A stretch of 64,000 nucleotides of DNA from an uncultured Gemmatimonadaceae bacterium (lineage in GTDB: Bacteria; Gemmatimonadota; Gemmatimonadetes; Gemmatimonadales; Gemmatimonadaceae). Location: contig CAWBOC010000005.1 in the NCBI GenBank assembly GCA_963790305.1, positions 1 to 64,000 on the forward strand, given 5' to 3'. Shown one piece after another: positions 1 to 64,000 of this stretch (positions are counted from its first letter, which is position 1; each line of letters begins with the position of its first letter). A program made the translations under genes and the position numbers. Below the pieces are notes generated by a model. The model saw nothing but the letters and a program-made list of their open reading frames with translations, did no database searches and had not been told where the DNA came from.

Positions 1-12
1 TGCGGTAAAAAA
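1..12. repeat. Right end of a CGCAGAGG-family hairpin element, truncated by the window edge
   Basis: TGCGGTAAAAAA is identical to the 3' end of the element at 455-567 (ctcTGCGGTAAAAAA); only 12 nt are visible. Confidence 0.55.
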
Positions 13-53
13 TGATGAGGCTCACAAGCCACCGCGGAGTCATGCTTCGCGGC

Positions 54-431
54 ATGGGACTCAACGACTCCAGTGGCGCGGTCGTCGATGCAGCTATCAA
101 GGTGCACACGGCCCTTGGGCCAGGGTTGCTCGAAGGCGCTTATGAGGGATGCCTGGCTCATGAGCTCCGAAAGCGCGGGCACCTTGTCGTGCAGCAGCTC
201 GCTCTACCGGTCCTGTATGACGGCGTCTGTATCGACCTGGGGTACAGAATCGATCTCCTGGTTGATGGGGGAGTCGTCGTGGAGGTCAAGTCCGTAGGAA
301 ACCTGGCACCGATTCACAACGCCCAGCTGCTCTCATATCTGAAGCATGGCGGCTACAGGGTTGGGCTGCTGCTCAACTTCAACGTCCCCCACCTCAAGGA
401 CGGCATTCGGCGAATTGTGAATGGCCTGTAG
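54..431 (+). CDS. GxxExxY protein (PD-(D/E)XK-like nuclease fold)
   Basis: GPGLLEGAY signature, RIDLLVD..VVVEVKS, AQLLSYLK, GLLLNF; start could also be at 12/15/42. Confidence 0.93.
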   Translation: MGLNDSSGAVVDAAIKVHTALGPGLLEGAYEGCLAHELRKRGHLVVQQLALPVLYDGVCIDLGYRIDLLVDGGVVVEVKSVGNLAPIHNAQLLSYLKHGGYRVGLLLNFNVPHLKDGIRRIVNGL

Positions 432-454
432 CTCGATCTCGTTTTTTTTGCCGC

Positions 455-567
455 TTTTTACCGCAGAGGACGCGGAGGTACGCGGAGGAACTTCAACTGC
501 GAAGCTTTTCGAAAAGCTTTTGGCAGTTGAATTCCTCTGCGTACCTCTGCGTCCTCTGCGGTAAAAA
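455..567. repeat. Long palindromic REP-like element (CGCAGAGG 9-nt units; inner CAACTGC...GCTTTTCGAAAAGC...GCAGTTG)
   Basis: TTTTTACCGCAGAGGACGCGGAGGTACGCGGAGG ... CCTCTGCGTACCTCTGCGTCCTCTGCGGTAAAAA between convergent genes; may act as a bidirectional terminator. Confidence 0.9.
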
Positions 568-598
568 AAGCCGTTGCAGCTCCACGTCGCGCGCATAT

Positions 599-3184
599 TC
601 ACGCACGCTTCGTCATATCCCGGGCGAGCGCCGCCGCCCGCGCTCGGCTGCCCGCACCGAGCTTCTGCAGAAGCGCCGAGACGTGGTGATCCACCGTGCG
701 CGTCGACAGGAAGAGACGCTGACCGATCTCCCGATTCGAGAGCCCCTCCGCCAGCAGCTCGAGCACCTCCATCTGCCGGTTGGTGAGACCGGCAGGATTC
801 GCGCGCGTACTGCGGCGAGGTCCGCGCGCGAGACCACGCACGCCGCGGCTCTGCAACTGGCGTCGCACGATCGCGGCCGCCGGCGCCGCACCCAATCCCT
901 CGAGGATCTGGAGAGCAGCCCGCTGCGCTTCCTCATCGCCCTCGCTGAGAGCGAGCGCCTGCTCGTAGGGACAGCCCATTCGTTCCCATGCCTGCGCCGC
1001 CTCGCGCCAGCGTCCCGCGAGCTCCGAGGCGAATGGGTCGGGCAGATCCGCCGGCACGTCGCCTAACGCGCCCACGCGCCGGAGCCAGAGCGCGATCCGC
1101 CCGATGTCCCAGCGACTGCCAGCATCCATCGCCATGGAATACGCGCGCATGGCTTCGACACGCACCCCCTCGAGATCACCGCGGAGCCACGCCGCCTCGG
1201 CCCTCGCAGCCGCGACGGGGGCGATGCGCTGCAGCTCTCCCGTCGACAGCGCGCGCTCCAGCGCTTCGTCGAGGATGGCCTGCGCGCGCCGATCGCCGCG
1301 GCGAGTGTACACCGTGCCTAACGCGGCCAGGGAGGGCAGGCGAACGACGGTGGGGGCGTCGTCGCGCCGCAGCACGTCGGTCGCGTCGGCTTCCGCCTCG
1401 TCGAGGCGCCCCAGCTCGGCACGCAACCGAGCTCGCCAGCCGCGCAGATAGAACGAGAAGCTGTCGATGTCGCGCGACTCGGCGTACTCGATCGCCTCGG
1501 CCAGGAAACCCTCCGCGGCGACGTACTCCAGCTCGACGATCGAGTCGCAGATGAGCCAGGTGAAGGCGCGCATGGCGTGCTCGTGAAGACCATGCTGCTG
1601 GGCCAACCTGACTGCCCGCACCTGCGTCTCCCGGAAGCTGCCCGGCTCCAGGCACGCCGCGTTGGTGAGCGCATGGACCAATGCCTCGGGATCGCCAAGT
1701 GCCTCGGCCATTGCGACGGCGCGATCTCCCCACTGCGGAGCGAGCTTCCGTTCCTCGGCGAGGATGTGGAGCTGCGCCCGCGTGCTGTACGCCATTGCCA
1801 GCTCATGGCTGGGACCTAACGGCTCGAGGAGGACGATCGCCTGCTCGGCACATTGGGCCGCATCCGCACGGCGCCCCTCGAACCACGCCAGTCGCGAGAG
1901 CCAGCGAAAGTCGTCTCCCTCTCGGCGACGGTCACCGACCTGCCGCCACAGCTTTAGCGCCTCCTCGCGTGCCCGAACCGCCTCCGCGATCCGGCCATTC
2001 AGGTGGACCTCGTAGGACCAGGCATCCAGCAGCGCCGCACGCTCCGCGGGCGGCGATCGGTCGGCATAACGAAGCGCGCTCCCAAAATGCGCGGCCGCCT
2101 CCCGGTGAGCGCCAAGCGACGCTGCCTCGCGCCCGGCGGCCGGCGCGAGACGCAGCACGGTATCCGCGTCGCCGGCTCGGTCGGCGTGGTGGACCAGGCG
2201 CGGGAGCATTGTCGCGCCGCCATCGTGGGATTCAATGGCCTGGATCATCCGCCTGTGCAGCTCGGCCGCGTACGCCGGCTCGAGGGAGTCCTCCCACGCT
2301 CGCCGCGCCAGCTCGTGCCGGAAGGCCACGGCGTCGCGGGTGGCGCGCAGGATACCCGCGTCGACGCCCTCCTGCACCGCACGCGCAGGCTCATCCAGCA
2401 TTCGATCGAGGAGCCACCGCTCGATGCGGCCCGGCACGATCGAGACGACGTGCAGCACCGCGGTCGCCGCCGGCGTTAGGCGCGCCGCCCGCGCGAGCAC
2501 GGCGTCCCGCACCGATGCGGGAATCCCGCCGCCATCCGTCCCCAACACCTCGGTGACGTAGAAGGGGTTGCCCCCGGTGATGCTGTGAAGGTCCTCCGCT
2601 CGGCGACCCGCGGCCGTCGCAAGGCGCGCCACCGCGTTCTCCGAGAGCGGTGGCAGCTTGAGGCGCCGAGCGGATTGGGCTGGGAGCTCGCCGAGTACCC
2701 TGCGGAGCGGGTGGGTCGCGTCCACCTCATCGTCGCGGAAGCTGAGCACCAGCAAGCTCTGCGTCTTGCCGATCCGTCGCACCAGGAACTTGAGCAGGTC
2801 GAGCGTCGCTTCGTCCGCCCAGTGCACGTCCTCGAAGATGGCGAGCGTCCTCGGCGACGGGCGGGACAGCTCATCGAGCAGGCTCAGAAAGACCCGCTCG
2901 CGGTCGACGGTGCCGCGAGTGACCTCGCGCAGCACGCCCGGCGTCTGCCGCGCCATGTCGAGCAGCGGACCCAGTGGGCGCGGCGTGAACAGCGCGTCAC
3001 AGGCGCCCCACAGGACTCGCGTGCGACCGTCGGCCGTCTGGAGGCGATCGGCGAAGTGCTCCAGCAACGTCGTCTTCCCGATCCCCGCCTCGCCGCTCAC
3101 GAGCACGGCACACCCGCGCCCGCCGGCGGCGCCGGCGAGTGCAACATCCAGCTCAGTCAGAAAGGCGTCGCGCTCCAGGAACAT
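599..3184 (-). CDS. LuxR-family transcriptional regulator with N-terminal AAA ATPase (MalT/STAND-like)
   Basis: Walker A GEAGIGKT, Walker B AIFEDVHWAD, GGNPFY, C-terminal LTNRQMEVL..GLSNREIG..STRTVDHHVS HTH. Confidence 0.93.
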   Translation of the reverse strand: MFLERDAFLTELDVALAGAAGGRGCAVLVSGEAGIGKTTLLEHFADRLQTADGRTRVLWGACDALFTPRPLGPLLDMARQTPGVLREVTRGTVDRERVFLSLLDELSRPSPRTLAIFEDVHWADEATLDLLKFLVRRIGKTQSLLVLSFRDDEVDATHPLRRVLGELPAQSARRLKLPPLSENAVARLATAAGRRAEDLHSITGGNPFYVTEVLGTDGGGIPASVRDAVLARAARLTPAATAVLHVVSIVPGRIERWLLDRMLDEPARAVQEGVDAGILRATRDAVAFRHELARRAWEDSLEPAYAAELHRRMIQAIESHDGGATMLPRLVHHADRAGDADTVLRLAPAAGREAASLGAHREAAAHFGSALRYADRSPPAERAALLDAWSYEVHLNGRIAEAVRAREEALKLWRQVGDRRREGDDFRWLSRLAWFEGRRADAAQCAEQAIVLLEPLGPSHELAMAYSTRAQLHILAEERKLAPQWGDRAVAMAEALGDPEALVHALTNAACLEPGSFRETQVRAVRLAQQHGLHEHAMRAFTWLICDSIVELEYVAAEGFLAEAIEYAESRDIDSFSFYLRGWRARLRAELGRLDEAEADATDVLRRDDAPTVVRLPSLAALGTVYTRRGDRRAQAILDEALERALSTGELQRIAPVAAARAEAAWLRGDLEGVRVEAMRAYSMAMDAGSRWDIGRIALWLRRVGALGDVPADLPDPFASELAGRWREAAQAWERMGCPYEQALALSEGDEEAQRAALQILEGLGAAPAAAIVRRQLQSRGVRGLARGPRRSTRANPAGLTNRQMEVLELLAEGLSNREIGQRLFLSTRTVDHHVSALLQKLGAGSRARAAALARDMTKRA

Positions 3185-3222
3185 GCGCTAGTTATTCAGT
3201 GAAATGCGCAACGAGTCCTATT

Positions 3223-3398
3223 TAACCGCAGATGGCCGCAAAGGGACGGACACTGCTTAGGGACCAAAGTGTCGAGCCCTCGTCCAAATGGCCGCAATAC
3301 TGCCAAAAGACAATGCTGTGGTTTTTTCTGCGGCCATTGGACGAGGGGAAAGGCTATCCGCGAGGAGAACTCTGTCCTGTTGCGGCCATCTGCGGTTA
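3223..3398. repeat. Nested long inverted repeat (CCGCAGATGG-type units)
   Basis: TAACCGCAGATGGCCGCAA (3223-3241) / TTGCGGCCATCTGCGGTTA (3380-3398), with an inner pair CCCTCGTCCAAATGGCCGCA / TGCGGCCATTGGACGAGGG. Confidence 0.85.
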
Positions 3399-3472
3399 CA
3401 TGCCCCTGCGCTCAAGAGCGTCGGAGGCACTCCCCCAATATGGGCATTCGCACTTTGCCCGTCCAGAGCGAT

Positions 3473-4064
3473 TCACGTCAGGAGTAGCACGATCCCGGAC
3501 GCGGCGAGGGCGATCGACCAGAGCGCGTCGGTATTGATCCATATCCGACGGAGCACGCCGACGCCCGTTAGGCGAAACGCCACCAGGGCGGCAGTGGTCA
3601 TCGCGAGCAGCATGGCCAAGCTATGGACGACGAGGACGGCGATGCCCGCGGGCGGAGCTCCAGTGGTGCGCATGCGTCGCCCCGAACAAGGAAGGAAGAA
3701 GCATGAGCCCCGCGCCGTGCGACGATGCCATCACGAACGACCATGCGACCAATCCACCGGGCCCGAGCCGCATTCCCCCGCCCCGTGGATGCGCACGACG
3801 CCGGAAAAGCAGCGCCGAGGAGCCGAGGAGTACTGACGCGCCGATCCATCGGAGCGTGTCGATGGGTACGAGTGAGTCCGCGAGCGCGGCGGCGGCGATG
3901 ACCACCGCCACCGACGCGGCGTGACCGAGGAAGATCGGCGGCAGTGCCTGCATAACGGCGCTCGCGCGCCGCTCCTGCAACCCGAGCGCGGTCGCGAGCA
4001 GCCATCCCATCGCAGGGTTCAGCCCGTGATAGGTGCCGAGCAGCCCGATGAGCATCCAGCTCAT
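3473..4064 (-). pseudogene. Membrane protein downstream of SBP56; frameshift near 3660-3680 (possibly a sequencing error)
   Basis: MSWMLIGLLGTYHGLNPAMGWL...ASSHGAGLMLLP continues in another frame as GIAVLVVHSLAMLL...WINTDALWS; starts 7 nt after the SBP56 stop. Confidence 0.75.
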
Positions 4065-4071
4065 CGCGGCC

Positions 4072-5493
4072 TCAGGGAAAGCAGAAGGAATCGGAGGAGG
4101 CGTCGCCTCCCTGGAGACGCACCTGGTGCGGGCGCATGTCGCCAAAGTCCATGAAGAAATCGGGCGCCGGCGTGAGCTCGCCCTCCGCATTCACGTCCAG
4201 TCGAGCGAGCCAGCCTCGAATGCCGCGCGGATAGAACTGCGCGTCCCACGCGAGGTAGAGCGAGTTGGTCACGTAGACGCGACGGCCATCGCGACTCAGC
4301 TCGATCATCTGCGGCCCGCCGTCCAGCGGCCGATTCGGTTCCGACGGATGCGCCGTACGACGAACGATCCCGCCGAGGTGGACCGAGGACACGAGTTGCG
4401 GCGCCAGCGGGTCGGTGACGTCGTAGCGTCGCAGCTCGCCCGTTCCCCAGCACGCGACGTAGAGGAAGCGGTCGTCGAGGGAGAGCGCGATGTCGCTCAC
4501 CAGCGGCGGGACCGCGCCGAAGGGCACGAGCGCCGGCGGCAGAGCGTCTGCGTCGGCCGGCTCGGCGGGGATGTCGATCACCTTTTTCGCCTGCCACTCT
4601 CCGTCACGGTGGAACCAGGTCCAGATGGAGCTGGAGAGATCGGTGAGGTTGAGCACCACGTTGACGAAGCCGTGGCGTTTCGTCGGGTCGTGGGCCGGAC
4701 GCAGCTCGAGCACCATTTGGTTGTCGTCACCGAGCAAGAGCGACTGCACGTGCCGCCGCGCGCGCAAATCCCAGAAGTGAAGCCGCCGGCCGTACTCCTT
4801 CGCCATGAGCAGCTCCGGCTGGACGCCATGCTCGACCTGCGCCGGTGTCCCCCATTCGCTGGTGACCATCGTGTCCCATCCCAGGTGCCACCAGAAGTCG
4901 TACGCCAGCCGCTGCGGTCCGCGCTCGATCTCCCACGGGCCAAGCGGCTCGAAGGTGTCGTGGTCGAGCACGAAGACTCCGCCCGGCGCACCGCCGGTCG
5001 CGTTGCCGATGGCGCTGACGTAGATGCCGTCGGGACCGCAATGCACCGTGTGCGGACGCGAGTAGCCCGTGCGCGCCGCCAGCTCTTCCGGCTCGATCAC
5101 CTTCACGACGCGCGGATTCGCCGGATCGGGCTCGGTGTCGACGACGTAGATCCGCGACGAGCGAAGCCCCGGGACGATGAGGTAGCGCCGACGAACGTGC
5201 GGGTGCGGCGCGTACGGGCAGAGCGCGGCACTGCACGCATTCCAGCCGAAGTGGTGCAGCTCGTCGCCCGCGTACGGCAGATCGAGCCGACCGATCGTCG
5301 TGCCTAACCGCTCGGAGTCGCGGTTGCAGTCCACGACCGCGATCGCGTCGGGGCGGCCGTCGCCTGGTGTCGGGTTGATCAGGGCGACGTATGCCATCGT
5401 CTCCGGCGGCGCTTCCATCGCTGCCCGCGGTGATGCGTAGAAGGTCGGGTCTGGAAGCAGCCGGCGCATTGTGTCAGAGAGCAGCGTGGCCAT
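4072..5493 (-). CDS. Selenium-binding protein SBP56 / methanethiol oxidase family
   Basis: DELHHFGWNACS, PHTVHC, YDFW, TSEWG, LELRPAH, GGPQMIELSRDG, NSLY..WD.QFYP, GGDASSD. Confidence 0.93.
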   Translation of the reverse strand: MATLLSDTMRRLLPDPTFYASPRAAMEAPPETMAYVALINPTPGDGRPDAIAVVDCNRDSERLGTTIGRLDLPYAGDELHHFGWNACSAALCPYAPHPHVRRRYLIVPGLRSSRIYVVDTEPDPANPRVVKVIEPEELAARTGYSRPHTVHCGPDGIYVSAIGNATGGAPGGVFVLDHDTFEPLGPWEIERGPQRLAYDFWWHLGWDTMVTSEWGTPAQVEHGVQPELLMAKEYGRRLHFWDLRARRHVQSLLLGDDNQMVLELRPAHDPTKRHGFVNVVLNLTDLSSSIWTWFHRDGEWQAKKVIDIPAEPADADALPPALVPFGAVPPLVSDIALSLDDRFLYVACWGTGELRRYDVTDPLAPQLVSSVHLGGIVRRTAHPSEPNRPLDGGPQMIELSRDGRRVYVTNSLYLAWDAQFYPRGIRGWLARLDVNAEGELTPAPDFFMDFGDMRPHQVRLQGGDASSDSFCFP

Positions 5494-5524
5494 GCGTGAC
5501 TCCGTGTGCAGGTAATGTGTTTTG

Positions 5525-5634
5525 TTTTTTTACCGCAGAGGACGCAGAGGTACGCAGAGGAACTTCAACTGCAGGAGCTTTTCCAAAAGCACTTGCAGTT
5601 GACGTTCCCTCTGCGTCCTCTGCGTCCTCTGCGG
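5525..5634. repeat. Long palindromic REP-like element (CGCAGAGG family)
   Basis: TTTTTTTACCGCAGAGGACGCAGAGGTACGCAGAGGAACTTCAACTGC..GCTTTTCCAAAAGC..GCAGTTG..CCTCTGCGTCCTCTGCGTCCTCTGCGG; near-copy of 455-567. Confidence 0.9.
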
Positions 5635-5648
5635 CTCAACAAAGGTGC

Positions 5649-7064
5649 TTAGCGGAACTCGAACGTCAGACTCGCCCGCCCGCTCGGCAGCTTCTCGGGG
5701 ATGAAGCGGCGCAGATGCTGCGGTTGCGCCTGTGGATCGAGGAGACCATCGCGGACGAAATCGACGAGCCACTGAATCTCTTCCTCGGTCAGTGGCGCCG
5801 GCGCGCGCAGCAAAGGATCCAGCCTTGCCAACACCGGCGACATTGGGCCGAGCGGGCCCTGGAGATCGCCCGGCAAGCGCGCCGTCGTGTACGTCCCCGC
5901 CCCGCGCTGCGCGTCCAGGTGATACCGAATCGCATCCTCGAGCCGAGTGAATGCGCCGTTGTGCATGAAGGCGGGCTGGAGCGCGACGTTGCGAAGCGGC
6001 GACGTGCGAAACGCATAACGGTCCGCCGGGTTGCCGGTCACCTGCTCGAGCCCGAAGTCCTCGTTCGCGCCGGGTCCGTCGAACGTCATGTTGCTGACTG
6101 ACGGTGCGATCTGCGGAATCCCCGCGACGTGCTGCTTGAAGTCGCTGAACATTCTCATTCGATTGGCCCGCCACGGCATGGCACTGGACGCAGCCGGCTT
6201 TGCCGAAGAAGAGCACTGCGCCGCGCTTCTGCGACGGAGTCAGCGCATTGAGCTTCCCACGTGCATAACGATCGACCGGCGCGTCCGCGAACACGAGCGT
6301 GAACTCGAACTCGGCGATCGCGCGCGCGAAGTCGTCGTACGTGATCGGGTTGCCCGCCTTCACGTGCGCAAACACGTTTGCAAAGCGCTTGCGATAGTTC
6401 GGGGTCTCGTTCAGGCGCCTGATCACTTCGGCGCGGATGTCGTCGTTGTTCCCGGGAAAGTGGAATCCGGCCGCTTCCACGCGCTCGGTCGGCGGAATGA
6501 ACGCCTGCGCCGTGAGGAGATGCGGGCAGGTACGACAGGCTGGTGCCTTCCGGAGCAGGAAAGACGAAGCCGCCGCTGTTGTCGAACGGATCGCCCGACG
6601 GCGCGTGAAAGCGCGAGTTCCACATCAGCGCCGGGTAGAACACGTTGTTGATCACCATCGGCGTTCGCCGCTGATTGCGCGGTCCTCTCCGGGCCGGTCC
6701 GACGATGCGATTGTTGTCGACGCCAATCGCGATCGGCTGCGTGTCCCCGAAGCCGTTCGTCGGTGAATGACAGCCGCCGCAGGTGTTGTCGTCGTTGAGA
6801 CCCTGAATCGGGTCGAACCAGAGATTGCGGCCGACGTCGGCGAGCTGCCGATTGACACGACGGCCGAGGCGCCACTCGAGCGTGCTCGCCACTCGTCCGG
6901 TGAAGCCTTGGCGGGCGAGATATCGGCGCAGCACGTCGTCGAGATCGCCGCCGTCGATGGCCGAGACCGAAACGGTCGTGGGACTCACCGCGCGGGTAGG
7001 CTCCAGGTCGGAGCAGCCACCTAACGCGATTGCCGCGATCGCAGATTCCGAGGATGGGCCGCAT
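5649..7064 (-). pseudogene. Di-heme cytochrome c peroxidase (CcP/MauG family) lipoprotein, interrupted by three frameshifts (~7040, ~6525, ~6152)
   Basis: Pieces in successive frames: LGGC lipobox, GRNLWFDP, CGGCH, RRTP, LMWNSR; FFGKAGCVQCH; FRTSPLRNVALQPAFMHNG. Confidence 0.85.
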
Positions 7065-7085
7065 TGCCGGTCTCCGGTGGAGTCG

Positions 7086-7639
7086 CTACTCGGCAGCGCA
7101 GGAAACGCGAGGATTCGATTCCGCGAACAAGCCCTCCGGGTTCTGCCGCCAGAGCCAGACGTGGAGGCCCCAGACGCCGAACTCGTCTTCGGGCTGGAAG
7201 GTGGCGCCCAGGAACTCGGGCGGCTGCGCGTTCGTCCACGCCACATACGGGACCGCGAGCTCGACGCCCACCAACCGCGCGCCGCCATTCTCGCGCGGCT
7301 CGTAGATCAGCGCTTCGGGCAGGGCCGGGTCAATGACGCCGTCCAGTCGACCGGGATGCACGTATACCGCTCCAACCGGTCCTTCATCCGGCCGGCTCTC
7401 GCAGCCGTGGAGGAACACGAAGCCGTCGTCTGTCGCCGCCTTCAGATTGTGGTAGCGGGCGGTGGCGGCGCGGAGCGTGGCGAGGGCGCGCGCTGCCTCC
7501 GTATCAGCACGCGTATTGGCCGTTCGAAGCGTTGGGCTCTCCGGCGCGACTGGCGCCTCGGTAGCGCAGGCCGCCATCAGTGTCGCGGTCGCGACGATGG
7601 GGCGAATCGTACGCGCCGGCGCGATGTGGACGAGTTCAT
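7086..7639 (-). CDS. Conserved hypothetical lipoprotein (apparent frameshift at G-run ~7600 near the N-terminus)
   Basis: AGGAG RBS before ATG 7639; LMAAC lipobox; ATARYH, PEALIYEP, LVGVE, LHVWLW.NP.GLF..NPRVSC. Confidence 0.7.
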
Positions 7640-7753
7640 ATCGATTCTCCTGAGGATTGGTGCGTGCGCGTGTGAGCGTCGCGACCAACCTGCGAAGACA
7701 TCGCTGTCCGGCGCGTCGGCGGGGCTGCCTATTTTGGGGGGTGGGGGTACCTA

Positions 7754-7867
7754 TTTTGAACGCAGAGGACGCGGAGGACGCAGAGGAGGGCAACTGCCAA
7801 GAGCCTTTGCAAGAGCTTCTGCAGTTGAGGTTCCCTCTGCGTCCTCTGCGTCCTCTGCGTTCAAAAA
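7754..7867. repeat. Long palindromic REP-like element (CGCAGAGG family)
   Basis: TTTTGAACGCAGAGGACGCGGAGGACGCAGAGG..CAACTGC..GCAGTTG..CCTCTGCGTCCTCTGCGTCCTCTGCGTTCAAAA. Confidence 0.9.
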
Positions 7868-8014
7868 AAACAGCGAGACGAGCTACGGCCGTGAGCGATT
7901 CACGGCTGGGTGCCGCCGATTCGGCCCGCGAGTAACCGATGACGCCTGTCGCGTCGGAGACGGACATGCTCTCGCATGCCGAGTTGCCGTCACCATCGCC
8001 CAAGGCGCATTCTT

Positions 8015-8575
8015 ATGGTCATGCCCGGCACGACCCGCTGGACCGCTGACATGGTTCGGGCGCTCCCCGATGACGGGAAGCGCTACGAGGTCATCGACGG
8101 CGAGCTGTTCGTGACGCCGTCGCCCGCGCTGCGGCACCAGGACGCGGTCTACGAGATGGCGACTCTGCTGGGGCCGTACGTCAAGGCGCACAGCCTGGGG
8201 CGTGTGATCGTGTCACCAGCCGACGTCACTTTCCCTGACGGGAGTCTCGTTCAACCGGACGTTTTCGTCGCACCGCTCACCGGTGGACGCCGGCCGCGGG
8301 ACTGGAGCGACGTCAAAACTCTGCTCCTCGCCGTCGAGATACTCTCGCCCAGTACCGCCCGCGCCGATCGCCTGGTGAAGCTTCGGCTGTTCCGGCGGCA
8401 GCATGTTCCGGAGTACTGGATCGTCGATGTCGACGCGCGTCTCGTCGAGCGGTGGGGTCCGGAGGATCAACGGCCGGAGATCATCGCCGAAAGTCTCGAG
8501 TGGAAGCCTGAGCTTGGCGCTCTGCCCCTCATCGTCGACCTGCCGGCGTATTTCCGTGACGTGACCGGAGAGTGA
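8015..8575 (+). CDS. Uma2 family endonuclease
   Basis: LPDDGKRYEVIDGELFVTPSP..HQ, VQPDVFV, LAVEILSPST..D..K, VPEYWIVD. Confidence 0.93.
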   Translation: MVMPGTTRWTADMVRALPDDGKRYEVIDGELFVTPSPALRHQDAVYEMATLLGPYVKAHSLGRVIVSPADVTFPDGSLVQPDVFVAPLTGGRRPRDWSDVKTLLLAVEILSPSTARADRLVKLRLFRRQHVPEYWIVDVDARLVERWGPEDQRPEIIAESLEWKPELGALPLIVDLPAYFRDVTGE

Positions 8576-8643
8576 CCGCGGTTGCCGCGATATTGTCGTG
8601 ACGGCAGGACAACCTGGGGCAAGCGCCCGCGTGTCGTAAAGGC

Positions 8644-11211
8644 ATGACCACCTTCTTCCAGGATCTCCGCTACGCTGCCCGCGGGCTCCGCCGCGCGCCC
8701 GGCTTCACGCTCGTCGCCGTCCTGACCCTGGCACTTGGCATCGGCGCCAACGCCGCGATGTTCGGTCTGGTCGACGCGCTCCTCTTCCGCCCGCCGTCCG
8801 GCGTCGCCAATCCCGATCGCGTGGTGCGCGTGCAGATGCAGCTCCCCCCGCCTCCGAACGAGCCAGCGGGAGAGCTCTCATCGGCGATCTCGTATCCGGA
8901 CTTCGTCAACCTCCGCGACAATACGAAGGGATTTGCCGGGGCGGCTGCATTCGCGCCAACGACCGTATCGGTCGGCGAAGGGGTGGATGCACGAAACCAC
9001 AGTGCACTTCTCGTCAGCGGCGATTACTTCCGCCTCCTCGGCGTCCGCGCCGCGCGCGGACGGCTGATCCTTCCCGAAGACGACCGCGAAGGTGCAGCGA
9101 GCCCGGTGGTCGTGCTGAGCTACGATTTCTGGCGACGCACCTTTCCCGGAGATTCGGCAAACGGATCTCTGGGCAAGCCGATGACCATCGCGAACCGCTC
9201 GTTCACGATCGTCGGAGTAGCCCCCAGGCACTTCGTGGGAACCGACCTCGGAACGCCGGCGCTGTGGCTGCCTCTCGGGACCGCGCCGCTGTTCGGCTAC
9301 GACGCGCAAATGACGCGCTCCCGCTTCGTGGCGTGGTTGTCCGTCGTCGGCCGACTCGCCCCCGGAAGCACGCGGGATCAGGCGCGGTCAGCGGCGCAAG
9401 CTGTCATGCTCGCGGCGCGAGACGAGGGTGGGGAGTTGCCGACGCCGGGCGCCCTCGGTGGTCCGATGGGTGGCGAAGTGCGCGTCCAGATCGGCGGCCC
9501 GCCCGGTCCCGGTGGCGACCGCGCGCGCCGTCCGCCGCCGCCGACGGTCCGGTTGTCCGGGCTGGCGGGCTCACGCACCGCCTCCATCGAGCAGCCATTC
9601 CTTCGCGGGCGATCGATGCCGATCTCGCTCTGGTTCCTTGCCATCACCGGCGCCGTGCTCCTCATCGCCTGCGCGAACATCGCCAACCTCATGCTCGCGC
9701 GCACGACGAATCGCGCGCATGAGATCGGGGTCCGACTCTCGCTGGGCGCCACGCGCTGGCGCCTCACGCGCCAACTCCTGACCGAAAGCTTGCTCATCGC
9801 GGTGCTCGGCGGCGCAGCCGGTCTGTGGCTGGCGGTCTTCGGCGCCGATCTCCTTCCGCGCATCGTGCCGCTTCCGCCCCTTCCGCCCTTTCTGGACGCA
9901 CGGGTGCTCGCGTTCACCGCGCTGCTGACGCTCGGCACGACCATGGCCTTCGGTCTCGCGCCAGCCCTTCGTGCGACCCGACCCAATCTCCGGTCATCGT
10001 TAGGTGGCAGCGGTGTCGTCGGAGCTACCCGCTCGCTCGGGCGGCGCGCGCTGGTCGTCGTGCAGCTGGCGGCATCGCTCGTGCTTCTCATCGGCGCCGG
10101 CCTGTTCATCCGGAGTCTTCGCAACGTCAAGGCGATCGATGTCGGCTTTGACACCGACCGGTTGCTCGTCGCGTCGGTGGACGCGCGCGACCGCATGACG
10201 CGCGAGCAGACGGAGGAGTTCTGGCGACGCGCGCTGGATCGCACCCGCGCGCTTCCGGGCGTGCGCTCGGCCGCGCTGGGAATGGCGCCGCCGTTCGAGA
10301 TGAACATCATGATTCTGGTGGAGACGCCAGGGTTCCCGAGCCCCGACGGGCGGCCCCGCGGCGCGCAGCTCGACTTCGCCGGCGCCGGCTATTTCGCTAC
10401 GCTCGGGATCCCGATCCGACAGGGGCGCGCGTTCAACGAGGACGACCGAGCCGGTGGCGCGCGGGTGGCGATCGTCAACGAGACCATGGCACGCCGCATC
10501 TGGGGTGGACAGTCGCCGATCGGGAAGTGCGTGCGCGCGGAGCTGATGGCGCCCGATGCGCCGTGCGCCGAGGTGGTTGGCGTCGTCGCCGACGCGAGAT
10601 ACGCCGACATCACCGCGGACCCAGGGCCGTTCCTCTACCGTCCACTCGCGCAGCGCCCTCGTCAGGCACCACCGATGACGGTCATGTACGTTCGCACCAC
10701 GGACGATCCCACCGCGCTCGCCGGAGCGCTCCGCCGCGAGCTGGAAGGGCTGGATCCGTCTGTGCGATTTGCGGAGGTGCGGCCGCTGACGAATCTGATC
10801 ATGCCGCAGCTTCAGCCGTGGCGTGTAGGGACGATGATCTTTGCGCTGTTCGGGGCTCTCGGGCTGGTGCTGGCGGCGGTCGGGCTGTACGGCGTGCTGT
10901 CGTTCCTCGTCGCACAGCGCACTCGCGAGATCGGTGTGCGCATCGCGTTAGGCGCGCCGTCAGAGAGCATTCTTGGCCTGGTGCTCGGCCAGGGTGGGCG
11001 CCTCATCGCGCTCGGCGTCGTCGTCGGCGTCATCCTCGGGGCCATGGCCACGCAGCTCTTTGCGTCCATGATGTTCGGCGTGAGCCCGCTCGATCCGTTC
11101 GTGTACCTCGCGACCGCGCTCCTAATGGCGACAATTGGGATGGTAGCGGTCTACGTCCCGGCACGCAGGGCGACAAAGGTCGATGCGATGGTGGCGCTGC
11201 GGGCCGACTAA
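8644..11211 (+). CDS. ABC transporter permease, duplicated MacB/FtsX (ADOP-type)
   Basis: QDLRYAARGLRRAPGFT..LALGIGANAA, LLIACANIANL, EIGVRLSLGA, QRTREIGVRIALGA, PARRATKVD. Confidence 0.95.
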   Translation: MTTFFQDLRYAARGLRRAPGFTLVAVLTLALGIGANAAMFGLVDALLFRPPSGVANPDRVVRVQMQLPPPPNEPAGELSSAISYPDFVNLRDNTKGFAGAAAFAPTTVSVGEGVDARNHSALLVSGDYFRLLGVRAARGRLILPEDDREGAASPVVVLSYDFWRRTFPGDSANGSLGKPMTIANRSFTIVGVAPRHFVGTDLGTPALWLPLGTAPLFGYDAQMTRSRFVAWLSVVGRLAPGSTRDQARSAAQAVMLAARDEGGELPTPGALGGPMGGEVRVQIGGPPGPGGDRARRPPPPTVRLSGLAGSRTASIEQPFLRGRSMPISLWFLAITGAVLLIACANIANLMLARTTNRAHEIGVRLSLGATRWRLTRQLLTESLLIAVLGGAAGLWLAVFGADLLPRIVPLPPLPPFLDARVLAFTALLTLGTTMAFGLAPALRATRPNLRSSLGGSGVVGATRSLGRRALVVVQLAASLVLLIGAGLFIRSLRNVKAIDVGFDTDRLLVASVDARDRMTREQTEEFWRRALDRTRALPGVRSAALGMAPPFEMNIMILVETPGFPSPDGRPRGAQLDFAGAGYFATLGIPIRQGRAFNEDDRAGGARVAIVNETMARRIWGGQSPIGKCVRAELMAPDAPCAEVVGVVADARYADITADPGPFLYRPLAQRPRQAPPMTVMYVRTTDDPTALAGALRRELEGLDPSVRFAEVRPLTNLIMPQLQPWRVGTMIFALFGALGLVLAAVGLYGVLSFLVAQRTREIGVRIALGAPSESILGLVLGQGGRLIALGVVVGVILGAMATQLFASMMFGVSPLDPFVYLATALLMATIGMVAVYVPARRATKVDAMVALRAD

Positions 11212-11308
11212 CCTCCTGCAGGCACGGCGGTAAGCAAGGTCTCTGCCTCGCGGCTGGCCCCGAAACCTCGACCCGAGGGCTGCCGTTGGGCAGATTGTAC
11301 CGTAACCA

Positions 11309-11947
11309 ATGCCTGATGCGGCCGACGTGAGCGACGCTATGCGATTGACGGACGACGAGCTCAATGACGTTCTCCAGCGCGCCGAGGAGATTCAGCGGAC
11401 GACGCGGCGCGCCAATCTGATGCAGGGCGAGATCGACGCCGTGATCGAGGCTGGCGAGGGCATCGGACTCACCCGCGCCGCCGTCGAGCGCGCGCTTCGC
11501 GAGCGCCTCGATTTTGCTCCCGCGCCCGTCGTGGGCGACCGCGTCTTCGCGAAATCCGCCGACGGAAAGCTTCACATCGCTGACGTCGTCGCGATCTCGG
11601 GGGACGACATCCGCGTCAGCTTCTTGAAGGGAGGCGAGCAGGTCGTGACGGCCGATGAGGTCAAGCCCTGCTCGTTCGTTCCCGGTCAACGCGTGATGTA
11701 CCACTGGCCCTGGTGGGGGCCGTGGAGCTGCGAGGTCGTCTCGTACCACGCGCCCACGCAATTCCTCATGCTGAGCGATCGCTGGGGATCGACGACGACC
11801 TGCCGCGCGGAGGACGTGTGGCTGGAGCCGAAGAGACAGACCAACGCTCTCACGCCTCGCAAGCGCGCGTACGCGACGCTCGTTGGCTTGAGCGCCGGCT
11901 TTGGCGCGATGGTGGGGGCGCTCATCACTGCGTTGCTCATGCGGTGA
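11309..11947 (+). CDS. Hypothetical membrane-anchored protein with two Tudor/SH3-like repeats
   Basis: VGDRVFAK...VSFLKG and PGQRVMYHW...LSDRWG repeats; C-terminal hydrophobic helix. Confidence 0.7.
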   Translation: MPDAADVSDAMRLTDDELNDVLQRAEEIQRTTRRANLMQGEIDAVIEAGEGIGLTRAAVERALRERLDFAPAPVVGDRVFAKSADGKLHIADVVAISGDDIRVSFLKGGEQVVTADEVKPCSFVPGQRVMYHWPWWGPWSCEVVSYHAPTQFLMLSDRWGSTTTCRAEDVWLEPKRQTNALTPRKRAYATLVGLSAGFGAMVGALITALLMR

Positions 11948-11952
11948 ACGTT

Positions 11953-12034
11953 AGGCGCTAAAGGCGCTAAAGGCGCTGGAGGCGCAAACAACCTCCAGCG
12001 CCTCTAGCGCCTCTAGCAGCCCTCTAGCGCCTTT
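11953..12034. repeat. Palindromic element of AGGCGCTAG-type 9-nt units
   Basis: AGGCGCTAAAGGCGCTAAAGGCGCTGGAGG / CCTCCAGCGCCTCTAGCGCCTCTAGC..CTAGCGCCT between convergent genes. Confidence 0.85.
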
Positions 12035-12037
12035 GCC

Positions 12038-13351
12038 TTACGGCACCGACGCGTCGCACTCCACAGCGAGCGGGTTGTTCAGCTCCTCGAACGGGATCGG
12101 CAAGCTCACGTCGTTGCCGTAGTTCCCACCTTGCGAGTACGCACCCGTCGGAAAAACCGAATTGGCCGACCGAGCGTACTGCCTAACCAGCCGGCGCATA
12201 TCCCCGAGCCGGTGCGCCGTCAGCCAGAGCCAGAACGCCCGCTCACGGAACATGAGATCGATCCGGCCCGCCGGCGTGCCGGGATCGGTGAGTGCAGGGA
12301 GCCCCGGCGTGCGAAGCGCGTTGAGCGTGCCGAGCCACGCAGTCGTATTCCCCGCCCTGAGCTGCGCCTCCGCTTCGATCAGCCGCGCTTCCGTTCCACT
12401 GGCGAGCACGACGTCGTTTTCCCGCTCCGGATACTTGAGCTGATGGAACATCGGTGTCACGCCATCGAAGCCGACGCCGTCATCCGGATCGAGCTCGAAC
12501 GTCACCCGGGGATCGGCCGCGGATCGGAAGGGCAGACCTTCCCCGCCCTCACTATCCGCCACCGTCCAACGCCCCTGAATGTTGACGTAGGCGAACACGC
12601 CGTTTTCCTGACGAGCCGTGTTGTCCGAATGCTCGATCTCGAACACGAAATCATCCGGAACGTCAGCCGCGATCGCCGCGGCATCCGCCGGCCGGTCGAG
12701 GTTGAGCAGCGCGCGCGCCTTGCCGACCATCGCCAGATACTGCTCCGGCGAGTCGGCGTCCGACGCGGCGATCGCCGCATCGAACCGCTCGATCGCCTCC
12801 GTGAACAGCTCCTGCGTCGAGAGCGGTGGACCGAACTCCGTACCGCCAGCATCGGTCAGCGTGCTCACCGGTACGCCCGAGCAGAAATTCTCGCCTAACA
12901 GGATGTAGCTGTACGCCGCGATCGCCAGGGAGAGCGCGTGCCCCGACGTGTTCGGAGCAAACTCCTGATGACGCCTTGCGGAAAGCTCCGCCGCGGCACG
13001 CGCCCGGTGAACGTAACTGTACGCCGTGTTGAGCGTGGTGTTGACGTTGTCGATGTCGCGGCGGTCGATCGGAACGCGCGTCGGAAAGCTCTCGGCAATC
13101 TCGAACTCGTCCGCCAGCAGTCCTCCCAGATTGACGAGCCCCTCGGTCACGCCGGCGTTGTCACCGCTGTACGCGAGCTGAAAATCCCCGAACGCACCGG
13201 CGAGCAGCACCGGCAGCGCGTCTTCGCCCGTCAGCGAGCCCGGGGTCGCCACATCCGGATCATCCACGTCCAGCAGGTCACCGAAATTGCACGCCGACGC
13301 CGCCACGATCATCCCGACGCCGAGCACCGTTGACTTCAAGAAGTTTTTCAT
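12038..13351 (-). CDS. susD: RagB/SusD family nutrient-uptake lipoprotein
   Basis: ASAC lipobox; EARLIEAEA, LNALR, ERAFWLWLTAHRLGDMRR, LPIPFEE; directly follows the SusC-like gene. Confidence 0.88.
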   Translation of the reverse strand: MKNFLKSTVLGVGMIVAASACNFGDLLDVDDPDVATPGSLTGEDALPVLLAGAFGDFQLAYSGDNAGVTEGLVNLGGLLADEFEIAESFPTRVPIDRRDIDNVNTTLNTAYSYVHRARAAAELSARRHQEFAPNTSGHALSLAIAAYSYILLGENFCSGVPVSTLTDAGGTEFGPPLSTQELFTEAIERFDAAIAASDADSPEQYLAMVGKARALLNLDRPADAAAIAADVPDDFVFEIEHSDNTARQENGVFAYVNIQGRWTVADSEGGEGLPFRSAADPRVTFELDPDDGVGFDGVTPMFHQLKYPERENDVVLASGTEARLIEAEAQLRAGNTTAWLGTLNALRTPGLPALTDPGTPAGRIDLMFRERAFWLWLTAHRLGDMRRLVRQYARSANSVFPTGAYSQGGNYGNDVSLPIPFEELNNPLAVECDASVP

Positions 13352-13354
13352 GGC

Positions 13355-16300
13355 TCACCACCCCACGTTGACGCGAGCCGTGAAGTAGCGCACCTGTGGC
13401 TGCGTGTTGAATTCGTCGGTGCTGAAATTCGTGTTCGCCGCGTTCTCGTTGGCCTCCGGATCGAAGCCGGTGTAGTCCGTCCACGTCTTGAGGTTCCGGC
13501 CGGCGAGCGTCAGGCTGACCGACGCAACGCCCATGCGACCCGCCCACCGCTCGGGCGCGTTGAGCGTGACGGCCAGCTCGCGGAACTTCACGAAATCCGC
13601 GTCCTCGACGAATCCCGCTTCGGTGCCGAGCAGCGTTGCCATTGCCCGTGCCTGCTCCTCCAGCGGCGCTGACGCGTCCTGAAGTCCCCGGCACGTCTGG
13701 GTGAAGTTGCAGCGGAACCGCTCGGTCAGGTTGAGCAGCTTGTGTCCCCCGCGGTACTCGAACAGTCCGGAAACGCGCACGTACTTGAACAGCGTCAGGT
13801 CTGGCGTCACCGACAGCATCCGCTTCGGGAAGGGCGTGCCGAGGCCGACTGGCTCATCCGCGACGATCACCTCATCCATGGAGATCAGGCGGTCGCCATT
13901 CGCGTCGCTGAACGTGTATGGCGCCTGGTAGTAGGAGCCCGGGGGCAACCCCTCCTTGTGAATCTGGAAGTCGGAGTTGACCGGGATCGGCTCGATCCCT
14001 TCTCCGAGCTCGAGGATCTTGCTGTTGGCGGTGGTGCCGTTGAGGGTCAGATCGAAGCTGGCGTTAGGCATGTCGAACACCTTCGCCTTGAGCAGCATCT
14101 CGAAGCCGTGGTTTCTCACCCGCCCAATGTTCTCGAGCCGGAATGCCGTCGCCCCGAGTGATCCCGGAAGATCGCGCGCGATGAGCGCATCGTACGTCGT
14201 CTTGTGATAGCGGGTCAGCTCGAGGGCCAACCGGTCGCCCAGGAATCCCACGTCCAGGCCGAATTCGTACTCTTTCGATTTCTCCGGCTTGAGCAGCGCG
14301 TTGCCGGCGCCGAAGCCCGTGGCTTCGCTTCCAATCGTGACGCCCGGAACGTCGACATCGTTGAGCATCACCGACACGGGCGAGAAGAACTTCGCCGCAT
14401 CGCGAAAGGCGGGGCGCTGTCCCGATTCGCCGTAGGCGGCGCGGACCCTGAAGGCGCTGAGAACGCTGATCTGCGGAAAGAATGGCTCCTCACCAACGAC
14501 CCACGAGAGACTCGCGGCCGGGTAATTCACGTAGCCAAAATCCTGGCCGAACGCGCTGTTGTCGTCGCCGCGAAGAGCCAGTGTGACGAACAGCCGGTCG
14601 CGCCAGGCGACTTGCTGCTGGATGTACGTCCCGACGGTCACGTTCTCGGTGTTGTCCTCATCCACCGCGAACAGCGACGTCACGCCCTCGAGTGAGCCGA
14701 CGCCGGGAAGGAGGTTCTGGCCGAAGGCTTCCGTCGAGCGGAGCACTTCGCGCACGTATTGGCCTCCCACGGTGGTCGTCGAACGAATCGTCGGTCGCAG
14801 ATCGAACCCGCCGGTGAAGCTGAGATTCGCCGTGTACGCGAAGTCCTGATACCGCTCGGATTGGCGAAATCCGCCCTCCAGCCCGAACGCGGTGATCTTG
14901 TTTGCCGCCAGGAGGTCGTGGTCGAAGCGATTCACGACGTCGAGACCGGCGCTTCCCGCTCCGGAAAGCCAGGAGAGCGGGCGCCAATTGGAGCTGACCG
15001 AGCCCGTGAACCGCTCGACATCCTGTCGCGTTCTGAACTGCTGCGACTGGTCGGCGGTGATCGCGAAGTACCCGCGATTGGTGGGGTTGTCGAACGCGCT
15101 TCCCAGCAGGCCGCCGCCGAGCAGACCGAGTGCGTTGTTGTCGTTCTGCGGGAGGCGAACGCGGTTCGAGACGTATCCGGCGTTGGCGGTGAGCTCCAGA
15201 TCGTCGCGCAACCGCCCGAAGACGTTGGCGCGCAGTCCGACCTTACGAGTGGTGTTCGCATCGAAGACGCCTTGCTGGCGCTCGAAGTCGCCGCTCACGA
15301 AATAGGTCACGGCTTCTCCGCCGCCGGTCACGTTGAGACCGTAGTCCTGCCGCCATCCGTCGATGAACGGAGACGCATCCGAGAGAAGCGGCGAGTATTT
15401 CGCCAACGAGTCCTGGCGAATGACGCAGAGACCGTCCGTGCGGTTCGCGATGTTGCAGTTCGTCGTGCGCGTCGTGCCGTCCGCCCGCGGCGTCGTCAGA
15501 TCGCCGATCTGGCGATAGTTGAAGGGAAAGTCCGACACCTCCGTGATCGTGCCGTTCTCGGCATAGAGCGAGAAGCGCGTCTTCCCCGGCCGGCCACGCT
15601 TGGTGGTGACCTGAATGACGCCGTTCGCGGCTGCCGTTCCATAGAGCGCAGCGGCCGCGGGGCCCTTGATGACCTCGATGTTCTCGATCTCATCGGGATT
15701 GAGGTCATCGAGGCGCGACGGGAGCATGCCTCCTACGCCGATTCCCGAGGCGACGGTGTTGTTGACGCGAACGCCGTCGATGATCAACAGCGGATCATTC
15801 GCCAGCGAGATGCTGTTGGTGCCGCGAATCCGTATCCTGGTGCCCGACCCGAGGGTGCCGCTGGTGAGCTGGACCGCCACACCGGGCGCGCGCCCCGTCA
15901 GGACCTGGGAGAAGTTGGTGATCGGTGCCAGGTCGAGCGCATCCACCGCGATCGTACTCGTGATGGCGCCGCTCTCACGCTTGCGCTGTGTCTCGCCGGT
16001 GGCGGTAATGACCACCTGATCGAGGTTGACGGCGGCGGTGCCGAGCGCAAAATCGACGGTGGCCGTTTGACCAGCCGCGACGATCACCGTTTGCGTCAAG
16101 CTCTGATAGCCGAGGCGCAGCGCGCGCAGCTGCCTGGAGCCGGCCGTCACGCGAGTGATGCGAAACTCTCCCCGCTCGTCGGTGACCGCGCCAACCTGCG
16201 TGCCTACGACGACGACCTGCGCGCTCGCGATTGGCTGCTGCGTGTCCCGGTCGATGACTCGGCCCGAGATGGCGCCGCTCTGTTCCTGCGCGAACAGCGC

Positions 16301-16360
16301 GCCAGGAAGGAGCAAGACAAGAGACGTCACCCTCATCCACTGACGATGCAATCGAACCAT
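13355..16360 (-). CDS. susC: SusC/RagA family TonB-linked outer membrane protein
   Basis: Carboxypeptidase-regulatory-like N-domain; IRIRGTNSIS..PLLIIDGV, IENIEVIKGPAAAALYGTAAANGVIQVTTKRG, LKPEKSKE, C-terminal W. Confidence 0.95.
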   Translation of the reverse strand: MVRLHRQWMRVTSLVLLLPGALFAQEQSGAISGRVIDRDTQQPIASAQVVVVGTQVGAVTDERGEFRITRVTAGSRQLRALRLGYQSLTQTVIVAAGQTATVDFALGTAAVNLDQVVITATGETQRKRESGAITSTIAVDALDLAPITNFSQVLTGRAPGVAVQLTSGTLGSGTRIRIRGTNSISLANDPLLIIDGVRVNNTVASGIGVGGMLPSRLDDLNPDEIENIEVIKGPAAAALYGTAAANGVIQVTTKRGRPGKTRFSLYAENGTITEVSDFPFNYRQIGDLTTPRADGTTRTTNCNIANRTDGLCVIRQDSLAKYSPLLSDASPFIDGWRQDYGLNVTGGGEAVTYFVSGDFERQQGVFDANTTRKVGLRANVFGRLRDDLELTANAGYVSNRVRLPQNDNNALGLLGGGLLGSAFDNPTNRGYFAITADQSQQFRTRQDVERFTGSVSSNWRPLSWLSGAGSAGLDVVNRFDHDLLAANKITAFGLEGGFRQSERYQDFAYTANLSFTGGFDLRPTIRSTTTVGGQYVREVLRSTEAFGQNLLPGVGSLEGVTSLFAVDEDNTENVTVGTYIQQQVAWRDRLFVTLALRGDDNSAFGQDFGYVNYPAASLSWVVGEEPFFPQISVLSAFRVRAAYGESGQRPAFRDAAKFFSPVSVMLNDVDVPGVTIGSEATGFGAGNALLKPEKSKEYEFGLDVGFLGDRLALELTRYHKTTYDALIARDLPGSLGATAFRLENIGRVRNHGFEMLLKAKVFDMPNASFDLTLNGTTANSKILELGEGIEPIPVNSDFQIHKEGLPPGSYYQAPYTFSDANGDRLISMDEVIVADEPVGLGTPFPKRMLSVTPDLTLFKYVRVSGLFEYRGGHKLLNLTERFRCNFTQTCRGLQDASAPLEEQARAMATLLGTEAGFVEDADFVKFRELAVTLNAPERWAGRMGVASVSLTLAGRNLKTWTDYTGFDPEANENAANTNFSTDEFNTQPQVRYFTARVNVGW

Positions 16361-16539
16361 GTCCCTGCCTCCGCGTTGCGATTGTGGGTATGAGCTGCCG
16401 AGAGGCGCGCCGGCGAGGCAGCGCCTTTACCCGAATCGCGACGTTTGAGGCGGGGATGGAAAAAGACAACGAAGTTGTGATGAATGCCGCTCGGCAGGGA
16501 CGAGAGGACCGCGGGCGGGGACGGTTGACACGAGCCTAA

Positions 16540-16565
16540 CATTCCGCATTCCGCATTCCGCATTC
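16540..16565. repeat. Short 7-nt tandem repeat (CATTCCG)x3+
   Basis: cattccgcattccgcattccgcattc immediately downstream of the stop of the minus-strand gene ending at 16567. Confidence 0.75.
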
Positions 16566-16566
16566 T

Positions 16567-17968
16567 CTACAACGTCACGGTCGCATTCAGCGTGATGAAG
16601 ACCTCACCCGGCCTCACGTCGACCTTGGCCCCCGTGCACTCGAGCTGCAGGCCCCTGGTGTCGATGGTGACGCGGTCGCCGTCGTGCGAGACGACAGGGC
16701 TCACCGGCCCGGCGATGATCGCGCGCCGCACGCCATTGAACAGAGGATGCGGCCCCAATCCCTCCGTCAGTGCCACCATGTCGACGGAGCCCTCGTCGAT
16801 CGCGGTCAGCCGGCACCGGTTGTTCTCGAGGTTCAGGAATCGGGTGTGAAGCAGCCCACCATTGACGCGCTCGATGTTGAGCGGGTCGAAGCCGCGCGCT
16901 CGAAGTGGCTGACCTCCGAACGCGATCACGGTGACGCGCCATCCCCTGGCGGAGTCGAATGCCTTACGCCGCCCGACGCGACTCGTGGCGACGGCCCCCG
17001 CGTCGCGGCGGGCCACCTCGATGATCTGCCCCACTTGAGTCTCTGGCAGTGCGCAGCCTTCAGGAGGTGACTCGGCCGCCCCAACAAGAGCGCCGGCAAG
17101 CACCTCGTCCAGCCACTGGTGCTCGTGCGCCTCGAGCGAGTGCTGCCACTGGGGACGAATGCCATCGAGCAGGAAGGCGATCCCGGCCCCGATGGCATAG
17201 CTTCGCAGGCGCACGTCGACGGCGGTGAACTCTCCGACCGGAATCTCGACGGTCGTGCGGCCTAACGCGCTGCGCTCGACGTAGGTCGCCAGCCCCTCGT
17301 TGAGCTCGGTGCCGCGCTCGTAGGCGGAGAAGGCCGAGTCCATCGCCGCGAAGCGCTTCGTGCGGTAATCGATCGTGAGGCGGCCCAGACACGCGGCGCG
17401 AGAAGGCTTGGCGGCGGCGAGCGCCTGGCGCAGCGCTTCGCTCTCGAGCCGCCGGAGCGCGAGAAGGTTGGCGTCGTCGACCGGGTAGACGAAGAGATCT
17501 CCCTCGTTCGCTTGCCAATCCGGATGATGCTTCCGCTGAAAGACGTGAAACGCCTCATGAATGGCGGTGGCGGCGAGCCCTCGCGCCGAGTCCGCCCCGC
17601 GCGCTCCGTCGACGAGGAGCGTTGCGGTCGGGACGCCGCCGATGTCGGCGCTCGAGTTCGCCGTGACGGCTGGGTGTCGCCCTTCGCGAACGTGAGACCT
17701 GATCGACGAGATCGAGGACGGCTGAAAGTCCGAGGGAGGACTCGGGTGCCCGAAAAGCCATGTGCTCTTTCCATCATCAGATGGCGAGCGGGATCGCGAG
17801 TGGGTCGAAGCCCGGCCAGAAGCTGCGAGTGGCCGCGATGCGCTCGACTTCTCGCGCTGCGGCCAGGGCGCCGGCCGGCTGAGCGGGGAGCGACGCCGTC
17901 AACGACCCGCTCACAACCGCGACGATGAATATTGTTCTCACGGTAGCGAAGCTTGGCGGAGGGGGCAC
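16567..17968 (-). pseudogene. Secreted putative zinc metallopeptidase (HExxH); one frameshift at ~17778
   Basis: Signal peptide..FWPGFDPLAIPLAI then +1 base; reading continues YDGKSTWLFGHP..AIHEAFHVFQ..ELNEGLATYVE in frame with ORF 16567-17343. Confidence 0.7.
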
Positions 17969-18028
17969 GGCGAATCAACTGTGTGGTCCGTTGCATGAGG
18001 CCGACCCCTTGGTCGGCCACTTCCGGTT

Positions 18029-18168
18029 AAGTCGGACAAAATCCGATTCATCTTCACAAGCGGCGCAGGTCGGACAAAATCCGACTCATCTTCAGCAGGC
18101 GGCGCAAGTCGGACAAAATCCGATTCATCTTCAGCAGGCGGCGCAAGTCGGACAAAATCCGATTCATC
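18029..18168. repeat. Tandem array of 38-39-bp units (3.6 copies), each with a TCGGA-CAAAA-TCCGA hairpin
   Basis: Units start at 18029, 18067, 18106 and 18145; consensus AAGTCGGACAAAATCCGATTCATCTTCAGCAGGCGGCGC. Confidence 0.92.
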
Positions 18169-18219
18169 GCGCGGAGCCGCGATGACATACCCTCGACATC
18201 GCTCACCCATGATTCGGTC

Positions 18220-18477
18220 ATGCTTCAACAACCGAAAAGCTCCCGACTCGTCGCCCGCTTTTCCGTGCGCCTGCGACGCGAAGGCGGCTCGCTCAGCGTC
18301 ACAATCCCACGCTACATTGTCCGGCACTGGAAGCTCGAACCAGGCATGCGGCTCGTTGTGCGCTCCACGAAGCACGGTATCCTTCTCTACCCGCGCTACT
18401 TCCTTCCCTATTCAAGCTGGCGCAGACGGGAACAAGAGCGCGATCCCGACCGAGCCGGGCCTGGCAATTGCGACTAG
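18220..18477 (+). CDS. AbrB/MazE/SpoVT-family DNA-binding protein
   Basis: RLRREGGSLSVTIPRYIVRHWKLEPGMRLVVRSTKHGILLYP matches the swapped-hairpin pattern. Confidence 0.75.
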   Translation: MLQQPKSSRLVARFSVRLRREGGSLSVTIPRYIVRHWKLEPGMRLVVRSTKHGILLYPRYFLPYSSWRRREQERDPDRAGPGNCD

Positions 18478-18501
18478 CCATCACAAATAGCGGAGGATCT
18501 C

Positions 18502-18687
18502 ATGGCCGAGGAAAGACGAAAAGGCGCGCCCGACCGCCGACGCAGCCGCGCCACGAAGGCCCAGCAGGCTGGCGAACAGGTTCAGGCAAACGAGGAGGCG
18601 CGCGCCAGAAATCCTAACGAGGCCGCCGACGAGCTCGACGAGTCGATCCGCGCCCGCCAGCACGAAGACCGGGGTGAAGTCTTCTAG
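18502..18687 (+). CDS. Small hydrophilic hypothetical protein
   Basis: GGAGG RBS upstream of ATG; codon usage typical of the window; fills the gap between neighbours. Confidence 0.6.
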   Translation: MAEERRKGAPDRRRSRATKAQQAGEQVQANEEARARNPNEAADELDESIRARQHEDRGEVF

Positions 18688-18695
18688 ACGAGTCC

Positions 18696-19167
18696 ATGGC
18701 GAAGATCAGCGCCGGCCTCCTGATGTACCGCCTCCGCGCCGGCCATCTCCGAGGTCCTCCTCGCCCACCCCGGCGGCCCCTTCTTCGCCAACAAGGACCT
18801 CGGCGCCTGGACCATCCCCAAAGGGCTGGTCGACGAGGATGAGGACCAGCTCGCCGCCGCCCGGCGCGAATTCGAGGAAGAGACCGGCACCAGGCCGCAA
18901 GGCGAGTTCGTTCCGCTCGGCGAAGTCCTCCAGAAAGGCGGCAAGACCGTCGTCGCCTGGGCCTTCGAGGGCGACCTCGATCCCGCCGCCATAACGAGCA
19001 ACACCTTCAAGAAGGAATGGCCGCCGCGATCAGGACGGTGGCAAACCTTCCCGGAAGTCGACCGCGCCGCATTCTTCTCGATCGCCGAAGCGAAGACCAA
19101 GATCAACCCCGCGCAGGCCCAGTTCCTCGCGCGCCTGGAGACGCTTCTTGACCCGCCGACGCGATGA
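18696..19167 (+). pseudogene. NUDIX hydrolase; one extra C at ~18750
   Basis: MAKISAGLLMYR..HL / EVLLAHPGGPFF..GAWTIPKG..AARREFEEETG..EWPPRSG..FPEVDRA; 472 nt = 3n+1. Confidence 0.85.
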
Positions 19168-19206
19168 GCACGGGTGACGGCGCGGCGACGCGGCTCGTCC
19201 CAGTGG

Positions 19207-20310
19207 ATGATCTTCTCCCGTCGCTGGCGCGCTCTCGCCGGCCTTGTCTCGATCACCGCCGCCGCGTGCGCGCCGGCCACCCGGCCCCAGGGCGCGCTTG
19301 TCGGCCTCACCTCCGGCCGCACCCTCTGGATCGCCTGGCCTAACGACACCGCCCGCGTCGTCACCGAGAAGCCGCACCTCCTCGTGCCGCGCGACGACGG
19401 CATGTGGTGGGCGGGCGTCGTCAGCCGATGCGTCGTCGAAGAAGGCGGCGGTGGGTGGGTGGAAGACACCATCTTCATCGGGCGCACCGATCGAGTCTTC
19501 GTCACCCGGGTCGGAGAAGAGGCCCGCGTGGAGCTCGACGGCGCGCCCTGCGACGAAGTGGAGCGCGAGGTCCTCGATCTCAGGACGCGAGCGCGTAAGG
19601 AGGAGGGGGAGGAGCCGCTCAACCCCGAGACGTTCTACTGCTCCATCTACTCGCGCCGGATCACCTTCGCGTCGCCCACCGTCTTGTCGATCGAAGGGCG
19701 CAACATCGGGACGGAGTTCTGCAGCCCCGCCAAGTATTCGACGTCAGGCAGCAACGTCGTCCGGGAATTCACCTCCCTCACCCGCATACCGTTGCGTCCC
19801 CTCCTCTCGAAGGAAGTGAGCGCACGGCTGGAGGGATACTTCACCGATAGCGACGGGACGGGATTTCCCGCCGAGAATCCGGGCGGTCGTGTCGACTCGA
19901 CGTGGGCGATGGCCCGGCAGCAAGGCTGGGTTGCCCAAATGTGGATCGACGGATCCATCGCCGCCCGAGGCGGATATGAGACGGAGGAGGGCGAGCCGCT
20001 ACCGCACTCCTTCACCGGCGACGCACCGCTCCCCATCGCCTGGACCGAGCTCGTGAGGCAGGTCCCGAACGCCGGCGACGCCGTCGCATCGCCGACGGGA
20101 GACTACATCCTCGTGCGAAAAGCGGATTCGCTCATGCTGTTCCGCCCGACCAACCAGCAGCTCGGCCAGCCGCTCCTGAGCGTTCACATCGGATACGAGG
20201 GATCGTTCGCGATGGTCCGCTGGGCAACGCCCGACGAAACGCGGTGGTGGAACGCGACGCTACCCTCGCTCGAGCCGCCAACGGTTCGCGTGGTTCCCCT
20301 GCCGCGATAG
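19207..20310 (+). CDS. Hypothetical lipoprotein
   Basis: Signal peptide ending AAAC; long ORF with typical codon usage. Confidence 0.75.
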   Translation: MIFSRRWRALAGLVSITAAACAPATRPQGALVGLTSGRTLWIAWPNDTARVVTEKPHLLVPRDDGMWWAGVVSRCVVEEGGGGWVEDTIFIGRTDRVFVTRVGEEARVELDGAPCDEVEREVLDLRTRARKEEGEEPLNPETFYCSIYSRRITFASPTVLSIEGRNIGTEFCSPAKYSTSGSNVVREFTSLTRIPLRPLLSKEVSARLEGYFTDSDGTGFPAENPGGRVDSTWAMARQQGWVAQMWIDGSIAARGGYETEEGEPLPHSFTGDAPLPIAWTELVRQVPNAGDAVASPTGDYILVRKADSLMLFRPTNQQLGQPLLSVHIGYEGSFAMVRWATPDETRWWNATLPSLEPPTVRVVPLPR

Positions 20311-20321
20311 ACCTGGCGTTG

Positions 20322-20834
20322 CTAGCGCGCGACCTTGGTGACCGTGTCCCAGGTCCGCGTCGTCACCCCCTTCCCGAACGTCTTCTCGATCAGGGTCATG
20401 AAGACCGGCCCTTCCGACGTTGGCAGATAGGCGCTGAAGATCTCGGTGCCTTTCATTAACAGGATGCTCGCTCCGCTCATCTCGATCGGGAGCTGGAGCT
20501 TCGCCGTCGGCTTCTCGCGCAGAAAGCTCACGACGCGCTTGGCATTGGACGGCAGCCCGAACGGCTGGTAGGGATCGCTCGCGAGCATCTCGCGGAGCAT
20601 GTCCACCGGCCGCACGATGGTCAGAAACGAGTGGCCGAGGTGCTTCTCCATCGCTGCTTCGGCCTTCTTCTGGATCGAGGCCTCCGACGCCGCGCGAGCG
20701 CTGAACACGACGTTCCCGCTCGAGATGACGGTCTTGACCTCCTCGAAGCCGGCCGCCTCGAAGGCCTTCTTGAGCTCCGGCATCTTCGCGTTCATCGGGC
20801 TCACGCCCCTGAGGAACGCCGCGTAGCGTCGCAT
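20322..20834 (-). CDS. DUF1697 domain protein
   Basis: MRRYAAFLRGVSP..KMPELK..F..VKTVISSGNVVF, C-terminal TTRTWDTV. Confidence 0.9.
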   Translation of the reverse strand: MRRYAAFLRGVSPMNAKMPELKKAFEAAGFEEVKTVISSGNVVFSARAASEASIQKKAEAAMEKHLGHSFLTIVRPVDMLREMLASDPYQPFGLPSNAKRVVSFLREKPTAKLQLPIEMSGASILLMKGTEIFSAYLPTSEGPVFMTLIEKTFGKGVTTRTWDTVTKVAR

Positions 20835-20992
20835 GCGCGAGAAGGTGTCCTCCTCGCCACAGGCGAGCAACCCTGGGAACTCAGTGGCGAGACGGAGGCG
20901 AGAGCCGGGCGAGAGCGCGCCGATGCCGGCCCGCCATGATGCGCACCCATAGGTCGTTAGGTCGCCTCCCCGCCTCACCGAGGACCCCAGTC

Positions 20993-23938
20993 ATGCGTCA
21001 CCTTCGACTCGTCTTGCCGAGCCTCGCCGCACTCGCGCTCGCGGCGTCCTGTACCAGCGATACCCTGACTGGGCCGAGCTCCCCCGGCGGGGTTCCGCGC
21101 CTCGATGTGTCCGCCAGCGCTGCCGATCCCGTCGCCTTCTGCAATCCGGCGAGGATAACGATCAATCAGGCCGGCGCCTCCACCCCCTACCCATCGCTCC
21201 TCTCGGTAACAGGCATACCGGCCGGCCCGATCAGGGTGACCGCGACCTTGAATGGAATCTCCCACACGGCGACGGGCGACATCGACATGGTCCTCGTCGG
21301 TCCGGGCGGCCAAAACGTGATGCTGATGTCCGACGCCGGCGGCGGCGCGAACCTTCAGACTGCCACGCTGACGTTCGACGACAACGCCGCGGCTCAGCTT
21401 CCGGCGAGCGGCACCACCGTGATCCCGGGCGGCACGTACAGGCCGACGAATTTCGGGACCGGCGACTTCATTCAAGGCCTGGTAGAGCCCTTCGGCGCCT
21501 CGTTCGCGGTCTTCAACGGCACCGACCCCAATGGGACCTGGAGGCTCCACATCTGGGACGACATCACCTTCGAGGCCGGATCGATCGCCACCGGGTGGTG
21601 CGTCAATATTACGGCTCTGGGCTCGGTACCAGTCGCGAGCGCGGGCGGCCCATACACGGTCGTCGAGGGATCTGCGTTGACCTTCGACGGGACGGGATCG
21701 ACCGATGCCGACAACGACATCGTGTCGTACGCGTGGACCTTCGGGGACGGCGCGACCGGCACCGGCCCGACGCCGGCGCACACGTACGAGGTCATGGGGA
21801 GCTACCCGGTGACGCTCGTGGTGACCGACGCGCAAGGCGCAACCGCCAACGCGGCGACGTCCGTGACCGTGCTCAACGCGCCGGGTACCCCCTTGAGCTT
21901 CTGCAATGCGGCGCCGATCACCATCCGCGACGCTAATTCGGCCCTGCCGTACCCGTCCACGATCGCCGTGTCCGGGGTGAGCGCCGGGTCATTCAAGGTC
22001 ACGGCGACTCTCAAGGGATTCACCACGGCGCTGCTCACGGATCTGGACGCGCTCCTGGTCGGCCCCGGCGGGCAGAAAGTCATGCTGATGTCGGACCTCG
22101 GTGGATCGAGCGACTTCCAGAACGCTACCGTGACGTTCGACGACGCTGGCGCTTTCCAATTCGCCACCGGCACCACCGTCCCGGTCCTCCCGAGCGGCAC
22201 GTACAAGCCGCTGAACATTGGCGGGTCGGATGCCATGCCTGCTCCCGCGCCTCTCGAGCCTTACGGATCCGCGCTCGCTGCTTTTGGAAGCACCAGCCCT
22301 AACGGGACGTGGAGCCTCTTCTTCCGCGACGACCTCCTCCTCGGCGGTGGCAACGGGTTGGTCGCCCGTGGTTGGTGCGTCGACATCGTGGAGCTGGAGA
22401 CGAACTCGCCTCCGGTGGCGAATGCGGGCGGCCCCTACTCGGGCACCGAGGGATCGCCGATCACCTTCGACGGCACCGGATCGACGGATGCGGACAACAA
22501 CATCGCGTCGTACGCGTGGAGCTTTGGGGACGGCGAGACGGGAAGCGGCGCAAGCGTCCAGCACACGTACGCGAACGGCGGTACCTACACGGTGACGCTG
22601 ACGGTGACAGATGCCGACGGAGCAAGCAACGTTGCGACCACGTCGGTGACCGTCGCCGACGTCGCCCCGACCGCGACGTTCAACGCCCCCGCGGATGTCA
22701 ATGAGGGAAGCGTTGCGACGATCTCGCTGACAACGCCATCAGCCGCAAATGCTCGTTATTCCTTCGACTGTGGCAGCGGGTACGGCGCGATCGGCACGGC
22801 GGCGAGCGCCGCGTGTCAGACTGCCGACAACGGATCCGTGACAGTCAAGGGCAGGATCGTCAATGCGGGCAACGACGATCTCTTCACCGAATACACGGCG
22901 GAGATCGACGTCAGGAACGTCGCGCCGACCGCAGTGCTTACGCATAACGGTCCAGTCAGCGAGGGAACCGCGATTCAGCTCCAGCTCGGCAGCTTCGCCG
23001 ACGTCGCAGCCGACCTGGCGGCAGGTCTCACCTTCGCGTTCGACTGCGGCTCGGGGTACGGGGCCATCGGAGGGGCGAGCACCGCATCGTGCCCCACGAG
23101 CGACAATGGCGCTGTGCAGGTCAAGGGGAAGGTCCTCGACAAGGACGGGGGCGAGACGGTGTACAGCGCAATGGTGACCGTGACGAACCTGGCACCAGTG
23201 GTGACCTCGGTCGCCCTTCCCGCTGATCCCGTCGCCGTGAACACGCCTGTCGCGTTAGGCGCCGTCTTCACCGACGCCGGCACCGGAGACTCGCACACGG
23301 GCAGCTTCACGCTCGGCGCAGGTGGACCGGTCGTTTCCGGCGCGGTGGTGGAGACCAACGGCTCCGGCTCGATGAGCGCGAGCGTCACGTTCACGCAGGC
23401 TGGCGTCTACACGATCACCGCGAGCGTGACCGATGACGACGGAGGCACCGGGGTGCGGTCGAGCGCGGTCGAGGTGCCGGCGTTCGTGGTCGTGTACGAC
23501 CCCACCGGCAGCTTCGTCACCGGCGGCGGCTGGATCTCATCGCCGGCAGGCGCATTCGCTACCGAGCCGACCTTCACCGGCAAAGCGAGCTTCGGATTCG
23601 TCGCCAAGTACAAGCCCGGCGCGAGCACGCCGAGCGGCAACACCGAGTTCCAGTTCAAGGCCGGGAACTTGAGCTTCAAGAGCACGGCGTACGAGTGGCT
23701 GGTCGTGGGAGGCGCCCACGCGAGGTTCAAGGGCGAGGGGACCATCAATGGTGGCGGGAGCTACGGGTTCATGGTCACCGCCGTCGACGGCGACCGCCAC
23801 GATGACGTGGATGCATTCCGCATCAAGCTGTGGGACCTCGCCACCGGTGCGATCGTGTACGACAACAAGATCGGCGAAGGCGACGACAGCGCCGCTGCGA
23901 CATCGCTCGGCGGTGGCAGCATCGTGATTCACAAATAG
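20993..23938 (+). CDS. Multidomain surface lipoprotein with proprotein-convertase-P-like and PKD domains
   Basis: AASC lipobox; 2x [DIDMVLVGPGGQ..NGTWRL + AGGPY..YAWTFGDG..VTLVVTD]; 2x FDCGSGY; C-terminal FVTGGGWI..FRIKLWD domain. Confidence 0.88.
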   Translation: MRHLRLVLPSLAALALAASCTSDTLTGPSSPGGVPRLDVSASAADPVAFCNPARITINQAGASTPYPSLLSVTGIPAGPIRVTATLNGISHTATGDIDMVLVGPGGQNVMLMSDAGGGANLQTATLTFDDNAAAQLPASGTTVIPGGTYRPTNFGTGDFIQGLVEPFGASFAVFNGTDPNGTWRLHIWDDITFEAGSIATGWCVNITALGSVPVASAGGPYTVVEGSALTFDGTGSTDADNDIVSYAWTFGDGATGTGPTPAHTYEVMGSYPVTLVVTDAQGATANAATSVTVLNAPGTPLSFCNAAPITIRDANSALPYPSTIAVSGVSAGSFKVTATLKGFTTALLTDLDALLVGPGGQKVMLMSDLGGSSDFQNATVTFDDAGAFQFATGTTVPVLPSGTYKPLNIGGSDAMPAPAPLEPYGSALAAFGSTSPNGTWSLFFRDDLLLGGGNGLVARGWCVDIVELETNSPPVANAGGPYSGTEGSPITFDGTGSTDADNNIASYAWSFGDGETGSGASVQHTYANGGTYTVTLTVTDADGASNVATTSVTVADVAPTATFNAPADVNEGSVATISLTTPSAANARYSFDCGSGYGAIGTAASAACQTADNGSVTVKGRIVNAGNDDLFTEYTAEIDVRNVAPTAVLTHNGPVSEGTAIQLQLGSFADVAADLAAGLTFAFDCGSGYGAIGGASTASCPTSDNGAVQVKGKVLDKDGGETVYSAMVTVTNLAPVVTSVALPADPVAVNTPVALGAVFTDAGTGDSHTGSFTLGAGGPVVSGAVVETNGSGSMSASVTFTQAGVYTITASVTDDDGGTGVRSSAVEVPAFVVVYDPTGSFVTGGGWISSPAGAFATEPTFTGKASFGFVAKYKPGASTPSGNTEFQFKAGNLSFKSTAYEWLVVGGAHARFKGEGTINGGGSYGFMVTAVDGDRHDDVDAFRIKLWDLATGAIVYDNKIGEGDDSAAATSLGGGSIVIHK

Positions 23939-24006
23939 AGGCGCTAGAGGCGCTAGAGGCGCTAGAGGCGCTGAGGGGCAACCCCTTTAGCGCCTCTAGC
24001 GCCTCT
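23936..24006. repeat. Palindromic element of TAGAGGCGC 9-nt units, beginning at the stop codon
   Basis: (TAGAGGCGC)x4 ... TAGCGCCTCTAGCGCCTCT. Confidence 0.88.
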
Positions 24007-24051
24007 GGTGATTATTCTCACGACACCGACGCGCGTTCAAACCTCTGCACA

Positions 24052-26095
24052 ATGACCGCAAGAAACTACCTCGTAGTGGGAGCAACGGTCGTCCTCGCCT
24101 GCGCCGCACGGGCGCAAGCGCAATCGGACTCTGCCCGGCTCGACTCATCTCCTCGACGCCACCGTCGTCGTCGCCCATCGCATCCCCGTCGATCTCCGCG
24201 CCTCGACGGGAGCGGTGAGCGTCATCACCCGCGCCGACATCGAGCGCACGCAGGCGCGCACGCTTCCGGAGGCACTGCGCTATCTGCCAGGGGTTTTCTT
24301 TTCGAGTCGCGACGGCGGCGGGGCGCTTCCAATGGCGATCACCCGCGGCTATTTCGGCGGCGGAGAGAACGAATACGTGTTGCTGTTGGTCGATGGCGTC
24401 CCTGTCAATTCCACACGCACCTCCCTCATCGAATGGACGAGCCTGCCTGCCGCTTCCATCGAGCGGATCGAGGTGCTGCGCGGGTCTGGCTCTGCCCTGT
24501 ACGGTGACGTCGCCGTCGGCGGTGTCATCAATGTCATCACGCGCGCCGACACGACGGACTCCGAGCGCGCGTTGGTGGGTATCGCCCACCGCGGGGAGTG
24601 GGAAGCGAGTGTCGCGCTCACGCGAGCCTTTCGACCCGGCTGGGCAGCGGGGGCCACCGCCGACTACGCGACCGGACCCGGCTACCGCGAGCACGCCTTC
24701 TCACGTCGCCTGTCTGCATCCGCGTCCGTGCAGGAATCACCACCCGCCGAGCGAACGCGCGTCGCACTTCGCTACGATCGTCTCGAGAACGAAGATCCGG
24801 GTCCCCTGGACGAAGAGGCCTATCGCGCAGATCCGGTCAAGGCCAACTCGCTTTTCGGAGCCGATGAGCGCGTCCGCGACGCCGGCGAGCTCGTCACGAC
24901 GGTGGACCGCACACTGGGCGCCAGACGAATGCTGCATGCTGCCGCGCGCGTACATGGTGCGCGGCAAGAGCGCACGCGCACGCTACTCCTGACTCCGTCG
25001 TTTGGCGATACGCAGCTGCACGACGAGAGCGATCGCGGTGCATGGCTGAGAGCGCAGCACGACTTGCTGACTGCCGCCTCGAAACTGGTCGGTGGCGTCG
25101 AGCTGAGTGGCGCGACGTACGAGAGCTCGTATCGTGTGCCCGAGACAGGTCAGGAAACGAGTCAAGCCTCCGGCAAGCGGTTGGCGGCGGCTGTCTATGG
25201 TGAGTGGCAGCGCGAGCTCACCGATCGCCTGCGCGGATATGCTGGCACTCGATACGACCGCGTCTCCCCCAGTGCCACCCTCAACGGCGGCAAGTACCGT
25301 AAGCGAATCCAGGCGCTCTCGGCGCGCCTGGGGATGAACTACGCATATCGGAACGACGCAGACGCAGCAGGCAACGTGTATCTGGTGGCGTCGAGGGGCT
25401 TCAAGATGCCGAGCCTCGACCAGCTCTACGATGCGCGGCGCACTCCGACCGGTGGGCCCGACACCATCAGCATTTCAAATCCGCTTCTTCGGCCTCAACG
25501 TGCGGACGAGATCGAAGCGGGGATCTTTCAGCGTATCTCGATGGGCCGGACGTCGGTGGAAGTCTCATTTGCGGGGTATCTGCGTGACCTGGAGGATGAG
25601 ATCGACTTCGACCTGGCGACGTTCCGATATGGCAACATCAAGCACACTCGCCATGAGGCGCTCGAGCTGCTCACCGTCGCGCACCTCTGGCGCGACGTCG
25701 AGCTGCGCAATGCACTGACCGTCGGACGCGCGGTATTTCGCAGCGGACCCTATCAGGGACTCCAGCTCAAGAACCTTCCGCGCTACTCCACACAGACGGT
25801 AGCGTCCGTGCCGCTTCGCCGCGGACTCCTGTTGACACTCGCGCACCGCACCGCGGGAAAGACAGCGCTCGACGACGAGAACACCAGGACGATTCCAGGG
25901 GTCCCTCGGTTCGACGTCGGGTTGCGACTCGCCGCCGGGCCCCTCGAAGGCTCGATCCGCGTTGAGAATGTGAGCGACGACCGCAACGCCGACCTCGGCT
26001 TCGTGCTCTTTGACCCGGTGCTATCACAAGGCGTAGCCATGCTCTATCCCGGCAGCGGCCGCAGGGTTCGCGTCGCCCTGAAAGTGGAACGATGA
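24052..26095 (+). CDS. TonB-dependent receptor (BtuB-like); apparent frameshift at ~24150 after the signal peptide
   Basis: MTARNYLVV..AQAQ signal, then LDATVVVAHR..AVSVITRADIE; LLLVDGVP, IERIEVLRGSGSALYGDVAVGGVINVIT, NPLLRPQ. Confidence 0.85.
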
Positions 26096-26321
26096 CCACG
26101 TCATCATGAGTGCGCTCTAAGAACGCACAAGTTCTGGCGGTAAAAAAGACCGGCGCGTGATCACAGAACCGCGTGGTCAACGATCACCCGAAGCTCATTA
26201 CGCCCCTCTCGGCGAGATCGTCTGTTCACCAGGAAGACCTGTCATGACTCGGGTCGTACGACGTGACAACGATCACGCCCGAGCCTCGACGCCAGATCTC
26301 CTCCCCTTTCAAGGACAACTG

Positions 26322-28682
26322 ATGCGCCCCCGCCTGCTGCTCGTGCCCGTGCTCGTCGCGGTTTTTGCCTGCAGTGACCAGACGTTCACGACGTCGCCTA
26401 ACGGCCGACCGAACTTCGACATCGCCGACGCGGTGCGCGACTATAAAGCCGGCTTCTACTGGTTGCCCCCGATGGTCAAGAACCCGACCGTCAGTGGCAC
26501 CTTCGACGCGGCGCTCTCCCCCACCGTCGAGATCTGCGAGCTCGTCGACGGCGCGTGCGGGCCCGTGCTCGCGACCTACACCCTGACGTCGGGTCCAGGC
26601 GGAGAGGTCGTACGCATTCAGGACCAGAAGTATCAAGTGAGCTGGCACACCGATGAGTTCGCGCTGAGCTACGCCAGCGTCTACCGCATCTCCGTCCGCG
26701 CCGGCGTCGACAACACTCTGCTCGGCTACGCCAATGTGCAGTCCGTCGCCAACGGCAGCGCGCTCAAGTACATCGACAGGAACGAGATAATAGGCCTCAT
26801 CGACGGACGCACGCTCCCGATCAAGTTCCGCATCGAGACTGGCGTCGTCGGCGATGTCGACGTCGCGCCGCTCGAGGCGACACTCGAGCCCGGTGGCACG
26901 CAGCAGTTTGTCGCGACCATCAGCGACCTGCATGGCAACCCCGTGACTGGCAGCGTCGTCTGGAGCAGCTCCGATGAGAGCGTCGCGATCGTCGATCAGT
27001 CCGGCCTCGCGACCGCCATCTCGGCGGGCACCGCGATCATCACCGCGACCGCCGAGTTTGTGAGTGGAAGCGCGACGCTGGCCGTCGAGGAACCCTTGAG
27101 GGTCGCCACCATTGAGCTCGCGCCGCTGGAGATGACACTCGAGCCGGGCGGCACGCAGCAGTACACGGCAACCATCCTCGACCAGCATGGCAATCCCATC
27201 GCCGCGGATCTCATCTGGAGCAGCTCCGAGGAGAGCGTCGCGACCGTCGATCAGTCGGGACTCGTGACGGCCGTCTCAGCGGGCACCACAATCATTACGG
27301 CGACCGCAGGGTCTGTGAGTGGAAGCGCAACGCTGACCGTCGAGGCGCCCCCGCCTGTCGTGGGTAGCATCGAGGTCGCGCCGCTCGACGTGACGCTCGA
27401 GCCCGGTGGCACGCAGCAGTACAGGGCGCTCGTCAGCGACGTAAATGGCAATCCCATGACCGCTGATGTCACCTGGAGCAGCTCCGATGAGAGTGTCGCA
27501 ATCGTCGATCAGTCCGGCCTGGTGACCGCGGTTTCGCAGGGCATTGCGATCATCACGGCGAGCATCGAGTCTGTGAGTGGAAGCGCGACGCTGATCGTCG
27601 AGGAACCCGTCGAAGAAGGCGTCGTCCTCGTCAGCGCCGGCGATTCGCACTCCTGCGCCATCGACGAAGACGGTGTCGCATTCTGCTGGGGACTCGGCAG
27701 CTCGGGTCAGCTCGGCAATGGTTTCCTCGTTAATCGATTCACGCCCTTCCCGGTCGCCGGCGGCCACACCTTCACCGCGATCGCGACCGCGGAAACGCAC
27801 TCGTGCGGCATCACGACCACCGGACAGACCTACTGCTGGGGTCTCAACAACGTCGGCCAGCTCGGCGACGGCACGACCATCGCCCAGGCTTCTCCGTCGC
27901 TCGTCGACGGCGGTCTGACCTTCACCTCGATCGTCGCCGGTGCATTCCATACCTGCGCGCTCACCGCCAACGGCGAAGCATACTGCTGGGGCTTCAGCAT
28001 GAGCGGCGCGCTCGGCAACGGCACGACCGCGGTGCGTACGAGCCCCACGGCCGTGTCCGGCGGTCACACGTTCACCTCACTTACCGCCGGTCGTTCGCAT
28101 ACGTGCGGCCTGACGACGGCCGGCGGGACCTACTGCTGGGGTCTCAACTCTTCCGGCCAGGTCGGTGACGGCAGCACTGTCAACAAGTTCATCCCGACCC
28201 AGGTGATGGGCGGATTGACGTTCGCGTCGATCAGCGCCGGTGACGCGCATACCTGCGCGCTCACCTCGACGGGGAGTGCCTACTGCTGGGGCAATGCCGA
28301 CCAGGGCCGCCTTGGTATGGGAGATCCCGGAGCGCTCATCCACACCTCACCGCAGAGCGTCGCGGGTGGTCAGACCTTCACCGCGATCACCGCCGGCGAG
28401 GCACACTCGTGCGGCATCACCACCAGCGGCGAGGCGTACTGCTGGGGCTCGAACGCCGGCGGCCGTCTCGGCATCGGCACGACCGATCCAATGTCGCTCG
28501 TTCCCGCGGCAGTCGCGGGCGGGCTAACGTTCCGGTCGATCGACGTGGGGGATCACAGCTGCGCGGTCACCACGACCAACGCGGTGTATTGCTGGGGTCC
28601 GGGCGGCAGCGGCCGACTGGGCAACGGGTCGACGGTGAACCAGCCGGCGCCGACGCTGGTCGCTGCGTTCCCGGAGAGTTGA
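26322..28682 (+). CDS. Lipoprotein with three Ig-like (Big_2) domains and an RCC1-repeat propeller
   Basis: VFAC lipobox; 3x WSSS[DE]ESVA.VDQSGL.TA; 7x AG..H[ST]C....G..YCWG....G.LG.G. Confidence 0.92.
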   Translation: MRPRLLLVPVLVAVFACSDQTFTTSPNGRPNFDIADAVRDYKAGFYWLPPMVKNPTVSGTFDAALSPTVEICELVDGACGPVLATYTLTSGPGGEVVRIQDQKYQVSWHTDEFALSYASVYRISVRAGVDNTLLGYANVQSVANGSALKYIDRNEIIGLIDGRTLPIKFRIETGVVGDVDVAPLEATLEPGGTQQFVATISDLHGNPVTGSVVWSSSDESVAIVDQSGLATAISAGTAIITATAEFVSGSATLAVEEPLRVATIELAPLEMTLEPGGTQQYTATILDQHGNPIAADLIWSSSEESVATVDQSGLVTAVSAGTTIITATAGSVSGSATLTVEAPPPVVGSIEVAPLDVTLEPGGTQQYRALVSDVNGNPMTADVTWSSSDESVAIVDQSGLVTAVSQGIAIITASIESVSGSATLIVEEPVEEGVVLVSAGDSHSCAIDEDGVAFCWGLGSSGQLGNGFLVNRFTPFPVAGGHTFTAIATAETHSCGITTTGQTYCWGLNNVGQLGDGTTIAQASPSLVDGGLTFTSIVAGAFHTCALTANGEAYCWGFSMSGALGNGTTAVRTSPTAVSGGHTFTSLTAGRSHTCGLTTAGGTYCWGLNSSGQVGDGSTVNKFIPTQVMGGLTFASISAGDAHTCALTSTGSAYCWGNADQGRLGMGDPGALIHTSPQSVAGGQTFTAITAGEAHSCGITTSGEAYCWGSNAGGRLGIGTTDPMSLVPAAVAGGLTFRSIDVGDHSCAVTTTNAVYCWGPGGSGRLGNGSTVNQPAPTLVAAFPES

Positions 28683-28704
28683 GGCGATCGCACAATGGCC
28701 TGAA

Positions 28705-28803
28705 TGCATTAACCACAGAGGCACAGAGGGCACGGAGAACGGCCACTGCAACAGCTGTTGCAGTGGCCGTTCTCCGTGCCCTCTGTGCCTCTGTGGTAAT
28801 GCA
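28705..28803. repeat. 86-bp perfect palindrome (28712-28797) of the ACCACAGAGG family
   Basis: ACCACAGAGGCACAGAGGGCACGGAGAACGGCCACTGCAACAG followed directly by its exact reverse complement; lies between convergent genes. Confidence 0.95.
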
Positions 28804-28811
28804 GTTGGGAC

Positions 28812-29417
28812 TTAGAAGATAATCCCAAACGTTACCGGCACCGTCTGAATCGACTTCGTGTCGATCACGCCGCGCTCCGTGTACACGTTCTGCACGCGGC
28901 CTTCGACGAACATCTCGAGTCGCTTGATCTTGATCGCGAGCCCAGCGCCACCGTCGACGCCGAACCGGGTCTGCGAGCTGCTCTCGTCAGGCTCGCCCGA
29001 GGTCTGGAGCTGGTTCCGAATGTGGAAGGCGCCGAGGCCGGCCATCACGTACGGGCGAATCGGTCCCTTGAGCAGATTGATCGAGATGTTGCCGAGCCCG
29101 CCGAGGACCAGGCTCTCGCCCGTCATCGTCTCGGGAGCGCCCGGAAGCGCTTCCTTCCAGTCGAACTTGGTCGCGCTGAGGTCGAACCGGAACGACGGAA
29201 GTCCCGGGAGATTGAATAGGAGGAACCCGCGGCCGTGGACGCCGTTCTCGAACGCTTCTTTTGCATTGCTCGTCGGCACGCTCATGCCGCCGCCGAAGCC
29301 GACCTGAACCAGTGGCTTGCGCCCGGAGATCAGCCCCATGCCGGGGAGCTGCGCCGACAGCGGCACAGCGGCGGTCGAGAGGGCGAGCCCGAGAACAATC
29401 GAATGAATCCTGCGCAT
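28812..29417 (-). CDS. Outer membrane beta-barrel protein (OmpA/OmpW-like)
   Basis: Signal peptide PLSAQ; IRPYVMAGLG, FGVDGGAG, FVEGR, terminal VPVTFGIIF. Confidence 0.85.
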   Translation of the reverse strand: MRRIHSIVLGLALSTAAVPLSAQLPGMGLISGRKPLVQVGFGGGMSVPTSNAKEAFENGVHGRGFLLFNLPGLPSFRFDLSATKFDWKEALPGAPETMTGESLVLGGLGNISINLLKGPIRPYVMAGLGAFHIRNQLQTSGEPDESSSQTRFGVDGGAGLAIKIKRLEMFVEGRVQNVYTERGVIDTKSIQTVPVTFGIIF

Positions 29418-29511
29418 GCAGCGCTCCTTCGTTGGTGGGATAGAGCACGTATAGACCATCAACTCCGGAGTAAAGACGAACACATCGACGCCTCGGCACA
29501 TGCCGCGCCGG

Positions 29512-30219
29512 CTACTGACTGGCCATGGGCTCGGTGCGTGTGGATACAATGAGCCCAACGATGCACGAGAGCATGAGCGTCGCGATTCCCGTCAGTAGCC
29601 CGTACCGAGGCGCCGCCAGAGCCACGATGATCGTTAGGACGCCGGAGACGACGAACGCCGTACCGAACGCACGGTGCGTCGTCCGCCACAGCTGCGGGTC
29701 CTCGAGCGTGCGCTTCGTGCGCACGCCGGCGACCCAGTTTGGGCGCAGCCGAGGAATGACGTTCCCCATGAGGATGAGGCTGGCGCCGAGCATGAAGGGA
29801 ACGATGCGCACCGCGAGATCGTGGTAGCCGAGCGCGCCGGCGATGATCGCGGCGTGAACACCGAGCAGGAGCAGGACGACGGCGAGCACGATCGCGTCGT
29901 AGGTCTTGGCGAACCGCGCGAACTGCTCCGGGCTCGTCACCGCGTCAGGGGCACGTCGCATGAACAGCCGGCCCACGCGCTGCCCGGCCGTGGTTGGCGC
30001 TGCGCGAAACGAGACCCACACGACGAGCGCGATCGCGGGCACGAGCGACAGTGCGGCCCAACGGGGTATTGAATCGGCGGCTTCGTTCGTGTCGAACGGC
30101 AGCAGGCCATCGAGCCGGAACTCGACCGTCGGGGGCAGCCAGCCATACGCCAGCAGCGACGCGGCGGCGGCGAGGCCAATGAGGACGAGCGGGATCCACT
30201 TACGATCGACGCTTGGCAT
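29512..30219 (-). CDS. SdpI/YhfL-family membrane protein
   Basis: GNVIPRLRPNWVAGVRTKRTL..WRTTHR; multiple TM helices; overlaps the upstream ArsR gene. Confidence 0.88.
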   Translation of the reverse strand: MPSVDRKWIPLVLIGLAAAASLLAYGWLPPTVEFRLDGLLPFDTNEAADSIPRWAALSLVPAIALVVWVSFRAAPTTAGQRVGRLFMRRAPDAVTSPEQFARFAKTYDAIVLAVVLLLLGVHAAIIAGALGYHDLAVRIVPFMLGASLILMGNVIPRLRPNWVAGVRTKRTLEDPQLWRTTHRAFGTAFVVSGVLTIIVALAAPRYGLLTGIATLMLSCIVGLIVSTRTEPMASQ

Positions 30220-30499
30220 TTGATCCTCCGGGCTGCACCCAGTTGAGGAGATGTTCGACGGCTTCCTGGAAGACGGTGGTATCGAGCTCGTAGACGATGC
30301 TCGACCCGTTACGCTCCGTCGTGACGAGCTCGGCGTCGCGAAGGACGGCGAGGTGGCGCGAGATGGTGGCCCAGGCCGACGGGAACTTCGCGGCGATCTC
30401 GCCCGAAGGGAGCGGTCCCGCGCGCAGGAGATGCAGGATCTCTCGCCGTGTGGGATCCGCGAGGGCTTTGAAGACGGCGTCGGGTGAAGCCATAGGCAT
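30200..30499 (-). CDS. ArsR/SmtB-family repressor (SdpR-like)
   Basis: VFKALADPTRREILHLL..SGEIA..ATISRHLAVLRDAELV..ER.G..IVY.L.TTVFQE. Confidence 0.92.
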   Translation of the reverse strand: MPMASPDAVFKALADPTRREILHLLRAGPLPSGEIAAKFPSAWATISRHLAVLRDAELVTTERNGSSIVYELDTTVFQEAVEHLLNWVQPGGSNAKRRS

Positions 30500-30513
30500 C
30501 GACCAGGGTTCGT

Positions 30514-30554
30514 TTATTAGCTAATAAGCTAATTAGCTTATCATCGCCTGTCAA
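30514..30554 (-). promoter_or_regulatory. Sigma70 promoter (TTGACA-17-TAGCTT) overlapped by palindromic operator sites
   Basis: Minus-strand TTGACA at 30554-30549 and TAGCTT at 30531-30526; palindromes TTATTAGCTAATAA (30514-30527) and ATAAGCTAATTAGCTTAT (30524-30541). Confidence 0.8.
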
Positions 30555-30577
30555 GGTTGCATATCGTCAGCGGGTAT

Positions 30578-30976
30578 ATGTCTCGTGTTTTCGGTGCCCT
30601 CGTCCTTGCTCAGGCCGCGCACTCGATCGAGGAGTACCTCGGCCGACTCTGGGAATCATTCCCACCGGCCAGGTTCCTCACCGGCCTCTTTCCATTCGAT
30701 CCCGAGCTCGTGTTCATCATCCTCAACGTCGCGCTCGTCGGGTTTGGCCTGTGGTGCCTGTTTTGGCCGGTGCGGCGGAGCTGGCCATCCGCAACGGGAT
30801 TGATGTGGCTGTGGGTTGTGATCGAGACGATCAACGGCGTCGGCCACCCGCTGTGGTCGCTGCGTCAGGGCGGATACACGCCGGGCGTCATCACCGCCCC
30901 ACTCCTGCTCGTCCTCGCGCTCTACCTCGGCGCCCAGCTACGCAAGCGCACCGTCACCGCGGAGCGCGTACCCTGA
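30578..30976 (+). CDS. HXXEE domain membrane protein
   Basis: AAHSIEEY; NGVGH; GYTPGVITA; four hydrophobic segments. Confidence 0.88.
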   Translation: MSRVFGALVLAQAAHSIEEYLGRLWESFPPARFLTGLFPFDPELVFIILNVALVGFGLWCLFWPVRRSWPSATGLMWLWVVIETINGVGHPLWSLRQGGYTPGVITAPLLLVLALYLGAQLRKRTVTAERVP

Positions 30977-31313
30977 GAACGCGGCGGCGCGCAGTCCAGG
31001 TGAGGCTGATGCTCACATCTGCGCCGACTCGTGAGCAGAAGCGGATCAGCTGCTCGAGAGAGAAGCGAGCGAGGCGACCGTTCCGGAGATCGGACATGCG
31101 CGGCTGATCGGTGTCGACGATCGCGGCCGCCTCGGCCTGCGGCCAGCCGTCGAGCGCTTCGACGACGGCGCGAGCGAGCTGCTCCTTGAGCGGCGGGATG
31201 GGATCCGGGACGGGCACGTCCAAGAATGGCGAGCGGGCATCGGGCGAGCGGCATCCCGATTTGGCATCGGGTGTCCTTTCAAGGTGCCGTATGGCAGAAC
31301 TGCCATACCCCAC
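30954..31313 (-). CDS. XRE-family HTH protein (HigA2/HTH_37-like); start uncertain
   Basis: LKEQLARAV..QAEAAAIVDTDQPRMSDLRNGRLARFSLEQL. Confidence 0.75.
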   Translation of the reverse strand: MGYGSSAIRHLERTPDAKSGCRSPDARSPFLDVPVPDPIPPLKEQLARAVVEALDGWPQAEAAAIVDTDQPRMSDLRNGRLARFSLEQLIRFCSRVGADVSISLTWTARRRVLRVRAPR

Positions 31314-31338
31314 CCTGGCGGATACCGACGCCGAGTTT

Positions 31339-31378
31339 TCAGCGCTTCTCCAGCGCCCCCAGCGCTCCGTCCAGCGCC
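31339..31378. repeat. Half element (single arm) of CAGCGC 9-11-nt units
   Basis: tcagcgcttctccagcgcccccagcgctccgtccagcgcc resembles the right arm of 40798-40882. Confidence 0.55.
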
Positions 31379-31387
31379 ATTGACCCT

Positions 31388-31429
31388 GTTATGACCATTG
31401 TTCATATGCATGTGGACAATGTTCATAAC
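31388..31429. promoter_or_regulatory. 42-bp AT-rich imperfect palindrome (operator or terminator)
   Basis: GTTATGACCATTGTTCATATGCATGTGGACAATGTTCATAAC is centred on ATGCAT, abuts the AlbA_2 gene stop and lies upstream of the XRE gene. Confidence 0.6.
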
Positions 31430-33103
31430 TTATGACACTGCCTCGGCCGCCTGCTCATAATAGGAGCCTCGCCGCTCCCCTTTGACCACCAGATCGCCGC
31501 GCTTTACGAGCTTCTCCAGGACCGCCCTGGCCTCCCGTGGGCCCACCTGACAAAGGTCGGCGGCCTGCGCACGGGTGATCCGGCCATGCGACGCAACGTA
31601 TTGCAGGATCATGCTTTCCCGCTGAATTGGCTCGATTCCCCGGACGCGGACAAAGGCCTCGGGCGTCCCCAGAGCGCGATAGGTGGCGGCGGAGAAATGG
31701 TAAACCCGATCGCGGCGCTCGTCGCGGGCCTCCAATAAGCCGCCCTCCACCAGCCGCTCCAGAAATGACAGAGCGACCGGCTCCGCCCTTTGAACCAGTG
31801 CCGCCACCCTCCCGACAGTGACGCGACGCTCGCTGTCGACAGCGTTCAGGATGAGGAGCTCCTCGACGCCCAGCCGCTGACCGGGCTTGTCGCGAGCGGC
31901 GACCAGGCGAGTCAACGCCATGTTCGCCGGTCCCCCGCGCAGCACCACATGCACCGCCTCGGCGGTCGACCTCGAGTAGTCCGGAGCCTGCCGGCCGTAG
32001 CGGAGCTGGCCCTCGAAGATCGTGTCGATCCCGCGACCGGTGCGCTCGACCAGGCCAATGCGCTTGAACGCGTTCGCCAGGACCGGATTCCGCGGGCGCG
32101 GCGCCGTCACCAGCAGATTCTCGAGCCGCACCTCCGCCGGAAAGCCGCCTGGATTCGAGATCTCGATCTCGTTCTCGCTCCATTGCACATGGACCGCGCC
32201 TAACGACGTATAGTCGCGGTGAATCAACGCGTTGTGCAGCGCTTCTCGGAAGCCCGCCGGGCTGTACCGCGGCACCCCGACGCTCACCGAGCCGACGGCC
32301 AGCTCCTCCTCCTCGTTCCGGGCATCGAACCGCTCGCGAATCACCTCGGCCACGCGAATCAACGGCAGGCGATAGAACTCGTTGACCGCGATGCGCAACC
32401 CGGTCATCACCTGGAACGCCACCTCGTGCGTCGGAATGAGCTGACGCACCGACTCCTCGCGCCCCACCATCAGGAGTCCAGCGATCGTTATTCCGTTTCC
32501 AACGCGGAGGCCGAGCGCGCGCGCGATCTCCTCGTCAGGCAGGTTGAGGAGGGTTGCGTCGGCGCGCCCCGCATTGCGGGCAATCGTCTGACGCAGCCGC
32601 TCGAGCTCCAGCGGATCGAGATCCTCCCAGCGCGCCTGCGGGACGACGAGCGCCGAGTGGTCGATGACGCCGCGGGAGGCCTCGCGGGATTGCATCTCGT
32701 GCGGCAGGAAGGGGACGCACTTCCACTTCCCATGCACGTCGGTCGCCCTTCGGCGGTAGACGCCGGCCACGGTCGCCGTCACCGGCTGCTCGGGAGGAAT
32801 GCTGACGACGATGACATCGCGTCCGTCGACCGTGACGACGCCGCACTCGACCGAGCAGGCGGGCGCGGTCTGATTCGCGATCAGGAGCTCGAGGCGCCGC
32901 GCATCGGTATACGTCCCGTGGCGCGGTCGCGCCCCCGTTATGCGGCCGTCATCCTCGACCCCGATGAGGATGAGCCCTCCGCGCGCGTTGGCGAGGCAGC
33001 TGACGGTCTCGACGAGCGCGCCGTCGTCGAGCGCGCTGCGGAACTCGACGTCGAGCTGCTCGCCCTGGGCGAGGACGTCGCGGAGCTGGTCTGCGGTGAG
33101 CAT
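31430..33103 (-). CDS. AlbA_2 (Schlafen-like) / HATPase_c_4 / HTH ATP-binding protein (RecG-C-like)
   Basis: GEQLDVEFRS, CLANARGGLILIGVEDDG, REALHNALIHRDY, ISNPGG, PRNPVLA, VERTGRGID, C-terminal wHTH. Confidence 0.88.
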   Translation of the reverse strand: MLTADQLRDVLAQGEQLDVEFRSALDDGALVETVSCLANARGGLILIGVEDDGRITGARPRHGTYTDARRLELLIANQTAPACSVECGVVTVDGRDVIVVSIPPEQPVTATVAGVYRRRATDVHGKWKCVPFLPHEMQSREASRGVIDHSALVVPQARWEDLDPLELERLRQTIARNAGRADATLLNLPDEEIARALGLRVGNGITIAGLLMVGREESVRQLIPTHEVAFQVMTGLRIAVNEFYRLPLIRVAEVIRERFDARNEEEELAVGSVSVGVPRYSPAGFREALHNALIHRDYTSLGAVHVQWSENEIEISNPGGFPAEVRLENLLVTAPRPRNPVLANAFKRIGLVERTGRGIDTIFEGQLRYGRQAPDYSRSTAEAVHVVLRGGPANMALTRLVAARDKPGQRLGVEELLILNAVDSERRVTVGRVAALVQRAEPVALSFLERLVEGGLLEARDERRDRVYHFSAATYRALGTPEAFVRVRGIEPIQRESMILQYVASHGRITRAQAADLCQVGPREARAVLEKLVKRGDLVVKGERRGSYYEQAAEAVS

Positions 33104-33158
33104 GCTGCCGCGAATGCTAGGCGCATTTGCAGCAGCGCGACAGGGGAACTAGCGGTCC

Positions 33159-34361
33159 CTATGGTATCGCCAGCCCGTACCTCGCGTTGATCGCCTGCAC
33201 CGCCGCGTTGGCGAGGATCGTCTGACCCTGCGGGCTCGGATGCACGCCGTCGAGACTGATGTTCGGGCCGAACGGATTGTTCGAGAAGAGCACGTCGTAC
33301 AGGTTGAACGAGCCCTTCGGCAGATCGTACAGCGCAGCGAGCTTGAAGAATGCGTAGCCGTTCTCGTTCGCCTTCGCCTCAATGTACGCGTTCATCTGCG
33401 CCATGCGTGCATTGAGAGCGTTCATGTCGCTGGACGTCAGCACGTAGTCCGCTTCGCCCGGAACATCCTTGCACGTCGCCGTCGTCGGCGTCCGCGAGAT
33501 GAGCTTGAGCACGTAGCCCGGGACGAACACGTAGTTCGAGCTCAGATAGCAGTTCAGGCTCATCGAGACTCCGAACGCGAGCAGGTCGGGCCACTCATTG
33601 AAGAACTCGCGCGCACGGCGGATGCTCGGGAAGTTCGCCGCATTGTTCGGGAGACCGACGAGCACCGCACCCGCCCCGGTCGACTTCACCGCCGCCAGAA
33701 TCTGATCGTAGACGGCCACCCATTCGGCGAAGGGTGTCATCGCCGAGATGCGACCCGTGCTCGCGGGCAGCACTTCGTTGGCTGCGAGCTCGACCGACAC
33801 GAACGTCGGACTCTGCGCCAGCATCGCCGTCACCTGCGTGTGTCCCGGCGGCAACACTCGGCTGTACATCACGCCCGCCTGCGGGTTGTGCGCGGCCTCG
33901 TGCTCGGGAGTCGTGTTCAGCGCATCGCGCGCCTTCGCACCCGAGATCGCTACGCTGTTGGTCGGCAGCGTGGTGCCCTCACGCAATGGCATGCAGATAT
34001 TCATCACCGCGCTCACCAGGTCTTCACCGAAGGCGGCGAACCCGGCGAGGAGCACCATGTTGGCGGCCAGCGGAGCGATGAGCGGAGGAGAGCAACCGGG
34101 GTCCTGGATCAGCGGCATCGAGAATGGCACACCGACTCTCGACGCGAGCTGTGCCGGCCACGCCATGCGTTGGCCGGACGCGCTGATGCCTGCCGACACT
34201 ACGCCCATGCTGTTGCTGGTGCCCATCGCCACGTAGCGCGCGAAGAGCTCCTGGGGCGTCGCCTGAATGCTGAGGCGCGGTGTGATGAACGTTGGGGCGG
34301 TGGGGTCAGCGCACGCGGCGACGGCCAGCGTTAGGCTGACGAGCAAGACACAATGCTTCAT
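33159..34361 (-). CDS. SGNH/GDSL-family hydrolase lipoprotein
   Basis: VAAC lipobox; YVAMGTSNS, AISGA, ELAANE, SLDGVHPSPQG. Confidence 0.85.
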   Translation of the reverse strand: MKHCVLLVSLTLAVAACADPTAPTFITPRLSIQATPQELFARYVAMGTSNSMGVVSAGISASGQRMAWPAQLASRVGVPFSMPLIQDPGCSPPLIAPLAANMVLLAGFAAFGEDLVSAVMNICMPLREGTTLPTNSVAISGAKARDALNTTPEHEAAHNPQAGVMYSRVLPPGHTQVTAMLAQSPTFVSVELAANEVLPASTGRISAMTPFAEWVAVYDQILAAVKSTGAGAVLVGLPNNAANFPSIRRAREFFNEWPDLLAFGVSMSLNCYLSSNYVFVPGYVLKLISRTPTTATCKDVPGEADYVLTSSDMNALNARMAQMNAYIEAKANENGYAFFKLAALYDLPKGSFNLYDVLFSNNPFGPNISLDGVHPSPQGQTILANAAVQAINARYGLAIP

Positions 34362-34493
34362 GGGGCGACTCCGGCAGCTGGGTCCTTCACGCCAAAGGAA
34401 AGGCGGCGGCGTCGCCGCGCGGCTTCAAGGGAACATCTATTTACGCCCCTGGCAAGGGCCGCCATTGCCAGCCCGGCTAGCTTTCCCGGACCC

Positions 34494-35366
34494 ATGCGCG
34501 GCCGTCCCCTCGCCTACGCTTTTCTTTTCGTCGCGATCCTCATCTGGGGCTTCGCGTATGTCGTCACGAAAAGCGGGCTCGATGCGGTGCCGCCGATGAT
34601 GTTCGCGCTCCTGCGCTACACGGTCGCGTCCCTTCTGCTCGTTCCACTCGCGCTCGCCCGCGGCGGACTCTCCCGACTTCCGCAGCCAGTGCCGTGGCGG
34701 ACGCTCATTCTCATGGCGATCGTCGGCGTCGCCCTCTACTACGTACTCTTCAATCTCGCGCTCGCCTATACGAGCGCATCACAGACAGCGCTCATCCAGA
34801 GCGCCTTCCCCGCCCTCGTGGCGATCCTGGCAGTGGTCTGGCTGCACGAGCGCGTCACGCGACAGCGCTTCGCGGGTATCGGCCTCGCCATCGTCGGTGT
34901 CGTGCTCATCGTCGCGACGCAGGACAATGCGGCCGCGAGCAATCCCCTCCTTGGCAACGCGTTGGCATTCGCATCGGTGCTCTCGTGGAGCACGTACACC
35001 ATTCTCGCCAAGCGGATTTCAGACGCCGACCCCATCGCCGTCACCGCGGTCATCTCGCTGATCGGCACCGTCATGCTCGTCCCCGCCGTTCTGATCGAGA
35101 ACGCCAATGTCTCGCTCTCCTCGATCCCCCGCGATGGATGGCTGGCCATCCTCTATCTCGGCGGACTGGCGTCCGCCGCCAGCTACCTGCTCTACAGCCG
35201 CGCGCTGCGCGACATCGACGCGAGCCTCGTCGGGGCGTTCATCAATCTCAGCCCCGTCATCGGCGTGGTCAGTGGCGTGCTGGTTCTCGGCGAGGCGATC
35301 ACGCCTACCGCGATCATCGGCGGCGTGTTGGTGCTGGTGGGCGTGTGGCTCTCATCTAAACGATAA
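34494..35366 (+). CDS. DMT/EamA family transporter
   Basis: LIWG..VVTK, ten TM helices, LHERVT, NLSPVIGV..LGEAIT. Confidence 0.92.
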   Translation: MRGRPLAYAFLFVAILIWGFAYVVTKSGLDAVPPMMFALLRYTVASLLLVPLALARGGLSRLPQPVPWRTLILMAIVGVALYYVLFNLALAYTSASQTALIQSAFPALVAILAVVWLHERVTRQRFAGIGLAIVGVVLIVATQDNAAASNPLLGNALAFASVLSWSTYTILAKRISDADPIAVTAVISLIGTVMLVPAVLIENANVSLSSIPRDGWLAILYLGGLASAASYLLYSRALRDIDASLVGAFINLSPVIGVVSGVLVLGEAITPTAIIGGVLVLVGVWLSSKR

Positions 35367-35370
35367 ACGG

Positions 35371-38300
35371 TCATTGCTTCGCCGCGCGGATCCACTCCAG
35401 GATGTTGGGGTCGCGAATGTCGCGATCGCGCGCGAGCATCAGGACCTTCGTCAGCACCTCGGCGGTCTTCGGATCGTCGTCGGCAAAAGGAAGGAAGAGC
35501 CGACCACGGTGCTGCGAGTGAACAGCGACGATGGGAATCGCGGTTCCCGGCATCAGCGACACACCCGCACTCCCGAGGTGCACTGAGTAGGTGCCGAGCT
35601 CGCCGCGCACCATGGCGTGATTGGCCTTGAGCTCCACGTTGGCGAGGCCGAGCAGCTCGCACGTTTCCTTCACCAGCGTCGCGCGCATCTCCACCGTCGA
35701 CGCGGTCGCCTCGGGGTCGACACCACCTCGATGCGCGACGCTCACCACCAGGTCGAGATCGCGCATGGCTTCGCTGAACAGAAGGGGCGGGATGTCACGC
35801 AGGGCGAGCTCCTTCCAGCTCCCCTTCGGAGTGAAGACGACGTCTTCCAGCGTCAGCCCCTCGATGTCGGCCGGGGTATAGAACGCCTCCTGGAAGCCGA
35901 GTCGCACGGTCAAGCCGGCTTCGTGAAACGTGCGGCTGACGCCCTCTTCCGGGCGCGCAACCCAACCGCGTCCCCCGAGCAACGCGAGCGCCTGACGAGG
36001 ATTCACCTGATGTCCGGCGTACCGCCGCGACTGCACCGCCTCCCGTTCCGCGTCCGTCATCGGGTACAGCTCGCGGAAGACCTGCTTGAACGGCTGCACC
36101 CGCTCGGCGCGGAAGCACTCGTGCTGCCATGCGGACCAGTCACCGCGCTCGAAGAGATCCATGGGATGCGCGATACGAACTTCCTCGTCGTTACCCAGCG
36201 CGTGCGCCGCACCCGAGTGATCGCGCAACACGCGCCCACCCTCGGCGAGATAGCCGGCGACGCCATCACCCACGAACACGAGTCGGGACAACGCGGGTGC
36301 GAGGATCGGGTGATCCACCAGCTCACGCAGCTCCGGCGAACGGAAGCGGTCGCCGCGACACATCGCCTCCTCGAGCGCATCGCGAACACGCGAGCGCTGA
36401 CGCTTGAGCTCCTGCAGCCGATCCTTGAGCTCGACGACATCCGCATCCTTCTTGAGCGCTGCCGGAAGTGTCTTGAGCGCCTTCCCGTTCTTGGTCGTCG
36501 TCAGGCTCGGCACGCCGTCAGCATCGATAGAGAGAGTCAATGTGACGTCGCCCTTCACCCGCACGACCGAACCGTGCGCCAGATCGGCGACAGTCTCACG
36601 CTCCATCGCCCACTGGAGCCGTTGCGGGTCCCGGTATCCGGCGGTGCGCGCGAGGTTCGCGAGACCGATCGCGACCGCGCGGCCTTCACTCTGCTGCCGC
36701 TGGGAGCCGAACTTTCGCGCTTCGCGCTTGAATTCCTGGAGCCGAACGTAGCGCTGACGAAGGTCTTCGCGCCCCTTCTCTCCCTCGGTCAGCGGCAGGA
36801 GACCTAGCGCGCGCACCGAGTCCTGATGACGCGAGGCATCGATGCGAGAAAGGACATCGTGGCGCGTGACCAGACCCGCCATCGCCCGCGCGAAGAGCTG
36901 CGCCCGGGTGTGACCACCGCTGCTTGCGGCGTACTTCGCCGCGGTATCGAGTGCCTTCCACCGTTCGGCGCCTAACGTCTCGTAGACGGCCCGGAACCAG
37001 GCGACATCCACTGCCCCCTCGGTGAGGTCGGCGGCCGAGAGGTGCGTTCGCTCGCTCACCTCAGCGGCCCAGATCTCTTTCATCTCCGCGAGCTGCCAGG
37101 AGCGGTCGTCCTTGGTGTGCGCCTCGATCCACCACACCGCCTCTTCGAGTCCGGGCCATCCCAGCACGTGGTTCACGTGCGCAGCCCATTGGGGCGCGTA
37201 CACGGCAAGCTCCACCAGCCGCGCCTCACGAATGCGCGCCTTGCGCGCCCACTCGGCGAAGGCGTCGATCGTGTCTTCGGCGCGGGGAACGCTGCGCACC
37301 ACGGAATGGCTCAGCGTCTGCTGCCGCGACGTCGAGTCCGTCCACGATACGGTCCGCGCGAAGTGCGATTTGCCCAGTGCGGGGAGCGCTTGCGAGAGTG
37401 TGTCGAGACCGCCGGTCCACCGGAGCTGCCCGGCCAGCGCCGACGCGGCCGTCTCGCGATCGCCCCGGGTGCATTCGACCTCGACCACTCGACGCCGGCA
37501 GCGATCGACCAAGGCGAGAAGCTCCGGATGGCCAGCGATTGCTCGCGCGGGCTTTCTCGTCGAGGCCGCGAGAAGGAGCGAGGAGCGCGAGTGGCGACTT
37601 CCCCCACCGACCATGAGGTCGATGAACTCCGGCTCGCTCATCGCGCCAGCCCGATGCGCCTCGGCGACATCGTCCAGCGTCAGGCGCAGCGCGTCGAATG
37701 CGTTCGACTTCTTCTCGAAATGGCGAAGCAGGCCGTAGAGTCGCTTGGCATGCGTCGCCTGGACCGACGAGGGGAACAGGTCGCGCCACCAGCGCAGCCG
37801 ACGCAGCCACACGTCGGCGCGCTCGAGCTTTCGCTGGAACGCGGGGCGGTTCTCGCCAAAGAGGGTGAAGGCGGAGATTGCCCCGCGCTTCTGCGTGGCG
37901 ATCTCGCGATAGTCGGCTTCGCTGAGCTCGGCGAGACTGCTCTCCAGGCCGTCGAGCAGGAAGTCGACGCCGCCCTTTGGCGGATCCCAGGCGATACACC
38001 ACGCCAGCAACCCACGCAGGAAGTGCGATCCCGCGCTGTACTGGCCAATGGCAACGACCTTTTTCACTGGCGGAGATTTCCACGGTCCCGTGTCGGCGTC
38101 AGTGAGAAGAGCACGCAGAATCTCCAATCCATCAGGATCACGAAGCGACGCCGGGCGCTTGTCGAGCCACGCTCTCCACACCGTCTCGAGCGCGATCGCC
38201 TCGCGCTTCTCCGATGGCTCGAGCTTGCGAGGGCCAAAGCCCCATGCGCCGCTCTCCACGAGGAGCTTTGTCTCTCCACTTGGCGTGCGGACCTCAGTCG

Positions 38301-40326
38301 CCTGGTGCTCGACCACGAGCTCGGCCAGCAATGCGACGCTCGCCCGCGCTCCCGAGGTGTCGACCTCCACCTTCCTCGAGCGCGGTGCAGGCCAGTCGGG
38401 GAGCGCGTCGGAGTCGACGAGCCCGAGCGCATCGTCGGTCGTCGCGATCTCACGTTCTTCCCCAAGAATGGCCGCGACGTGCGCGCGCTCCTCATCGGTG
38501 AGCGTAGGATGCTCGGCGGCGTACCGTTCGATACGGGAGCGCACGTTGGCGATCGCACGGTCATTCTCCGCGGCGTCACGCAATAGCTCGAGCCCGCCGA
38601 GTCGCCTGGCATCACTCGCGTCGGCGAGAAGTCGGTCGGCCGTCTCGAGCACTGCCTTGTCGGGCAAGGTACGCAGGCGCGCGAGACAGCCATTGCGGAG
38701 GTCACCCGGCTTGCGCCCGAGGAGGTCGATCAGGCGGTCGACCTCGTCCCGCTCGAGCGGAAGCTCCTTCATCGCCTCGAATGCCGTCTTGCGAACCTCC
38801 GCCGACGCATCGCCTAACAGCTCCAGCGTCAGCGAACGCTCGGTCGCCGACAGCTTGCGCTTCTTCTTCCGCTCCGCGGGATCCTTGAAGCCCCATCGCG
38901 GAGCGATATCGGCCACGCGGCGAATGAAGGCGTCACGCTCATGGGGCTTCAGCTCCGGTACGTATGGCAACATCCGCTCAGCGGGCACGGCGGCGACGTT
39001 CGCCGCCATCGCCGACGCAATGACCGGCTTCTCCAGCTTGCGCTTCCACCAGGGCCAGACGAGCGCATCCAGCGTCTGCGACCGCTTGGGCGTGCGCTTG
39101 ATCAGCTCCTCGAGGCGGTCGAAGAGCAGCTTGCCATCGACGAGCAATGTGACGTCAACGCCAAAGAGGTCGAGTGCGCGGGCCGCGATGCGCAGATCGG
39201 GATCGGCGAGCATCGGCACGAGCGGCGGGAACGCCGACGTCCAGAGCGCCTGCACGAGAAAATGCGTCGCGACGAAGCGGATCTCGGCCGACGGCGACGA
39301 GAGGAGTGTGCTCGCCGGCGCGATCGCCGCGTCAATGTCCTCGAACGCGATGCTCCACAGGGCGAGGTACACTGTCTCCGCGTCGGACTCATCGAGCGCG
39401 GCCTTTCGTGCGGCGGAGTTATCGAGGAAGGTGAGCACTCGCTCGAGTACCGAGTCGATCTTCACCGCGCTCGCGCCATCCCACATGAAGCCGAACCAGG
39501 TATCGGCCGCGCGCACCACCGAGGAAAAGCGCGAGAGGTTCTCGTCGCGAATGAGGCGCAGCATGCGGCGGAACGCCTCGGGATGTGACTCGTCGACACT
39601 CTCGAGGATCGCCTGACGAAGGCCTTCCTGTCGCTGCGCAGCGAGCAGGAGTCGCTCGACGAACTCCCACGCCTCGGGGCGACTCGAGCTCATGAGCGCC
39701 TGCGTCACGGGGCGGCCCATCTGTCCGATTTCGTGCTCGCCCTGAGCGGAGGCGATGAGGATGTCGTAGACCTCCTGCCCGGTCTTGCCTCCCATATCAA
39801 TGGCGCCGGCGAGCAGCCAGCCGATGTCGATGGCGCCCCACCAGCTGGCGAGGTGCGCCGACCGTTCGGCGACCCATTTGATGTCGGCGTCGTATTCGCC
39901 GACGAGCGATGTCGCCGAGAGGAGCCATCGCCCGCGGACATCAGCGAGCGTCTTGGGTGACCGCGGGCTACGGAAGGGCTTCCGAGCGACGCCGCTCTGC
40001 CAGGGGCGATGGACGAGGATGCGGCAGGCCAATGTCGCGCTGGGTGCGAGCTGTGGAAGCAGCATTTCAATGACGCGCTTCCAGTCTGCGTCCGAGTAAG
40101 ACTCGAAGAGATCGCCGAGCTCTCCGCGCTTGTCGGCGATGAGCGACGGCGCCGTGTAGGACTGTGCGGAGAAGACCTCCTCGACCAGTGCGCGAAACTG
40201 GCGGGGGATGCCGCGTCCGGAGAGAGCCGAGGCGATTCTATTGAGCCCGCCGAGTCGTTGCAGGACGACTCCCGGCTTGCGTCTCGCCTCGATCTCCGCT
40301 CGTACGCGATCCTGGTCCATCGTCAT
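35371..40326 (-). CDS. Large DUF4132 (DUF5724-type) protein with HEAT-like repeats
   Basis: QRQEGLRQAILE, RFSSVVRA, FGSQRQQSE, RLQWAME, HPMDL..W..WQ, QPFKQVFRELY, RYAGHQV, LFLPFADDDPKTAEVLTK. Confidence 0.85.
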   Translation of the reverse strand: MTMDQDRVRAEIEARRKPGVVLQRLGGLNRIASALSGRGIPRQFRALVEEVFSAQSYTAPSLIADKRGELGDLFESYSDADWKRVIEMLLPQLAPSATLACRILVHRPWQSGVARKPFRSPRSPKTLADVRGRWLLSATSLVGEYDADIKWVAERSAHLASWWGAIDIGWLLAGAIDMGGKTGQEVYDILIASAQGEHEIGQMGRPVTQALMSSSRPEAWEFVERLLLAAQRQEGLRQAILESVDESHPEAFRRMLRLIRDENLSRFSSVVRAADTWFGFMWDGASAVKIDSVLERVLTFLDNSAARKAALDESDAETVYLALWSIAFEDIDAAIAPASTLLSSPSAEIRFVATHFLVQALWTSAFPPLVPMLADPDLRIAARALDLFGVDVTLLVDGKLLFDRLEELIKRTPKRSQTLDALVWPWWKRKLEKPVIASAMAANVAAVPAERMLPYVPELKPHERDAFIRRVADIAPRWGFKDPAERKKKRKLSATERSLTLELLGDASAEVRKTAFEAMKELPLERDEVDRLIDLLGRKPGDLRNGCLARLRTLPDKAVLETADRLLADASDARRLGGLELLRDAAENDRAIANVRSRIERYAAEHPTLTDEERAHVAAILGEEREIATTDDALGLVDSDALPDWPAPRSRKVEVDTSGARASVALLAELVVEHQATEVRTPSGETKLLVESGAWGFGPRKLEPSEKREAIALETVWRAWLDKRPASLRDPDGLEILRALLTDADTGPWKSPPVKKVVAIGQYSAGSHFLRGLLAWCIAWDPPKGGVDFLLDGLESSLAELSEADYREIATQKRGAISAFTLFGENRPAFQRKLERADVWLRRLRWWRDLFPSSVQATHAKRLYGLLRHFEKKSNAFDALRLTLDDVAEAHRAGAMSEPEFIDLMVGGGSRHSRSSLLLAASTRKPARAIAGHPELLALVDRCRRRVVEVECTRGDRETAASALAGQLRWTGGLDTLSQALPALGKSHFARTVSWTDSTSRQQTLSHSVVRSVPRAEDTIDAFAEWARKARIREARLVELAVYAPQWAAHVNHVLGWPGLEEAVWWIEAHTKDDRSWQLAEMKEIWAAEVSERTHLSAADLTEGAVDVAWFRAVYETLGAERWKALDTAAKYAASSGGHTRAQLFARAMAGLVTRHDVLSRIDASRHQDSVRALGLLPLTEGEKGREDLRQRYVRLQEFKREARKFGSQRQQSEGRAVAIGLANLARTAGYRDPQRLQWAMERETVADLAHGSVVRVKGDVTLTLSIDADGVPSLTTTKNGKALKTLPAALKKDADVVELKDRLQELKRQRSRVRDALEEAMCRGDRFRSPELRELVDHPILAPALSRLVFVGDGVAGYLAEGGRVLRDHSGAAHALGNDEEVRIAHPMDLFERGDWSAWQHECFRAERVQPFKQVFRELYPMTDAEREAVQSRRYAGHQVNPRQALALLGGRGWVARPEEGVSRTFHEAGLTVRLGFQEAFYTPADIEGLTLEDVVFTPKGSWKELALRDIPPLLFSEAMRDLDLVVSVAHRGGVDPEATASTVEMRATLVKETCELLGLANVELKANHAMVRGELGTYSVHLGSAGVSLMPGTAIPIVAVHSQHRGRLFLPFADDDPKTAEVLTKVLMLARDRDIRDPNILEWIRAAKQ

Positions 40327-40751
40327 GCCCCGGCGAGAAAGGTCAGTCGCAGGAAGACCATGCGGCTCTCGGCGTTGACGTACACTTGGCGATCGAGGTC
40401 ACGCTGCTCTTCCCCGTCGAGAATGACGAGATACAGCCCGTCCTCGAAACCCTGGAGCGCGGCGCCGACCGCAGAGTCCTCGTCGACGGTGCCAGAGGGG
40501 GCGCGACCCCCCGAGTCGATCTTGCCCTTGGTTGCACCTTCGGAGATCTCCTGATCGGAGAGGACGCGGATCAGGCGCCGTGCGCGCTCACGCTTCTCGA
40601 ACGCGCTCACCTCGGAGCGGACGACGCGCGTGATCAGCTCTCGGAGGGTGAGGGGGCCGCCGTCGGACGAATCCTGGCCAGGCGGCGTGGGGATGGACCA
40701 GCCATCGAGTGGGCGGACCTTCTTCCCGATGACGCGCGTCTCGACGAACAT
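40323..40751 (-). CDS. Conserved hypothetical partner of the DUF4132 protein
   Basis: TLRELITRVVRSEV..F..R, GKIDSGG, ALQGFEDGLYLVILDG, FLRLTFLAG; ATGA overlap with the downstream gene. Confidence 0.85.
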   Translation of the reverse strand: MFVETRVIGKKVRPLDGWSIPTPPGQDSSDGGPLTLRELITRVVRSEVSAFEKRERARRLIRVLSDQEISEGATKGKIDSGGRAPSGTVDEDSAVGAALQGFEDGLYLVILDGEEQRDLDRQVYVNAESRMVFLRLTFLAGA

Positions 40752-40797
40752 GAGTCGAGAAGATGGAGGAGTGCGCGCGGCGCTCGCTAGAGAGAAC

Positions 40798-40882
40798 GGG
40801 CGCTGGGAAAGCGCTGAGGGCGCTGGAAAAGCGCTAAGAACCCCAGCGCTTTTCCAGCGCTCCTAGCGCCATTCCAGCGCCC
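40798..40882. repeat. Palindromic element of GCGCTG 9-10-nt units
   Basis: GGGCGCTGGGAAAGCGCTGAGGGCGCTGGAAAAGCGCT / AGCGCTTTTCCAGCGCTCCTAGCGCCATTCCAGCGCCC. Confidence 0.85.
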
Positions 40883-40893
40883 TCACTTTCTCT

Positions 40894-41814
40894 TCAGTTC
40901 CCGTTCTTGTTGCTCCCCGGCTTCGTTGTGCCCGCGTGAATCTCCGACTGCGCGACCTGCCCACCACCGGGACCCCAGCCCGTCTTGCCCACGCGGTCGG
41001 GCACTGTGATCAGGACTTCGGCCGCATTGTTGTCGTAGTTGCTCTCGGCGAACATGTGGCAGCTCCCCTTCGAATCCAGGGCGGGACAGGGCTCGCCGCG
41101 CTGCCGTGCGAACGGAGGATTGACCGTCACCCGGATCATGTACCGTCCCGGCCCGATCGGCTCCGTCTTGTCCGTAAGGAGGAAGAACTGGCCGGACAGC
41201 CACTTGAAGTACGTGTCGGAGTAGCCCACCGAGATCCCCTGGAACCCGTCGACCGTCGTCGTGCCGCAGTTGCGATACACCCACGTGCCCGGCGGCTCGT
41301 TCTCCTTGTAGGGATCGACGTCGATCATGCAGAAGCCGCGCTTGCGCGCCTGAATTGCCGGCCCGCTGATCTCGCCGGCGCCGTCGACTGGGAAGATCTC
41401 GTACGTCGCGTAGTTACGGAAATGAAAGTGCTGGTGGCAGTCGGCGAACTCATACAGCCCATCGCTGTCGCTAAAGTCCCCATCGCGATTCGGGTCGGCG
41501 TGATCGAGCGGGCTGCCGATGAAGACGTCGGCCGTGCCAATGTTGGGCGTCGCAACGGTAAAGCGCAGCGTACGGTGCGTTCCTGCCTCGAATCCCCCCT
41601 CGATCGCGGTGCAGCTCGTCGGCGCGAAGGTCTCTTCGTAGATCACCCACGAGTTGGCGAGCTTGTGCTGGTTGACGATCAGGTCCGGCATGCCGTCGAG
41701 ATCTTGCACGCGAGCCAGCGACGGCGCGGACGGCGTGCTCGCGGTACGGTCCGACGGTGAGGTACAGGTGACGACGCTCGCCGAGGCGAGCATGACCATC
41801 AGGGTTTTGCGCAT
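40894..41814 (-). CDS. Lysyl oxidase family lipoprotein
   Basis: PDLI, LRFTVATPNIGTAD, CHQHFHF, KRGFCMID, QGISVGYSDTY..L.GQ, VTVNP, ESNYDNN. Confidence 0.88.
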   Translation of the reverse strand: MRKTLMVMLASASVVTCTSPSDRTASTPSAPSLARVQDLDGMPDLIVNQHKLANSWVIYEETFAPTSCTAIEGGFEAGTHRTLRFTVATPNIGTADVFIGSPLDHADPNRDGDFSDSDGLYEFADCHQHFHFRNYATYEIFPVDGAGEISGPAIQARKRGFCMIDVDPYKENEPPGTWVYRNCGTTTVDGFQGISVGYSDTYFKWLSGQFFLLTDKTEPIGPGRYMIRVTVNPPFARQRGEPCPALDSKGSCHMFAESNYDNNAAEVLITVPDRVGKTGWGPGGGQVAQSEIHAGTTKPGSNKNGN

Positions 41815-41879
41815 GGTGCACCTCTGTCTCTCTCAGGTAAGTCTTCTGACGAGCTTGTACGCGCCGAGCGAAGAAGCGG

Positions 41880-41950
41880 TTTTCAACGCGCAGGACGCGG
41901 AGGACGCGGAGGCATTACCCTCTGCGTCCTCTGCGTCCTCTGCGTTCAAA
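41880..41950. repeat. Short-core copy of the CGCAGAGG palindromic element
   Basis: TTTTCAACGCGCAGGACGCGGAGGACGCGGAGG / CCTCTGCGTCCTCTGCGTCCTCTGCGTTCAAA. Confidence 0.85.
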
Positions 41951-41991
41951 GGTCCGTTCTTACTCCGTTCACGATGCTGGTACCGGTGCCT

Positions 41992-43059
41992 CTACTTCGT
42001 AGCGGTGACCGCCCCGAGCTCATCTCGAATCTGCTTGAGCGGGCTGTAGATGAAGGTCCGGTTGTCCGAGCTTCCACCCCAGAGGATGCCGACGAGCTGC
42101 ACGTTGTCGCCACTCGTAATGCGGAAGACCGGCGATCCGCTGTCTCCCGAGCCGACCACGGTCGCGCCACCGGGATTGCTCACGAACGTCTGGCAGAGCT
42201 GCGCGATGTTCGAGCCGGAGACGGCGGTGTGCACACAGGTACGCGTGACTTCCCCCTGCGTCCAGCCCGTGGTGCGGCCGACCTTGTTCACGACCGTGCC
42301 GAGGGCAAAGTTGGTCGTCGAGTTGTCCTGGGAAGAGACCGTGAACACTCCGCCAACCGTGAGCGAGCCGTTGTTGACTCCCGTCGTCTTGAGAATGTCG
42401 CCCTGGTTGGAGGCGACGCCGCTGGCGTAGAGCGCGCGCGAAGCGTCGCTGTAACGGCACTTCTTCCCCTTCGGACACGCGCCACCGCGGAAGTACGTCG
42501 GGTCAGCGGCCTCGGTGGCGATCACGGTGCCGTTGACGCTGCTCAGTGGCTGGTAGTACTGCGTTCCTTCGACGCCGCCCTGCCGATTCGTGCAGTGTGA
42601 GTTGGTGACGAACGAGCGGCCGGCCGTGTGCGAGACGTTGAAGCCCATCGTGCACAGGTACTGGCCGAAGTGGATCTGGATGCCGGCCTGCGTCGGGCGG
42701 AACACGTCGCGCAGCGTGGCCATCTGGTATATGGGCTCCGTCAGCTGGACCTCGTACGCGTCGCTCGGAATGCCGTGTCTGGAGAGCGCGACGCGAATGC
42801 CGGGAATCGCAGCGGCGTTGTGCACACCGAACACGAGTTTGTTGGCTCTTTCGTCGTGATCGGCGAATACGGCGCCGGGGAGCGCCATCACCTCCGGCGA
42901 CGCCTGATCGAACCACGAGGCGAGGCGGTCTTTCCCGCCCTGCGCGGCGAGGCTGACGTCAGGCGACGGAGCGGTGGGCGACGCCGCATCGGCGCACGCG
43001 GAGACGAGGGCGATGCACGCAACAATCGACACGCGCTGCACAATTTGCTTCCGGATCAT
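41992..43059 (-). CDS. S1-family (alpha-lytic-like) serine protease lipoprotein
   Basis: VSAC lipobox; CTMGF, VTNSHC, YSDA, KVGRTTGWTQG, GDSGSP. Confidence 0.9.
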   Translation of the reverse strand: MIRKQIVQRVSIVACIALVSACADAASPTAPSPDVSLAAQGGKDRLASWFDQASPEVMALPGAVFADHDERANKLVFGVHNAAAIPGIRVALSRHGIPSDAYEVQLTEPIYQMATLRDVFRPTQAGIQIHFGQYLCTMGFNVSHTAGRSFVTNSHCTNRQGGVEGTQYYQPLSSVNGTVIATEAADPTYFRGGACPKGKKCRYSDASRALYASGVASNQGDILKTTGVNNGSLTVGGVFTVSSQDNSTTNFALGTVVNKVGRTTGWTQGEVTRTCVHTAVSGSNIAQLCQTFVSNPGGATVVGSGDSGSPVFRITSGDNVQLVGILWGGSSDNRTFIYSPLKQIRDELGAVTATK

Positions 43060-43131
43060 GGATACCTCTCTGGTATCGTGAGGCTCGGGAGATCTTGGCT
43101 CCGGCATCGAAGCCTGTCAGGCGGGCGCCAA

Positions 43132-43159
43132 ACATTAGTTTGGCGGGCGAGAGTGTCAA
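43132..43159 (-). promoter_or_regulatory. Candidate sigma70 promoter for the protease gene
   Basis: Minus-strand TTGACA (43159-43154), 16-nt spacer, TAATGT (43137-43132). Confidence 0.5.
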
Positions 43160-43169
43160 TAGATATGTG

Positions 43170-43221
43170 AAAAAGGAACGAGGAAGTCGATTGGAGGTCT
43201 CCAACCCACTTCCTCGTTCCT
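43170..43221 (-). terminator. Intrinsic terminator-like hairpin
   Basis: AGGAACGAGGAAGT / ACTTCCTCGTTCCT stem followed on the minus strand by a T-run; 40 nt after the stop at 43261. Confidence 0.6.
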
Positions 43222-43260
43222 CGTTCGAAGTCTAGCTACGGTGCAGCGACCCTACTGAAG

Positions 43261-45048
43261 TCAGTCGCAGTGCGCCGGTCCGATCTTCCCGTTGTTGTAA
43301 TCGTCCAAGGTCGCGGCCCATGCCAGCACCTGCTGTCGCTGACTGGAAGACAACATGCCCCAGTCCGCGGCGGCATGCGTCGCAAGAAAGCCGTCGGCCT
43401 GCGTGATCGTCTGCAGGACCGCCGAGCCACTCGCACCGCTCGCGATGTTCAGCTTGGCCGCAAGAAGCTGCGCGTACAGCTTGTTGATGCCGTTCGATGC
43501 ATCCCCGCTCTTGTCGAGTAGGGCGACGGCGAACGCGGCAGTCGTGACGTGCACGCTCCTCGTCCCACCGCTCGTCCCCAGCCACTGCGGCAACAGCGGC
43601 GTCACCACGTCGGCTTGCGGTCCAAGACCCGCGTGGTTCTTCCAGTAGCCAATCGTGCGCGTGCACGCATCGCCGGTCGGCGGCGGCGGCGGCGCGCCGC
43701 ACGCACCGACACCCAGGCGCCCTTCGTTGTACGCCGTCAGCCTGGCAACCCATTCCACGATCGCTCGGCGCTCCGACTCCGAGATCGAATCCCAATCCTG
43801 CCAGTTGTGCGTGGTGAGGAAGATGTCCGCCGCAATGCGAGCCTCGCGGATCGGACGCGGATCGCTGCCGCGCGCAATGTTGAGCTTCGCGACGAACAGC
43901 TGGGTATATAGCTCACCAATTGGATTCGTCACTCCGGCACGCCCGAATACGAAGCGGATCGGGTCGCGTGAGGAGATCATCAACGTCTTCGTGCCTTCCG
44001 GAGCACCCAGGAAGATCGCCAGGTACTGTGTCACCGAGTCGGGCTCGGCCGCGGTGGCGCCGTAGTGCGTCTTCCACCACTGCTCATTCTGAACGCAGAT
44101 CCCGCCGCCCGGAGGCGGACAGTCGCCGGTCGTGATGACGAGCGTTCCCGACACATCACGGATCTCGCCGCCCGGCGGCTTGGGGCCACCTTCGCGAAGG
44201 GGCTCGTCGATCTTGTAGATGAACGTCTGCTCGCACACGCCTTCGTTCTTGACGTCCACCATGAAGGACATGCCGAGATGTCCGGTCGCCGTCGGCGGCG
44301 CGATCCGCTGGTCGCGCGGGATGGCGTCCGCTGACGTGCACAGGAAGTCCGGACCGAGCGTCTTGTCACAGCCCGCGTACGCGCCGTCGCGCATCCACGC
44401 TTCGCCATCGACCTCGAGCGTGCCCTGCGACTGGGGCAATCCGAACCCCGCCGCGGCCTCAGCGACGCGAATACCACTCAGTGCGCCGACACCAGCAACG
44501 ACGCGGTACTCGACGTTCGACTTCGCATCGAAGAGAACCTCGTACGGAACACAGCGTGTCTCGTTCGATTCGAGTGCCTTCTCCGACTTGATGGTGGCGC
44601 TCGCACCGGCGACCGGTGCGAAGCTTCCGCCGTTCCTGGCCATCACCTGCTCGACGACGAGGAAGCCGGGAATCGAGCGGGAACCGGTATTCGTCACGCA
44701 CGTCTCGCCGCGTACTCCCTTCGCGACTTCATCCGACGTGAGGCGGCGCTGTGCATCGACCTGCCAGGTGATCCAGACCGTCTGGCCAGGACGAATCTCC
44801 ACGCGGTCGCGCTCCGGAAGCAGACGCATGTCGTGGCCGATATGGATCTCGCTCACGTACCGCTGTGCGGTCCAGTCGTACTCGACGCGACGTTCCCAGA
44901 CGCCTTGGGACGTCTGCGTCGCCGCGAGCGAGCTCCTTCCGTTGCCAGCCGCGCGGAGCAGATCCGCGGTGTCGGGTGAGAGTGGTGAATCGTGGCAAGC
45001 GACCGCGAATGCTGCCGCTGCGATGGGGACCCCAAATGCGTACCGCAT
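43261..45048 (-). CDS. Hypothetical lipoprotein with a tandemly duplicated C-terminal domain
   Basis: AVAC lipobox; 2x C...[WY]WK.H...LY.QL..AKLNIA.G...L..YN.G..G...C. Confidence 0.8.
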   Translation of the reverse strand: MRYAFGVPIAAAAFAVACHDSPLSPDTADLLRAAGNGRSSLAATQTSQGVWERRVEYDWTAQRYVSEIHIGHDMRLLPERDRVEIRPGQTVWITWQVDAQRRLTSDEVAKGVRGETCVTNTGSRSIPGFLVVEQVMARNGGSFAPVAGASATIKSEKALESNETRCVPYEVLFDAKSNVEYRVVAGVGALSGIRVAEAAAGFGLPQSQGTLEVDGEAWMRDGAYAGCDKTLGPDFLCTSADAIPRDQRIAPPTATGHLGMSFMVDVKNEGVCEQTFIYKIDEPLREGGPKPPGGEIRDVSGTLVITTGDCPPPGGGICVQNEQWWKTHYGATAAEPDSVTQYLAIFLGAPEGTKTLMISSRDPIRFVFGRAGVTNPIGELYTQLFVAKLNIARGSDPRPIREARIAADIFLTTHNWQDWDSISESERRAIVEWVARLTAYNEGRLGVGACGAPPPPPTGDACTRTIGYWKNHAGLGPQADVVTPLLPQWLGTSGGTRSVHVTTAAFAVALLDKSGDASNGINKLYAQLLAAKLNIASGASGSAVLQTITQADGFLATHAAADWGMLSSSQRQQVLAWAATLDDYNNGKIGPAHCD

Positions 45049-45105
45049 GCTACGTCTCCTACGAATTAGTGTCGTGTTGCGATCACTCCGTGATCCGGTT
45101 GTCGT

Positions 45106-46374
45106 TTACTCGATCGCGCCCGCGTAGGCGCGTGCGATCTCCGCTTGAAGGAACAGGTCTCCGCGCTCGAGTGCGCGGTCCGCGGCACGAATGCCAATCG
45201 TCATGCCCGCTTCAGCATCGAAGCGGTAGTGAATTCCAGCGTACACGCGCGAGTCACACGCCTCGACAGCCATGCGCTCGAGATCCTCGGCTTCACTCGG
45301 AAAGAGTGCGGCCAGCACCTCGGCGCCGGCACCCGACATGCACGCGTGTCCCGACGGATAAGAGGGATGCGGCGGTTGACCGATCGGGGTCGTGATCGCC
45401 GGATCGGCCTGCCATGGACGGACGAGCCAGTAGGCAAACTTCGAGTCCCAGCAGCCGATGACCGCATCTGCCATCGCGATATTCATGAGCGCGAGCGTAC
45501 GCGCGGCGCTGAGCTCGGCGACACCGCGCTCCTGAATGAGCTGCGCCGCGATGGCGTTCCAATGCCCCGCCGGTGTATAGGTGCCCGCGCCGTCGGCCCA
45601 GAACCTGGCCGTTTCCATCTGCGCCGGCGTCCTCGAATCAGCGATCTGCCGTACTTCCGCGAGGCCATCACGAAATTCCTGTGAATTGAAGGCCGGTGGA
45701 GGCGAGGCTCGCAGCTCGCTCCCCGAATCCCAGAGCCATGGCCGCACCAGCCCCCACGCCGGAAGCTGCGGCGCATTTCCGGTCCAGTAGCCATCCCCGT
45801 TAGGCAGCGTGCCAGTCCAGGCGGCGTTCCAGCCGTCGGCGTCGGCACGTGTCGCGAGGCTCGCCGCGATCCGCGTCCCAATCGCGGCCGCCCTCTCGAT
45901 TGCCGGCATCTCGATCGATTGGCCGCGCAGAGCGGCCAGTTCGGCACTCAGCTCGTGCTCGATACGCACCGAGTGCAATGGAAAGAGCTTCCGAAGCACG
46001 TGCGCCGAGGCGGTAGCGATGGCGGCGCGTGATGGGCTTTGCGCGTCTCGGAGCGACTCGAGGGACGGCACCGTCCCCGGCCGAATACCACGGGCGGCGA
46101 CGGCGGACGCGTACTGCGCGATGCTCAGATAGGCGTATGCGCGGCCAGCGATCGGGGGCGCGGCGCGATCGATCGTGACGAGCTCCCGGGCGAGCGCGTT
46201 CCAGCGTACGCTTGTCCCCGCTTCCTCAGGAACCGGAGCGGTGACGCCGCCGTCAGAGCACGAAAGCGCGGCTGCGGCAAGCAGAAGCGCGATCGAAAAG
46301 CGAGCAGGGCTCTGGCGGAGATGACGGGGTATCGGTGGCGACGCGGTGCGTCCCACCCGTTGCTGAATGTCCAT
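45106..46374 (-). CDS. Vanadium-dependent haloperoxidase / PAP2 phosphatase family lipoprotein
   Basis: KFAYWLVRP, HPSYPSGH, SRVYAGIHY; ALSC lipobox; start uncertain. Confidence 0.88.
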   Translation of the reverse strand: MDIQQRVGRTASPPIPRHLRQSPARFSIALLLAAAALSCSDGGVTAPVPEEAGTSVRWNALARELVTIDRAAPPIAGRAYAYLSIAQYASAVAARGIRPGTVPSLESLRDAQSPSRAAIATASAHVLRKLFPLHSVRIEHELSAELAALRGQSIEMPAIERAAAIGTRIAASLATRADADGWNAAWTGTLPNGDGYWTGNAPQLPAWGLVRPWLWDSGSELRASPPPAFNSQEFRDGLAEVRQIADSRTPAQMETARFWADGAGTYTPAGHWNAIAAQLIQERGVAELSAARTLALMNIAMADAVIGCWDSKFAYWLVRPWQADPAITTPIGQPPHPSYPSGHACMSGAGAEVLAALFPSEAEDLERMAVEACDSRVYAGIHYRFDAEAGMTIGIRAADRALERGDLFLQAEIARAYAGAIE

Positions 46375-46588
46375 CGGCCGACCGTTGGCGTGAAAAGACG
46401 TCGTTCGTGCAGGAAATCGCCGTGCACGTGCGCCTTACCAGTGCTCGGCCGCGCCCTTGTGATAGGGGGCGTCGACGCCGAGTGTCCTGGCTCACACCAA
46501 AGCAAGAAGGCTGCCAGCGGAAACGTATGTAGGCAAGCGACAGTTTTCGCGCTGGCAGCGTCGTTCTGGACGCGGTGAAGGCCTTAAC

Positions 46589-46652
46589 GCCGAAGGAGCG
46601 AGGGAAATTGACCGGACGAGAACCCGTCCAATCAATTCCCTCACTCCTCGGC
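46589..46652. terminator. Imperfect hairpin downstream of the gene ending at 46698
   Basis: GCCGAAGGAGCGAGGGAAATTGA / TCAATTCCCTCACTCCTCGGC. Confidence 0.45.
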
Positions 46653-46697
46653 CCTCATACCTCATTTACGACAGGAACCTGCTCCTACCGCAGCAAG

Positions 46698-47663
46698 CTA
46701 TTGCCCGACGTAGACCACAGTCGCTTCGTCGCAGTCCGTGTACGTGATCTGAGCGAAGCCCATGCTTCCATCGTTCCGCACGGCGACGCGCACTGTACCG
46801 GCAACGAACGGGGACCACGCAAGACCCTCTGCTACTGCCGCCGCGCACTCGGCGCTGTACTCGAGCGCCTCGACGGTGGTGATGTTGAACTGCGCCGAGC
46901 GGCCGCCCTCTCGGTACTCGAGCGAGCCGTTCAGGTTGTAGATGCCATCCGGAAGCGCCTCACCGGGGGTGATCGTCGACCCCTGCGCCGCGGCGAAGGT
47001 CGCCGCCCAGTCGACGTCGACGCCGAGGCTGGGGTATCCGTTGAGCTGCGCCGACTCGAGCGCGGTTACCGCCTGTGACAGGCCGGTTTGGGACGCGCTC
47101 ACCGACGTCATACCGTCGCGTCGGACGTAGCCGCTGAACTCCGCGGTGGAGAAGGTGAAGCGCACGTTGTCGAGCGCCATGTTGAACGCCATCCCGGCCG
47201 CTCCCGGAGCGGGATCCGTGACGCGGATCAAGCCGGTGAGGTCGAACGTGCCGTTCTCCTCGATGAACCGGCATGCCGGCAGCGAGAACGTGATCGTGAG
47301 GTTGTCCGGCACCTGATCCTCATCGCTGTCGGTCGGCGGATTCTGCGACATCACGCCGCACTCGCTGCCGACGACCTGGAATGATGGAGACCGGACGCCC
47401 TGCAGATTGAGTGAGAGCCCACTAATGCCGCCCGGCGCGCGACGCTGTACCGAGAACTGCGGCAATTCCACGTCGTTCATCGCCTGCTGGGCAGTGAGCT
47501 GCGTGATACCGCTCTCGATTTCGGTCGCCATCGCCTGGCCGATCACCTCGAGCTGATCTGGCGAGATATCGAGCGGACGCGTCGTGTCGCTACAGGCGAC
47601 AAGGGACACAGCGGCAAGCGTCAGAGCGCTCGCGCGTCTGAAAGAACGTGACGAGAGAGTCAT
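46698..47663 (-). CDS. Hypothetical lipoprotein (beta-rich)
   Basis: MTLSSRSFRR..SLVAC lipobox; long ORF with typical codon usage. Confidence 0.78.
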   Translation of the reverse strand: MTLSSRSFRRASALTLAAVSLVACSDTTRPLDISPDQLEVIGQAMATEIESGITQLTAQQAMNDVELPQFSVQRRAPGGISGLSLNLQGVRSPSFQVVGSECGVMSQNPPTDSDEDQVPDNLTITFSLPACRFIEENGTFDLTGLIRVTDPAPGAAGMAFNMALDNVRFTFSTAEFSGYVRRDGMTSVSASQTGLSQAVTALESAQLNGYPSLGVDVDWAATFAAAQGSTITPGEALPDGIYNLNGSLEYREGGRSAQFNITTVEALEYSAECAAAVAEGLAWSPFVAGTVRVAVRNDGSMGFAQITYTDCDEATVVYVGQ

Positions 47664-47795
47664 CGGGGCCTTCGGATCGTTGATGGGAGAGGAAAGCTGC
47701 GAACGGCGAGCTGTGAACTGCGAGCTCGGCACTCCCTATCAACGATCGAAGGCGCGCTCGGGAAACGTGTCTGGGGTCACGCCTTCGGGGTTCGA

Positions 47796-49283
47796 CTACC
47801 GGCGCATGGCGCGGCGGCCTTCGGTCTCGATGGCCTGGGCAGGACCGGTGGCCCCGAAGATGAACTGGAAGGGCGACAGCCCTCCAAAGCTCGTCGCCAC
47901 GAAGATCTGTTTGTCGGCGTCTCGAACGTCGAGCGCGAGATCGGGAAGCACGCCCCAGCGCACACGCAGACCACTCTCGTCAGGCACGATCTCAATGCGG
48001 CCAAGAGCGGCATCTTCGTATGTGCCGACGTAATCGGAGAGCGGGCGCGGCGGGGTGTGCACGGGCGGTGAGGCGCTCGCCAGGCGCGCTCGCCGAGTCT
48101 GAAGCTGGGTGACCACCGTATCGAGCCGCGCCTGACCACGCGCGTCGGCATCCGTTCGGCCGAGGAACACGTCGTAGGCATACCCGGCGATGACATCGGT
48201 GAGCCGCCAGCCTGGCGTGCTGTTGACCTGGGCGACGACGCCGACGCGACGCGCGGGCAGCATCGAGAGGTGGGATCGAAACCCGGTGTACGATCCGAAG
48301 CGGCTCACCATCGGTTCCCCGTTGTAACTTCCAATGTCCCATCCAAATCCCCAGCCGTCGCGCTGGAAGTAGGCGAACTGCGCATTCTGGCGGCCGAGAA
48401 TCTCGTGCGAGCGCCGAATCACCTGTGCGGGAAAGATCTGCCGCCCGTCGAGGCGGCCCTCGTCCATGTGCAGAATCGCCCAGCGCGCCAGGTCGGCGAT
48501 CGAGGCCACGTGTCCGCCGGCGGAGTTCATCGTTAGGTCGCGCTTGAGGAACGGCTGCGCCTCGTAGCTCCCATCGGCACGCAGTTGATGCGCTTTCGCG
48601 ATGCGCCGCTCCGGAATGCCCGTGACACGGTGGTGAATGTCTCGCAGGCCGGCCGGGGCGAACACGTTGCGATCCAGATACGCTTTCCATCCTTCCGGGC
48701 GCTTCTCGGCGATCGCCATGCTGGCGACGTTGTAGCCGAGGTTGCTGTAGTTGAGGTCGCGCGTGGGCAGCGGATCGCTGAACGCGAGGAGCTGGTTGAA
48801 CTGCTCCTCCGGAAAGGCGCCTGTGTAAGCCGCCGATGTCGTGAGCGGACCGCTGTTGAGACCGTGCGTGTGAGAGAGGAATGACGCGAGGGTGAGCTCC
48901 CCGGGGCGCGCGTTCGCGTGCCACATCGCACGCGGGAGTACTCTCGTGATCGGCGCGTTGAGGTCGATCACGCCAGCGGCCTCGAGCAAAGCGACACCAA
49001 ATCCGGTGAACGCCTTCGACGTCGACGCCACATACCAGAGCGTCGAATCGGTGACCGGAATCCCTTCCTGCACGTTTGCGTGTCCGAGCGCGGCCGTGTA
49101 GACGATGCGACCCTCCGACACGACGGCGACGCCGAGCCCCGGGGTGACGCCCAGGGCGAAGGCACGGCGCACGAATCCATCGATGCGCTGGATTCTTGGA
49201 TCAACGGTCGCCGGCACGGGGACGGTGCGACAGGCCGTGGTCAGCACAGGCAATGCGAGAGCGACGGCGTATGCGAGCTGCAT
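47796..49283 (-). CDS. Serine hydrolase, beta-lactamase/AmpC-like family with C-terminal DUF3471-like domain
   Basis: ASTSK (SxxK), FLSHTHG, YSNLGY, SAGG..ASIADLARW, LSDYVGTY. Confidence 0.9.
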   Translation of the reverse strand: MQLAYAVALALPVLTTACRTVPVPATVDPRIQRIDGFVRRAFALGVTPGLGVAVVSEGRIVYTAALGHANVQEGIPVTDSTLWYVASTSKAFTGFGVALLEAAGVIDLNAPITRVLPRAMWHANARPGELTLASFLSHTHGLNSGPLTTSAAYTGAFPEEQFNQLLAFSDPLPTRDLNYSNLGYNVASMAIAEKRPEGWKAYLDRNVFAPAGLRDIHHRVTGIPERRIAKAHQLRADGSYEAQPFLKRDLTMNSAGGHVASIADLARWAILHMDEGRLDGRQIFPAQVIRRSHEILGRQNAQFAYFQRDGWGFGWDIGSYNGEPMVSRFGSYTGFRSHLSMLPARRVGVVAQVNSTPGWRLTDVIAGYAYDVFLGRTDADARGQARLDTVVTQLQTRRARLASASPPVHTPPRPLSDYVGTYEDAALGRIEIVPDESGLRVRWGVLPDLALDVRDADKQIFVATSFGGLSPFQFIFGATGPAQAIETEGRRAMRR

Positions 49284-49373
49284 CGTGAGGCGGTCCTGAA
49301 TCGGGTGGAGGTGCGTACGTGCCGACCAATCTGGATCCGGGACCATCTCGTGGCTTGAACGAATGAAACTTCG

Positions 49374-49610
49374 CTATGGCGCCGTGACCTCTTCCGTCTT
49401 CAGGCGGTACTTCAGGGCCCCGGACGGGCAGCGCTCAACCTGGGCGGCGACCTCCGCCGCGACGCCAAGCTCCGGCATCACCCACCGCCTGCGGCGCACG
49501 TCGAACACCGCCGGCAGCCCGCGCACGCAGACGCCCGAGTGGGTGCAGAGGTCCGGCTCGAAGGTGACGGTGATCTCGGCCGTCTCGTAGACCTGCATTC
49601 GCCTGGGCAT
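49374..49610 (-). CDS. Small (4Fe-4S)-binding protein (Fer4_19-like)
   Basis: CTHSGVCVRGLPAVFD..RRWV.P..CPSGALKY. Confidence 0.9.
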   Translation of the reverse strand: MPRRMQVYETAEITVTFEPDLCTHSGVCVRGLPAVFDVRRRRWVMPELGVAAEVAAQVERCPSGALKYRLKTEEVTAP

Positions 49611-49803
49611 AGGCGCCTCGGATTGGAGCGTGCCTAACGGTGATGATCGCGTGAGTCGGCGGCGCTGAACAAATGTGGAGCTCGTGTCTCCAGAGTCAAC
49701 TCGCGCGAGTGTTCAAGTGTTTCACCGCACGGCGACCGCCATTCGCCGGACGCCAGACGCCGCCGGCCATACGGGGTACGCATCGTGCTCGGCAATTCGC
49801 TTC

Positions 49804-50831
49804 ATGTCCCGCGATACACCCGCCAAACGACGCCGAACGATCGCGGCGATTACGACGACGCTTCTCGTCGGGCTCGTCGCCGGCCCGGCCGCGCAAACAA
49901 AGGACGGGGGCGACGACGTGCCTGAGCTGATCCCGTTGCCCGCCGCGTTCGCCGACTCGACGTGGATCGAGATGCGCAACGTCCTCCTGCACATCGACGA
50001 CCGCGGCGTCATTCGCATCGAGCGACTGCGCGGGCAGGTATTGACCGACAGCGGGACGCCCGCTGTCCTCGACGATGCGAGGTCGTTCGCCATTCGCGTG
50101 ACGCGGGGAACGACGCGGATGAACGGTGATGACCTCGCCGCGCTTCTCAACAGCGTCGTCTTCGCCTACGAGGGCGCGCCGCTCAAAAAGCTGAAAGCGC
50201 GCATGGAGGGGAACGCGGTCGTCCTGAGCGGCACGTTGCGAAAGGGGGTCAACCTCCCCTTCTCCATCACGGCTGCTCCAACGCTCGAGCCTGACGGTCG
50301 CGTCCGCATGCATCCGACGCGCACGCGTATCCTCGGGATCAACGGCGCGGCACTGATGAAGGCGCTGGGCCTCCAGCTCGACGATCTTCTCGACCTGAAG
50401 CGGTCCCGCGGCGCGACCGTCGACGGAAACGACATCCTTCTCGACCCGACGCAGATCCTCCCTCCGCCGAGGATCGAGGCGCGTCTCGAGTCCATTGGGG
50501 TCGTCGGGGACGAGCTGGTGCAGACGTTCGTGACGACCCCTCTCGACTCGATGTTCGAGCGCTACGTTCGCCCCGACTCGGCGCAGCCGAACTTCGTGTA
50601 CTTCCGGGGCGGCCGCCTTCGTTTCGGCAAGCTGGAGATGATCGATACCGACCTTCACATCGTCGACGGCGACCAGAGCGACCCCTTCGATCTCTACCTG
50701 GCCAAGTACAACCAGCAGCTGGTGGCGGGGACCTCACGCAACCTGGAGACGTATGGGTTGCAGGTGACGATGCCGGACTTTGCAGACCTGGGGGCCCCGC
50801 GCGCGAGGTGCCGGTGGCGTCCAGGAGGTAG
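49804..50831 (+). CDS. Hypothetical secreted protein (beta-rich); 3' end probably frameshifted so that it reads through into the NmrA gene
   Basis: Signal-like N-terminus; IEMRNV.L, LLNSVVFAYEGAPLKKL, LRFGKL.M.DTDL, Y.QQLVAG; an alternative frame ends EVPVASRR-TAG at 50829-50831. Confidence 0.65.
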
Positions 50832-50935
50832 TCGAGGTAGTCGAGGTCGTCCAGGTGCTCGAGGTGATCGAGGCGAGGCAAGACGTTCCCTCGATCACCT
50901 CGAGCAACGTCGCCACCCTCGACCACCTTCTCCAC
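50826..50935. repeat. Palindromic element of TCGAGGTNG 9-nt units
   Basis: gaggtagtcgaggtagtcgaggtcgtccaggTGCTCGAGGTGATCGAGG / CCTCGATCACCTCGAGCA (perfect 18-bp stem 50856-50873 / 50889-50906). Confidence 0.75.
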
Positions 50936-50961
50936 CGTGGCATCTCCAGGAGAACCCACCC

Positions 50962-51912
50962 ATGCCAGACAAGAAAATCATCGCCGTCGTGGGCGCGACC
51001 GGCGCCCAGGGAGGCGGGCTCGTGCGCGCGATCCTCGGCGATAAGGAAGGCCAGTTCGCGGCGCGCGCGCTGACGCGCAACGTCGATGCGGACAAGGCGA
51101 AGGCGCTCGCGAAGGCGGGCGCGGAAGTCGTGCGGGCGGACCTCGATGACGAGGAGAGTCTGAAGAAGGCATTCGCGGGCGCGTATGGCGCGTTCTGCGT
51201 CACCAATTTCTGGGAGCACTTCTCGCCGGAGAAGGAGTACGCGCAAGCAGGGAATATGGCGCGCGCGGCCAAGGCTGCCGGTCTCGAGCATGTGATCTGG
51301 TCGACGCTCGAGGACACGCGGAAGAAGGTGCCGCTGAGCGACGACCGCATGCCGACGCTGCAGGGGAAGTACAAGGTTCCGCATTTCGATGCGAAGGGCG
51401 AGGCCGATCAGATCTTCCGCGATGTCGGCGTCCCCACGACGTTCCTGCTGACGTCGTTCTACTGGGAGAACCTGATCCATTTCGGAGCGGGGCCCAAGCC
51501 CGGACCCGACGGAAAGCTGGCGCTCACCTATCCCATGGGCGACAAGAAGCTTCCGGGCATCGCCGCCGAGGATATCGGAAAGACGGCGTTGGCGATCCTC
51601 AAGCGTGGGCGCGAGTACATCGGCAAGACCGTGGCGATCGCGGGCGAGCATCTCTCGGGGAAGGAGATGGCCGACAAGCTGAGCCGCGCGCTCGACAAGG
51701 AGGTCAAGTACAACGCGGTGCCCGCGGAGGTGTATCGTGGCTTTGGCTTTCCTGGCGCCGACGACATGGGCAACATGTTCCAGTTCAAGGCGGACTTCAA
51801 CGACTACTTCGTTGGAGTGCGTGACATCGAGTCGGCGCGGAAGCTGAATCCGGAGCTGCAGACCTTCGACAAGTGGCTGGAACGGCACAAGGAAGAGATT
51901 CCGGTAGAGTAG
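50962..51912 (+). CDS. NmrA/HSCARG-family NAD(P)-binding protein
   Basis: AGGAG RBS; IAVVGATGAQGG, RALTR, GAYGAFCVTNFW, VPHFDAK. Confidence 0.92.
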   Translation: MPDKKIIAVVGATGAQGGGLVRAILGDKEGQFAARALTRNVDADKAKALAKAGAEVVRADLDDEESLKKAFAGAYGAFCVTNFWEHFSPEKEYAQAGNMARAAKAAGLEHVIWSTLEDTRKKVPLSDDRMPTLQGKYKVPHFDAKGEADQIFRDVGVPTTFLLTSFYWENLIHFGAGPKPGPDGKLALTYPMGDKKLPGIAAEDIGKTALAILKRGREYIGKTVAIAGEHLSGKEMADKLSRALDKEVKYNAVPAEVYRGFGFPGADDMGNMFQFKADFNDYFVGVRDIESARKLNPELQTFDKWLERHKEEIPVE

Positions 51913-51934
51913 GAGACCGCCGCGTCTGGTCGGC

Positions 51935-52078
51935 TGCGCCACGAGCCCGAACTGCATCACCACAGAGGCACAGAGGACACAGAGAGCACCAACAACGAAG
52001 CCTTTTCAAAAGCTCGTGCAATTGGGGTTCTCGGTGCCCTCTGTGCCTCTGTGGTGATGCAGTCCGGCTCGTTGCGCA
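51935..52078. repeat. Long palindromic element of the ACCACAGAGG family with terminal TGCGCMACGAGCC inverted repeats
   Basis: TGCGCCACGAGCC..ACTGCATCACCACAGAGGCACAGAGG..CTTTTCAAAAGC..CCTCTGTGCCTCTGTGGTGATGCAGT..GGCTCGTTGCGCA. Confidence 0.9.
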
Positions 52079-52095
52079 AGGATAAGAGGACTCGA

Positions 52096-52989
52096 ATGAA
52101 AGCTTCCTGGCGCATCGCATTGAGCCTCCCGCTCCTCGCCTGCGGGGACGACGGAGTCGCGCCGGTGCTCGAAGGGCCACCCCTCGTGACGTCGGAGCGG
52201 CGCATCACGTTCTCCTCCACGCGAGACGGGAACCTCGAGATCTACTCGATGAACGTGGACGGGACCGACCAGCGGCGCCTAACGAACCACACCGGCGCCG
52301 ACCACAACGCCGATTGGTCCCCCGACGGAAGCCGGATCGCCTTCATGGGATACCGCGACGGGGATTACGAGCTGTACGTCATGAACGCCGATGGGATCGG
52401 GCTTCGTCAGCTCACTTTCAATTCCGCGCATGACGGGTTTCCACGCTGGTCGCCGAGTGGGCTGGAGATCATGTTCACCTCGCTGCGCGACGGAAACTTC
52501 GAGGTGTACGTGATGAGCGCGTTCGGCGGGAACGAGCGCCGGCTGACGGTGAATCCCACCGACGACGTCGGCGGCGCGTGGTCGCCCGACGGGTCGAAGA
52601 TCGCCTTCTCGTCCGGCCGCGACGGGAATCTCGACGTCTACGTGATGAACGCCGACGGGTCGAACCCCGTGCGCCTCACGGACCACGAGGCGGCCGACGG
52701 CGGCCGCATCGCCTGGTCTCCTGACGGGACGCGGATCGCCTTCTCATCTTTCCGCGACAGCAACGACGAAATTTACGTCATGAACGTCGATGGCACGAAC
52801 GTCACGCGCCTGACGAACAACCCGGCGAAGGACAAGTATCCAGCCTGGTCGCCTGACGGTCTCCGCCTCGCCTTCAGCACCAACCGTGATGGGAACGACG
52901 AGATCTACGTCATGAATGCGGACGGCACCGGGCTCGCCCGCCTGACGAACAATTCGGGTATCGATTTCCTGGATGGGTGGAGGAGGTAA
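52096..52989 (+). CDS. TolB-like PD40-repeat beta-propeller lipoprotein
   Basis: LLAC lipobox; repeated WSPDG..IAF.S.RDGN.EIYVMNADG...RLT. Confidence 0.92.
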   Translation: MKASWRIALSLPLLACGDDGVAPVLEGPPLVTSERRITFSSTRDGNLEIYSMNVDGTDQRRLTNHTGADHNADWSPDGSRIAFMGYRDGDYELYVMNADGIGLRQLTFNSAHDGFPRWSPSGLEIMFTSLRDGNFEVYVMSAFGGNERRLTVNPTDDVGGAWSPDGSKIAFSSGRDGNLDVYVMNADGSNPVRLTDHEAADGGRIAWSPDGTRIAFSSFRDSNDEIYVMNVDGTNVTRLTNNPAKDKYPAWSPDGLRLAFSTNRDGNDEIYVMNADGTGLARLTNNSGIDFLDGWRR

Positions 52990-53035
52990 GGCAAGCTCGA
53001 CCACCCTTTTTCACCACCCTTCACGCCCACGTCCC

Positions 53036-53869
53036 ATGCACCGTCGCACCTTCCTCACCGCGCTCGGCGTTGCCGCTTGCGCCCCCCGCGCGACCTTCGG
53101 CACGAACCGGCGACTCAAGCGCGTGGGGATTCAGCTCTACTCGCTCCGCGACGACGCCAGGCGCGACCTCGAGCGCACCATCGCCGACATCGCCGCCATG
53201 GGCTACAAGGATGTCGAGCTCCTCGGCTCGATGAAGAACTTCGAAATGCCCCCCGCGCAGCTGCGCGCGGTGCTGGATCGCAATGGGTTGCGTGCTCCAT
53301 CGACCCACGTGAGCGGCAATGCCCTCGACGATCTCGACCGGCAGCTCGACGAGGCACGCATCCTCGGGCACGACTACCTCATCGTCGCGAGCTTGCCGAT
53401 CAGCGGCCCTCGGACCGTCGACGATTACCGTCGCTGGGCCGATCGCCTGAACGAATCAGGAAGGCGCGCGCGAGAACGCGGCGTATGGGTCGGCTTCCAT
53501 AACCACGCCAACGACTTCACGCCGGTCGGCGGGGTCGTGCCGTACGACGTCCTGATGGATCGCACCGATGCGGCGATCGTCCGCATGCAGCTCGACACGG
53601 GGAACATCGCCATGGCGGGCCTCGACCCTCACGAGTACATGCGGCGCTTCGGCCCCCGATACTGGTCGTTCCACATCAAGGACGTCCCGAGCCTCGGCGC
53701 GACGCAGGACACCGAGCTGGGCAAGGGCGCCATCGACTTCCCGCGGCTGCTCGCGAGCATCGACCGGATCGACGAAAAGCATCTCTTCGTCGAGCAGGAG
53801 ACGTATCCGGGGACGCCGCTGGAAAGCATGAAGCGGGATTTCGAGTTCATCTCGCGTTTGGAGTTTTGA
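53036..53869 (+). CDS. Sugar phosphate isomerase/epimerase (xylose-isomerase-like TIM barrel), Tat-exported
   Basis: MHRRTFL Tat motif; GIQLYSLR, FHNH, QLDTG, HIKD, ELGKGAIDF, FVEQE. Confidence 0.9.
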   Translation: MHRRTFLTALGVAACAPRATFGTNRRLKRVGIQLYSLRDDARRDLERTIADIAAMGYKDVELLGSMKNFEMPPAQLRAVLDRNGLRAPSTHVSGNALDDLDRQLDEARILGHDYLIVASLPISGPRTVDDYRRWADRLNESGRRARERGVWVGFHNHANDFTPVGGVVPYDVLMDRTDAAIVRMQLDTGNIAMAGLDPHEYMRRFGPRYWSFHIKDVPSLGATQDTELGKGAIDFPRLLASIDRIDEKHLFVEQETYPGTPLESMKRDFEFISRLEF

Positions 53870-53887
53870 TCCGCGGTCGGGGCCCTC

Positions 53888-53998
53888 TGCGCAACGAGCC
53901 GTTCCAAAAAGCAGTAGCACAGAGACACACAGAGACAGAAACTTTCTCTGTGTGTCTCTGTGCTACCGCTCTTTTCAGCGGGGGCTCCGCTATTGCGC
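53888..53998. repeat. Palindromic element (CACAGAGA units) with TGCGCAACGAGCC end
   Basis: GTAGCACAGAGACACACAGAGA / TCTCTGTGTGTCTCTGTGCTAC stem (53914-53966) inside looser outer arms. Confidence 0.8.
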
Positions 53999-54053
53999 CA
54001 TCGGAGACATTTCTCCCTATTAGCCGGGACGACTCCGAGGAAAGGCGACGCCA

Positions 54054-55733
54054 ATGCAAGCACAGAGCTACGACGCGATCGTGGTGGGGTCGGGGATATC
54101 CGGCGGCTGGGCGGCCAAGGAGCTCACCGAGAAAGGGCTCCGCGTCCTTCTGCTCGAGCGGGGGCGCAACGTCGAGCACATCAAGGACTACGTCAACGCA
54201 ACCAAAGGGCCCTGGGAATACCCGCATCGCGGCGGGCGCACGCAGGACATGATCCGCCGCTACCCGGTGCTCAAGCGCGACTTTCCGCTCAACGAGAAGA
54301 ATCTCGACTTCTGGGCATCCGACCAGGACTCTCCGTACACCGAGGTCAAGCGCTTCGACTGGTATCGCGGCTATCAGGTCGGCGGCCGGTCGCTCATGTG
54401 GGGCCGGTGCAGCTTTCGGCTCAGCGACATCGACTTCGAAGCCAACCTCAAGGATGGCATCGCCAGCGACTGGCCGATTCGCTACGCCGAGATCGCGCCC
54501 TGGTACAGCCACGCGGAGCGGTTCGCCGGGATCGCGGGATCCAAGGAAGGCCTCGAGCAATTGCCGGATGGTGAATTTCAGCCGCCGATGGCGCTCAACT
54601 GCGCCGAGGAGCTGATCGCGTCACGCCTGACGAGTCGCTTCGGCGGAAAGCGCCGGCTGATCTCGAGTCGCACCGCGAATCTGACCCAGCCCCTCCCCGG
54701 GCGAGGGGCGTGTCAATACCGCGATGCCTGCTGGCTCGGCTGCTCGTACGGCGCCTATTTCAGCACGCAGTCGGCGACGCTGCCGGCCGCCATGCGCACC
54801 GGGCGCCTAACGCTTCGTCCCTTCGCGATCGCCAGCGAGGTGCTGTACGACCGCGACCGCAAGCGCGCGACGGGAGTTCGCGTGCTCGACGCCATCACCA
54901 ATGAGACGACGGACTACACGGCGAAGGTCGTCTTCCTGTGCGCATCGACGCTCAATTCCACCTGGCTGCTCATGCGCTCGGCGACCAATGTCTGGCCGGG
55001 TGGACTCGGCAGCAGCTCGGGCGAGCTCGGGCACAACCTGATGGACCACCACTTTCGCGTCGGGGCAGCCGGCCAGGTCGATGGATTGGACGACAAGTAC
55101 CTCTACGGTCGTCGTCCGAATCCGTCCTACGTCCCGCGCTATCGCAACCTCGGTGACGACAAGCGACCCTATCTGCGCGGATTCGGGTACGAGGGCGGCG
55201 CCGGCCGCGAAGGGTGGTGGCGCGCCGTAGCCGAGCTCGGTGTCGGCGGAGCGTTCAAGGATGCGATGACCGAGCCCGGGCGATGGTCGTTCGGCGCCAC
55301 CGCCTTCGGGGAGATGCTCCCGAATCACGCCAACACGGTGACGCTCGACGAGACGAAGAAGGACAAATGGGGACTGCCCGTCCTCAAGATCGACTGCGCG
55401 ATCGGCGAGAACGAGCGGCTCATGCGGAAGGACATGGCGGCAGACATGGCCGAGATGCTCACCGCGGTCGGCCTCAAGGACGTGCACACGTTCGACGACG
55501 AATACTATCCGGGCATGGGCATCCACGAGATGGGCACGGCGCGCATGGGGCGCGATCCGAAGACGTCGGTGCTCAACAAGTGGAATCAGGTGTGGGATGC
55601 ACCTAACGTCTTCGTCACCGACGGCTCCTGCATGGCGTCGACGGCGTGTCAGAATCCCTCGCTGACGTACATGGCGTTGACGGCCCGCGCGGCAGACCAC
55701 GCGGTGAATGAGCTGAATCGGCGGAGCCTTTGA
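54054..55733 (+). CDS. GMC family oxidoreductase
   Basis: DAIVVGSGISGGWAAKEL, GGRSLMWG, GELGHNLMDH, IHEMGTARMG, CQNPSLTYMALTAR. Confidence 0.95.
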   Translation: MQAQSYDAIVVGSGISGGWAAKELTEKGLRVLLLERGRNVEHIKDYVNATKGPWEYPHRGGRTQDMIRRYPVLKRDFPLNEKNLDFWASDQDSPYTEVKRFDWYRGYQVGGRSLMWGRCSFRLSDIDFEANLKDGIASDWPIRYAEIAPWYSHAERFAGIAGSKEGLEQLPDGEFQPPMALNCAEELIASRLTSRFGGKRRLISSRTANLTQPLPGRGACQYRDACWLGCSYGAYFSTQSATLPAAMRTGRLTLRPFAIASEVLYDRDRKRATGVRVLDAITNETTDYTAKVVFLCASTLNSTWLLMRSATNVWPGGLGSSSGELGHNLMDHHFRVGAAGQVDGLDDKYLYGRRPNPSYVPRYRNLGDDKRPYLRGFGYEGGAGREGWWRAVAELGVGGAFKDAMTEPGRWSFGATAFGEMLPNHANTVTLDETKKDKWGLPVLKIDCAIGENERLMRKDMAADMAEMLTAVGLKDVHTFDDEYYPGMGIHEMGTARMGRDPKTSVLNKWNQVWDAPNVFVTDGSCMASTACQNPSLTYMALTARAADHAVNELNRRSL

Positions 55734-55754
55734 GGAGCTAAGGGTTCCGACGAG

Positions 55755-56468
55755 CTACCGTTTGGCCGTCGTTCGCCCTTTCGGTGGTTTTGCTCGACGC
55801 CTCGCGATGGGCATCACCGGCCAATGCGCGAGCAGATCTCCCGGATCCTCGTACACCGCGATCGCGTCGTCGAGCGCATCATCGTCCCACCATCCGCCGC
55901 AGCGTAACGCGATCGTGCGAACGCCGGCTTTTGTGGCCGCCTCAATGTCGTAGGGCGTGTCGCCGAGCATGACGAGCTCGCCCGGTTTCAGCTTGCTCTT
56001 CTTCGTGGCGGCGCCAATGACATCCGGATCGGGCTTGGAATTGTCGACGTCGCCTGACGAGGTCGCCGCATGGATCAGATCCTCGATCCCCGCCTGCTCG
56101 AGTAAACCCTTCATCTCGTCGCCACCGGCCGATGTGGCCACGACCAGTGCCAGGCCGTCGGCGAGCAACCGCTCGAGCAGGGCGCGAGCGCCCGGCGTCG
56201 GTTTGAGATCCGGCAGGTAGCGCTGCTCGAAGATCCCTTTCTTCCGCTCGACGATCGCCTTGCCTTCGCGGGTGTCGTGCTCGAAGCCCGTGAGCGAGGG
56301 AATGAGCTTGTCGCTTCCCATGCCGACGAGTGGCCGCACGTGGTCGAAGGGGATGTCGAGCCCGTGCTCGGCGAACGCGCGCGTGAACGCCGCCGCGTGG
56401 GCGTCGTTGCTATCGAGGAGCGTGCCGTCAATGTCCAGGAGGACACCCTTGAGAGGAGCCGTCGCCAT
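55755..56468 (-). CDS. HAD-family hydrolase
   Basis: LLDIDGTLLDSN, VATS, KPDPD, MLGDTPYD. Confidence 0.92.
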   Translation of the reverse strand: MATAPLKGVLLDIDGTLLDSNDAHAAAFTRAFAEHGLDIPFDHVRPLVGMGSDKLIPSLTGFEHDTREGKAIVERKKGIFEQRYLPDLKPTPGARALLERLLADGLALVVATSAGGDEMKGLLEQAGIEDLIHAATSSGDVDNSKPDPDVIGAATKKSKLKPGELVMLGDTPYDIEAATKAGVRTIALRCGGWWDDDALDDAIAVYEDPGDLLAHWPVMPIARRRAKPPKGRTTAKR

Positions 56469-56539
56469 GGCCGTACGGAGAGCAAGAACGTAGCCGACCC
56501 GCGTTAAAGGGCTGTTGGTTTTGTTGTGCGTACGGCGAG

Positions 56540-57529
56540 TTACGACCTCGACAGCTTTGACCAAACTGCCGGATCCTCCTGTCCAAGCCTCCAGAACGCG
56601 AACCGCGTCACCCCTAATTTCCCGGCGCCCTGCATCAACTCCTCGAGCAGGGTCGCGTCGGTGAGCCATATGGCAGAATTGCCATTCCCGCGGCTGCCGC
56701 GCACCGTCTTCGATACGGAGTCACGGGTCATCACCATGGAGTCGCGCTGAGCGTTGCGCATTCCCGTCGCGTAGGAAACGCCGACACCCGGCTTGCCTTT
56801 CACCCAGTGATACCCGTAGAGCGGCAACCCCGCGATGACTCGTGAGGCACCAACCTCGGTGACGACGCGCGACAGATTGCGCGACACCCAGTCGGGGGCG
56901 GAGATCGGTCCCGCTGGCGAGCCCGGCCAGTGCTGGTCGTAGAGCATCACCAGCACGAAGTCGGCAACGCCCGCCAGCTCGCGCGTCGGGTACGCCTCGT
57001 CAGGCTCGGCGGGGATGGCGACGGCGACCGTCGTCACGCCACGCGCTTTCGCCGAATCGGCGATCGCGCGCACCACCGCCAGCTGCGCGGGCACGTCGCG
57101 TCCCTCGAGCGTCTCGAAGTCCAGGACGAGCCCGGTGTAGCGCATGGACTGGGCATAGCGCGCAATGCGGCCGGCGACCTGACCGCGACGCGCGGGATCG
57201 GACCCCAACGCTCGAATCGATGTCGCATGAAAACCCTGTCCGTGCCACGAGGTCACCAGGCCAAACCGCCGCGGTGTCCCCGAGGCGAGGCGCATCGTGT
57301 CCGCGTACGCGGACGGTAGCAGCGGCTCTCCGGTCAAACTGTCGAGCGCGATCCATCCCGTGACCGCGGCGTCGAGTCGCGACGCGTTGGCGCGAAGGCT
57401 CGCGTCGCTCAGCGGATCCCACGGTCCGGTGAACGCCCAGAACGACTTACGCTCCTGAACGCTTCCGCCGAGCGCCGTGCAGGCGACGACCGTGACAAAG
57501 AAGACAACAACCAATGTGAAACGCCGCAT
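56540..57529 (-). CDS. Glycoside hydrolase family 18-like protein
   Basis: GLVLDFE, VMLYDQHW..PAGPISA, GLPLYGYHW, AFWRLGQED; signal peptide/lipobox. Confidence 0.85.
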   Translation of the reverse strand: MRRFTLVVVFFVTVVACTALGGSVQERKSFWAFTGPWDPLSDASLRANASRLDAAVTGWIALDSLTGEPLLPSAYADTMRLASGTPRRFGLVTSWHGQGFHATSIRALGSDPARRGQVAGRIARYAQSMRYTGLVLDFETLEGRDVPAQLAVVRAIADSAKARGVTTVAVAIPAEPDEAYPTRELAGVADFVLVMLYDQHWPGSPAGPISAPDWVSRNLSRVVTEVGASRVIAGLPLYGYHWVKGKPGVGVSYATGMRNAQRDSMVMTRDSVSKTVRGSRGNGNSAIWLTDATLLEELMQGAGKLGVTRFAFWRLGQEDPAVWSKLSRS

Positions 57530-57602
57530 GAGGGCACGCCAATTGAAAGAGTAGGAAGGCTCGGATTCAAGCTCAATCAACGTGCCAGGCTGCACGCGGG
57601 AT

Positions 57603-58328
57603 ATGTCCACCGACGATCCATTCTTCGACGGGGCCCTGCCCAGCGGCATCGAGCCACTCGATGCCCTGCTCGGAGCTCTCGTTCCCGGCCGCATTCATGT
57701 GATCTGCGGCACAACCGGCACCGCGAAAACGATCGCGGCGCTTCAGTTCGCGTACGCGGCAGTCGCGGAGCGATCGACGGCCCTCCTCCTCACCCAGGAT
57801 GACGCCGCCGACATCTCCGCTCTCGGACGCTATCTCGGCATGCGCCTCGGCGACGCGGTGCGCGCGGGACAACTGACCATTCTGCGCTGTCGCGGCGATT
57901 TCGCGCGCCGTTATCGCCAGGCGGCCGAGCCCGAGTCGGTGTTCGATGAGCTGCGCTCGCTGGTGGGGTGGAAGCTGCCCACGCGCATCGCCGTGGACTC
58001 CATGGCGGCGTTCATGGAGGTCTCGCCGACGTCGAGCGCTCCAGTCGGGGCGCTGGCACGGTGGCTCGAGTCGACGGGGGCGACCTCGCTCGTCACGTAC
58101 CCGGGAGACGTCGCCCGGACGGATGATCTGCGGGTGGACGCGCTCCTCCAACGCGCGGCGGCCGTCGTGCGCTTCAATGCGCATACGGAGCGGGGGCGGC
58201 GCATGGAGGCGCTCAAGACGCGCTTCTCCGGTGCCTCACGAGCGCCCGTCGAGTTCCGCATCGAAGGTGGACGCGGCATCGTGGGCGGCGGCGATGGACT
58301 GCGACTCGCGACTCGCGCCTCCGCATGA
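57603..58328 (+). CDS. KaiC/RAD55-like (RecA-superfamily) ATPase, single domain
   Basis: SGIEPLDALLG.L..G, P-loop GTTGTAKT, RIAVDS, RRMEALKTRF. Confidence 0.8.
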   Translation: MSTDDPFFDGALPSGIEPLDALLGALVPGRIHVICGTTGTAKTIAALQFAYAAVAERSTALLLTQDDAADISALGRYLGMRLGDAVRAGQLTILRCRGDFARRYRQAAEPESVFDELRSLVGWKLPTRIAVDSMAAFMEVSPTSSAPVGALARWLESTGATSLVTYPGDVARTDDLRVDALLQRAAAVVRFNAHTERGRRMEALKTRFSGASRAPVEFRIEGGRGIVGGGDGLRLATRASA

Positions 58329-58819
58329 TTCGCGACCGCTACGCCATGCTGTTCAGCCTCGGCATCGTCATCCTGACGACCGGTGCCGCGTACGCGTACA
58401 GTCACCTCGGCGCGACGCCGACGCGTGCGATGCTGGTGCTCCCGGCATCCAGTGGGGGGCCGCTCAAGGTCGGGGTCGATCGCGCGATCGCCCCGTCGCC
58501 CGAGGACTATCGCCGGTTCGCCGCGGACAATGCTGCGTGGCGGCGTAAGAACGCTCGCCTGCTGACCGCGGACGAGTATCGCGCGCGCGGCGACTGGCGC
58601 ACGCCCGAGCGTCAGGCGCTCGACGACCGCGTGTTCGCGCTGACCAAACGCGGTGAGAACGCGAAGGCGATCGCCGAGCTCGAGCGTTGGGTCGCGAGCC
58701 ATCCGCGCGACAGTGAAGCGCTCCTCGACCTCGCCCGCCTGACGAATCAGGTCGGCCGGAACGACGAATCCCTCCGGTGGTATCGCGAGGTGCTCGCGCT
58801 CAAGGAACGCGCCCGGTGA
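58325..58819 (+). CDS. Membrane-anchored tetratricopeptide-repeat protein
   Basis: N-terminal TM; AIAELERWVASHPRDSEALLDLARL..GR..ESLRWYREVL; ATGA overlap. Confidence 0.8.
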   Translation: MIRDRYAMLFSLGIVILTTGAAYAYSHLGATPTRAMLVLPASSGGPLKVGVDRAIAPSPEDYRRFAADNAAWRRKNARLLTADEYRARGDWRTPERQALDDRVFALTKRGENAKAIAELERWVASHPRDSEALLDLARLTNQVGRNDESLRWYREVLALKERAR

Positions 58820-60678
58820 AGCACTGCCTCGTGATCGGAGTGCTGCTGGCAACGCTGCCAGCCGCACTCCCCGCGCAACGTCAGGGGGACACGCGGCGCA
58901 TTCGCGCCGAGTATGCGGCCGTGCTCCTTCAATCGAAGAAGTACGATGAAGCCATCGCGGAATACCGCCGCCTCGTCAGCGCGGAGCCGAGCCGCTTCGA
59001 GTATCGCATGGGCCTGGCCCGCGCGCTCGCGTGGTCCAAACGGCATCGCGACGCCGAGAACGAGCTGTCGCGGCTGCGCGCCCTGAGGCCTGGCCACGCC
59101 GAGGTCGAGCAGCTCACGCGAACCGTCCGCGCCGCGCTCGATCCGTCCTCGGGCGAGGCACGGTCGTGGGTGGCGCATGACCCGGGGCATCTCCCGTATC
59201 GCATTCAGCTCGCGCGCGCCTATGCGCGCGAAGGGAGGTCTCGTCAGGCAGCCGACCAGTTCGACACGATCTTCCGCGGAGGCGCGCGCGACGATCTCGC
59301 GCAGGAGGCGGCCGCGGCGAATGCGGATGCGAAGCGCTTCGCGACGGCGTTGCCTCTGTATCGCCGCGCCATCTCCCGGGCGCCCTCGGACACCGCGCTC
59401 CGCCACGACTATGCGCGATCGCTCTGGTTGGCTGGCGAACGTCGCGCGTCGCTGGCGCAGTACGACACGCTGCTCCTGCGCTTCCCGTCCCCGGCGTGGC
59501 TCGTCGAGCGCGCGAAGCTCCGCGTCGCCATGCGTGACCACAATGGCGCCGAGCGCGATCTCGCGTCCGCGATCGCAATGTGTCCGACTGCCGAAGCGTA
59601 CTTCGTACGGGGGGAGCTGCGCCGGTGGAACGGCCAGCTCGGCGCGGCGCGCGCCGAGTATGAGCGCGCGCTGCAGCTCGCAGGGACCGACTCGGCCGGC
59701 AGGGAGATTCGCGATCTCATCGCGCTCATCGAGCGCGAGGCGCGCCCCTCGCTTGGCGCGGCCCCCGAAGGCGATGCGGTCGGCTGGGTAGGGCGTGCCG
59801 AGCTCGCCGCGGACAACACCGGCTTCTCGTACGTCAGCGGCGGCGGACGCTACGGCATGCCGCTGGGACGACTCGCGGCCGCCAGCATCGGCGTCGAGCA
59901 GCGACGCGTTGCCGCGAAATACGATCTCTATACGCGCGAGAGCTACGGCTTCGGAGCCGACCTGGGAGCGACGGTAGGCCTTCCGTTCGCGCGGCTCAGC
60001 GCCCGCGGAGGGATGCTTCGCCATGGCGGCACCACGGAGACGGGATACGGCAGTGTCGGGGTGATCGGATGGTGGCGCTCGTGGCGAGCCTCGGCGGAGG
60101 TGAAGCGCGAGCTGGCGTTCCCGCTTCTGATGACCGCTCGCGCGCTGGCGACCAGCGATGAGATCGAGCCGGGAGAGACCGTCGACGCATCGATCATGGC
60201 CACCCGCCAGATCTACGGGTTGGCAGGCGCCGTCGGCGTCGTCGATTTCGGGATCGTCGCCGACATCATGCGTCTCACCGACGGCAACTCGCGGCCCGCC
60301 TTCACGACGACAGTGCGGTACCCGCTCGGTGACGCAATGTCGGCGCTCTACGTCGCGAGCGACCTCCGCTTCGAGGAACGCAGCGCGTTTTACTGGGATC
60401 CGACGCACTACATGGCGCACTCGTTAGGGCTGGAGGCATCGGCGCGTCGGGATCGCGGGCTGTCATACGTGGGCCGGCTCCTCACGGGCTTTGCGCGCAG
60501 CTCGCAGCTGGATACGACGGTCACGACCAGCTACGCCTTCCATGGTTCTGCCGAAGGCGAGCTGACGTATCGCGCCTCCGGGTGGGACGCGGGCCTCACG
60601 TCGTGGTACGGCCGGGGACGGGACGGGGACTACCAGCGCTGGGGCGGGAGCTTCCGGATTCGGCTGAGCACGCCATGA
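58816..60678 (+). CDS. TPR protein with probable C-terminal outer-membrane beta-barrel (PgaA/BcsC-like architecture)
   Basis: Signal peptide LPAQ; multiple TPRs; C-terminal amphipathic strands with FYWDP; GTGA overlap. Confidence 0.75.
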   Translation: MKHCLVIGVLLATLPAALPAQRQGDTRRIRAEYAAVLLQSKKYDEAIAEYRRLVSAEPSRFEYRMGLARALAWSKRHRDAENELSRLRALRPGHAEVEQLTRTVRAALDPSSGEARSWVAHDPGHLPYRIQLARAYAREGRSRQAADQFDTIFRGGARDDLAQEAAAANADAKRFATALPLYRRAISRAPSDTALRHDYARSLWLAGERRASLAQYDTLLLRFPSPAWLVERAKLRVAMRDHNGAERDLASAIAMCPTAEAYFVRGELRRWNGQLGAARAEYERALQLAGTDSAGREIRDLIALIEREARPSLGAAPEGDAVGWVGRAELAADNTGFSYVSGGGRYGMPLGRLAAASIGVEQRRVAAKYDLYTRESYGFGADLGATVGLPFARLSARGGMLRHGGTTETGYGSVGVIGWWRSWRASAEVKRELAFPLLMTARALATSDEIEPGETVDASIMATRQIYGLAGAVGVVDFGIVADIMRLTDGNSRPAFTTTVRYPLGDAMSALYVASDLRFEERSAFYWDPTHYMAHSLGLEASARRDRGLSYVGRLLTGFARSSQLDTTVTTSYAFHGSAEGELTYRASGWDAGLTSWYGRGRDGDYQRWGGSFRIRLSTP

Positions 60679-61988
60679 TCACGCGCCGCCGGCTCGCGCA
60701 CGCCGCGCCGATCTCGATCGTGCTGCTCGTCATCGCGGCTGCGGTGTTCTGGCTGCATGCGCGCTTCGCGATCGAGGCCGAGAGCGTCGTCCTCAGGATC
60801 GGCGTGACATTCCTGCTCGCCTTCTTGATCCTCCTCGTCGCCAGGTACGTGGTGCTGCTCTGGCTGAGCTACCTGCATCACATCGGAATGCGGGATGCGG
60901 AATGCGGAACCGTCGTCGATGCTCCCGTGTCGATTCTCGTGCCTGCCTTCAATGAAGGACCCGTCATCGAGGCCGCGATCGGGAGTCTGCTCGAGCTGGA
61001 TTGGCCGTCGTTCGAGATCATCGTCATCAATGACGGCTCGACCAATGACACCTACGAGCGCGCCTGCACCCTCGAGGGGATGCACGGCGCCGCGACGGTT
61101 CGCGTCATCCGAAAGGCGAACGCCGGCAAGGCGAGCGCGCTCAACACGGGATTGGCGGCCGCGTCCTCACCATTCGTGCTGTGCATGGACGCGGACTCCC
61201 GATTGTCGCGTGACACACTGCGGCGAGCAATGCGTCACTTCCGGAATCCGCGCATCGGCGCCGTCGCGGGCAACGTGAAGGTCGTCAATCGCGGCACGCT
61301 GTGGACGCGGCTCCAGGCGCTCGAGTACATCCAGGGGCTGAACCTTCCGCGGCGCGCGCAGGGATTTCTGCGCGTCGTCAACATCATTCCCGGCCCGATC
61401 GGTGTCTTCCGGCGTGAAGTCCTCACGCGAGTCGGCGGATACGACACCGACACCTTCGCCGAGGACGCCGACGTCACCATCAAGATCCTCGGCGCCGGTT
61501 GGCAGATCGTCTACGAGGATGGCGCGATCGCGTGGACGGAAGCGCCGGAGACGGTGCACGAGCTGCTCAAGCAGCGCTATCGCTGGACGCGCGGAATCCT
61601 TCAGGCCCTCCGAAAGCGGGGCGACTGGCTGGCACGTCCGCGCGGCGACACGGCGGTGTGGCTTTCGCTCCAGGCGCTCCTGTTCGAGGCGATCGTATGG
61701 CCGGTGGTGAACGTCGTCGGCAATCTGTTGTTCGCGATCGCAGCGCTCTCGCTGGGCGCCGCCTCAATGGTGCTCCACTGGTGGCTTCTGTTGACGATGC
61801 TCGACCTCGCCGCGGCGCTGCACACCGTGGCGATGGAAGAGGAGGACATCACCCTCGTCCCGCTCGCTATTCCCTATCGCTTCTTCTTCATCACGTTGAT
61901 CGACGTGGCGAAGATGTTCGCGACGGTGGAGGAGTTCGCCCGCGTGCGGATGACGTGGGGGAAGCTGGAAAGAGTGGGAAGAATCTGA
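60675..61988 (+). CDS. Processive GT2 glycosyltransferase (PgaC/IcaA-like)
   Basis: VPAFNE, NDGSTND, GKASALN, MDADS, FAED, QRYRW (QxxRW), TWGKLERVG. Confidence 0.92.
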   Translation: MITRRRLAHAAPISIVLLVIAAAVFWLHARFAIEAESVVLRIGVTFLLAFLILLVARYVVLLWLSYLHHIGMRDAECGTVVDAPVSILVPAFNEGPVIEAAIGSLLELDWPSFEIIVINDGSTNDTYERACTLEGMHGAATVRVIRKANAGKASALNTGLAAASSPFVLCMDADSRLSRDTLRRAMRHFRNPRIGAVAGNVKVVNRGTLWTRLQALEYIQGLNLPRRAQGFLRVVNIIPGPIGVFRREVLTRVGGYDTDTFAEDADVTIKILGAGWQIVYEDGAIAWTEAPETVHELLKQRYRWTRGILQALRKRGDWLARPRGDTAVWLSLQALLFEAIVWPVVNVVGNLLFAIAALSLGAASMVLHWWLLLTMLDLAAALHTVAMEEEDITLVPLAIPYRFFFITLIDVAKMFATVEEFARVRMTWGKLERVGRI

Positions 61989-62071
61989 GCGCTAAGGGCG
62001 CTAGAGGCGCTAAGGGCGCTGAACTGCTCTCCCCTTAGCGCCCCTAGCGCCCCTAGCGCCCCTAGCGCCCT
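61988..62071. repeat. Palindromic element of GGCGCTAAG/CTAGCGCCC 9-nt units inside the operon
   Basis: AGCGCTAAGGGCGCTAGAGGCGCTAAGGGCGCT / CCTTAGCGCCCCTAGCGCCCCTAGCGCCCCTAGCGCCCT. Confidence 0.85.
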
Positions 62072-62079
62072 TGGAAACC

Positions 62080-62277
62080 ATGACCATCGAAAAACTCTTC
62101 TCCACCATCATCCTCGTCGCTTTTCTCGTCACGATCTTCCTCGCAATGGGGAGCTACGCCGCGTACAAGTGGCGCGAGTCGCGGCGGCCGAAGCTCGACA
62201 GCCAGGCGTCGAGCGACGAGCCGGTGTATTTCGAGCGAATTACGCTCGGCGTCGAGGATGATGACACCGCGCGGTAG
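62080..62277 (+). CDS. Small single-TM membrane protein
   Basis: MTIEKLFSTIILVAFLVTIFLAMGSYAAYKWRE; overlaps the start of the deacetylase gene. Confidence 0.7.
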   Translation: MTIEKLFSTIILVAFLVTIFLAMGSYAAYKWRESRRPKLDSQASSDEPVYFERITLGVEDDDTAR

Positions 62278-64000
62278 CGTTCGCTGGGTGGTCCTCGTCG
62301 GGCTTACCGTGGTCGGCGTCTCCGTCGCGCTCGCGGCACGGGGCGATCGCAAGCCCGCGGAGAGCGTCGGCCCGCGGCGGTTCGCGGGGTCGACCACCGT
62401 CATCCCAATGCCGTCGATCCTTCCTCCCGCGACGCTCTCATCGCCGGTGCGAGTGGCGCTCGTGCGCGATCCGGCCGCCGCATCGTACTTCACCAAAAGC
62501 GCGTCCTACGATTCGATCATCGATCGCTGGACGACGACGCTGCAAGCGACCGGCGCCGACGTGCGCGTGGTCGCGCCCGCCGAGATCGGGTCGAGTAGTG
62601 CCCGAGTACTCGTCATTCCTTCGGCGCATTGTCTGAGCGTCGCCACACGCGAGGCGATCGATCGCGCCGGCGCGCGCGGTCAAGGGTTGGTCATCACCGG
62701 CGCCATCGGCACCAAGGACGCGCGCTGCCGCCCCATTGGCTACGGGCTCCTCGTCGCGCTCACCGGCGCGTCGCGCGTCGAGACGATCGAGACGCGCGAC
62801 ATTGCCTACGTCACATTCCCGAACGGCAGCGCGCTCGCGATTGGAATTCCGCCTGGGACACGCCTCGAGCTCGATCCCGCGCCCTACGTGGCGCTGCGCC
62901 GCGCGGGGCGCGACGCGTTCTTTTCGTCGTTCGCGCTGCGACCCGAGCCGGCACGTGGCGTTCAGCTGGTCGATGGCGCCGTGGTTCGCTCGCGATACGC
63001 GAGAGCCCCGGTGGCATACTGGAGCTTCGAGCTGACCGGCGTGAATGATCTGCCCTGGGATCGAACGATCGCGCAGCTGCTGGTGCGCAACGCCGTCGCC
63101 TGGGCTGCGCGCATTCCGACGGCCGAGCTCGAGCCATGGCCGGAGGGAAAGCGCGCCGCGGCGGTGCTGGCACAAGACGTCGAGGACCAGTTCGCGAACG
63201 CCGAGTATGCACTCGATTCGCTGCGCGCGGCCGGCGTCCGAGGAACGTACTTTCTGACGTCGGAGCTGGCCCGGCGACACGAGCGCCTGACGAGAGCGAT
63301 CGCGGAAGAGGATGAGATCGGCACGCACAGCGAGAACCATCGCTTGCTCGGCGGCGAGCCCGCTGATGTCCAGCGCCGCCGCCTCGCTCTCACGCAGGTT
63401 CACCTGCGCGATCTGCTCGGCGCGCCGGTGGCCGGGCTGCGTCCTCCGGAGGAACAGTTCGACAAGGCGACGCTTGCCGCCTGGATCGAGGCGGGGGGCA
63501 CGTACGTGTTCGGCGCCAACAATTCGAGAGCGGCGGCGCCCGAGCTGCTCGAGGTGAACGGCGACACGATCGTTCTGCTTGGTCGCGCCAACGTCAATGA
63601 CTTCGACGCCGCCAGCCTCGCCTCACGGGGCAGCCTGGACGAAGTCGTGAAGGAGTATCTGGGTGAATACCAGAAGGTCCGCGCGCTCGGGGGACTCTAT
63701 CTGCTGAGCTATCACTCGCAGCTGCTCGCGCGTCCCGAGCTCGTCCCCGCGCTCGCGCGCATCGCCCGCCGCATCCACGCCGACACCGCGGTATGGCTCA
63801 CGACCGCGAGCGACGTCGTCGACTGGTGGCGCGCTCGCGCCGCGGTGACGACTCGCGCAACCCGCGTCGACGCACGTGGGCTCCGGGTCGACCTCCGCAA
63901 CACCGGTCGCGACACGGTGCGCGGTCTGGTCGCGCGCGTAACACTCGGCGACGGCGAGCGAGTGTCCGGCTCCGCACGTGCGCTAAAGTCGGAAGCGGGC
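62258..64000 (+). CDS. Polysaccharide deacetylase (CE4) family protein, truncated by the window end
   Basis: Read directly (no stop, so absent from the ORF track): MMTPRGSVRWVVLVG.. WPEGKRAAAVLAQDVED, GTYF, EIGTHSENH, GLRPPEE, LSYH. Confidence 0.85.
   Translation, partial: MMTPRGSVRWVVLVGLTVVGVSVALAARGDRKPAESVGPRRFAGSTTVIPMPSILPPATLSSPVRVALVRDPAAASYFTKSASYDSIIDRWTTTLQATGADVRVVAPAEIGSSSARVLVIPSAHCLSVATREAIDRAGARGQGLVITGAIGTKDARCRPIGYGLLVALTGASRVETIETRDIAYVTFPNGSALAIGIPPGTRLELDPAPYVALRRAGRDAFFSSFALRPEPARGVQLVDGAVVRSRYARAPVAYWSFELTGVNDLPWDRTIAQLLVRNAVAWAARIPTAELEPWPEGKRAAAVLAQDVEDQFANAEYALDSLRAAGVRGTYFLTSELARRHERLTRAIAEEDEIGTHSENHRLLGGEPADVQRRRLALTQVHLRDLLGAPVAGLRPPEEQFDKATLAAWIEAGGTYVFGANNSRAAAPELLEVNGDTIVLLGRANVNDFDAASLASRGSLDEVVKEYLGEYQKVRALGGLYLLSYHSQLLARPELVPALARIARRIHADTAVWLTTASDVVDWWRARAAVTTRATRVDARGLRVDLRNTGRDTVRGLVARVTLGDGERVSGSARALKSEAG

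Follow-up and report, generated by a model that had tools for sequence, protein, structure and literature searches.

A GxxExxY nuclease gene and dispersed hairpin repeats look like parts of one undescribed, probably selfish genetic element

Genes of the GxxExxY family and long intergenic hairpins built from short tandem units belong together. This association is supported by a 64-kb stretch of DNA from an uncultured Gemmatimonadaceae bacterium (positions 1 to 64,000, hereafter the window), by 80 GxxExxY loci from other genomes, and by a whole plasmid of a cultured member of the family. Gene and hairpins look like components of a single undescribed and probably selfish genetic element. A sequence-only reading of the window had put forward such a system and knew of no description of it. 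Our literature search likewise returned no account of a GxxExxY–hairpin association, with supplements and the curators' notes on TIGR04256 lying outside the search. Strings of the repeat unit retrieved only unrelated primer or aptamer matches, queries combining nuclease with MITE terms found nothing, and one published passage naming GxxExxY has no bearing on function.

The window contains a single GxxExxY gene (54..431, forward strand), which encodes a small protein of 125 amino acids with a PD-(D/E)XK nuclease fold. The ORF at 12–431(+) matches two families only, TIGR04256 (GxxExxY; E = 5e-39, 133.2 bits versus a cut-off of 35) and PF13366 (PDDEXK_3; E = 5e-39, 133.8 bits versus a cut-off of 22). 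With scores over both curated cut-offs, the eponymous motif, a D...ExK core, and a length of ~125 residues, the window protein is a member of the GxxExxY family. Its start is more likely the ATG at position 54 than the longer ORF start at position 12, as its relatives are mostly 125 residues long and begin at the residue encoded by position 54. The nearest named relative among the matches listed belongs to a Gemmatimonadaceae bacterium and is 91% identical. The family is very large, with at least 7,992 significant relatives in one search, and the sole classification of PF13366/TIGR04256 found in the literature (PMC3424549) gives its function as unknown.

An alignment of 91 sequences, headed by the window protein, reveals eight invariant residues (G22, G24, L26, E27, D67, K79, G104, and R120), while Y30 and E77 are nearly invariant (≥90% conserved). 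The putative catalytic residues E27, D67, E77, and K79 are thus all invariant or nearly so. An AlphaFold2 model computed from the same 91 rows has a pLDDT of 95 and replaces an earlier model built on 16 close sequences (pLDDT 53.6). Among solved structures, those closest to it in fold are Cas4 (SSO0001), Hjc (a junction resolvase of archaea), and enzymes resembling lambda exonuclease, with TM-scores of 0.45–0.5 and no structural match attaining an E of 0.001; the catalytic domain of the PD-(D/E)XK homing endonuclease I-Bth0305I is also among the fold matches. Searched by sequence, solved structures gave no match to the window protein at E up to 1, and neither PADLOC, PHROGs, nor the phage records searched contained a match to GxxExxY.

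A complete hairpin stands immediately past the gene (450..572), as identified by an inverted-repeat scan and by folding. This palindrome of ~120 nt starts 19 bases past the GxxExxY stop codon and has 41-nt arms with 5 mismatches. It carries the units ACCGCAGAGG, ACGCGGAGG, and TACGCGGAGG and consists of 5′ arm units (~460–488), an inner stem, and a complementary 3′ arm (~534–562). Folded as single-stranded DNA, it reaches −59.1 kcal/mol (z = −15.2), and none of 200 shuffles folds as well. The 12-mer TGCGGTAAAAAA at its right end (557–568) recurs exactly at 1–12 and at 5526–5537(−), and with one mismatch at 454–465(−) and at 26136. Against an expectation of 0.03, there are thus five matches at up to one mismatch, four of which coincide with the end of a hairpin. 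Given these statistics, the window very probably starts inside the right end of a further hairpin copy, so that positions 1..12 would be what remains of an upstream CGCAGAGG-type hairpin cut by the window edge, a placement also consistent with the Gemmatirosa homologue described below. The palindrome past the stop codon, the recurrence of its right end at the window start, and the solo relatives had all been pointed out from the letters alone, and each is borne out at these coordinates.

Three gene-less hairpins of the CGCAGAGG type are dispersed through the window, two with three units per arm (5525..5640 and 7752..7868) and one with a short loop (41880..41950). Two others are of the CACAGAGG type, one at 28710..28799 (repeat I4), whose 43-nt arms are 100% complementary, and one at 51947..52067 (I5). 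The remaining gene-less hairpins contain CACAGAGAC units (53899..53981; I11), GCGCTAAAGG units in the same build with a related unit (11954..12020), GCGCTAGAG units (23932..24015; D6), GCGCTG(A/G)G.. units (40789..40891; I7), and GCGCTAAGG / GCGCTAGAG units (61987..62070; I25). An element whose TTAACCGCAGATGGCCGCAAAGG arms enclose a long loop, with a second inverted repeat nested inside (3220..3401; I18), lies upstream of a STAND/LuxR regulator gene, as judged from its sequence and the domains of the regulator. In total, 13 hairpins with stems of at least 18 pairs occur in the window, versus 0–2 in eight dinucleotide shuffles, and all 13 are intergenic, standing between ORFs. Their units fall into the CGCAGAGG, CACAGAGG, and GCGCTNRGG types, plus one odd hairpin; CGCTAAG and CGCTGAG units are also found in arms around GxxExxY genes elsewhere. 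The gene-less hairpins are near-perfect palindromes with an inner stem of their own and not relics from which a gene has been deleted. No Rfam family covers the hairpins at gathering score. At E up to 1, Rfam returns plant and animal microRNA-precursor models, sub-threshold, as it would for any long hairpin. The hairpins are not called as intrinsic terminators either; they are without T tails, and T runs precede them while A runs follow.

Hairpins fill many gene gaps in the window, so that the adjacency seen there may be due to chance, and the association was therefore assessed across loci. With 13 hairpins in 64 kb, a small gene might be flanked on both sides simply as a by-product of hairpin density, or gene and hairpins might both be passengers of other machinery, such as an integron-like or other recombinase, a view to which the resemblance of a hairpin–gene–hairpin array to a cassette array lends some appeal. 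We consider either version very improbable in the light of 80 GxxExxY loci drawn from ~20 phyla (1.22 Mb in total), all picked via the GxxExxY gene, with relatives 50–72% identical and the window's own genome absent. A plain hairpin scan of these loci gave a ~3-fold enrichment beside the GxxExxY gene, which alone would have been attributable to intergenic location; the hairpins with window-like units came from Acidobacteriota, Chloroflexota, Verrucomicrobiota, Proteobacteria, Thermotogota, Spirochaetota, and one Methanosarcinales archaeon. A more specific test compared the upstream flank of each gene with the reverse complement of its downstream flank (local alignment score ≥30, within 120 nt). 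Such a bracketing inverted repeat surrounds 57 of 78 GxxExxY genes. Of 885 other ORFs in these loci it surrounds 11, most of them housekeeping genes with an element on either side by coincidence, and of 690 random segments of 375 bp it surrounds none. Chance adjacency fails on these counts, and the expectation that hairpins are commoner beside GxxExxY genes than beside other genes is supported.

Two further scans address the units themselves. At least two tandem C[AG]CNNA[AG] units in the correct polarity flank 54 of 77 GxxExxY genes on both sides, versus 3 of 776 comparison ORFs lying more than 600 nt from a GxxExxY gene. A motif scan identified 37 gene-less elements of the same build in 25 loci, 18 of which stand no more than ~110 nt from the GxxExxY gene, in flanks that make up ~1.6% of the 1.22 Mb. 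Among these gene-selected loci, GxxExxY is the sole recurrent cargo, accounting for 54 of 78 long F-to-R arm pairs, a point against the passenger explanation; most of the remaining 24 pairs are chance arms of two units that enclose ordinary genes. An arm pair with other cargo, which that explanation can cite in its favour, is found at one orthologous site, where L019 has a solo CAC-type hairpin and L016 has CGC-type arms around a 1,035-nt loop. This loop encodes an unrelated 273-aa ORF of no Pfam family and counts against assigning all elements to a single family. An integron cassette would be expected to carry the attC core motif, which is GTTRRRY. Of 40 loci, one has this core at a distance of up to 8 nt from the right outer end, a result that sets the elements apart from integron cassettes and speaks against an integron-like carrier.

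The arms have a consistent architecture. Their units recur with a modal period of 9 nt and a modal count of three per arm, follow the consensus C[AG]CNNAG, often as AACC-CGCAGAGG..., and end in (T)AACC / GGTT(A). The median arm measures 37 nt, 11–12 nt separate the arm from the coding match, and the gene lies ~10–20 nt from each arm. In 34 of 51 loci, the 5′ arm finds its best partner among 51 candidates in the 3′ arm of its own locus. The usual layout is arm–gene–arm, with the gene in the loop of one hairpin and the purine-rich arm upstream (44 loci), whereas in 8 loci the purine-rich arm is downstream, a reverse order that includes the two-hairpin form. In 17 of 80 loci, the two flanks also share a strong direct repeat (score ≥40), which signals that a whole hairpin stands on either side. 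The proposal that the window gene sits between two hairpins thus agrees with TGCGGTAAAAAA at the window start and with the Gemmatirosa homologue, but it describes a minority layout across loci (8 versus 44).

Several observations count against reading all loci as a single family. No bracket reaches the score threshold in 21 of 78 GxxExxY loci, and the three most distant relatives (34–38% identity) have weak or no inverted brackets, with scores of 18–22; reading of the flanks revealed direct repeats instead in two of these three.

Gemmatirosa kalamazoonensis, a cultured bacterium of the same family as the window, carries a 63%-identical GxxExxY copy with two complete CGCAGAGG hairpins beside it, one at a distance of 114 nt on the upstream side and one at 13 nt on the downstream side. 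Its plasmid, examined whole (1,106,233 bp), contains 178 hairpins with stems of at least 18 pairs. Sorted by unit, these comprise CGCAGAGG (25), ACTGAAG (20), CACAGAGG (13), GGGACTC (12), ACAGGATG (10), GAGCGTGG (7), GCGTGGCT (6), and GGGCAGGA (2), with 83 others. A profile of the present alignment detects three divergent GxxExxY paralogues on the plasmid. Two of them stand between hairpins of one family, CGCAGAGG for copy 1, which is frameshifted, and ACTGAAGAAGG for copy 2; copy 3 has a CGCGGAT hairpin downstream only. Hairpins of one family therefore flank 2 of 3 GxxExxY paralogues on both sides versus 0 of 746 other ORFs, a ratio that chance adjacency does not account for. The two families concerned have 25 (CGCAGAGG) and 20 (ACTGAAGAAGG) dispersed copies on the plasmid. 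Against a single element family stand the hairpin families without an adjoining GxxExxY gene, namely CACAGAGG (13), GGGACTC (12), ACAGGATG (10), and others, and the fact that the frameshifted copy is the one beside the 25-member CGCAGAGG family.

Each paralogue appears with its own repeat. The second GxxExxY copy of L021, 35% identical, has CACGGAT arms, and these arms, taken with the three Gemmatirosa families, indicate that paralogue and unit family go together. On a wider scale, we mapped the CAC/CGC state of the unit onto a protein tree with 79 members, of which 63 carry a label; it requires 13 changes there. Free shuffles average 18.3 changes, with 0 of 300 attaining 13, and shuffles within phyla average 16.7, with 5 of 300 attaining 13. 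This tree signal, from a comparison that the sequence-only reading had suggested, shows co-inheritance, not recognition.

We propose that hairpins and gene form one element family with gene-bearing and gene-less forms, whose nuclease acts on its own units. We hold this explanation to be evenly poised between right and wrong, because every step after the association is inference. The gene-bearing form and the gene-less hairpin of ~70–120 nt would be two forms of one repeat family, with inverted arms, usually of three tandem ~9-nt units each, as the ends of the element. The gene for the 125-aa nuclease would lie between the arms in most lineages and between two complete hairpins in the Gemmatimonadaceae, the window included. 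The protein is predicted to be an active, metal-dependent, Hjc/Cas4-like PD-(D/E)XK endonuclease, and it may recognise its own unit array in the DNA duplex or once this has folded into a hairpin or cruciform. A break made by the nuclease would allow the arm-bounded unit to be copied to further sites between genes or into hairpins of its family elsewhere. The gene-less hairpins would be its non-autonomous partners and would depend on it for movement in trans, just as REPINs depend on RAYTs.

Among known systems, the GxxExxY element would by analogy work most like REPIN–RAYT. A REPIN is described as two inverted REPs with a spacer, non-autonomous and replicated by single-copy, mostly vertically inherited RAYTs (PMC3337134, 10.1101/2022.05.22.493013), and a REP as an imperfect palindrome of 20–40 bp with a conserved GTAG or CGTC end (PMC3733652). 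Like a REPtron, the GxxExxY system has one nuclease gene flanked by inverted copies of a short repeat that is dispersed extragenically as hairpin-forming doublets, its paralogues each have their own repeat family, and the gene stays at one site over long times. The differences are equally clear. The enzyme is a 125-aa PD-(D/E)XK protein and not an HUH/Y1 (IS200/IS605-like) transposase, the arms consist of three tandem ~9-nt units and not of the small GTAG- or CGTC-tagged palindrome described in PMC3733652, the gene usually lies inside one hairpin, and the elements range over ~20 phyla and an archaeon. The system is not a REPtron by membership, since enzyme and repeat are both of another kind. 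What stands of the earlier comparison to a REPtron is the gene flanked by inverted copies of a dispersed repeat; what does not is the enzyme, which is not HUH, and the repeat, which is not a GTAG-tagged REP.

A broader claim, which we advance tentatively and would sooner expect to fail than to hold, is that GxxExxY is the sole protein of an unrecognised class of mobile or self-maintaining elements, very widespread among Bacteria and Archaea, whose paralogues cut triplets of 7–11-nt units and multiply both themselves and the matching hairpins, as a PD-(D/E)XK counterpart of RAYT–REPIN. Under this broader claim, specificity could be altered one unit at a time. Should the nuclease be what drives the repeats, the REPIN–RAYT lifestyle would have been invented a second time, independently and with a different enzyme fold. 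Should every paralogue recognise a unit of its own, they would together constitute a natural set of small DNA-recognition modules. The sequence-defined hairpin repeat offers a concrete candidate substrate for the very large PF13366/TIGR04256 family. The association would also account for a class of long palindromes found in many gene gaps of Gemmatimonadota, Acidobacteriota, Cyanobacteriota, and other groups, which may break metagenome assemblies.

The sites occupied by the elements bear on how they might spread. In annotated records, arm–gene–arm elements stand after radA in Bacteroides finegoldii, after ade in Bernardetia, and in the fabD–fabG spacer of Sphingomonas, and ORF translations place others in leuD–leuB, trpD–trpC, and oppC–oppD. 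The elements are thus inserted in short spacers of conserved operons, between protein-coding genes, and these insertions, together with the L019/L016 site described above, count in favour of the one-family explanation. No target-site duplication was apparent at the element ends of 40 loci, where two flanking nucleotides (k = 2) are identical in 4 (2.5 expected) and identity at k ≥ 3 is limited to one locus, a 6-mer, which argues against staggered-cut transposition. Elements keep one position throughout the Nostocales, another throughout the Blastocatellia, and a third in the trpD–trpC spacer of two Betaproteobacteria and one Zetaproteobacterium, indicating that movement is rare if it occurs at all. 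Their orientation relative to neighbouring genes, which does not differ from that of other genes, likewise speaks against easy mobility. Target-site duplications may have been lost from old insertions.

In the main rival explanation, the intergenic palindromes are an independent class, either kept by the host or spreading by themselves, and the GxxExxY gene is a free-standing, homing-endonuclease-like parasite of them. Its product would cleave empty hairpins close to their apex, and repair would then copy the gene into the loop, using the ~30-bp arms as homology; the gene-less hairpins would not be multiplied by GxxExxY. We regard it as unlikely, though well short of negligible. It fits a gene placed in the loop 10–20 nt from the arms, with no space for other functions, and the absence of target-site duplication, as expected for repair. 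Solo hairpins outnumber genes (13:1 in the window, 178:3 on the Gemmatirosa plasmid), several of the hairpin families lack a GxxExxY gene beside them, and the near-perfect solo palindromes with their inner stems are equally in keeping with it, as is the presence of I-Bth0305I among the fold matches; I-Ssp6803I is a further example of a PD-(D/E)XK homing endonuclease. Like such enzymes, GxxExxY is a small nuclease that would be the only protein of a selfish unit, at a site without duplication. Unlike them, it is associated with neither intron nor intein, and its presumed target is a repeated hairpin and not a unique gene site. The homing account leaves unexplained the near-identical units in hairpins of ~20 phyla and the two-hairpin layout. 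It also sits poorly with an intact gene long kept at one site, which is unusual for homing genes.

Insertion sequences and their MITE derivatives share with the GxxExxY elements the terminal inverted repeats that bound a single gene, the short gene-less derivatives with the same ends, and the intergenic sites. They differ in that the GxxExxY elements are without target-site duplication (40 loci), encode a protein of no known transposase family, have arms of tandem units, and have solo copies that are near-perfect palindromes and not internally deleted forms.

In layout, the GxxExxY element comes closest to the ORF-bearing 23S rRNA intervening sequence (IVS). Many other 23S rRNA IVSs are short stem-loops without an ORF. 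The Coxiella IVS, as described in PMC4990558, has terminal inverted repeats that pair into a stem of 28 bp, carries an ORF within the loop, and contains a heptamer repeated three times in tandem; it is excised by RNase III and is termed a selfish genetic element. IVSs with an S23p / 23S_rRNA_IVP gene (Leptospira, Coxiella) and GxxExxY elements have in common the inverted-repeat stem, the small loop ORF, and the tandem short repeats near the 5′ end. An RNA-level explanation follows this likeness: the arms would pair in the transcript and RNase III would cut the stem, making the insertion harmless to the operon, while the nuclease would have an unrelated role, for example in defence or repair, without action on the repeats. 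Besides the layout, which equals that of the Coxiella IVS, this reading has on its side the position of elements in short spacers between operon genes and the presence of GGAG/AGAGG in the 5′ arm, just upstream of the start codon. Set against it are the mismatches between arms, which on the sense strand number 68 G.T, 78 A.C, and 122 others among 2,109 pairs. With no excess of G.T over A.C, and hence no G.U preference, pairing in the transcript is not suggested as a conserved property, and the comparison points to arms kept alike at the DNA rather than the RNA level. Orientation relative to neighbouring genes is likewise at background (67% versus 66% co-directional), PADLOC and PHROGs give no match, and a unit family for each paralogue is left unexplained. 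We judge the RNA-level reading quite improbable.

The differences from IVSs extend to location, protein, and number. GxxExxY elements lie between protein-coding genes and not in helix 25 or 45 of 23S rRNA, and no rRNA match for the elements was found in the sources searched. Their ORF encodes a nuclease and not a four-helix bundle, their arms are without sign of RNA-level selection, and their gene-less hairpins reach hundreds of copies per replicon. At L067, a 23S_rRNA_IVP gene outside rRNA is bracketed by tandem-unit inverted repeats in an intergenic site, which favours the RNA-level reading and hints that IVSs and GxxExxY elements are perhaps kin. The two might have a common origin, and the parallel hints at a broader class of small stem-loop-borne ORFs.

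Four plasmid records match GxxExxY at E up to 1e-10 and form an independent sample, namely those of Bacteroides finegoldii, Bernardetia, Sphingomonas, and Gemmatirosa. Apart from the flanking pair and a further copy at a distance of 8 kb, solo hairpins show no notable clustering around the GxxExxY gene in 232 kb. Filled and empty sites were compared in the closest locus pair (L023/L065), where the indels contain only unrelated cyanobacterial repeats. In L018, the GxxExxY gene is present as a tandem duplicate, and the duplication includes the host flanks.

Inverted arms of tandem units, which typically enclose GxxExxY genes encoding a small PD-(D/E)XK-fold nuclease, can also surround other ORFs. 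At one orthologous intergenic site in two acidobacteria, one genome has a solo hairpin, that is, a gene-less one, of the CAC unit type (L019:5539–5620), and the other has CGC-type arms enclosing a 1,035-nt loop (L016:1725–2809). This loop contains a 273-aa ORF that matches no Pfam family, and the arms are therefore able to carry other cargo. On a Flavobacterium chromosome (L067:8300–8830), inverted arms of tandem AGTGTTCAGT-like units lie on both sides of a 23S_rRNA_IVP gene (PF05635, E = 8.5e-27), which encodes a four-helix-bundle protein and is located outside any rRNA. This arrangement has the same build as the GxxExxY elements, with a different unit and a different ORF family.

The Gemmatirosa kalamazoonensis plasmid NZ_CP007129.1 (L081–L109; whole record) harbors at least eight tandem-unit hairpin families with units of 7–11 nt, the majority of which have no adjoining GxxExxY gene on that replicon. 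GxxExxY copy 1 of this plasmid carries a frameshift at about residue 43 that breaks the gene in two. At a different locus, a GxxExxY copy (L021:268–642) is interrupted by an internal stop, which probably makes it a pseudogene; this locus also encodes a second, intact copy, 35% identical and bounded by CACGGAT arms. The most distant GxxExxY relatives, at 34–38% identity, come from Fusobacteria and Prevotella plasmid records (L089 and L091) and are flanked by direct repeats of ~50 nt instead of inverted arms. Among the matches listed, the closest relatives (P0001–P0120) reside mostly on very short contigs, the longest often measuring 0.5–3 kb, which would fit assembly breaks at flanking repeats.

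An Acido-Lenti-1 RNA (RF01687; 45.7 bits, gathering score 37) maps to the minus strand of an acidobacterial locus (L012:3828–3873), 1.3 kb from the GxxExxY element. In the window, an intergenic array at 18019–18173 repeats a 39-nt unit (containing GTCGGACAAAATCCGA) four times in tandem; every copy includes a small palindrome, and the array bears no relation to the hairpin families. The large ORF at 26121–28682 contains repeats between 26844 and 28485, namely three of 252 nt and five of ~150 nt, each ending in TACTGCTGGGG, and its product looks like a repeat-domain protein.

Follow-up and report, generated by a model that had tools for sequence, protein, structure and literature searches.

Copies of CCTAAC in the window

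The window, by which we mean the whole 64-kb stretch of DNA analysed, includes genes for a LuxR/AAA protein, a MacB/FtsX permease, a TonB-dependent receptor and a GMC oxidoreductase, and a short word, CCTAAC or its complement GTTAGG, is dispersed through it. A sequence-only reading had listed 33 copies from a hand count given as a minimum; the word is present at 33/33 of these positions and nowhere else in the window, 33 being the full number. Both strands carry it, as claimed (20 sites read CCTAAC on the plus strand and 13 read GTTAGG), and 28/33 copies read CCTAACG, the number given earlier. Gene calls in the window came from a home-made codon model, and 27/33 sites fall inside them. The sites, by coordinates of the 6-mer, are:

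1062..1067 (+), CCTAAC(G), TTA in A-L-G of LuxR/AAA gene 599-3184(-)
1317..1322 (+), CCTAAC(G), TTA in A-L-G of the same LuxR/AAA gene
1815..1820 (+), CCTAAC(G), TTA in P-L-G of the same LuxR/AAA gene
2475..2480 (-), CCTAAC(G), CTA in R-L-T of the same LuxR/AAA gene
3567..3572 (-), CCTAAC(G), CTA in R-L-T of an ORF that is short and scored weakly
5303..5308 (+), CCTAAC(C), TTA in R-L-G of SBP56 gene
7020..7025 (+), CCTAAC(G), no called gene
9999..10004 (-), CCTAAC(G), TTA in S-L-G of MacB/FtsX permease gene
10947..10952 (-), CCTAAC(G), TTA in A-L-G of MacB/FtsX permease gene
11950..11955 (-), CCTAAC(G), no called gene; stop codon immediately before
12182..12187 (+), CCTAAC(C), GTT-AGG (Val-Arg) in SusD-like gene
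12894..12899 (+), CCTAAC(A), TTA in L-L-G of SusD-like gene
14063..14068 (-), CCTAAC(G), Pro-Asn in TonB-dependent receptor gene
16535..16540 (+), CCTAAC(A), no called gene
17261..17266 (+), CCTAAC(G), TTA in A-L-G
18613..18618 (+), CCTAAC(G), no called gene
19339..19344 (+), CCTAAC(G), Pro-Asn
20956..20961 (-), CCTAAC(G), no called gene
22298..22303 (+), CCTAAC(G), Pro-Asn in PKD-domain gene
23254..23259 (-), CCTAAC(G), TTA in A-L-G of PKD-domain gene
26397..26402 (+), CCTAAC(G), Pro-Asn in RCC1/Ig-like gene
29633..29638 (-), CCTAAC(G), CTA in V-L-T of SdpI-like gene
32199..32204 (+), CCTAAC(G), TTA in S-L-G of Schlafen/AlbA gene
34330..34335 (-), CCTAAC(G), CTA in S-L-T of GDSL hydrolase gene
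36971..36976 (+), CCTAAC(G), TTA in T-L-G of DUF5724/DUF4132 gene
38813..38818 (+), CCTAAC(A), TTA in L-L-G of DUF5724/DUF4132 gene
45799..45804 (-), CCTAAC(G), Pro-Asn in PAP2 gene
48532..48537 (-), CCTAAC(G), CTA in D-L-T of serine hydrolase gene (Pfam Beta-lactamase family)
49633..49638 (+), CCTAAC(G), no called gene
52278..52283 (+), CCTAAC(G), CTA in R-L-T of PD40-repeat gene
54806..54811 (+), CCTAAC(G), CTA in R-L-T of GMC oxidoreductase gene
55602..55607 (+), CCTAAC(G), Pro-Asn in GMC oxidoreductase gene
60423..60428 (-), CCTAAC(G), TTA in S-L-G of TPR gene

The 27 genic sites occupy several frames (13 x-Leu(TTA)-Gly, 7 x-Leu(CTA)-Thr, 6 Pro-Asn and 1 Val-Arg), and the rare codons that the word was said to impose are there, with TTA in A-L-G at 5 of the 13 x-L-G sites and CTA in R-L-T at 4 of the 7 x-L-T sites. 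Dinucleotide shuffles of the window (n = 100) gave 6.8 ± 2.2 copies of the 6-mer (maximum 13) and 2.9 ± 2.0 of the 7-mer (maximum 9); 0/100 reached the observed count. These results confirm the original observation. Some of its details needed correction: GC content, put at ~68%, was measured at 66.0%, and the expectation of 'about 7' assigned to the 7-mer matches the 6-mer instead. The one-base neighbours named as scarce are so (CCTAAT 2, CCTAAG 1, GCTAAC 1), but CCTGAC (46), CCTCAC (44) and CCGAAC (43) are not.

Two features were overlooked in that reading: position -1 is a G, which makes the consensus GCCTAACG, and the word is identical with an integron attC core.

Excess, retention and spacing across the genome

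The genome under study (G000; other G numbers denote relatives) contains 1,547 copies of CCTAAC, and the consensus GCCTAACG differs from its reverse complement CGTTAGGC. Enrichment extended to the rest of the genome, at 0.23-0.47 sites per kb on 13/13 contigs. Codon-preserving shuffles did not reproduce the count: the 6-mer occurred 1,097 times in coding sequence versus 199 ± 8, and the 8-mer 668 times versus 39 ± 5 (20 within-gene codon shuffles; ~17-fold), an excess of 5.5- to 17-fold; enrichment was seen in all four open frames. Of 985 TTA codons, 572 lie inside the word. At orthologous sites in three congeners, 78/125 G000 sites were identical at aligned positions, with 4-fold sites just 49-59% identical. 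TTA codons were retained among the congeners at 57/79 positions in the word versus 7/55 elsewhere, and CTA codons at 6/9 versus 13/152. We conclude from the excess over codon nulls and the retention between species that the word is a genome-wide, non-palindromic signal, as had been proposed, and that it is under selection or drive.

Within ~500 bp, sites in G000 keep apart whatever their orientation. Relative to a permissive-site null, within-gene pairs closer than 100 bp numbered 0 in the same orientation and 1 in opposite orientation versus 19 and 16 expected, and pairs at 100-500 bp numbered 32 and 26 versus 58 and 49. Single variants showed a graded excess in G000 (ACCTAACG 16x, GCCTAACA 10x, GCATAACG 3x, GCCTGACG 2.7x, GCCGAACG 1.1x), and weak variants were depleted within 150 bp of strong sites (GCATAACG 13 vs 26, GCCTCACG 31 vs 61), whereas the control GCCGAACG showed no avoidance (68 vs 67). 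Inverted pairs within 40 bp were not in excess, with 5 among the 1,547 G000 sites, and with 5 in G016 and 2 in G234 in samples of relatives.

Distribution among relatives

The word is patchy across Gemmatimonadales: the same best word occurs in three families with gaps between. Genus g38 is bimodal, with 2,664-6,209 copies in 12 genomes and 11-99 in 14, and density in rich lineages spans more than tenfold (0.16-1.9 per kb). Tolerated variants differ by lineage; thus GACTAACG has 128-378 copies in the 12 rich g38 genomes and 1-17 in the 14 poor ones, and is not tolerated in G000 (9 copies). No co-distribution with the word was found for an orphan methyltransferase, the integron integrase, competence genes or two pilins.

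The cyanobacterial word HIP1 (GCGATCGC) went unexplained for decades, partly because almost all cyanobacteria carry it. Here a comparable word jumps from ~10-100 to ~5,000 copies inside one genus, and occurs in three families with differing tolerances. This on/off split makes the origin of hyper-iterated words testable, by comparing gene families of the 12 rich and 14 poor genomes.

Possible readers of the word

A polar signal of the Chi/KOPS type is a most improbable source of the word, and so is a bias in codons, codon pairs or mutation. Chi and KOPS are short, asymmetric, over-represented, found in genes and strongly oriented with replication; the word resembles them in all but the last respect, being nearly without replichore polarity. 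Over 8 segments picked by skew, 416 sites versus 359 lay on the G-rich strand (53.7%, p = 0.044), a slight excess in the direction of such a signal. Sites inside G000 genes show a corresponding antisense surplus (647 vs 450), which speaks against it, and 50-kb bins were balanced between orientations. This strand split and the orientation-independent exclusion disfavour Chi, and codon bias is refuted by the excess over codon shuffles and by rare codons being kept solely within the word. We also think it quite unlikely that the integron integrase, through recombination of homologous DNA at attC-core-like sites, is what drives the word. The attC core and inverse core follow GTTRRRY / RYYYAAC, and in relatives they read GCCTAAC/GTTAGGC; the most frequent core of word-poor relatives spells out the word exactly (R'' calls: G021 65/80, G019 15/21, G020 10/11, G026 9/12). 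Moreover, the G000 secondary variant GCATAAC is that genome's own core (GCATAAC/GTTATGC; 1/34 cores match the word), and the G234 secondary variant GTCTAAC is common among G234 attC sites. Against this, the lone attC of G016 uses GTCTAAC, which is not enriched there; in g38 the integrase occurs in 5/12 rich versus 8/14 poor genomes, and no intact copy was found in rich G005, G012 and G124, or in G016, which has three pieces. True G000 attC sites are confined to an array (C9:696-726 kb) and two outliers, whereas the dispersed copies are single, hairpin-free, intragenic and at synonymous positions of aligned genes rather than cassette junctions, and are depleted at the 60-140 bp separating the paired R''/R' cores that form a hairpin behind a cassette gene.

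It is doubtful, though worth weighing, that the word with its preferred flanks is the target of an order-wide orphan Type IIG-like adenine methyltransferase, and that it accumulates only in some lineages because a patchily distributed protein recognises the methylated site there, in uptake or repair gated by methylation. The candidate gene (G000 C7:233022-236087, followed by an SNF2 helicase gene) is the only one in G000 found to encode a DNA methyltransferase; the DPACGSG and NPPW motifs of its product are intact, and it has a PADLOC Type IIG match (E 1e-40). Sites of the Type IIG class are asymmetric, as is CCTAAC. For HIP1, excerpts of one report describe methyltransferases uncorrelated with abundance, yet methylation raising transformation (PMC13756078). 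However, the co-distributed methyltransferase that the sequence-only reading had suggested looking for did not emerge: the gene was found in 29/31 relatives and, within g38, in 11/12 rich and 10/14 poor genomes, and no alignment column splits 22 rich from 53 poor loci. Its C-terminal motifs are common to 7 rich and 7 poor proteins and do not vary by lineage as the tolerated variants do. The 4-fold identity, flat with distance from shared sites (0.58-0.61 vs 0.59 in G008), argues against site-directed repair. The Gemmatirosa methylome (RGATCY, ATGCAC, CCAGN7TCA) lacks CCTAAC (PMC3974934), which bears on the matter only if that strain has the orthologue. A plain methylation or restriction-modification site is disfavoured by the graded recognition and by the enzyme's presence in rich and poor relatives alike. 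Somewhat unlikely, in our view, is a cytoplasmic DNA-binding protein, either a nucleoid organiser or an either-orientation loader for recombination or protection, that needs a site every few hundred to few thousand bases, with selection retaining the sites. Any double-strand reader fits the orientation-blind exclusion and graded variants, terminator pairs are absent, and HIP1 is similarly conserved, its periodicity being discussed as chromosome organisation in part of PMC5861425. That G000 attC cores shun the word and those of word-poor genomes use it is more easily explained if something intracellular acts on the word, which counts against uptake; this shift comes mostly from one attC family in one genus. 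On the other side, the variable density and the word-poor close relatives in g38 make an essential chromosomal role hard to uphold, and parS shows no exclusion (nearest sites ~250 bp in G000, 675 bp in G016 and 95 bp in G234, at normal density).

Among the analogies first offered, an uptake sequence or HIP1-like word fits best; Chi and a plain methylation site are disfavoured. Like HIP1, the word is hyper-abundant, its orthologous sites are conserved beyond codon choice with codons kept inside but not outside it, degenerate variants are retained, and an orphan methyltransferase exists in the clade. Unlike HIP1, a palindromic octamer, it has no palindromy or known methylation inside, and is confined to a minority of the order's genomes. 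Conservation of HIP1 at orthologous sites, degenerate variants included, is described in part of PMC5861425, and its recent proposal as an uptake signal in excerpts of PMC13756078.

We put at about an even chance the reading that GCCTAACG is a self tag for DNA uptake, subject to uptake-sequence-like drive. A sequence-specific receptor would favour fragments bearing GCCTAACG, and their recombination would spread and maintain it at synonymous positions. A single site may be enough per short fragment, so that a nearby second site would not be kept against its rare-codon cost. Readers of different lineages would share the best word and differ in tolerances. G000 has type IV pilus and competence genes (pilMNOPQ, pilins, comEC, dprA); because comEC occurs in 31/31 relatives, and dprA and ComEA-like HHH_3 matches in both word-poor genomes examined, the competence genes do not discriminate. 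The ComEA-like match of G000 is weak and interrupted by a contig end. ComP_DUS (PF16732) was above cut-off in 0/5 genomes, with no match in G000, and two FimT-like pilins from G000, of at least 12 pilin-like genes, do not track the word.

The only families in which sequence-specific uptake of DNA is established are, to our knowledge, Neisseriaceae, whose DUS receptor is ComP, and Pasteurellaceae. Our word resembles DUS and USS as a short non-palindromic word with hundreds to thousands of copies on both strands in strong excess, in permissive reading frames, kept between species, with graded single-mismatch variants and lineage dialects, alongside type IV pilus and comEC genes. It differs in length (7-8 bases versus 10 for DUS and 9 for USS), host phylum, lack of inverted pairs in terminators and of a ComP_DUS match, and in being on or off inside one genus and shared by three separated families, versus family-wide dialects. 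Graded mismatches, drive and scarcity in recently acquired DNA appear in parts of the DUS/USS literature (PMC1939737, PMC7811141), as do the ~half of DUES in terminators (bioRxiv 10.1101/2025.10.24.684340) and the predicted Pasteurellaceae receptor ComN/PpdA (PMC12616744). Our literature search found no report of transformation in this phylum and no published description of this word. If the word is an uptake tag, it offers a route to transforming a phylum that is abundant in soil and for which genetic tools are few.

More speculatively, and improbably as things stand, this may be a third, independent DUS system, lying outside Proteobacteria and derived by co-option of the core of integron cassettes. 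GCCTAAC would be a signature at both cassette ends in this order, for which receptors of differing tolerances arose or were switched on several times; drive would then have spread it across the entire chromosome, and attC sites would have left the word in at least one tagged genus.

The longest G000 gap without the word spans 30 kb and coincides with a polysaccharide gene cluster that is lower in GC and likely acquired, which would fit an uptake word; sequence below 60% GC had 1 GCCTAAC in 15 kb. The rRNA regions contained no site over 7 kb and 4 over 8 kb, and in the integron array region the word was not depleted.

The word in the window and across the genome

The 33 copies of CCTAAC/GTTAGG (the word) that the sequence-only reading had placed in the window were all confirmed, 28 of them as CCTAACG, and shuffled sequence gave means of 6.8 for the 6-mer and 2.9 for the 7-mer. 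The word was said to be embedded in coding sequence, and 27 of the 33 sites indeed fall within gene calls, which come from a home-made codon model and cover 85% of the genome. The peptide contexts of these 27 sites were x-L-G (13), x-L-T (7), P-N (6) and V-R (1). Rfam searches of the window returned no matches. Two genes of the window are each set among transport and hydrolase genes:

31430-33103, minus strand, Schlafen/AlbA_2-HATPase gene
35371-40326, minus strand, DUF5724/DUF4132/DUF7737 gene of 1,651 aa

As had been proposed, the enrichment extends beyond the window. The genome of this bacterium (G000; 4.31 Mb, 13 contigs, C1 to C13) holds 1,547 copies of CCTAAC on both strands, every contig carries 0.23-0.47 copies per kb, and CCTAAC is the top-ranked 6-mer under a maximal-order Markov model. 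Because G is the prevailing base at both position -1 (71%) and position +1 (79%), the consensus is GCCTAACG, of which there are 855 copies. The signal also survived codon shuffling: across the 3,192 genes with good scores, the 6-mer was observed 1,097 times versus 199 ± 8 in the shuffles, and the 8-mer 668 times versus 39. Within genes, enrichment was seen in all four reading frames in which the word introduces no stop. The rare-codon cost noticed in the window is genome-wide, with 572 of 985 TTA codons lying within the word. Of the Pro-Asn opportunities the word takes up 15%, of the Ala-Leu-Gly ones 13%, and it overlaps 56 of 829 TAG and 47 of 421 TAA stop codons. Its density is 0.46 per kb in short intergenic gaps versus 0.32 in genes, and no gene-level clustering was found among 3,924 genes (best p = 0.01).

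The next most over-represented words of G000 belong to 7-base tandem or hairpin repeat families (GGAGTCA/TGACTCC, CCGCATT and CCTCTAG; for example at 16540-16552 of the window). The longest word-free stretch (C13:206819-237005; 30 kb, 63% GC) is taken up by a cluster for polysaccharide biosynthesis, which is likely acquired DNA. We found no description of GCCTAACG or CCTAAC in the full-text literature searched, which included few subscription papers; motif tables of metagenomic methylation studies or REBASE could list CCTAAC.

Conservation, variants and spacing

The word is maintained between species. In codon alignments to three congeners, which all share G000 and are thus not independent comparisons, G000 sites were identical at 45 of 65, 20 of 27 and 13 of 33 orthologous positions; the corresponding identities at 4-fold sites were 59%, 52% and 49%. 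Between congeners, TTA was retained at 57 of 79 codons within the word versus 7 of 55 elsewhere. No lowering of neutral divergence near shared sites was seen in these alignments.

Recognition of the word is graded and locally saturating. Relative to a codon null that over-predicts TAA words, enriched variants in G000 were ACCTAACG (16-fold), GCCTAACA (10-fold), GCCTAACT (5-fold), GCCTAACC (4-fold), GCATAACG (3-fold), GCCTGACG (2.7-fold), CCCTAACG (2.5-fold) and GCCTATCG (2.2-fold); variants altered at the first C, the T or the last C showed no enrichment against the same null. Neighboring sites within a gene lay less than 100 bp apart only once, versus 34 ± 6 times in a permissive-site null, and less than 500 bp apart 59 versus 131 times. 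This depletion was alike for same and opposite orientations, and weak variants, but not a control word, were kept away from strong sites. In two denser genomes, G016 and G234, the exclusion range is about 200-300 bp. Of the replichore strand bias raised from the window, only a small excess on the G-rich strand (416 versus 359) stood; there is no strong polarity, and orientation follows replication only slightly. Inverted pairs of the word are rare.

Distribution among Gemmatimonadales

Among 30 relatives, those rich in the word are all eight congeners (382-1,006 copies of GCCTAACG), G012 (605), G016 (6,360) and G030 (345); the other 19 carry 3-65 copies. A survey of 250 genomes of the phylum found at least 150 copies in 12, all within two families of Gemmatimonadales; intermediate cases with 110-340 copies may include large cassette arrays. 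None of the 81 genomes outside Gemmatimonadales exceeded 70 copies. Five genomes flagged as unpublished (G015, G078, G117, G197 and G290) contribute nothing beyond rows and tallies on the word-poor side, and no conclusion rests on them.

One genus, g38, is split, with GCCTAAC counts of 2,664-6,209 in 12 genomes and 11-99 in 14. Methyltransferase pieces from three rich g38 genomes share 74-79% identity among themselves and 59-63% with those of four poor ones, which suggests that the rich genomes form one subclade. All clearly rich lineages that were sampled have one best word in common. Tolerated variants are ACCTAACG and GCATAACG in G000 and G016, and instead GCCCAACG and GACTAACG in g38. Counts of GACTAACG per genome are 128-378 on the rich side of g38 (12 genomes) and 1-17 on the poor side (14 genomes), where no remnants of it were found; G000 has 9 copies. 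The split, with its differing tolerance, is not simple decay. A search for other dialects in nine word-poor genomes (47-90 kb each) gave none that was clear and one weak candidate: GCTCTAC/GTAGAGC, found 14 times versus 1.5 expected in 50 kb of G018 (loci L092, L093, L034 and L067), is possibly another iterated word.

Candidate readers and explanations

Most of the copies listed for word-poor relatives form same-strand runs with a spacing of 500-600 bp; these runs are integron attC cassette arrays with cores GCCTAAC...GTTAGGC. The word and these attC cores are identical in letters, and the cores may be causally tied to the word. This identity favors an integrase as the driver, but integrase presence does not track the word, and we regard that explanation as improbable. 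The G000 integrase (C9:694,912; 449 bits) heads a chromosomal integron (C9:694912-726500). Its cassette array follows downstream of intI, oriented as intI is, and contains attC sites of 133-140 bp that use GCATAAC/GTTATGC cores. The cores of the array read GCATAAC (12), AACTAAC (7), GTATAAC (2), GTTATGC (10), GTTATAC (2) and GTTAGGC (1); in congeners, attC starts of this family, read manually, are GCATAAC or ACATAAC (9) and GCCTAACT (3). Our attC finder, which scores many sites on each strand separately and also gives false calls, made only 0-4 calls in each other rich genome. In G016, the densest genome, the integron integrase matched as three pieces in different frames (C182:835-1781). Integron papers with GTTAGGC contained no description of the word in the full-text literature searched.

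The co-distributed methyltransferase that the sequence-only reading had envisaged was not borne out. Regex and six-frame scans, together with PF01555 and PF00145, of G000, which is 94% complete, found a single DNA methyltransferase, Type IIG-like and of 1,021 aa, with an SNF2 helicase next after it:

C7:233022-238370 (locus L041:5023-10371), orphan Type IIG-like adenine methyltransferase with the SNF2 helicase behind

It occurs in 29 of 31 relatives. Within g38 it was found in 11 of the 12 rich genomes and in 10 of the 14 poor ones; it does not track the word and was rejected as the switch. No residue tracked the word in an alignment of rich- and poor-labelled loci from which 12 duplicates or fragments and every protein below 780 aa had been removed, with 12 loci left unlabelled; part of the labels rest on sequence stretches of 5-23 kb, and at least one of the rich labels (L189, 52% GC) is doubtful. 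Across Gemmatimonadales the pair behaves as a core, single-copy unit, unusual among defence-type genes, and the helicase match adjoins the methyltransferase in 102 of 110 loci. A Gemmatirosa methylome lists three motifs, none of them CCTAAC (PMC3974934). A methylation-gated version of recognition appears unlikely. We give somewhat more room, still tentatively, to an intracellular protein that reads the word; exclusion of the word at parS was absent in G000, G016 and G234, with G205, G159 and G114 too sparse to judge. Codon, codon-pair or mutation bias, or a Chi-like role, seems very improbable.

We put at about even the chance that the word is an uptake-sequence-like tag, by analogy with DUS/USS, whose properties (PMC1939737, PMC7811141) supplied the expected pattern. 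Biased uptake of word-bearing DNA followed by recombination would spread and maintain the word. We favor it because the signal is graded, orientation-blind and saturating within a few hundred bases, because the rare-codon cost is borne, and because nearby divergence is not lowered and density varies tenfold. In its behavior the word resembles an uptake sequence, yet it does not belong to DUS/USS: frequent inverted pairs in terminators and a ComP receptor were looked for and not found, with no ComP_DUS match over the cut-off in any of five genomes.

No relevant report of transformation in a Gemmatimonad was found in the full-text literature searched. Unusually close homologues between G000 and samples of rich genomes were housekeeping genes only, and a prophage test found no terminase in five genomes. 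G000 carries pilMNOPQ, three minor-pilin clusters, two major pilins, comEC and dprA. As comEC and dprA also occur in word-poor genomes, presence of comEC, dprA or ComEA does not discriminate rich from poor and was rejected as an explanation. Two FimT-like G000 pilins, considered as receptor, were not co-distributed with the word. The three minor-pilin clusters include very basic FimT/PilV-like members (pI 10.5-11.7), which are candidates for DNA binding:

C3:166612-169007, minor-pilin cluster
C6:62109-63693, minor-pilin cluster
C11:32551-36987, minor-pilin cluster
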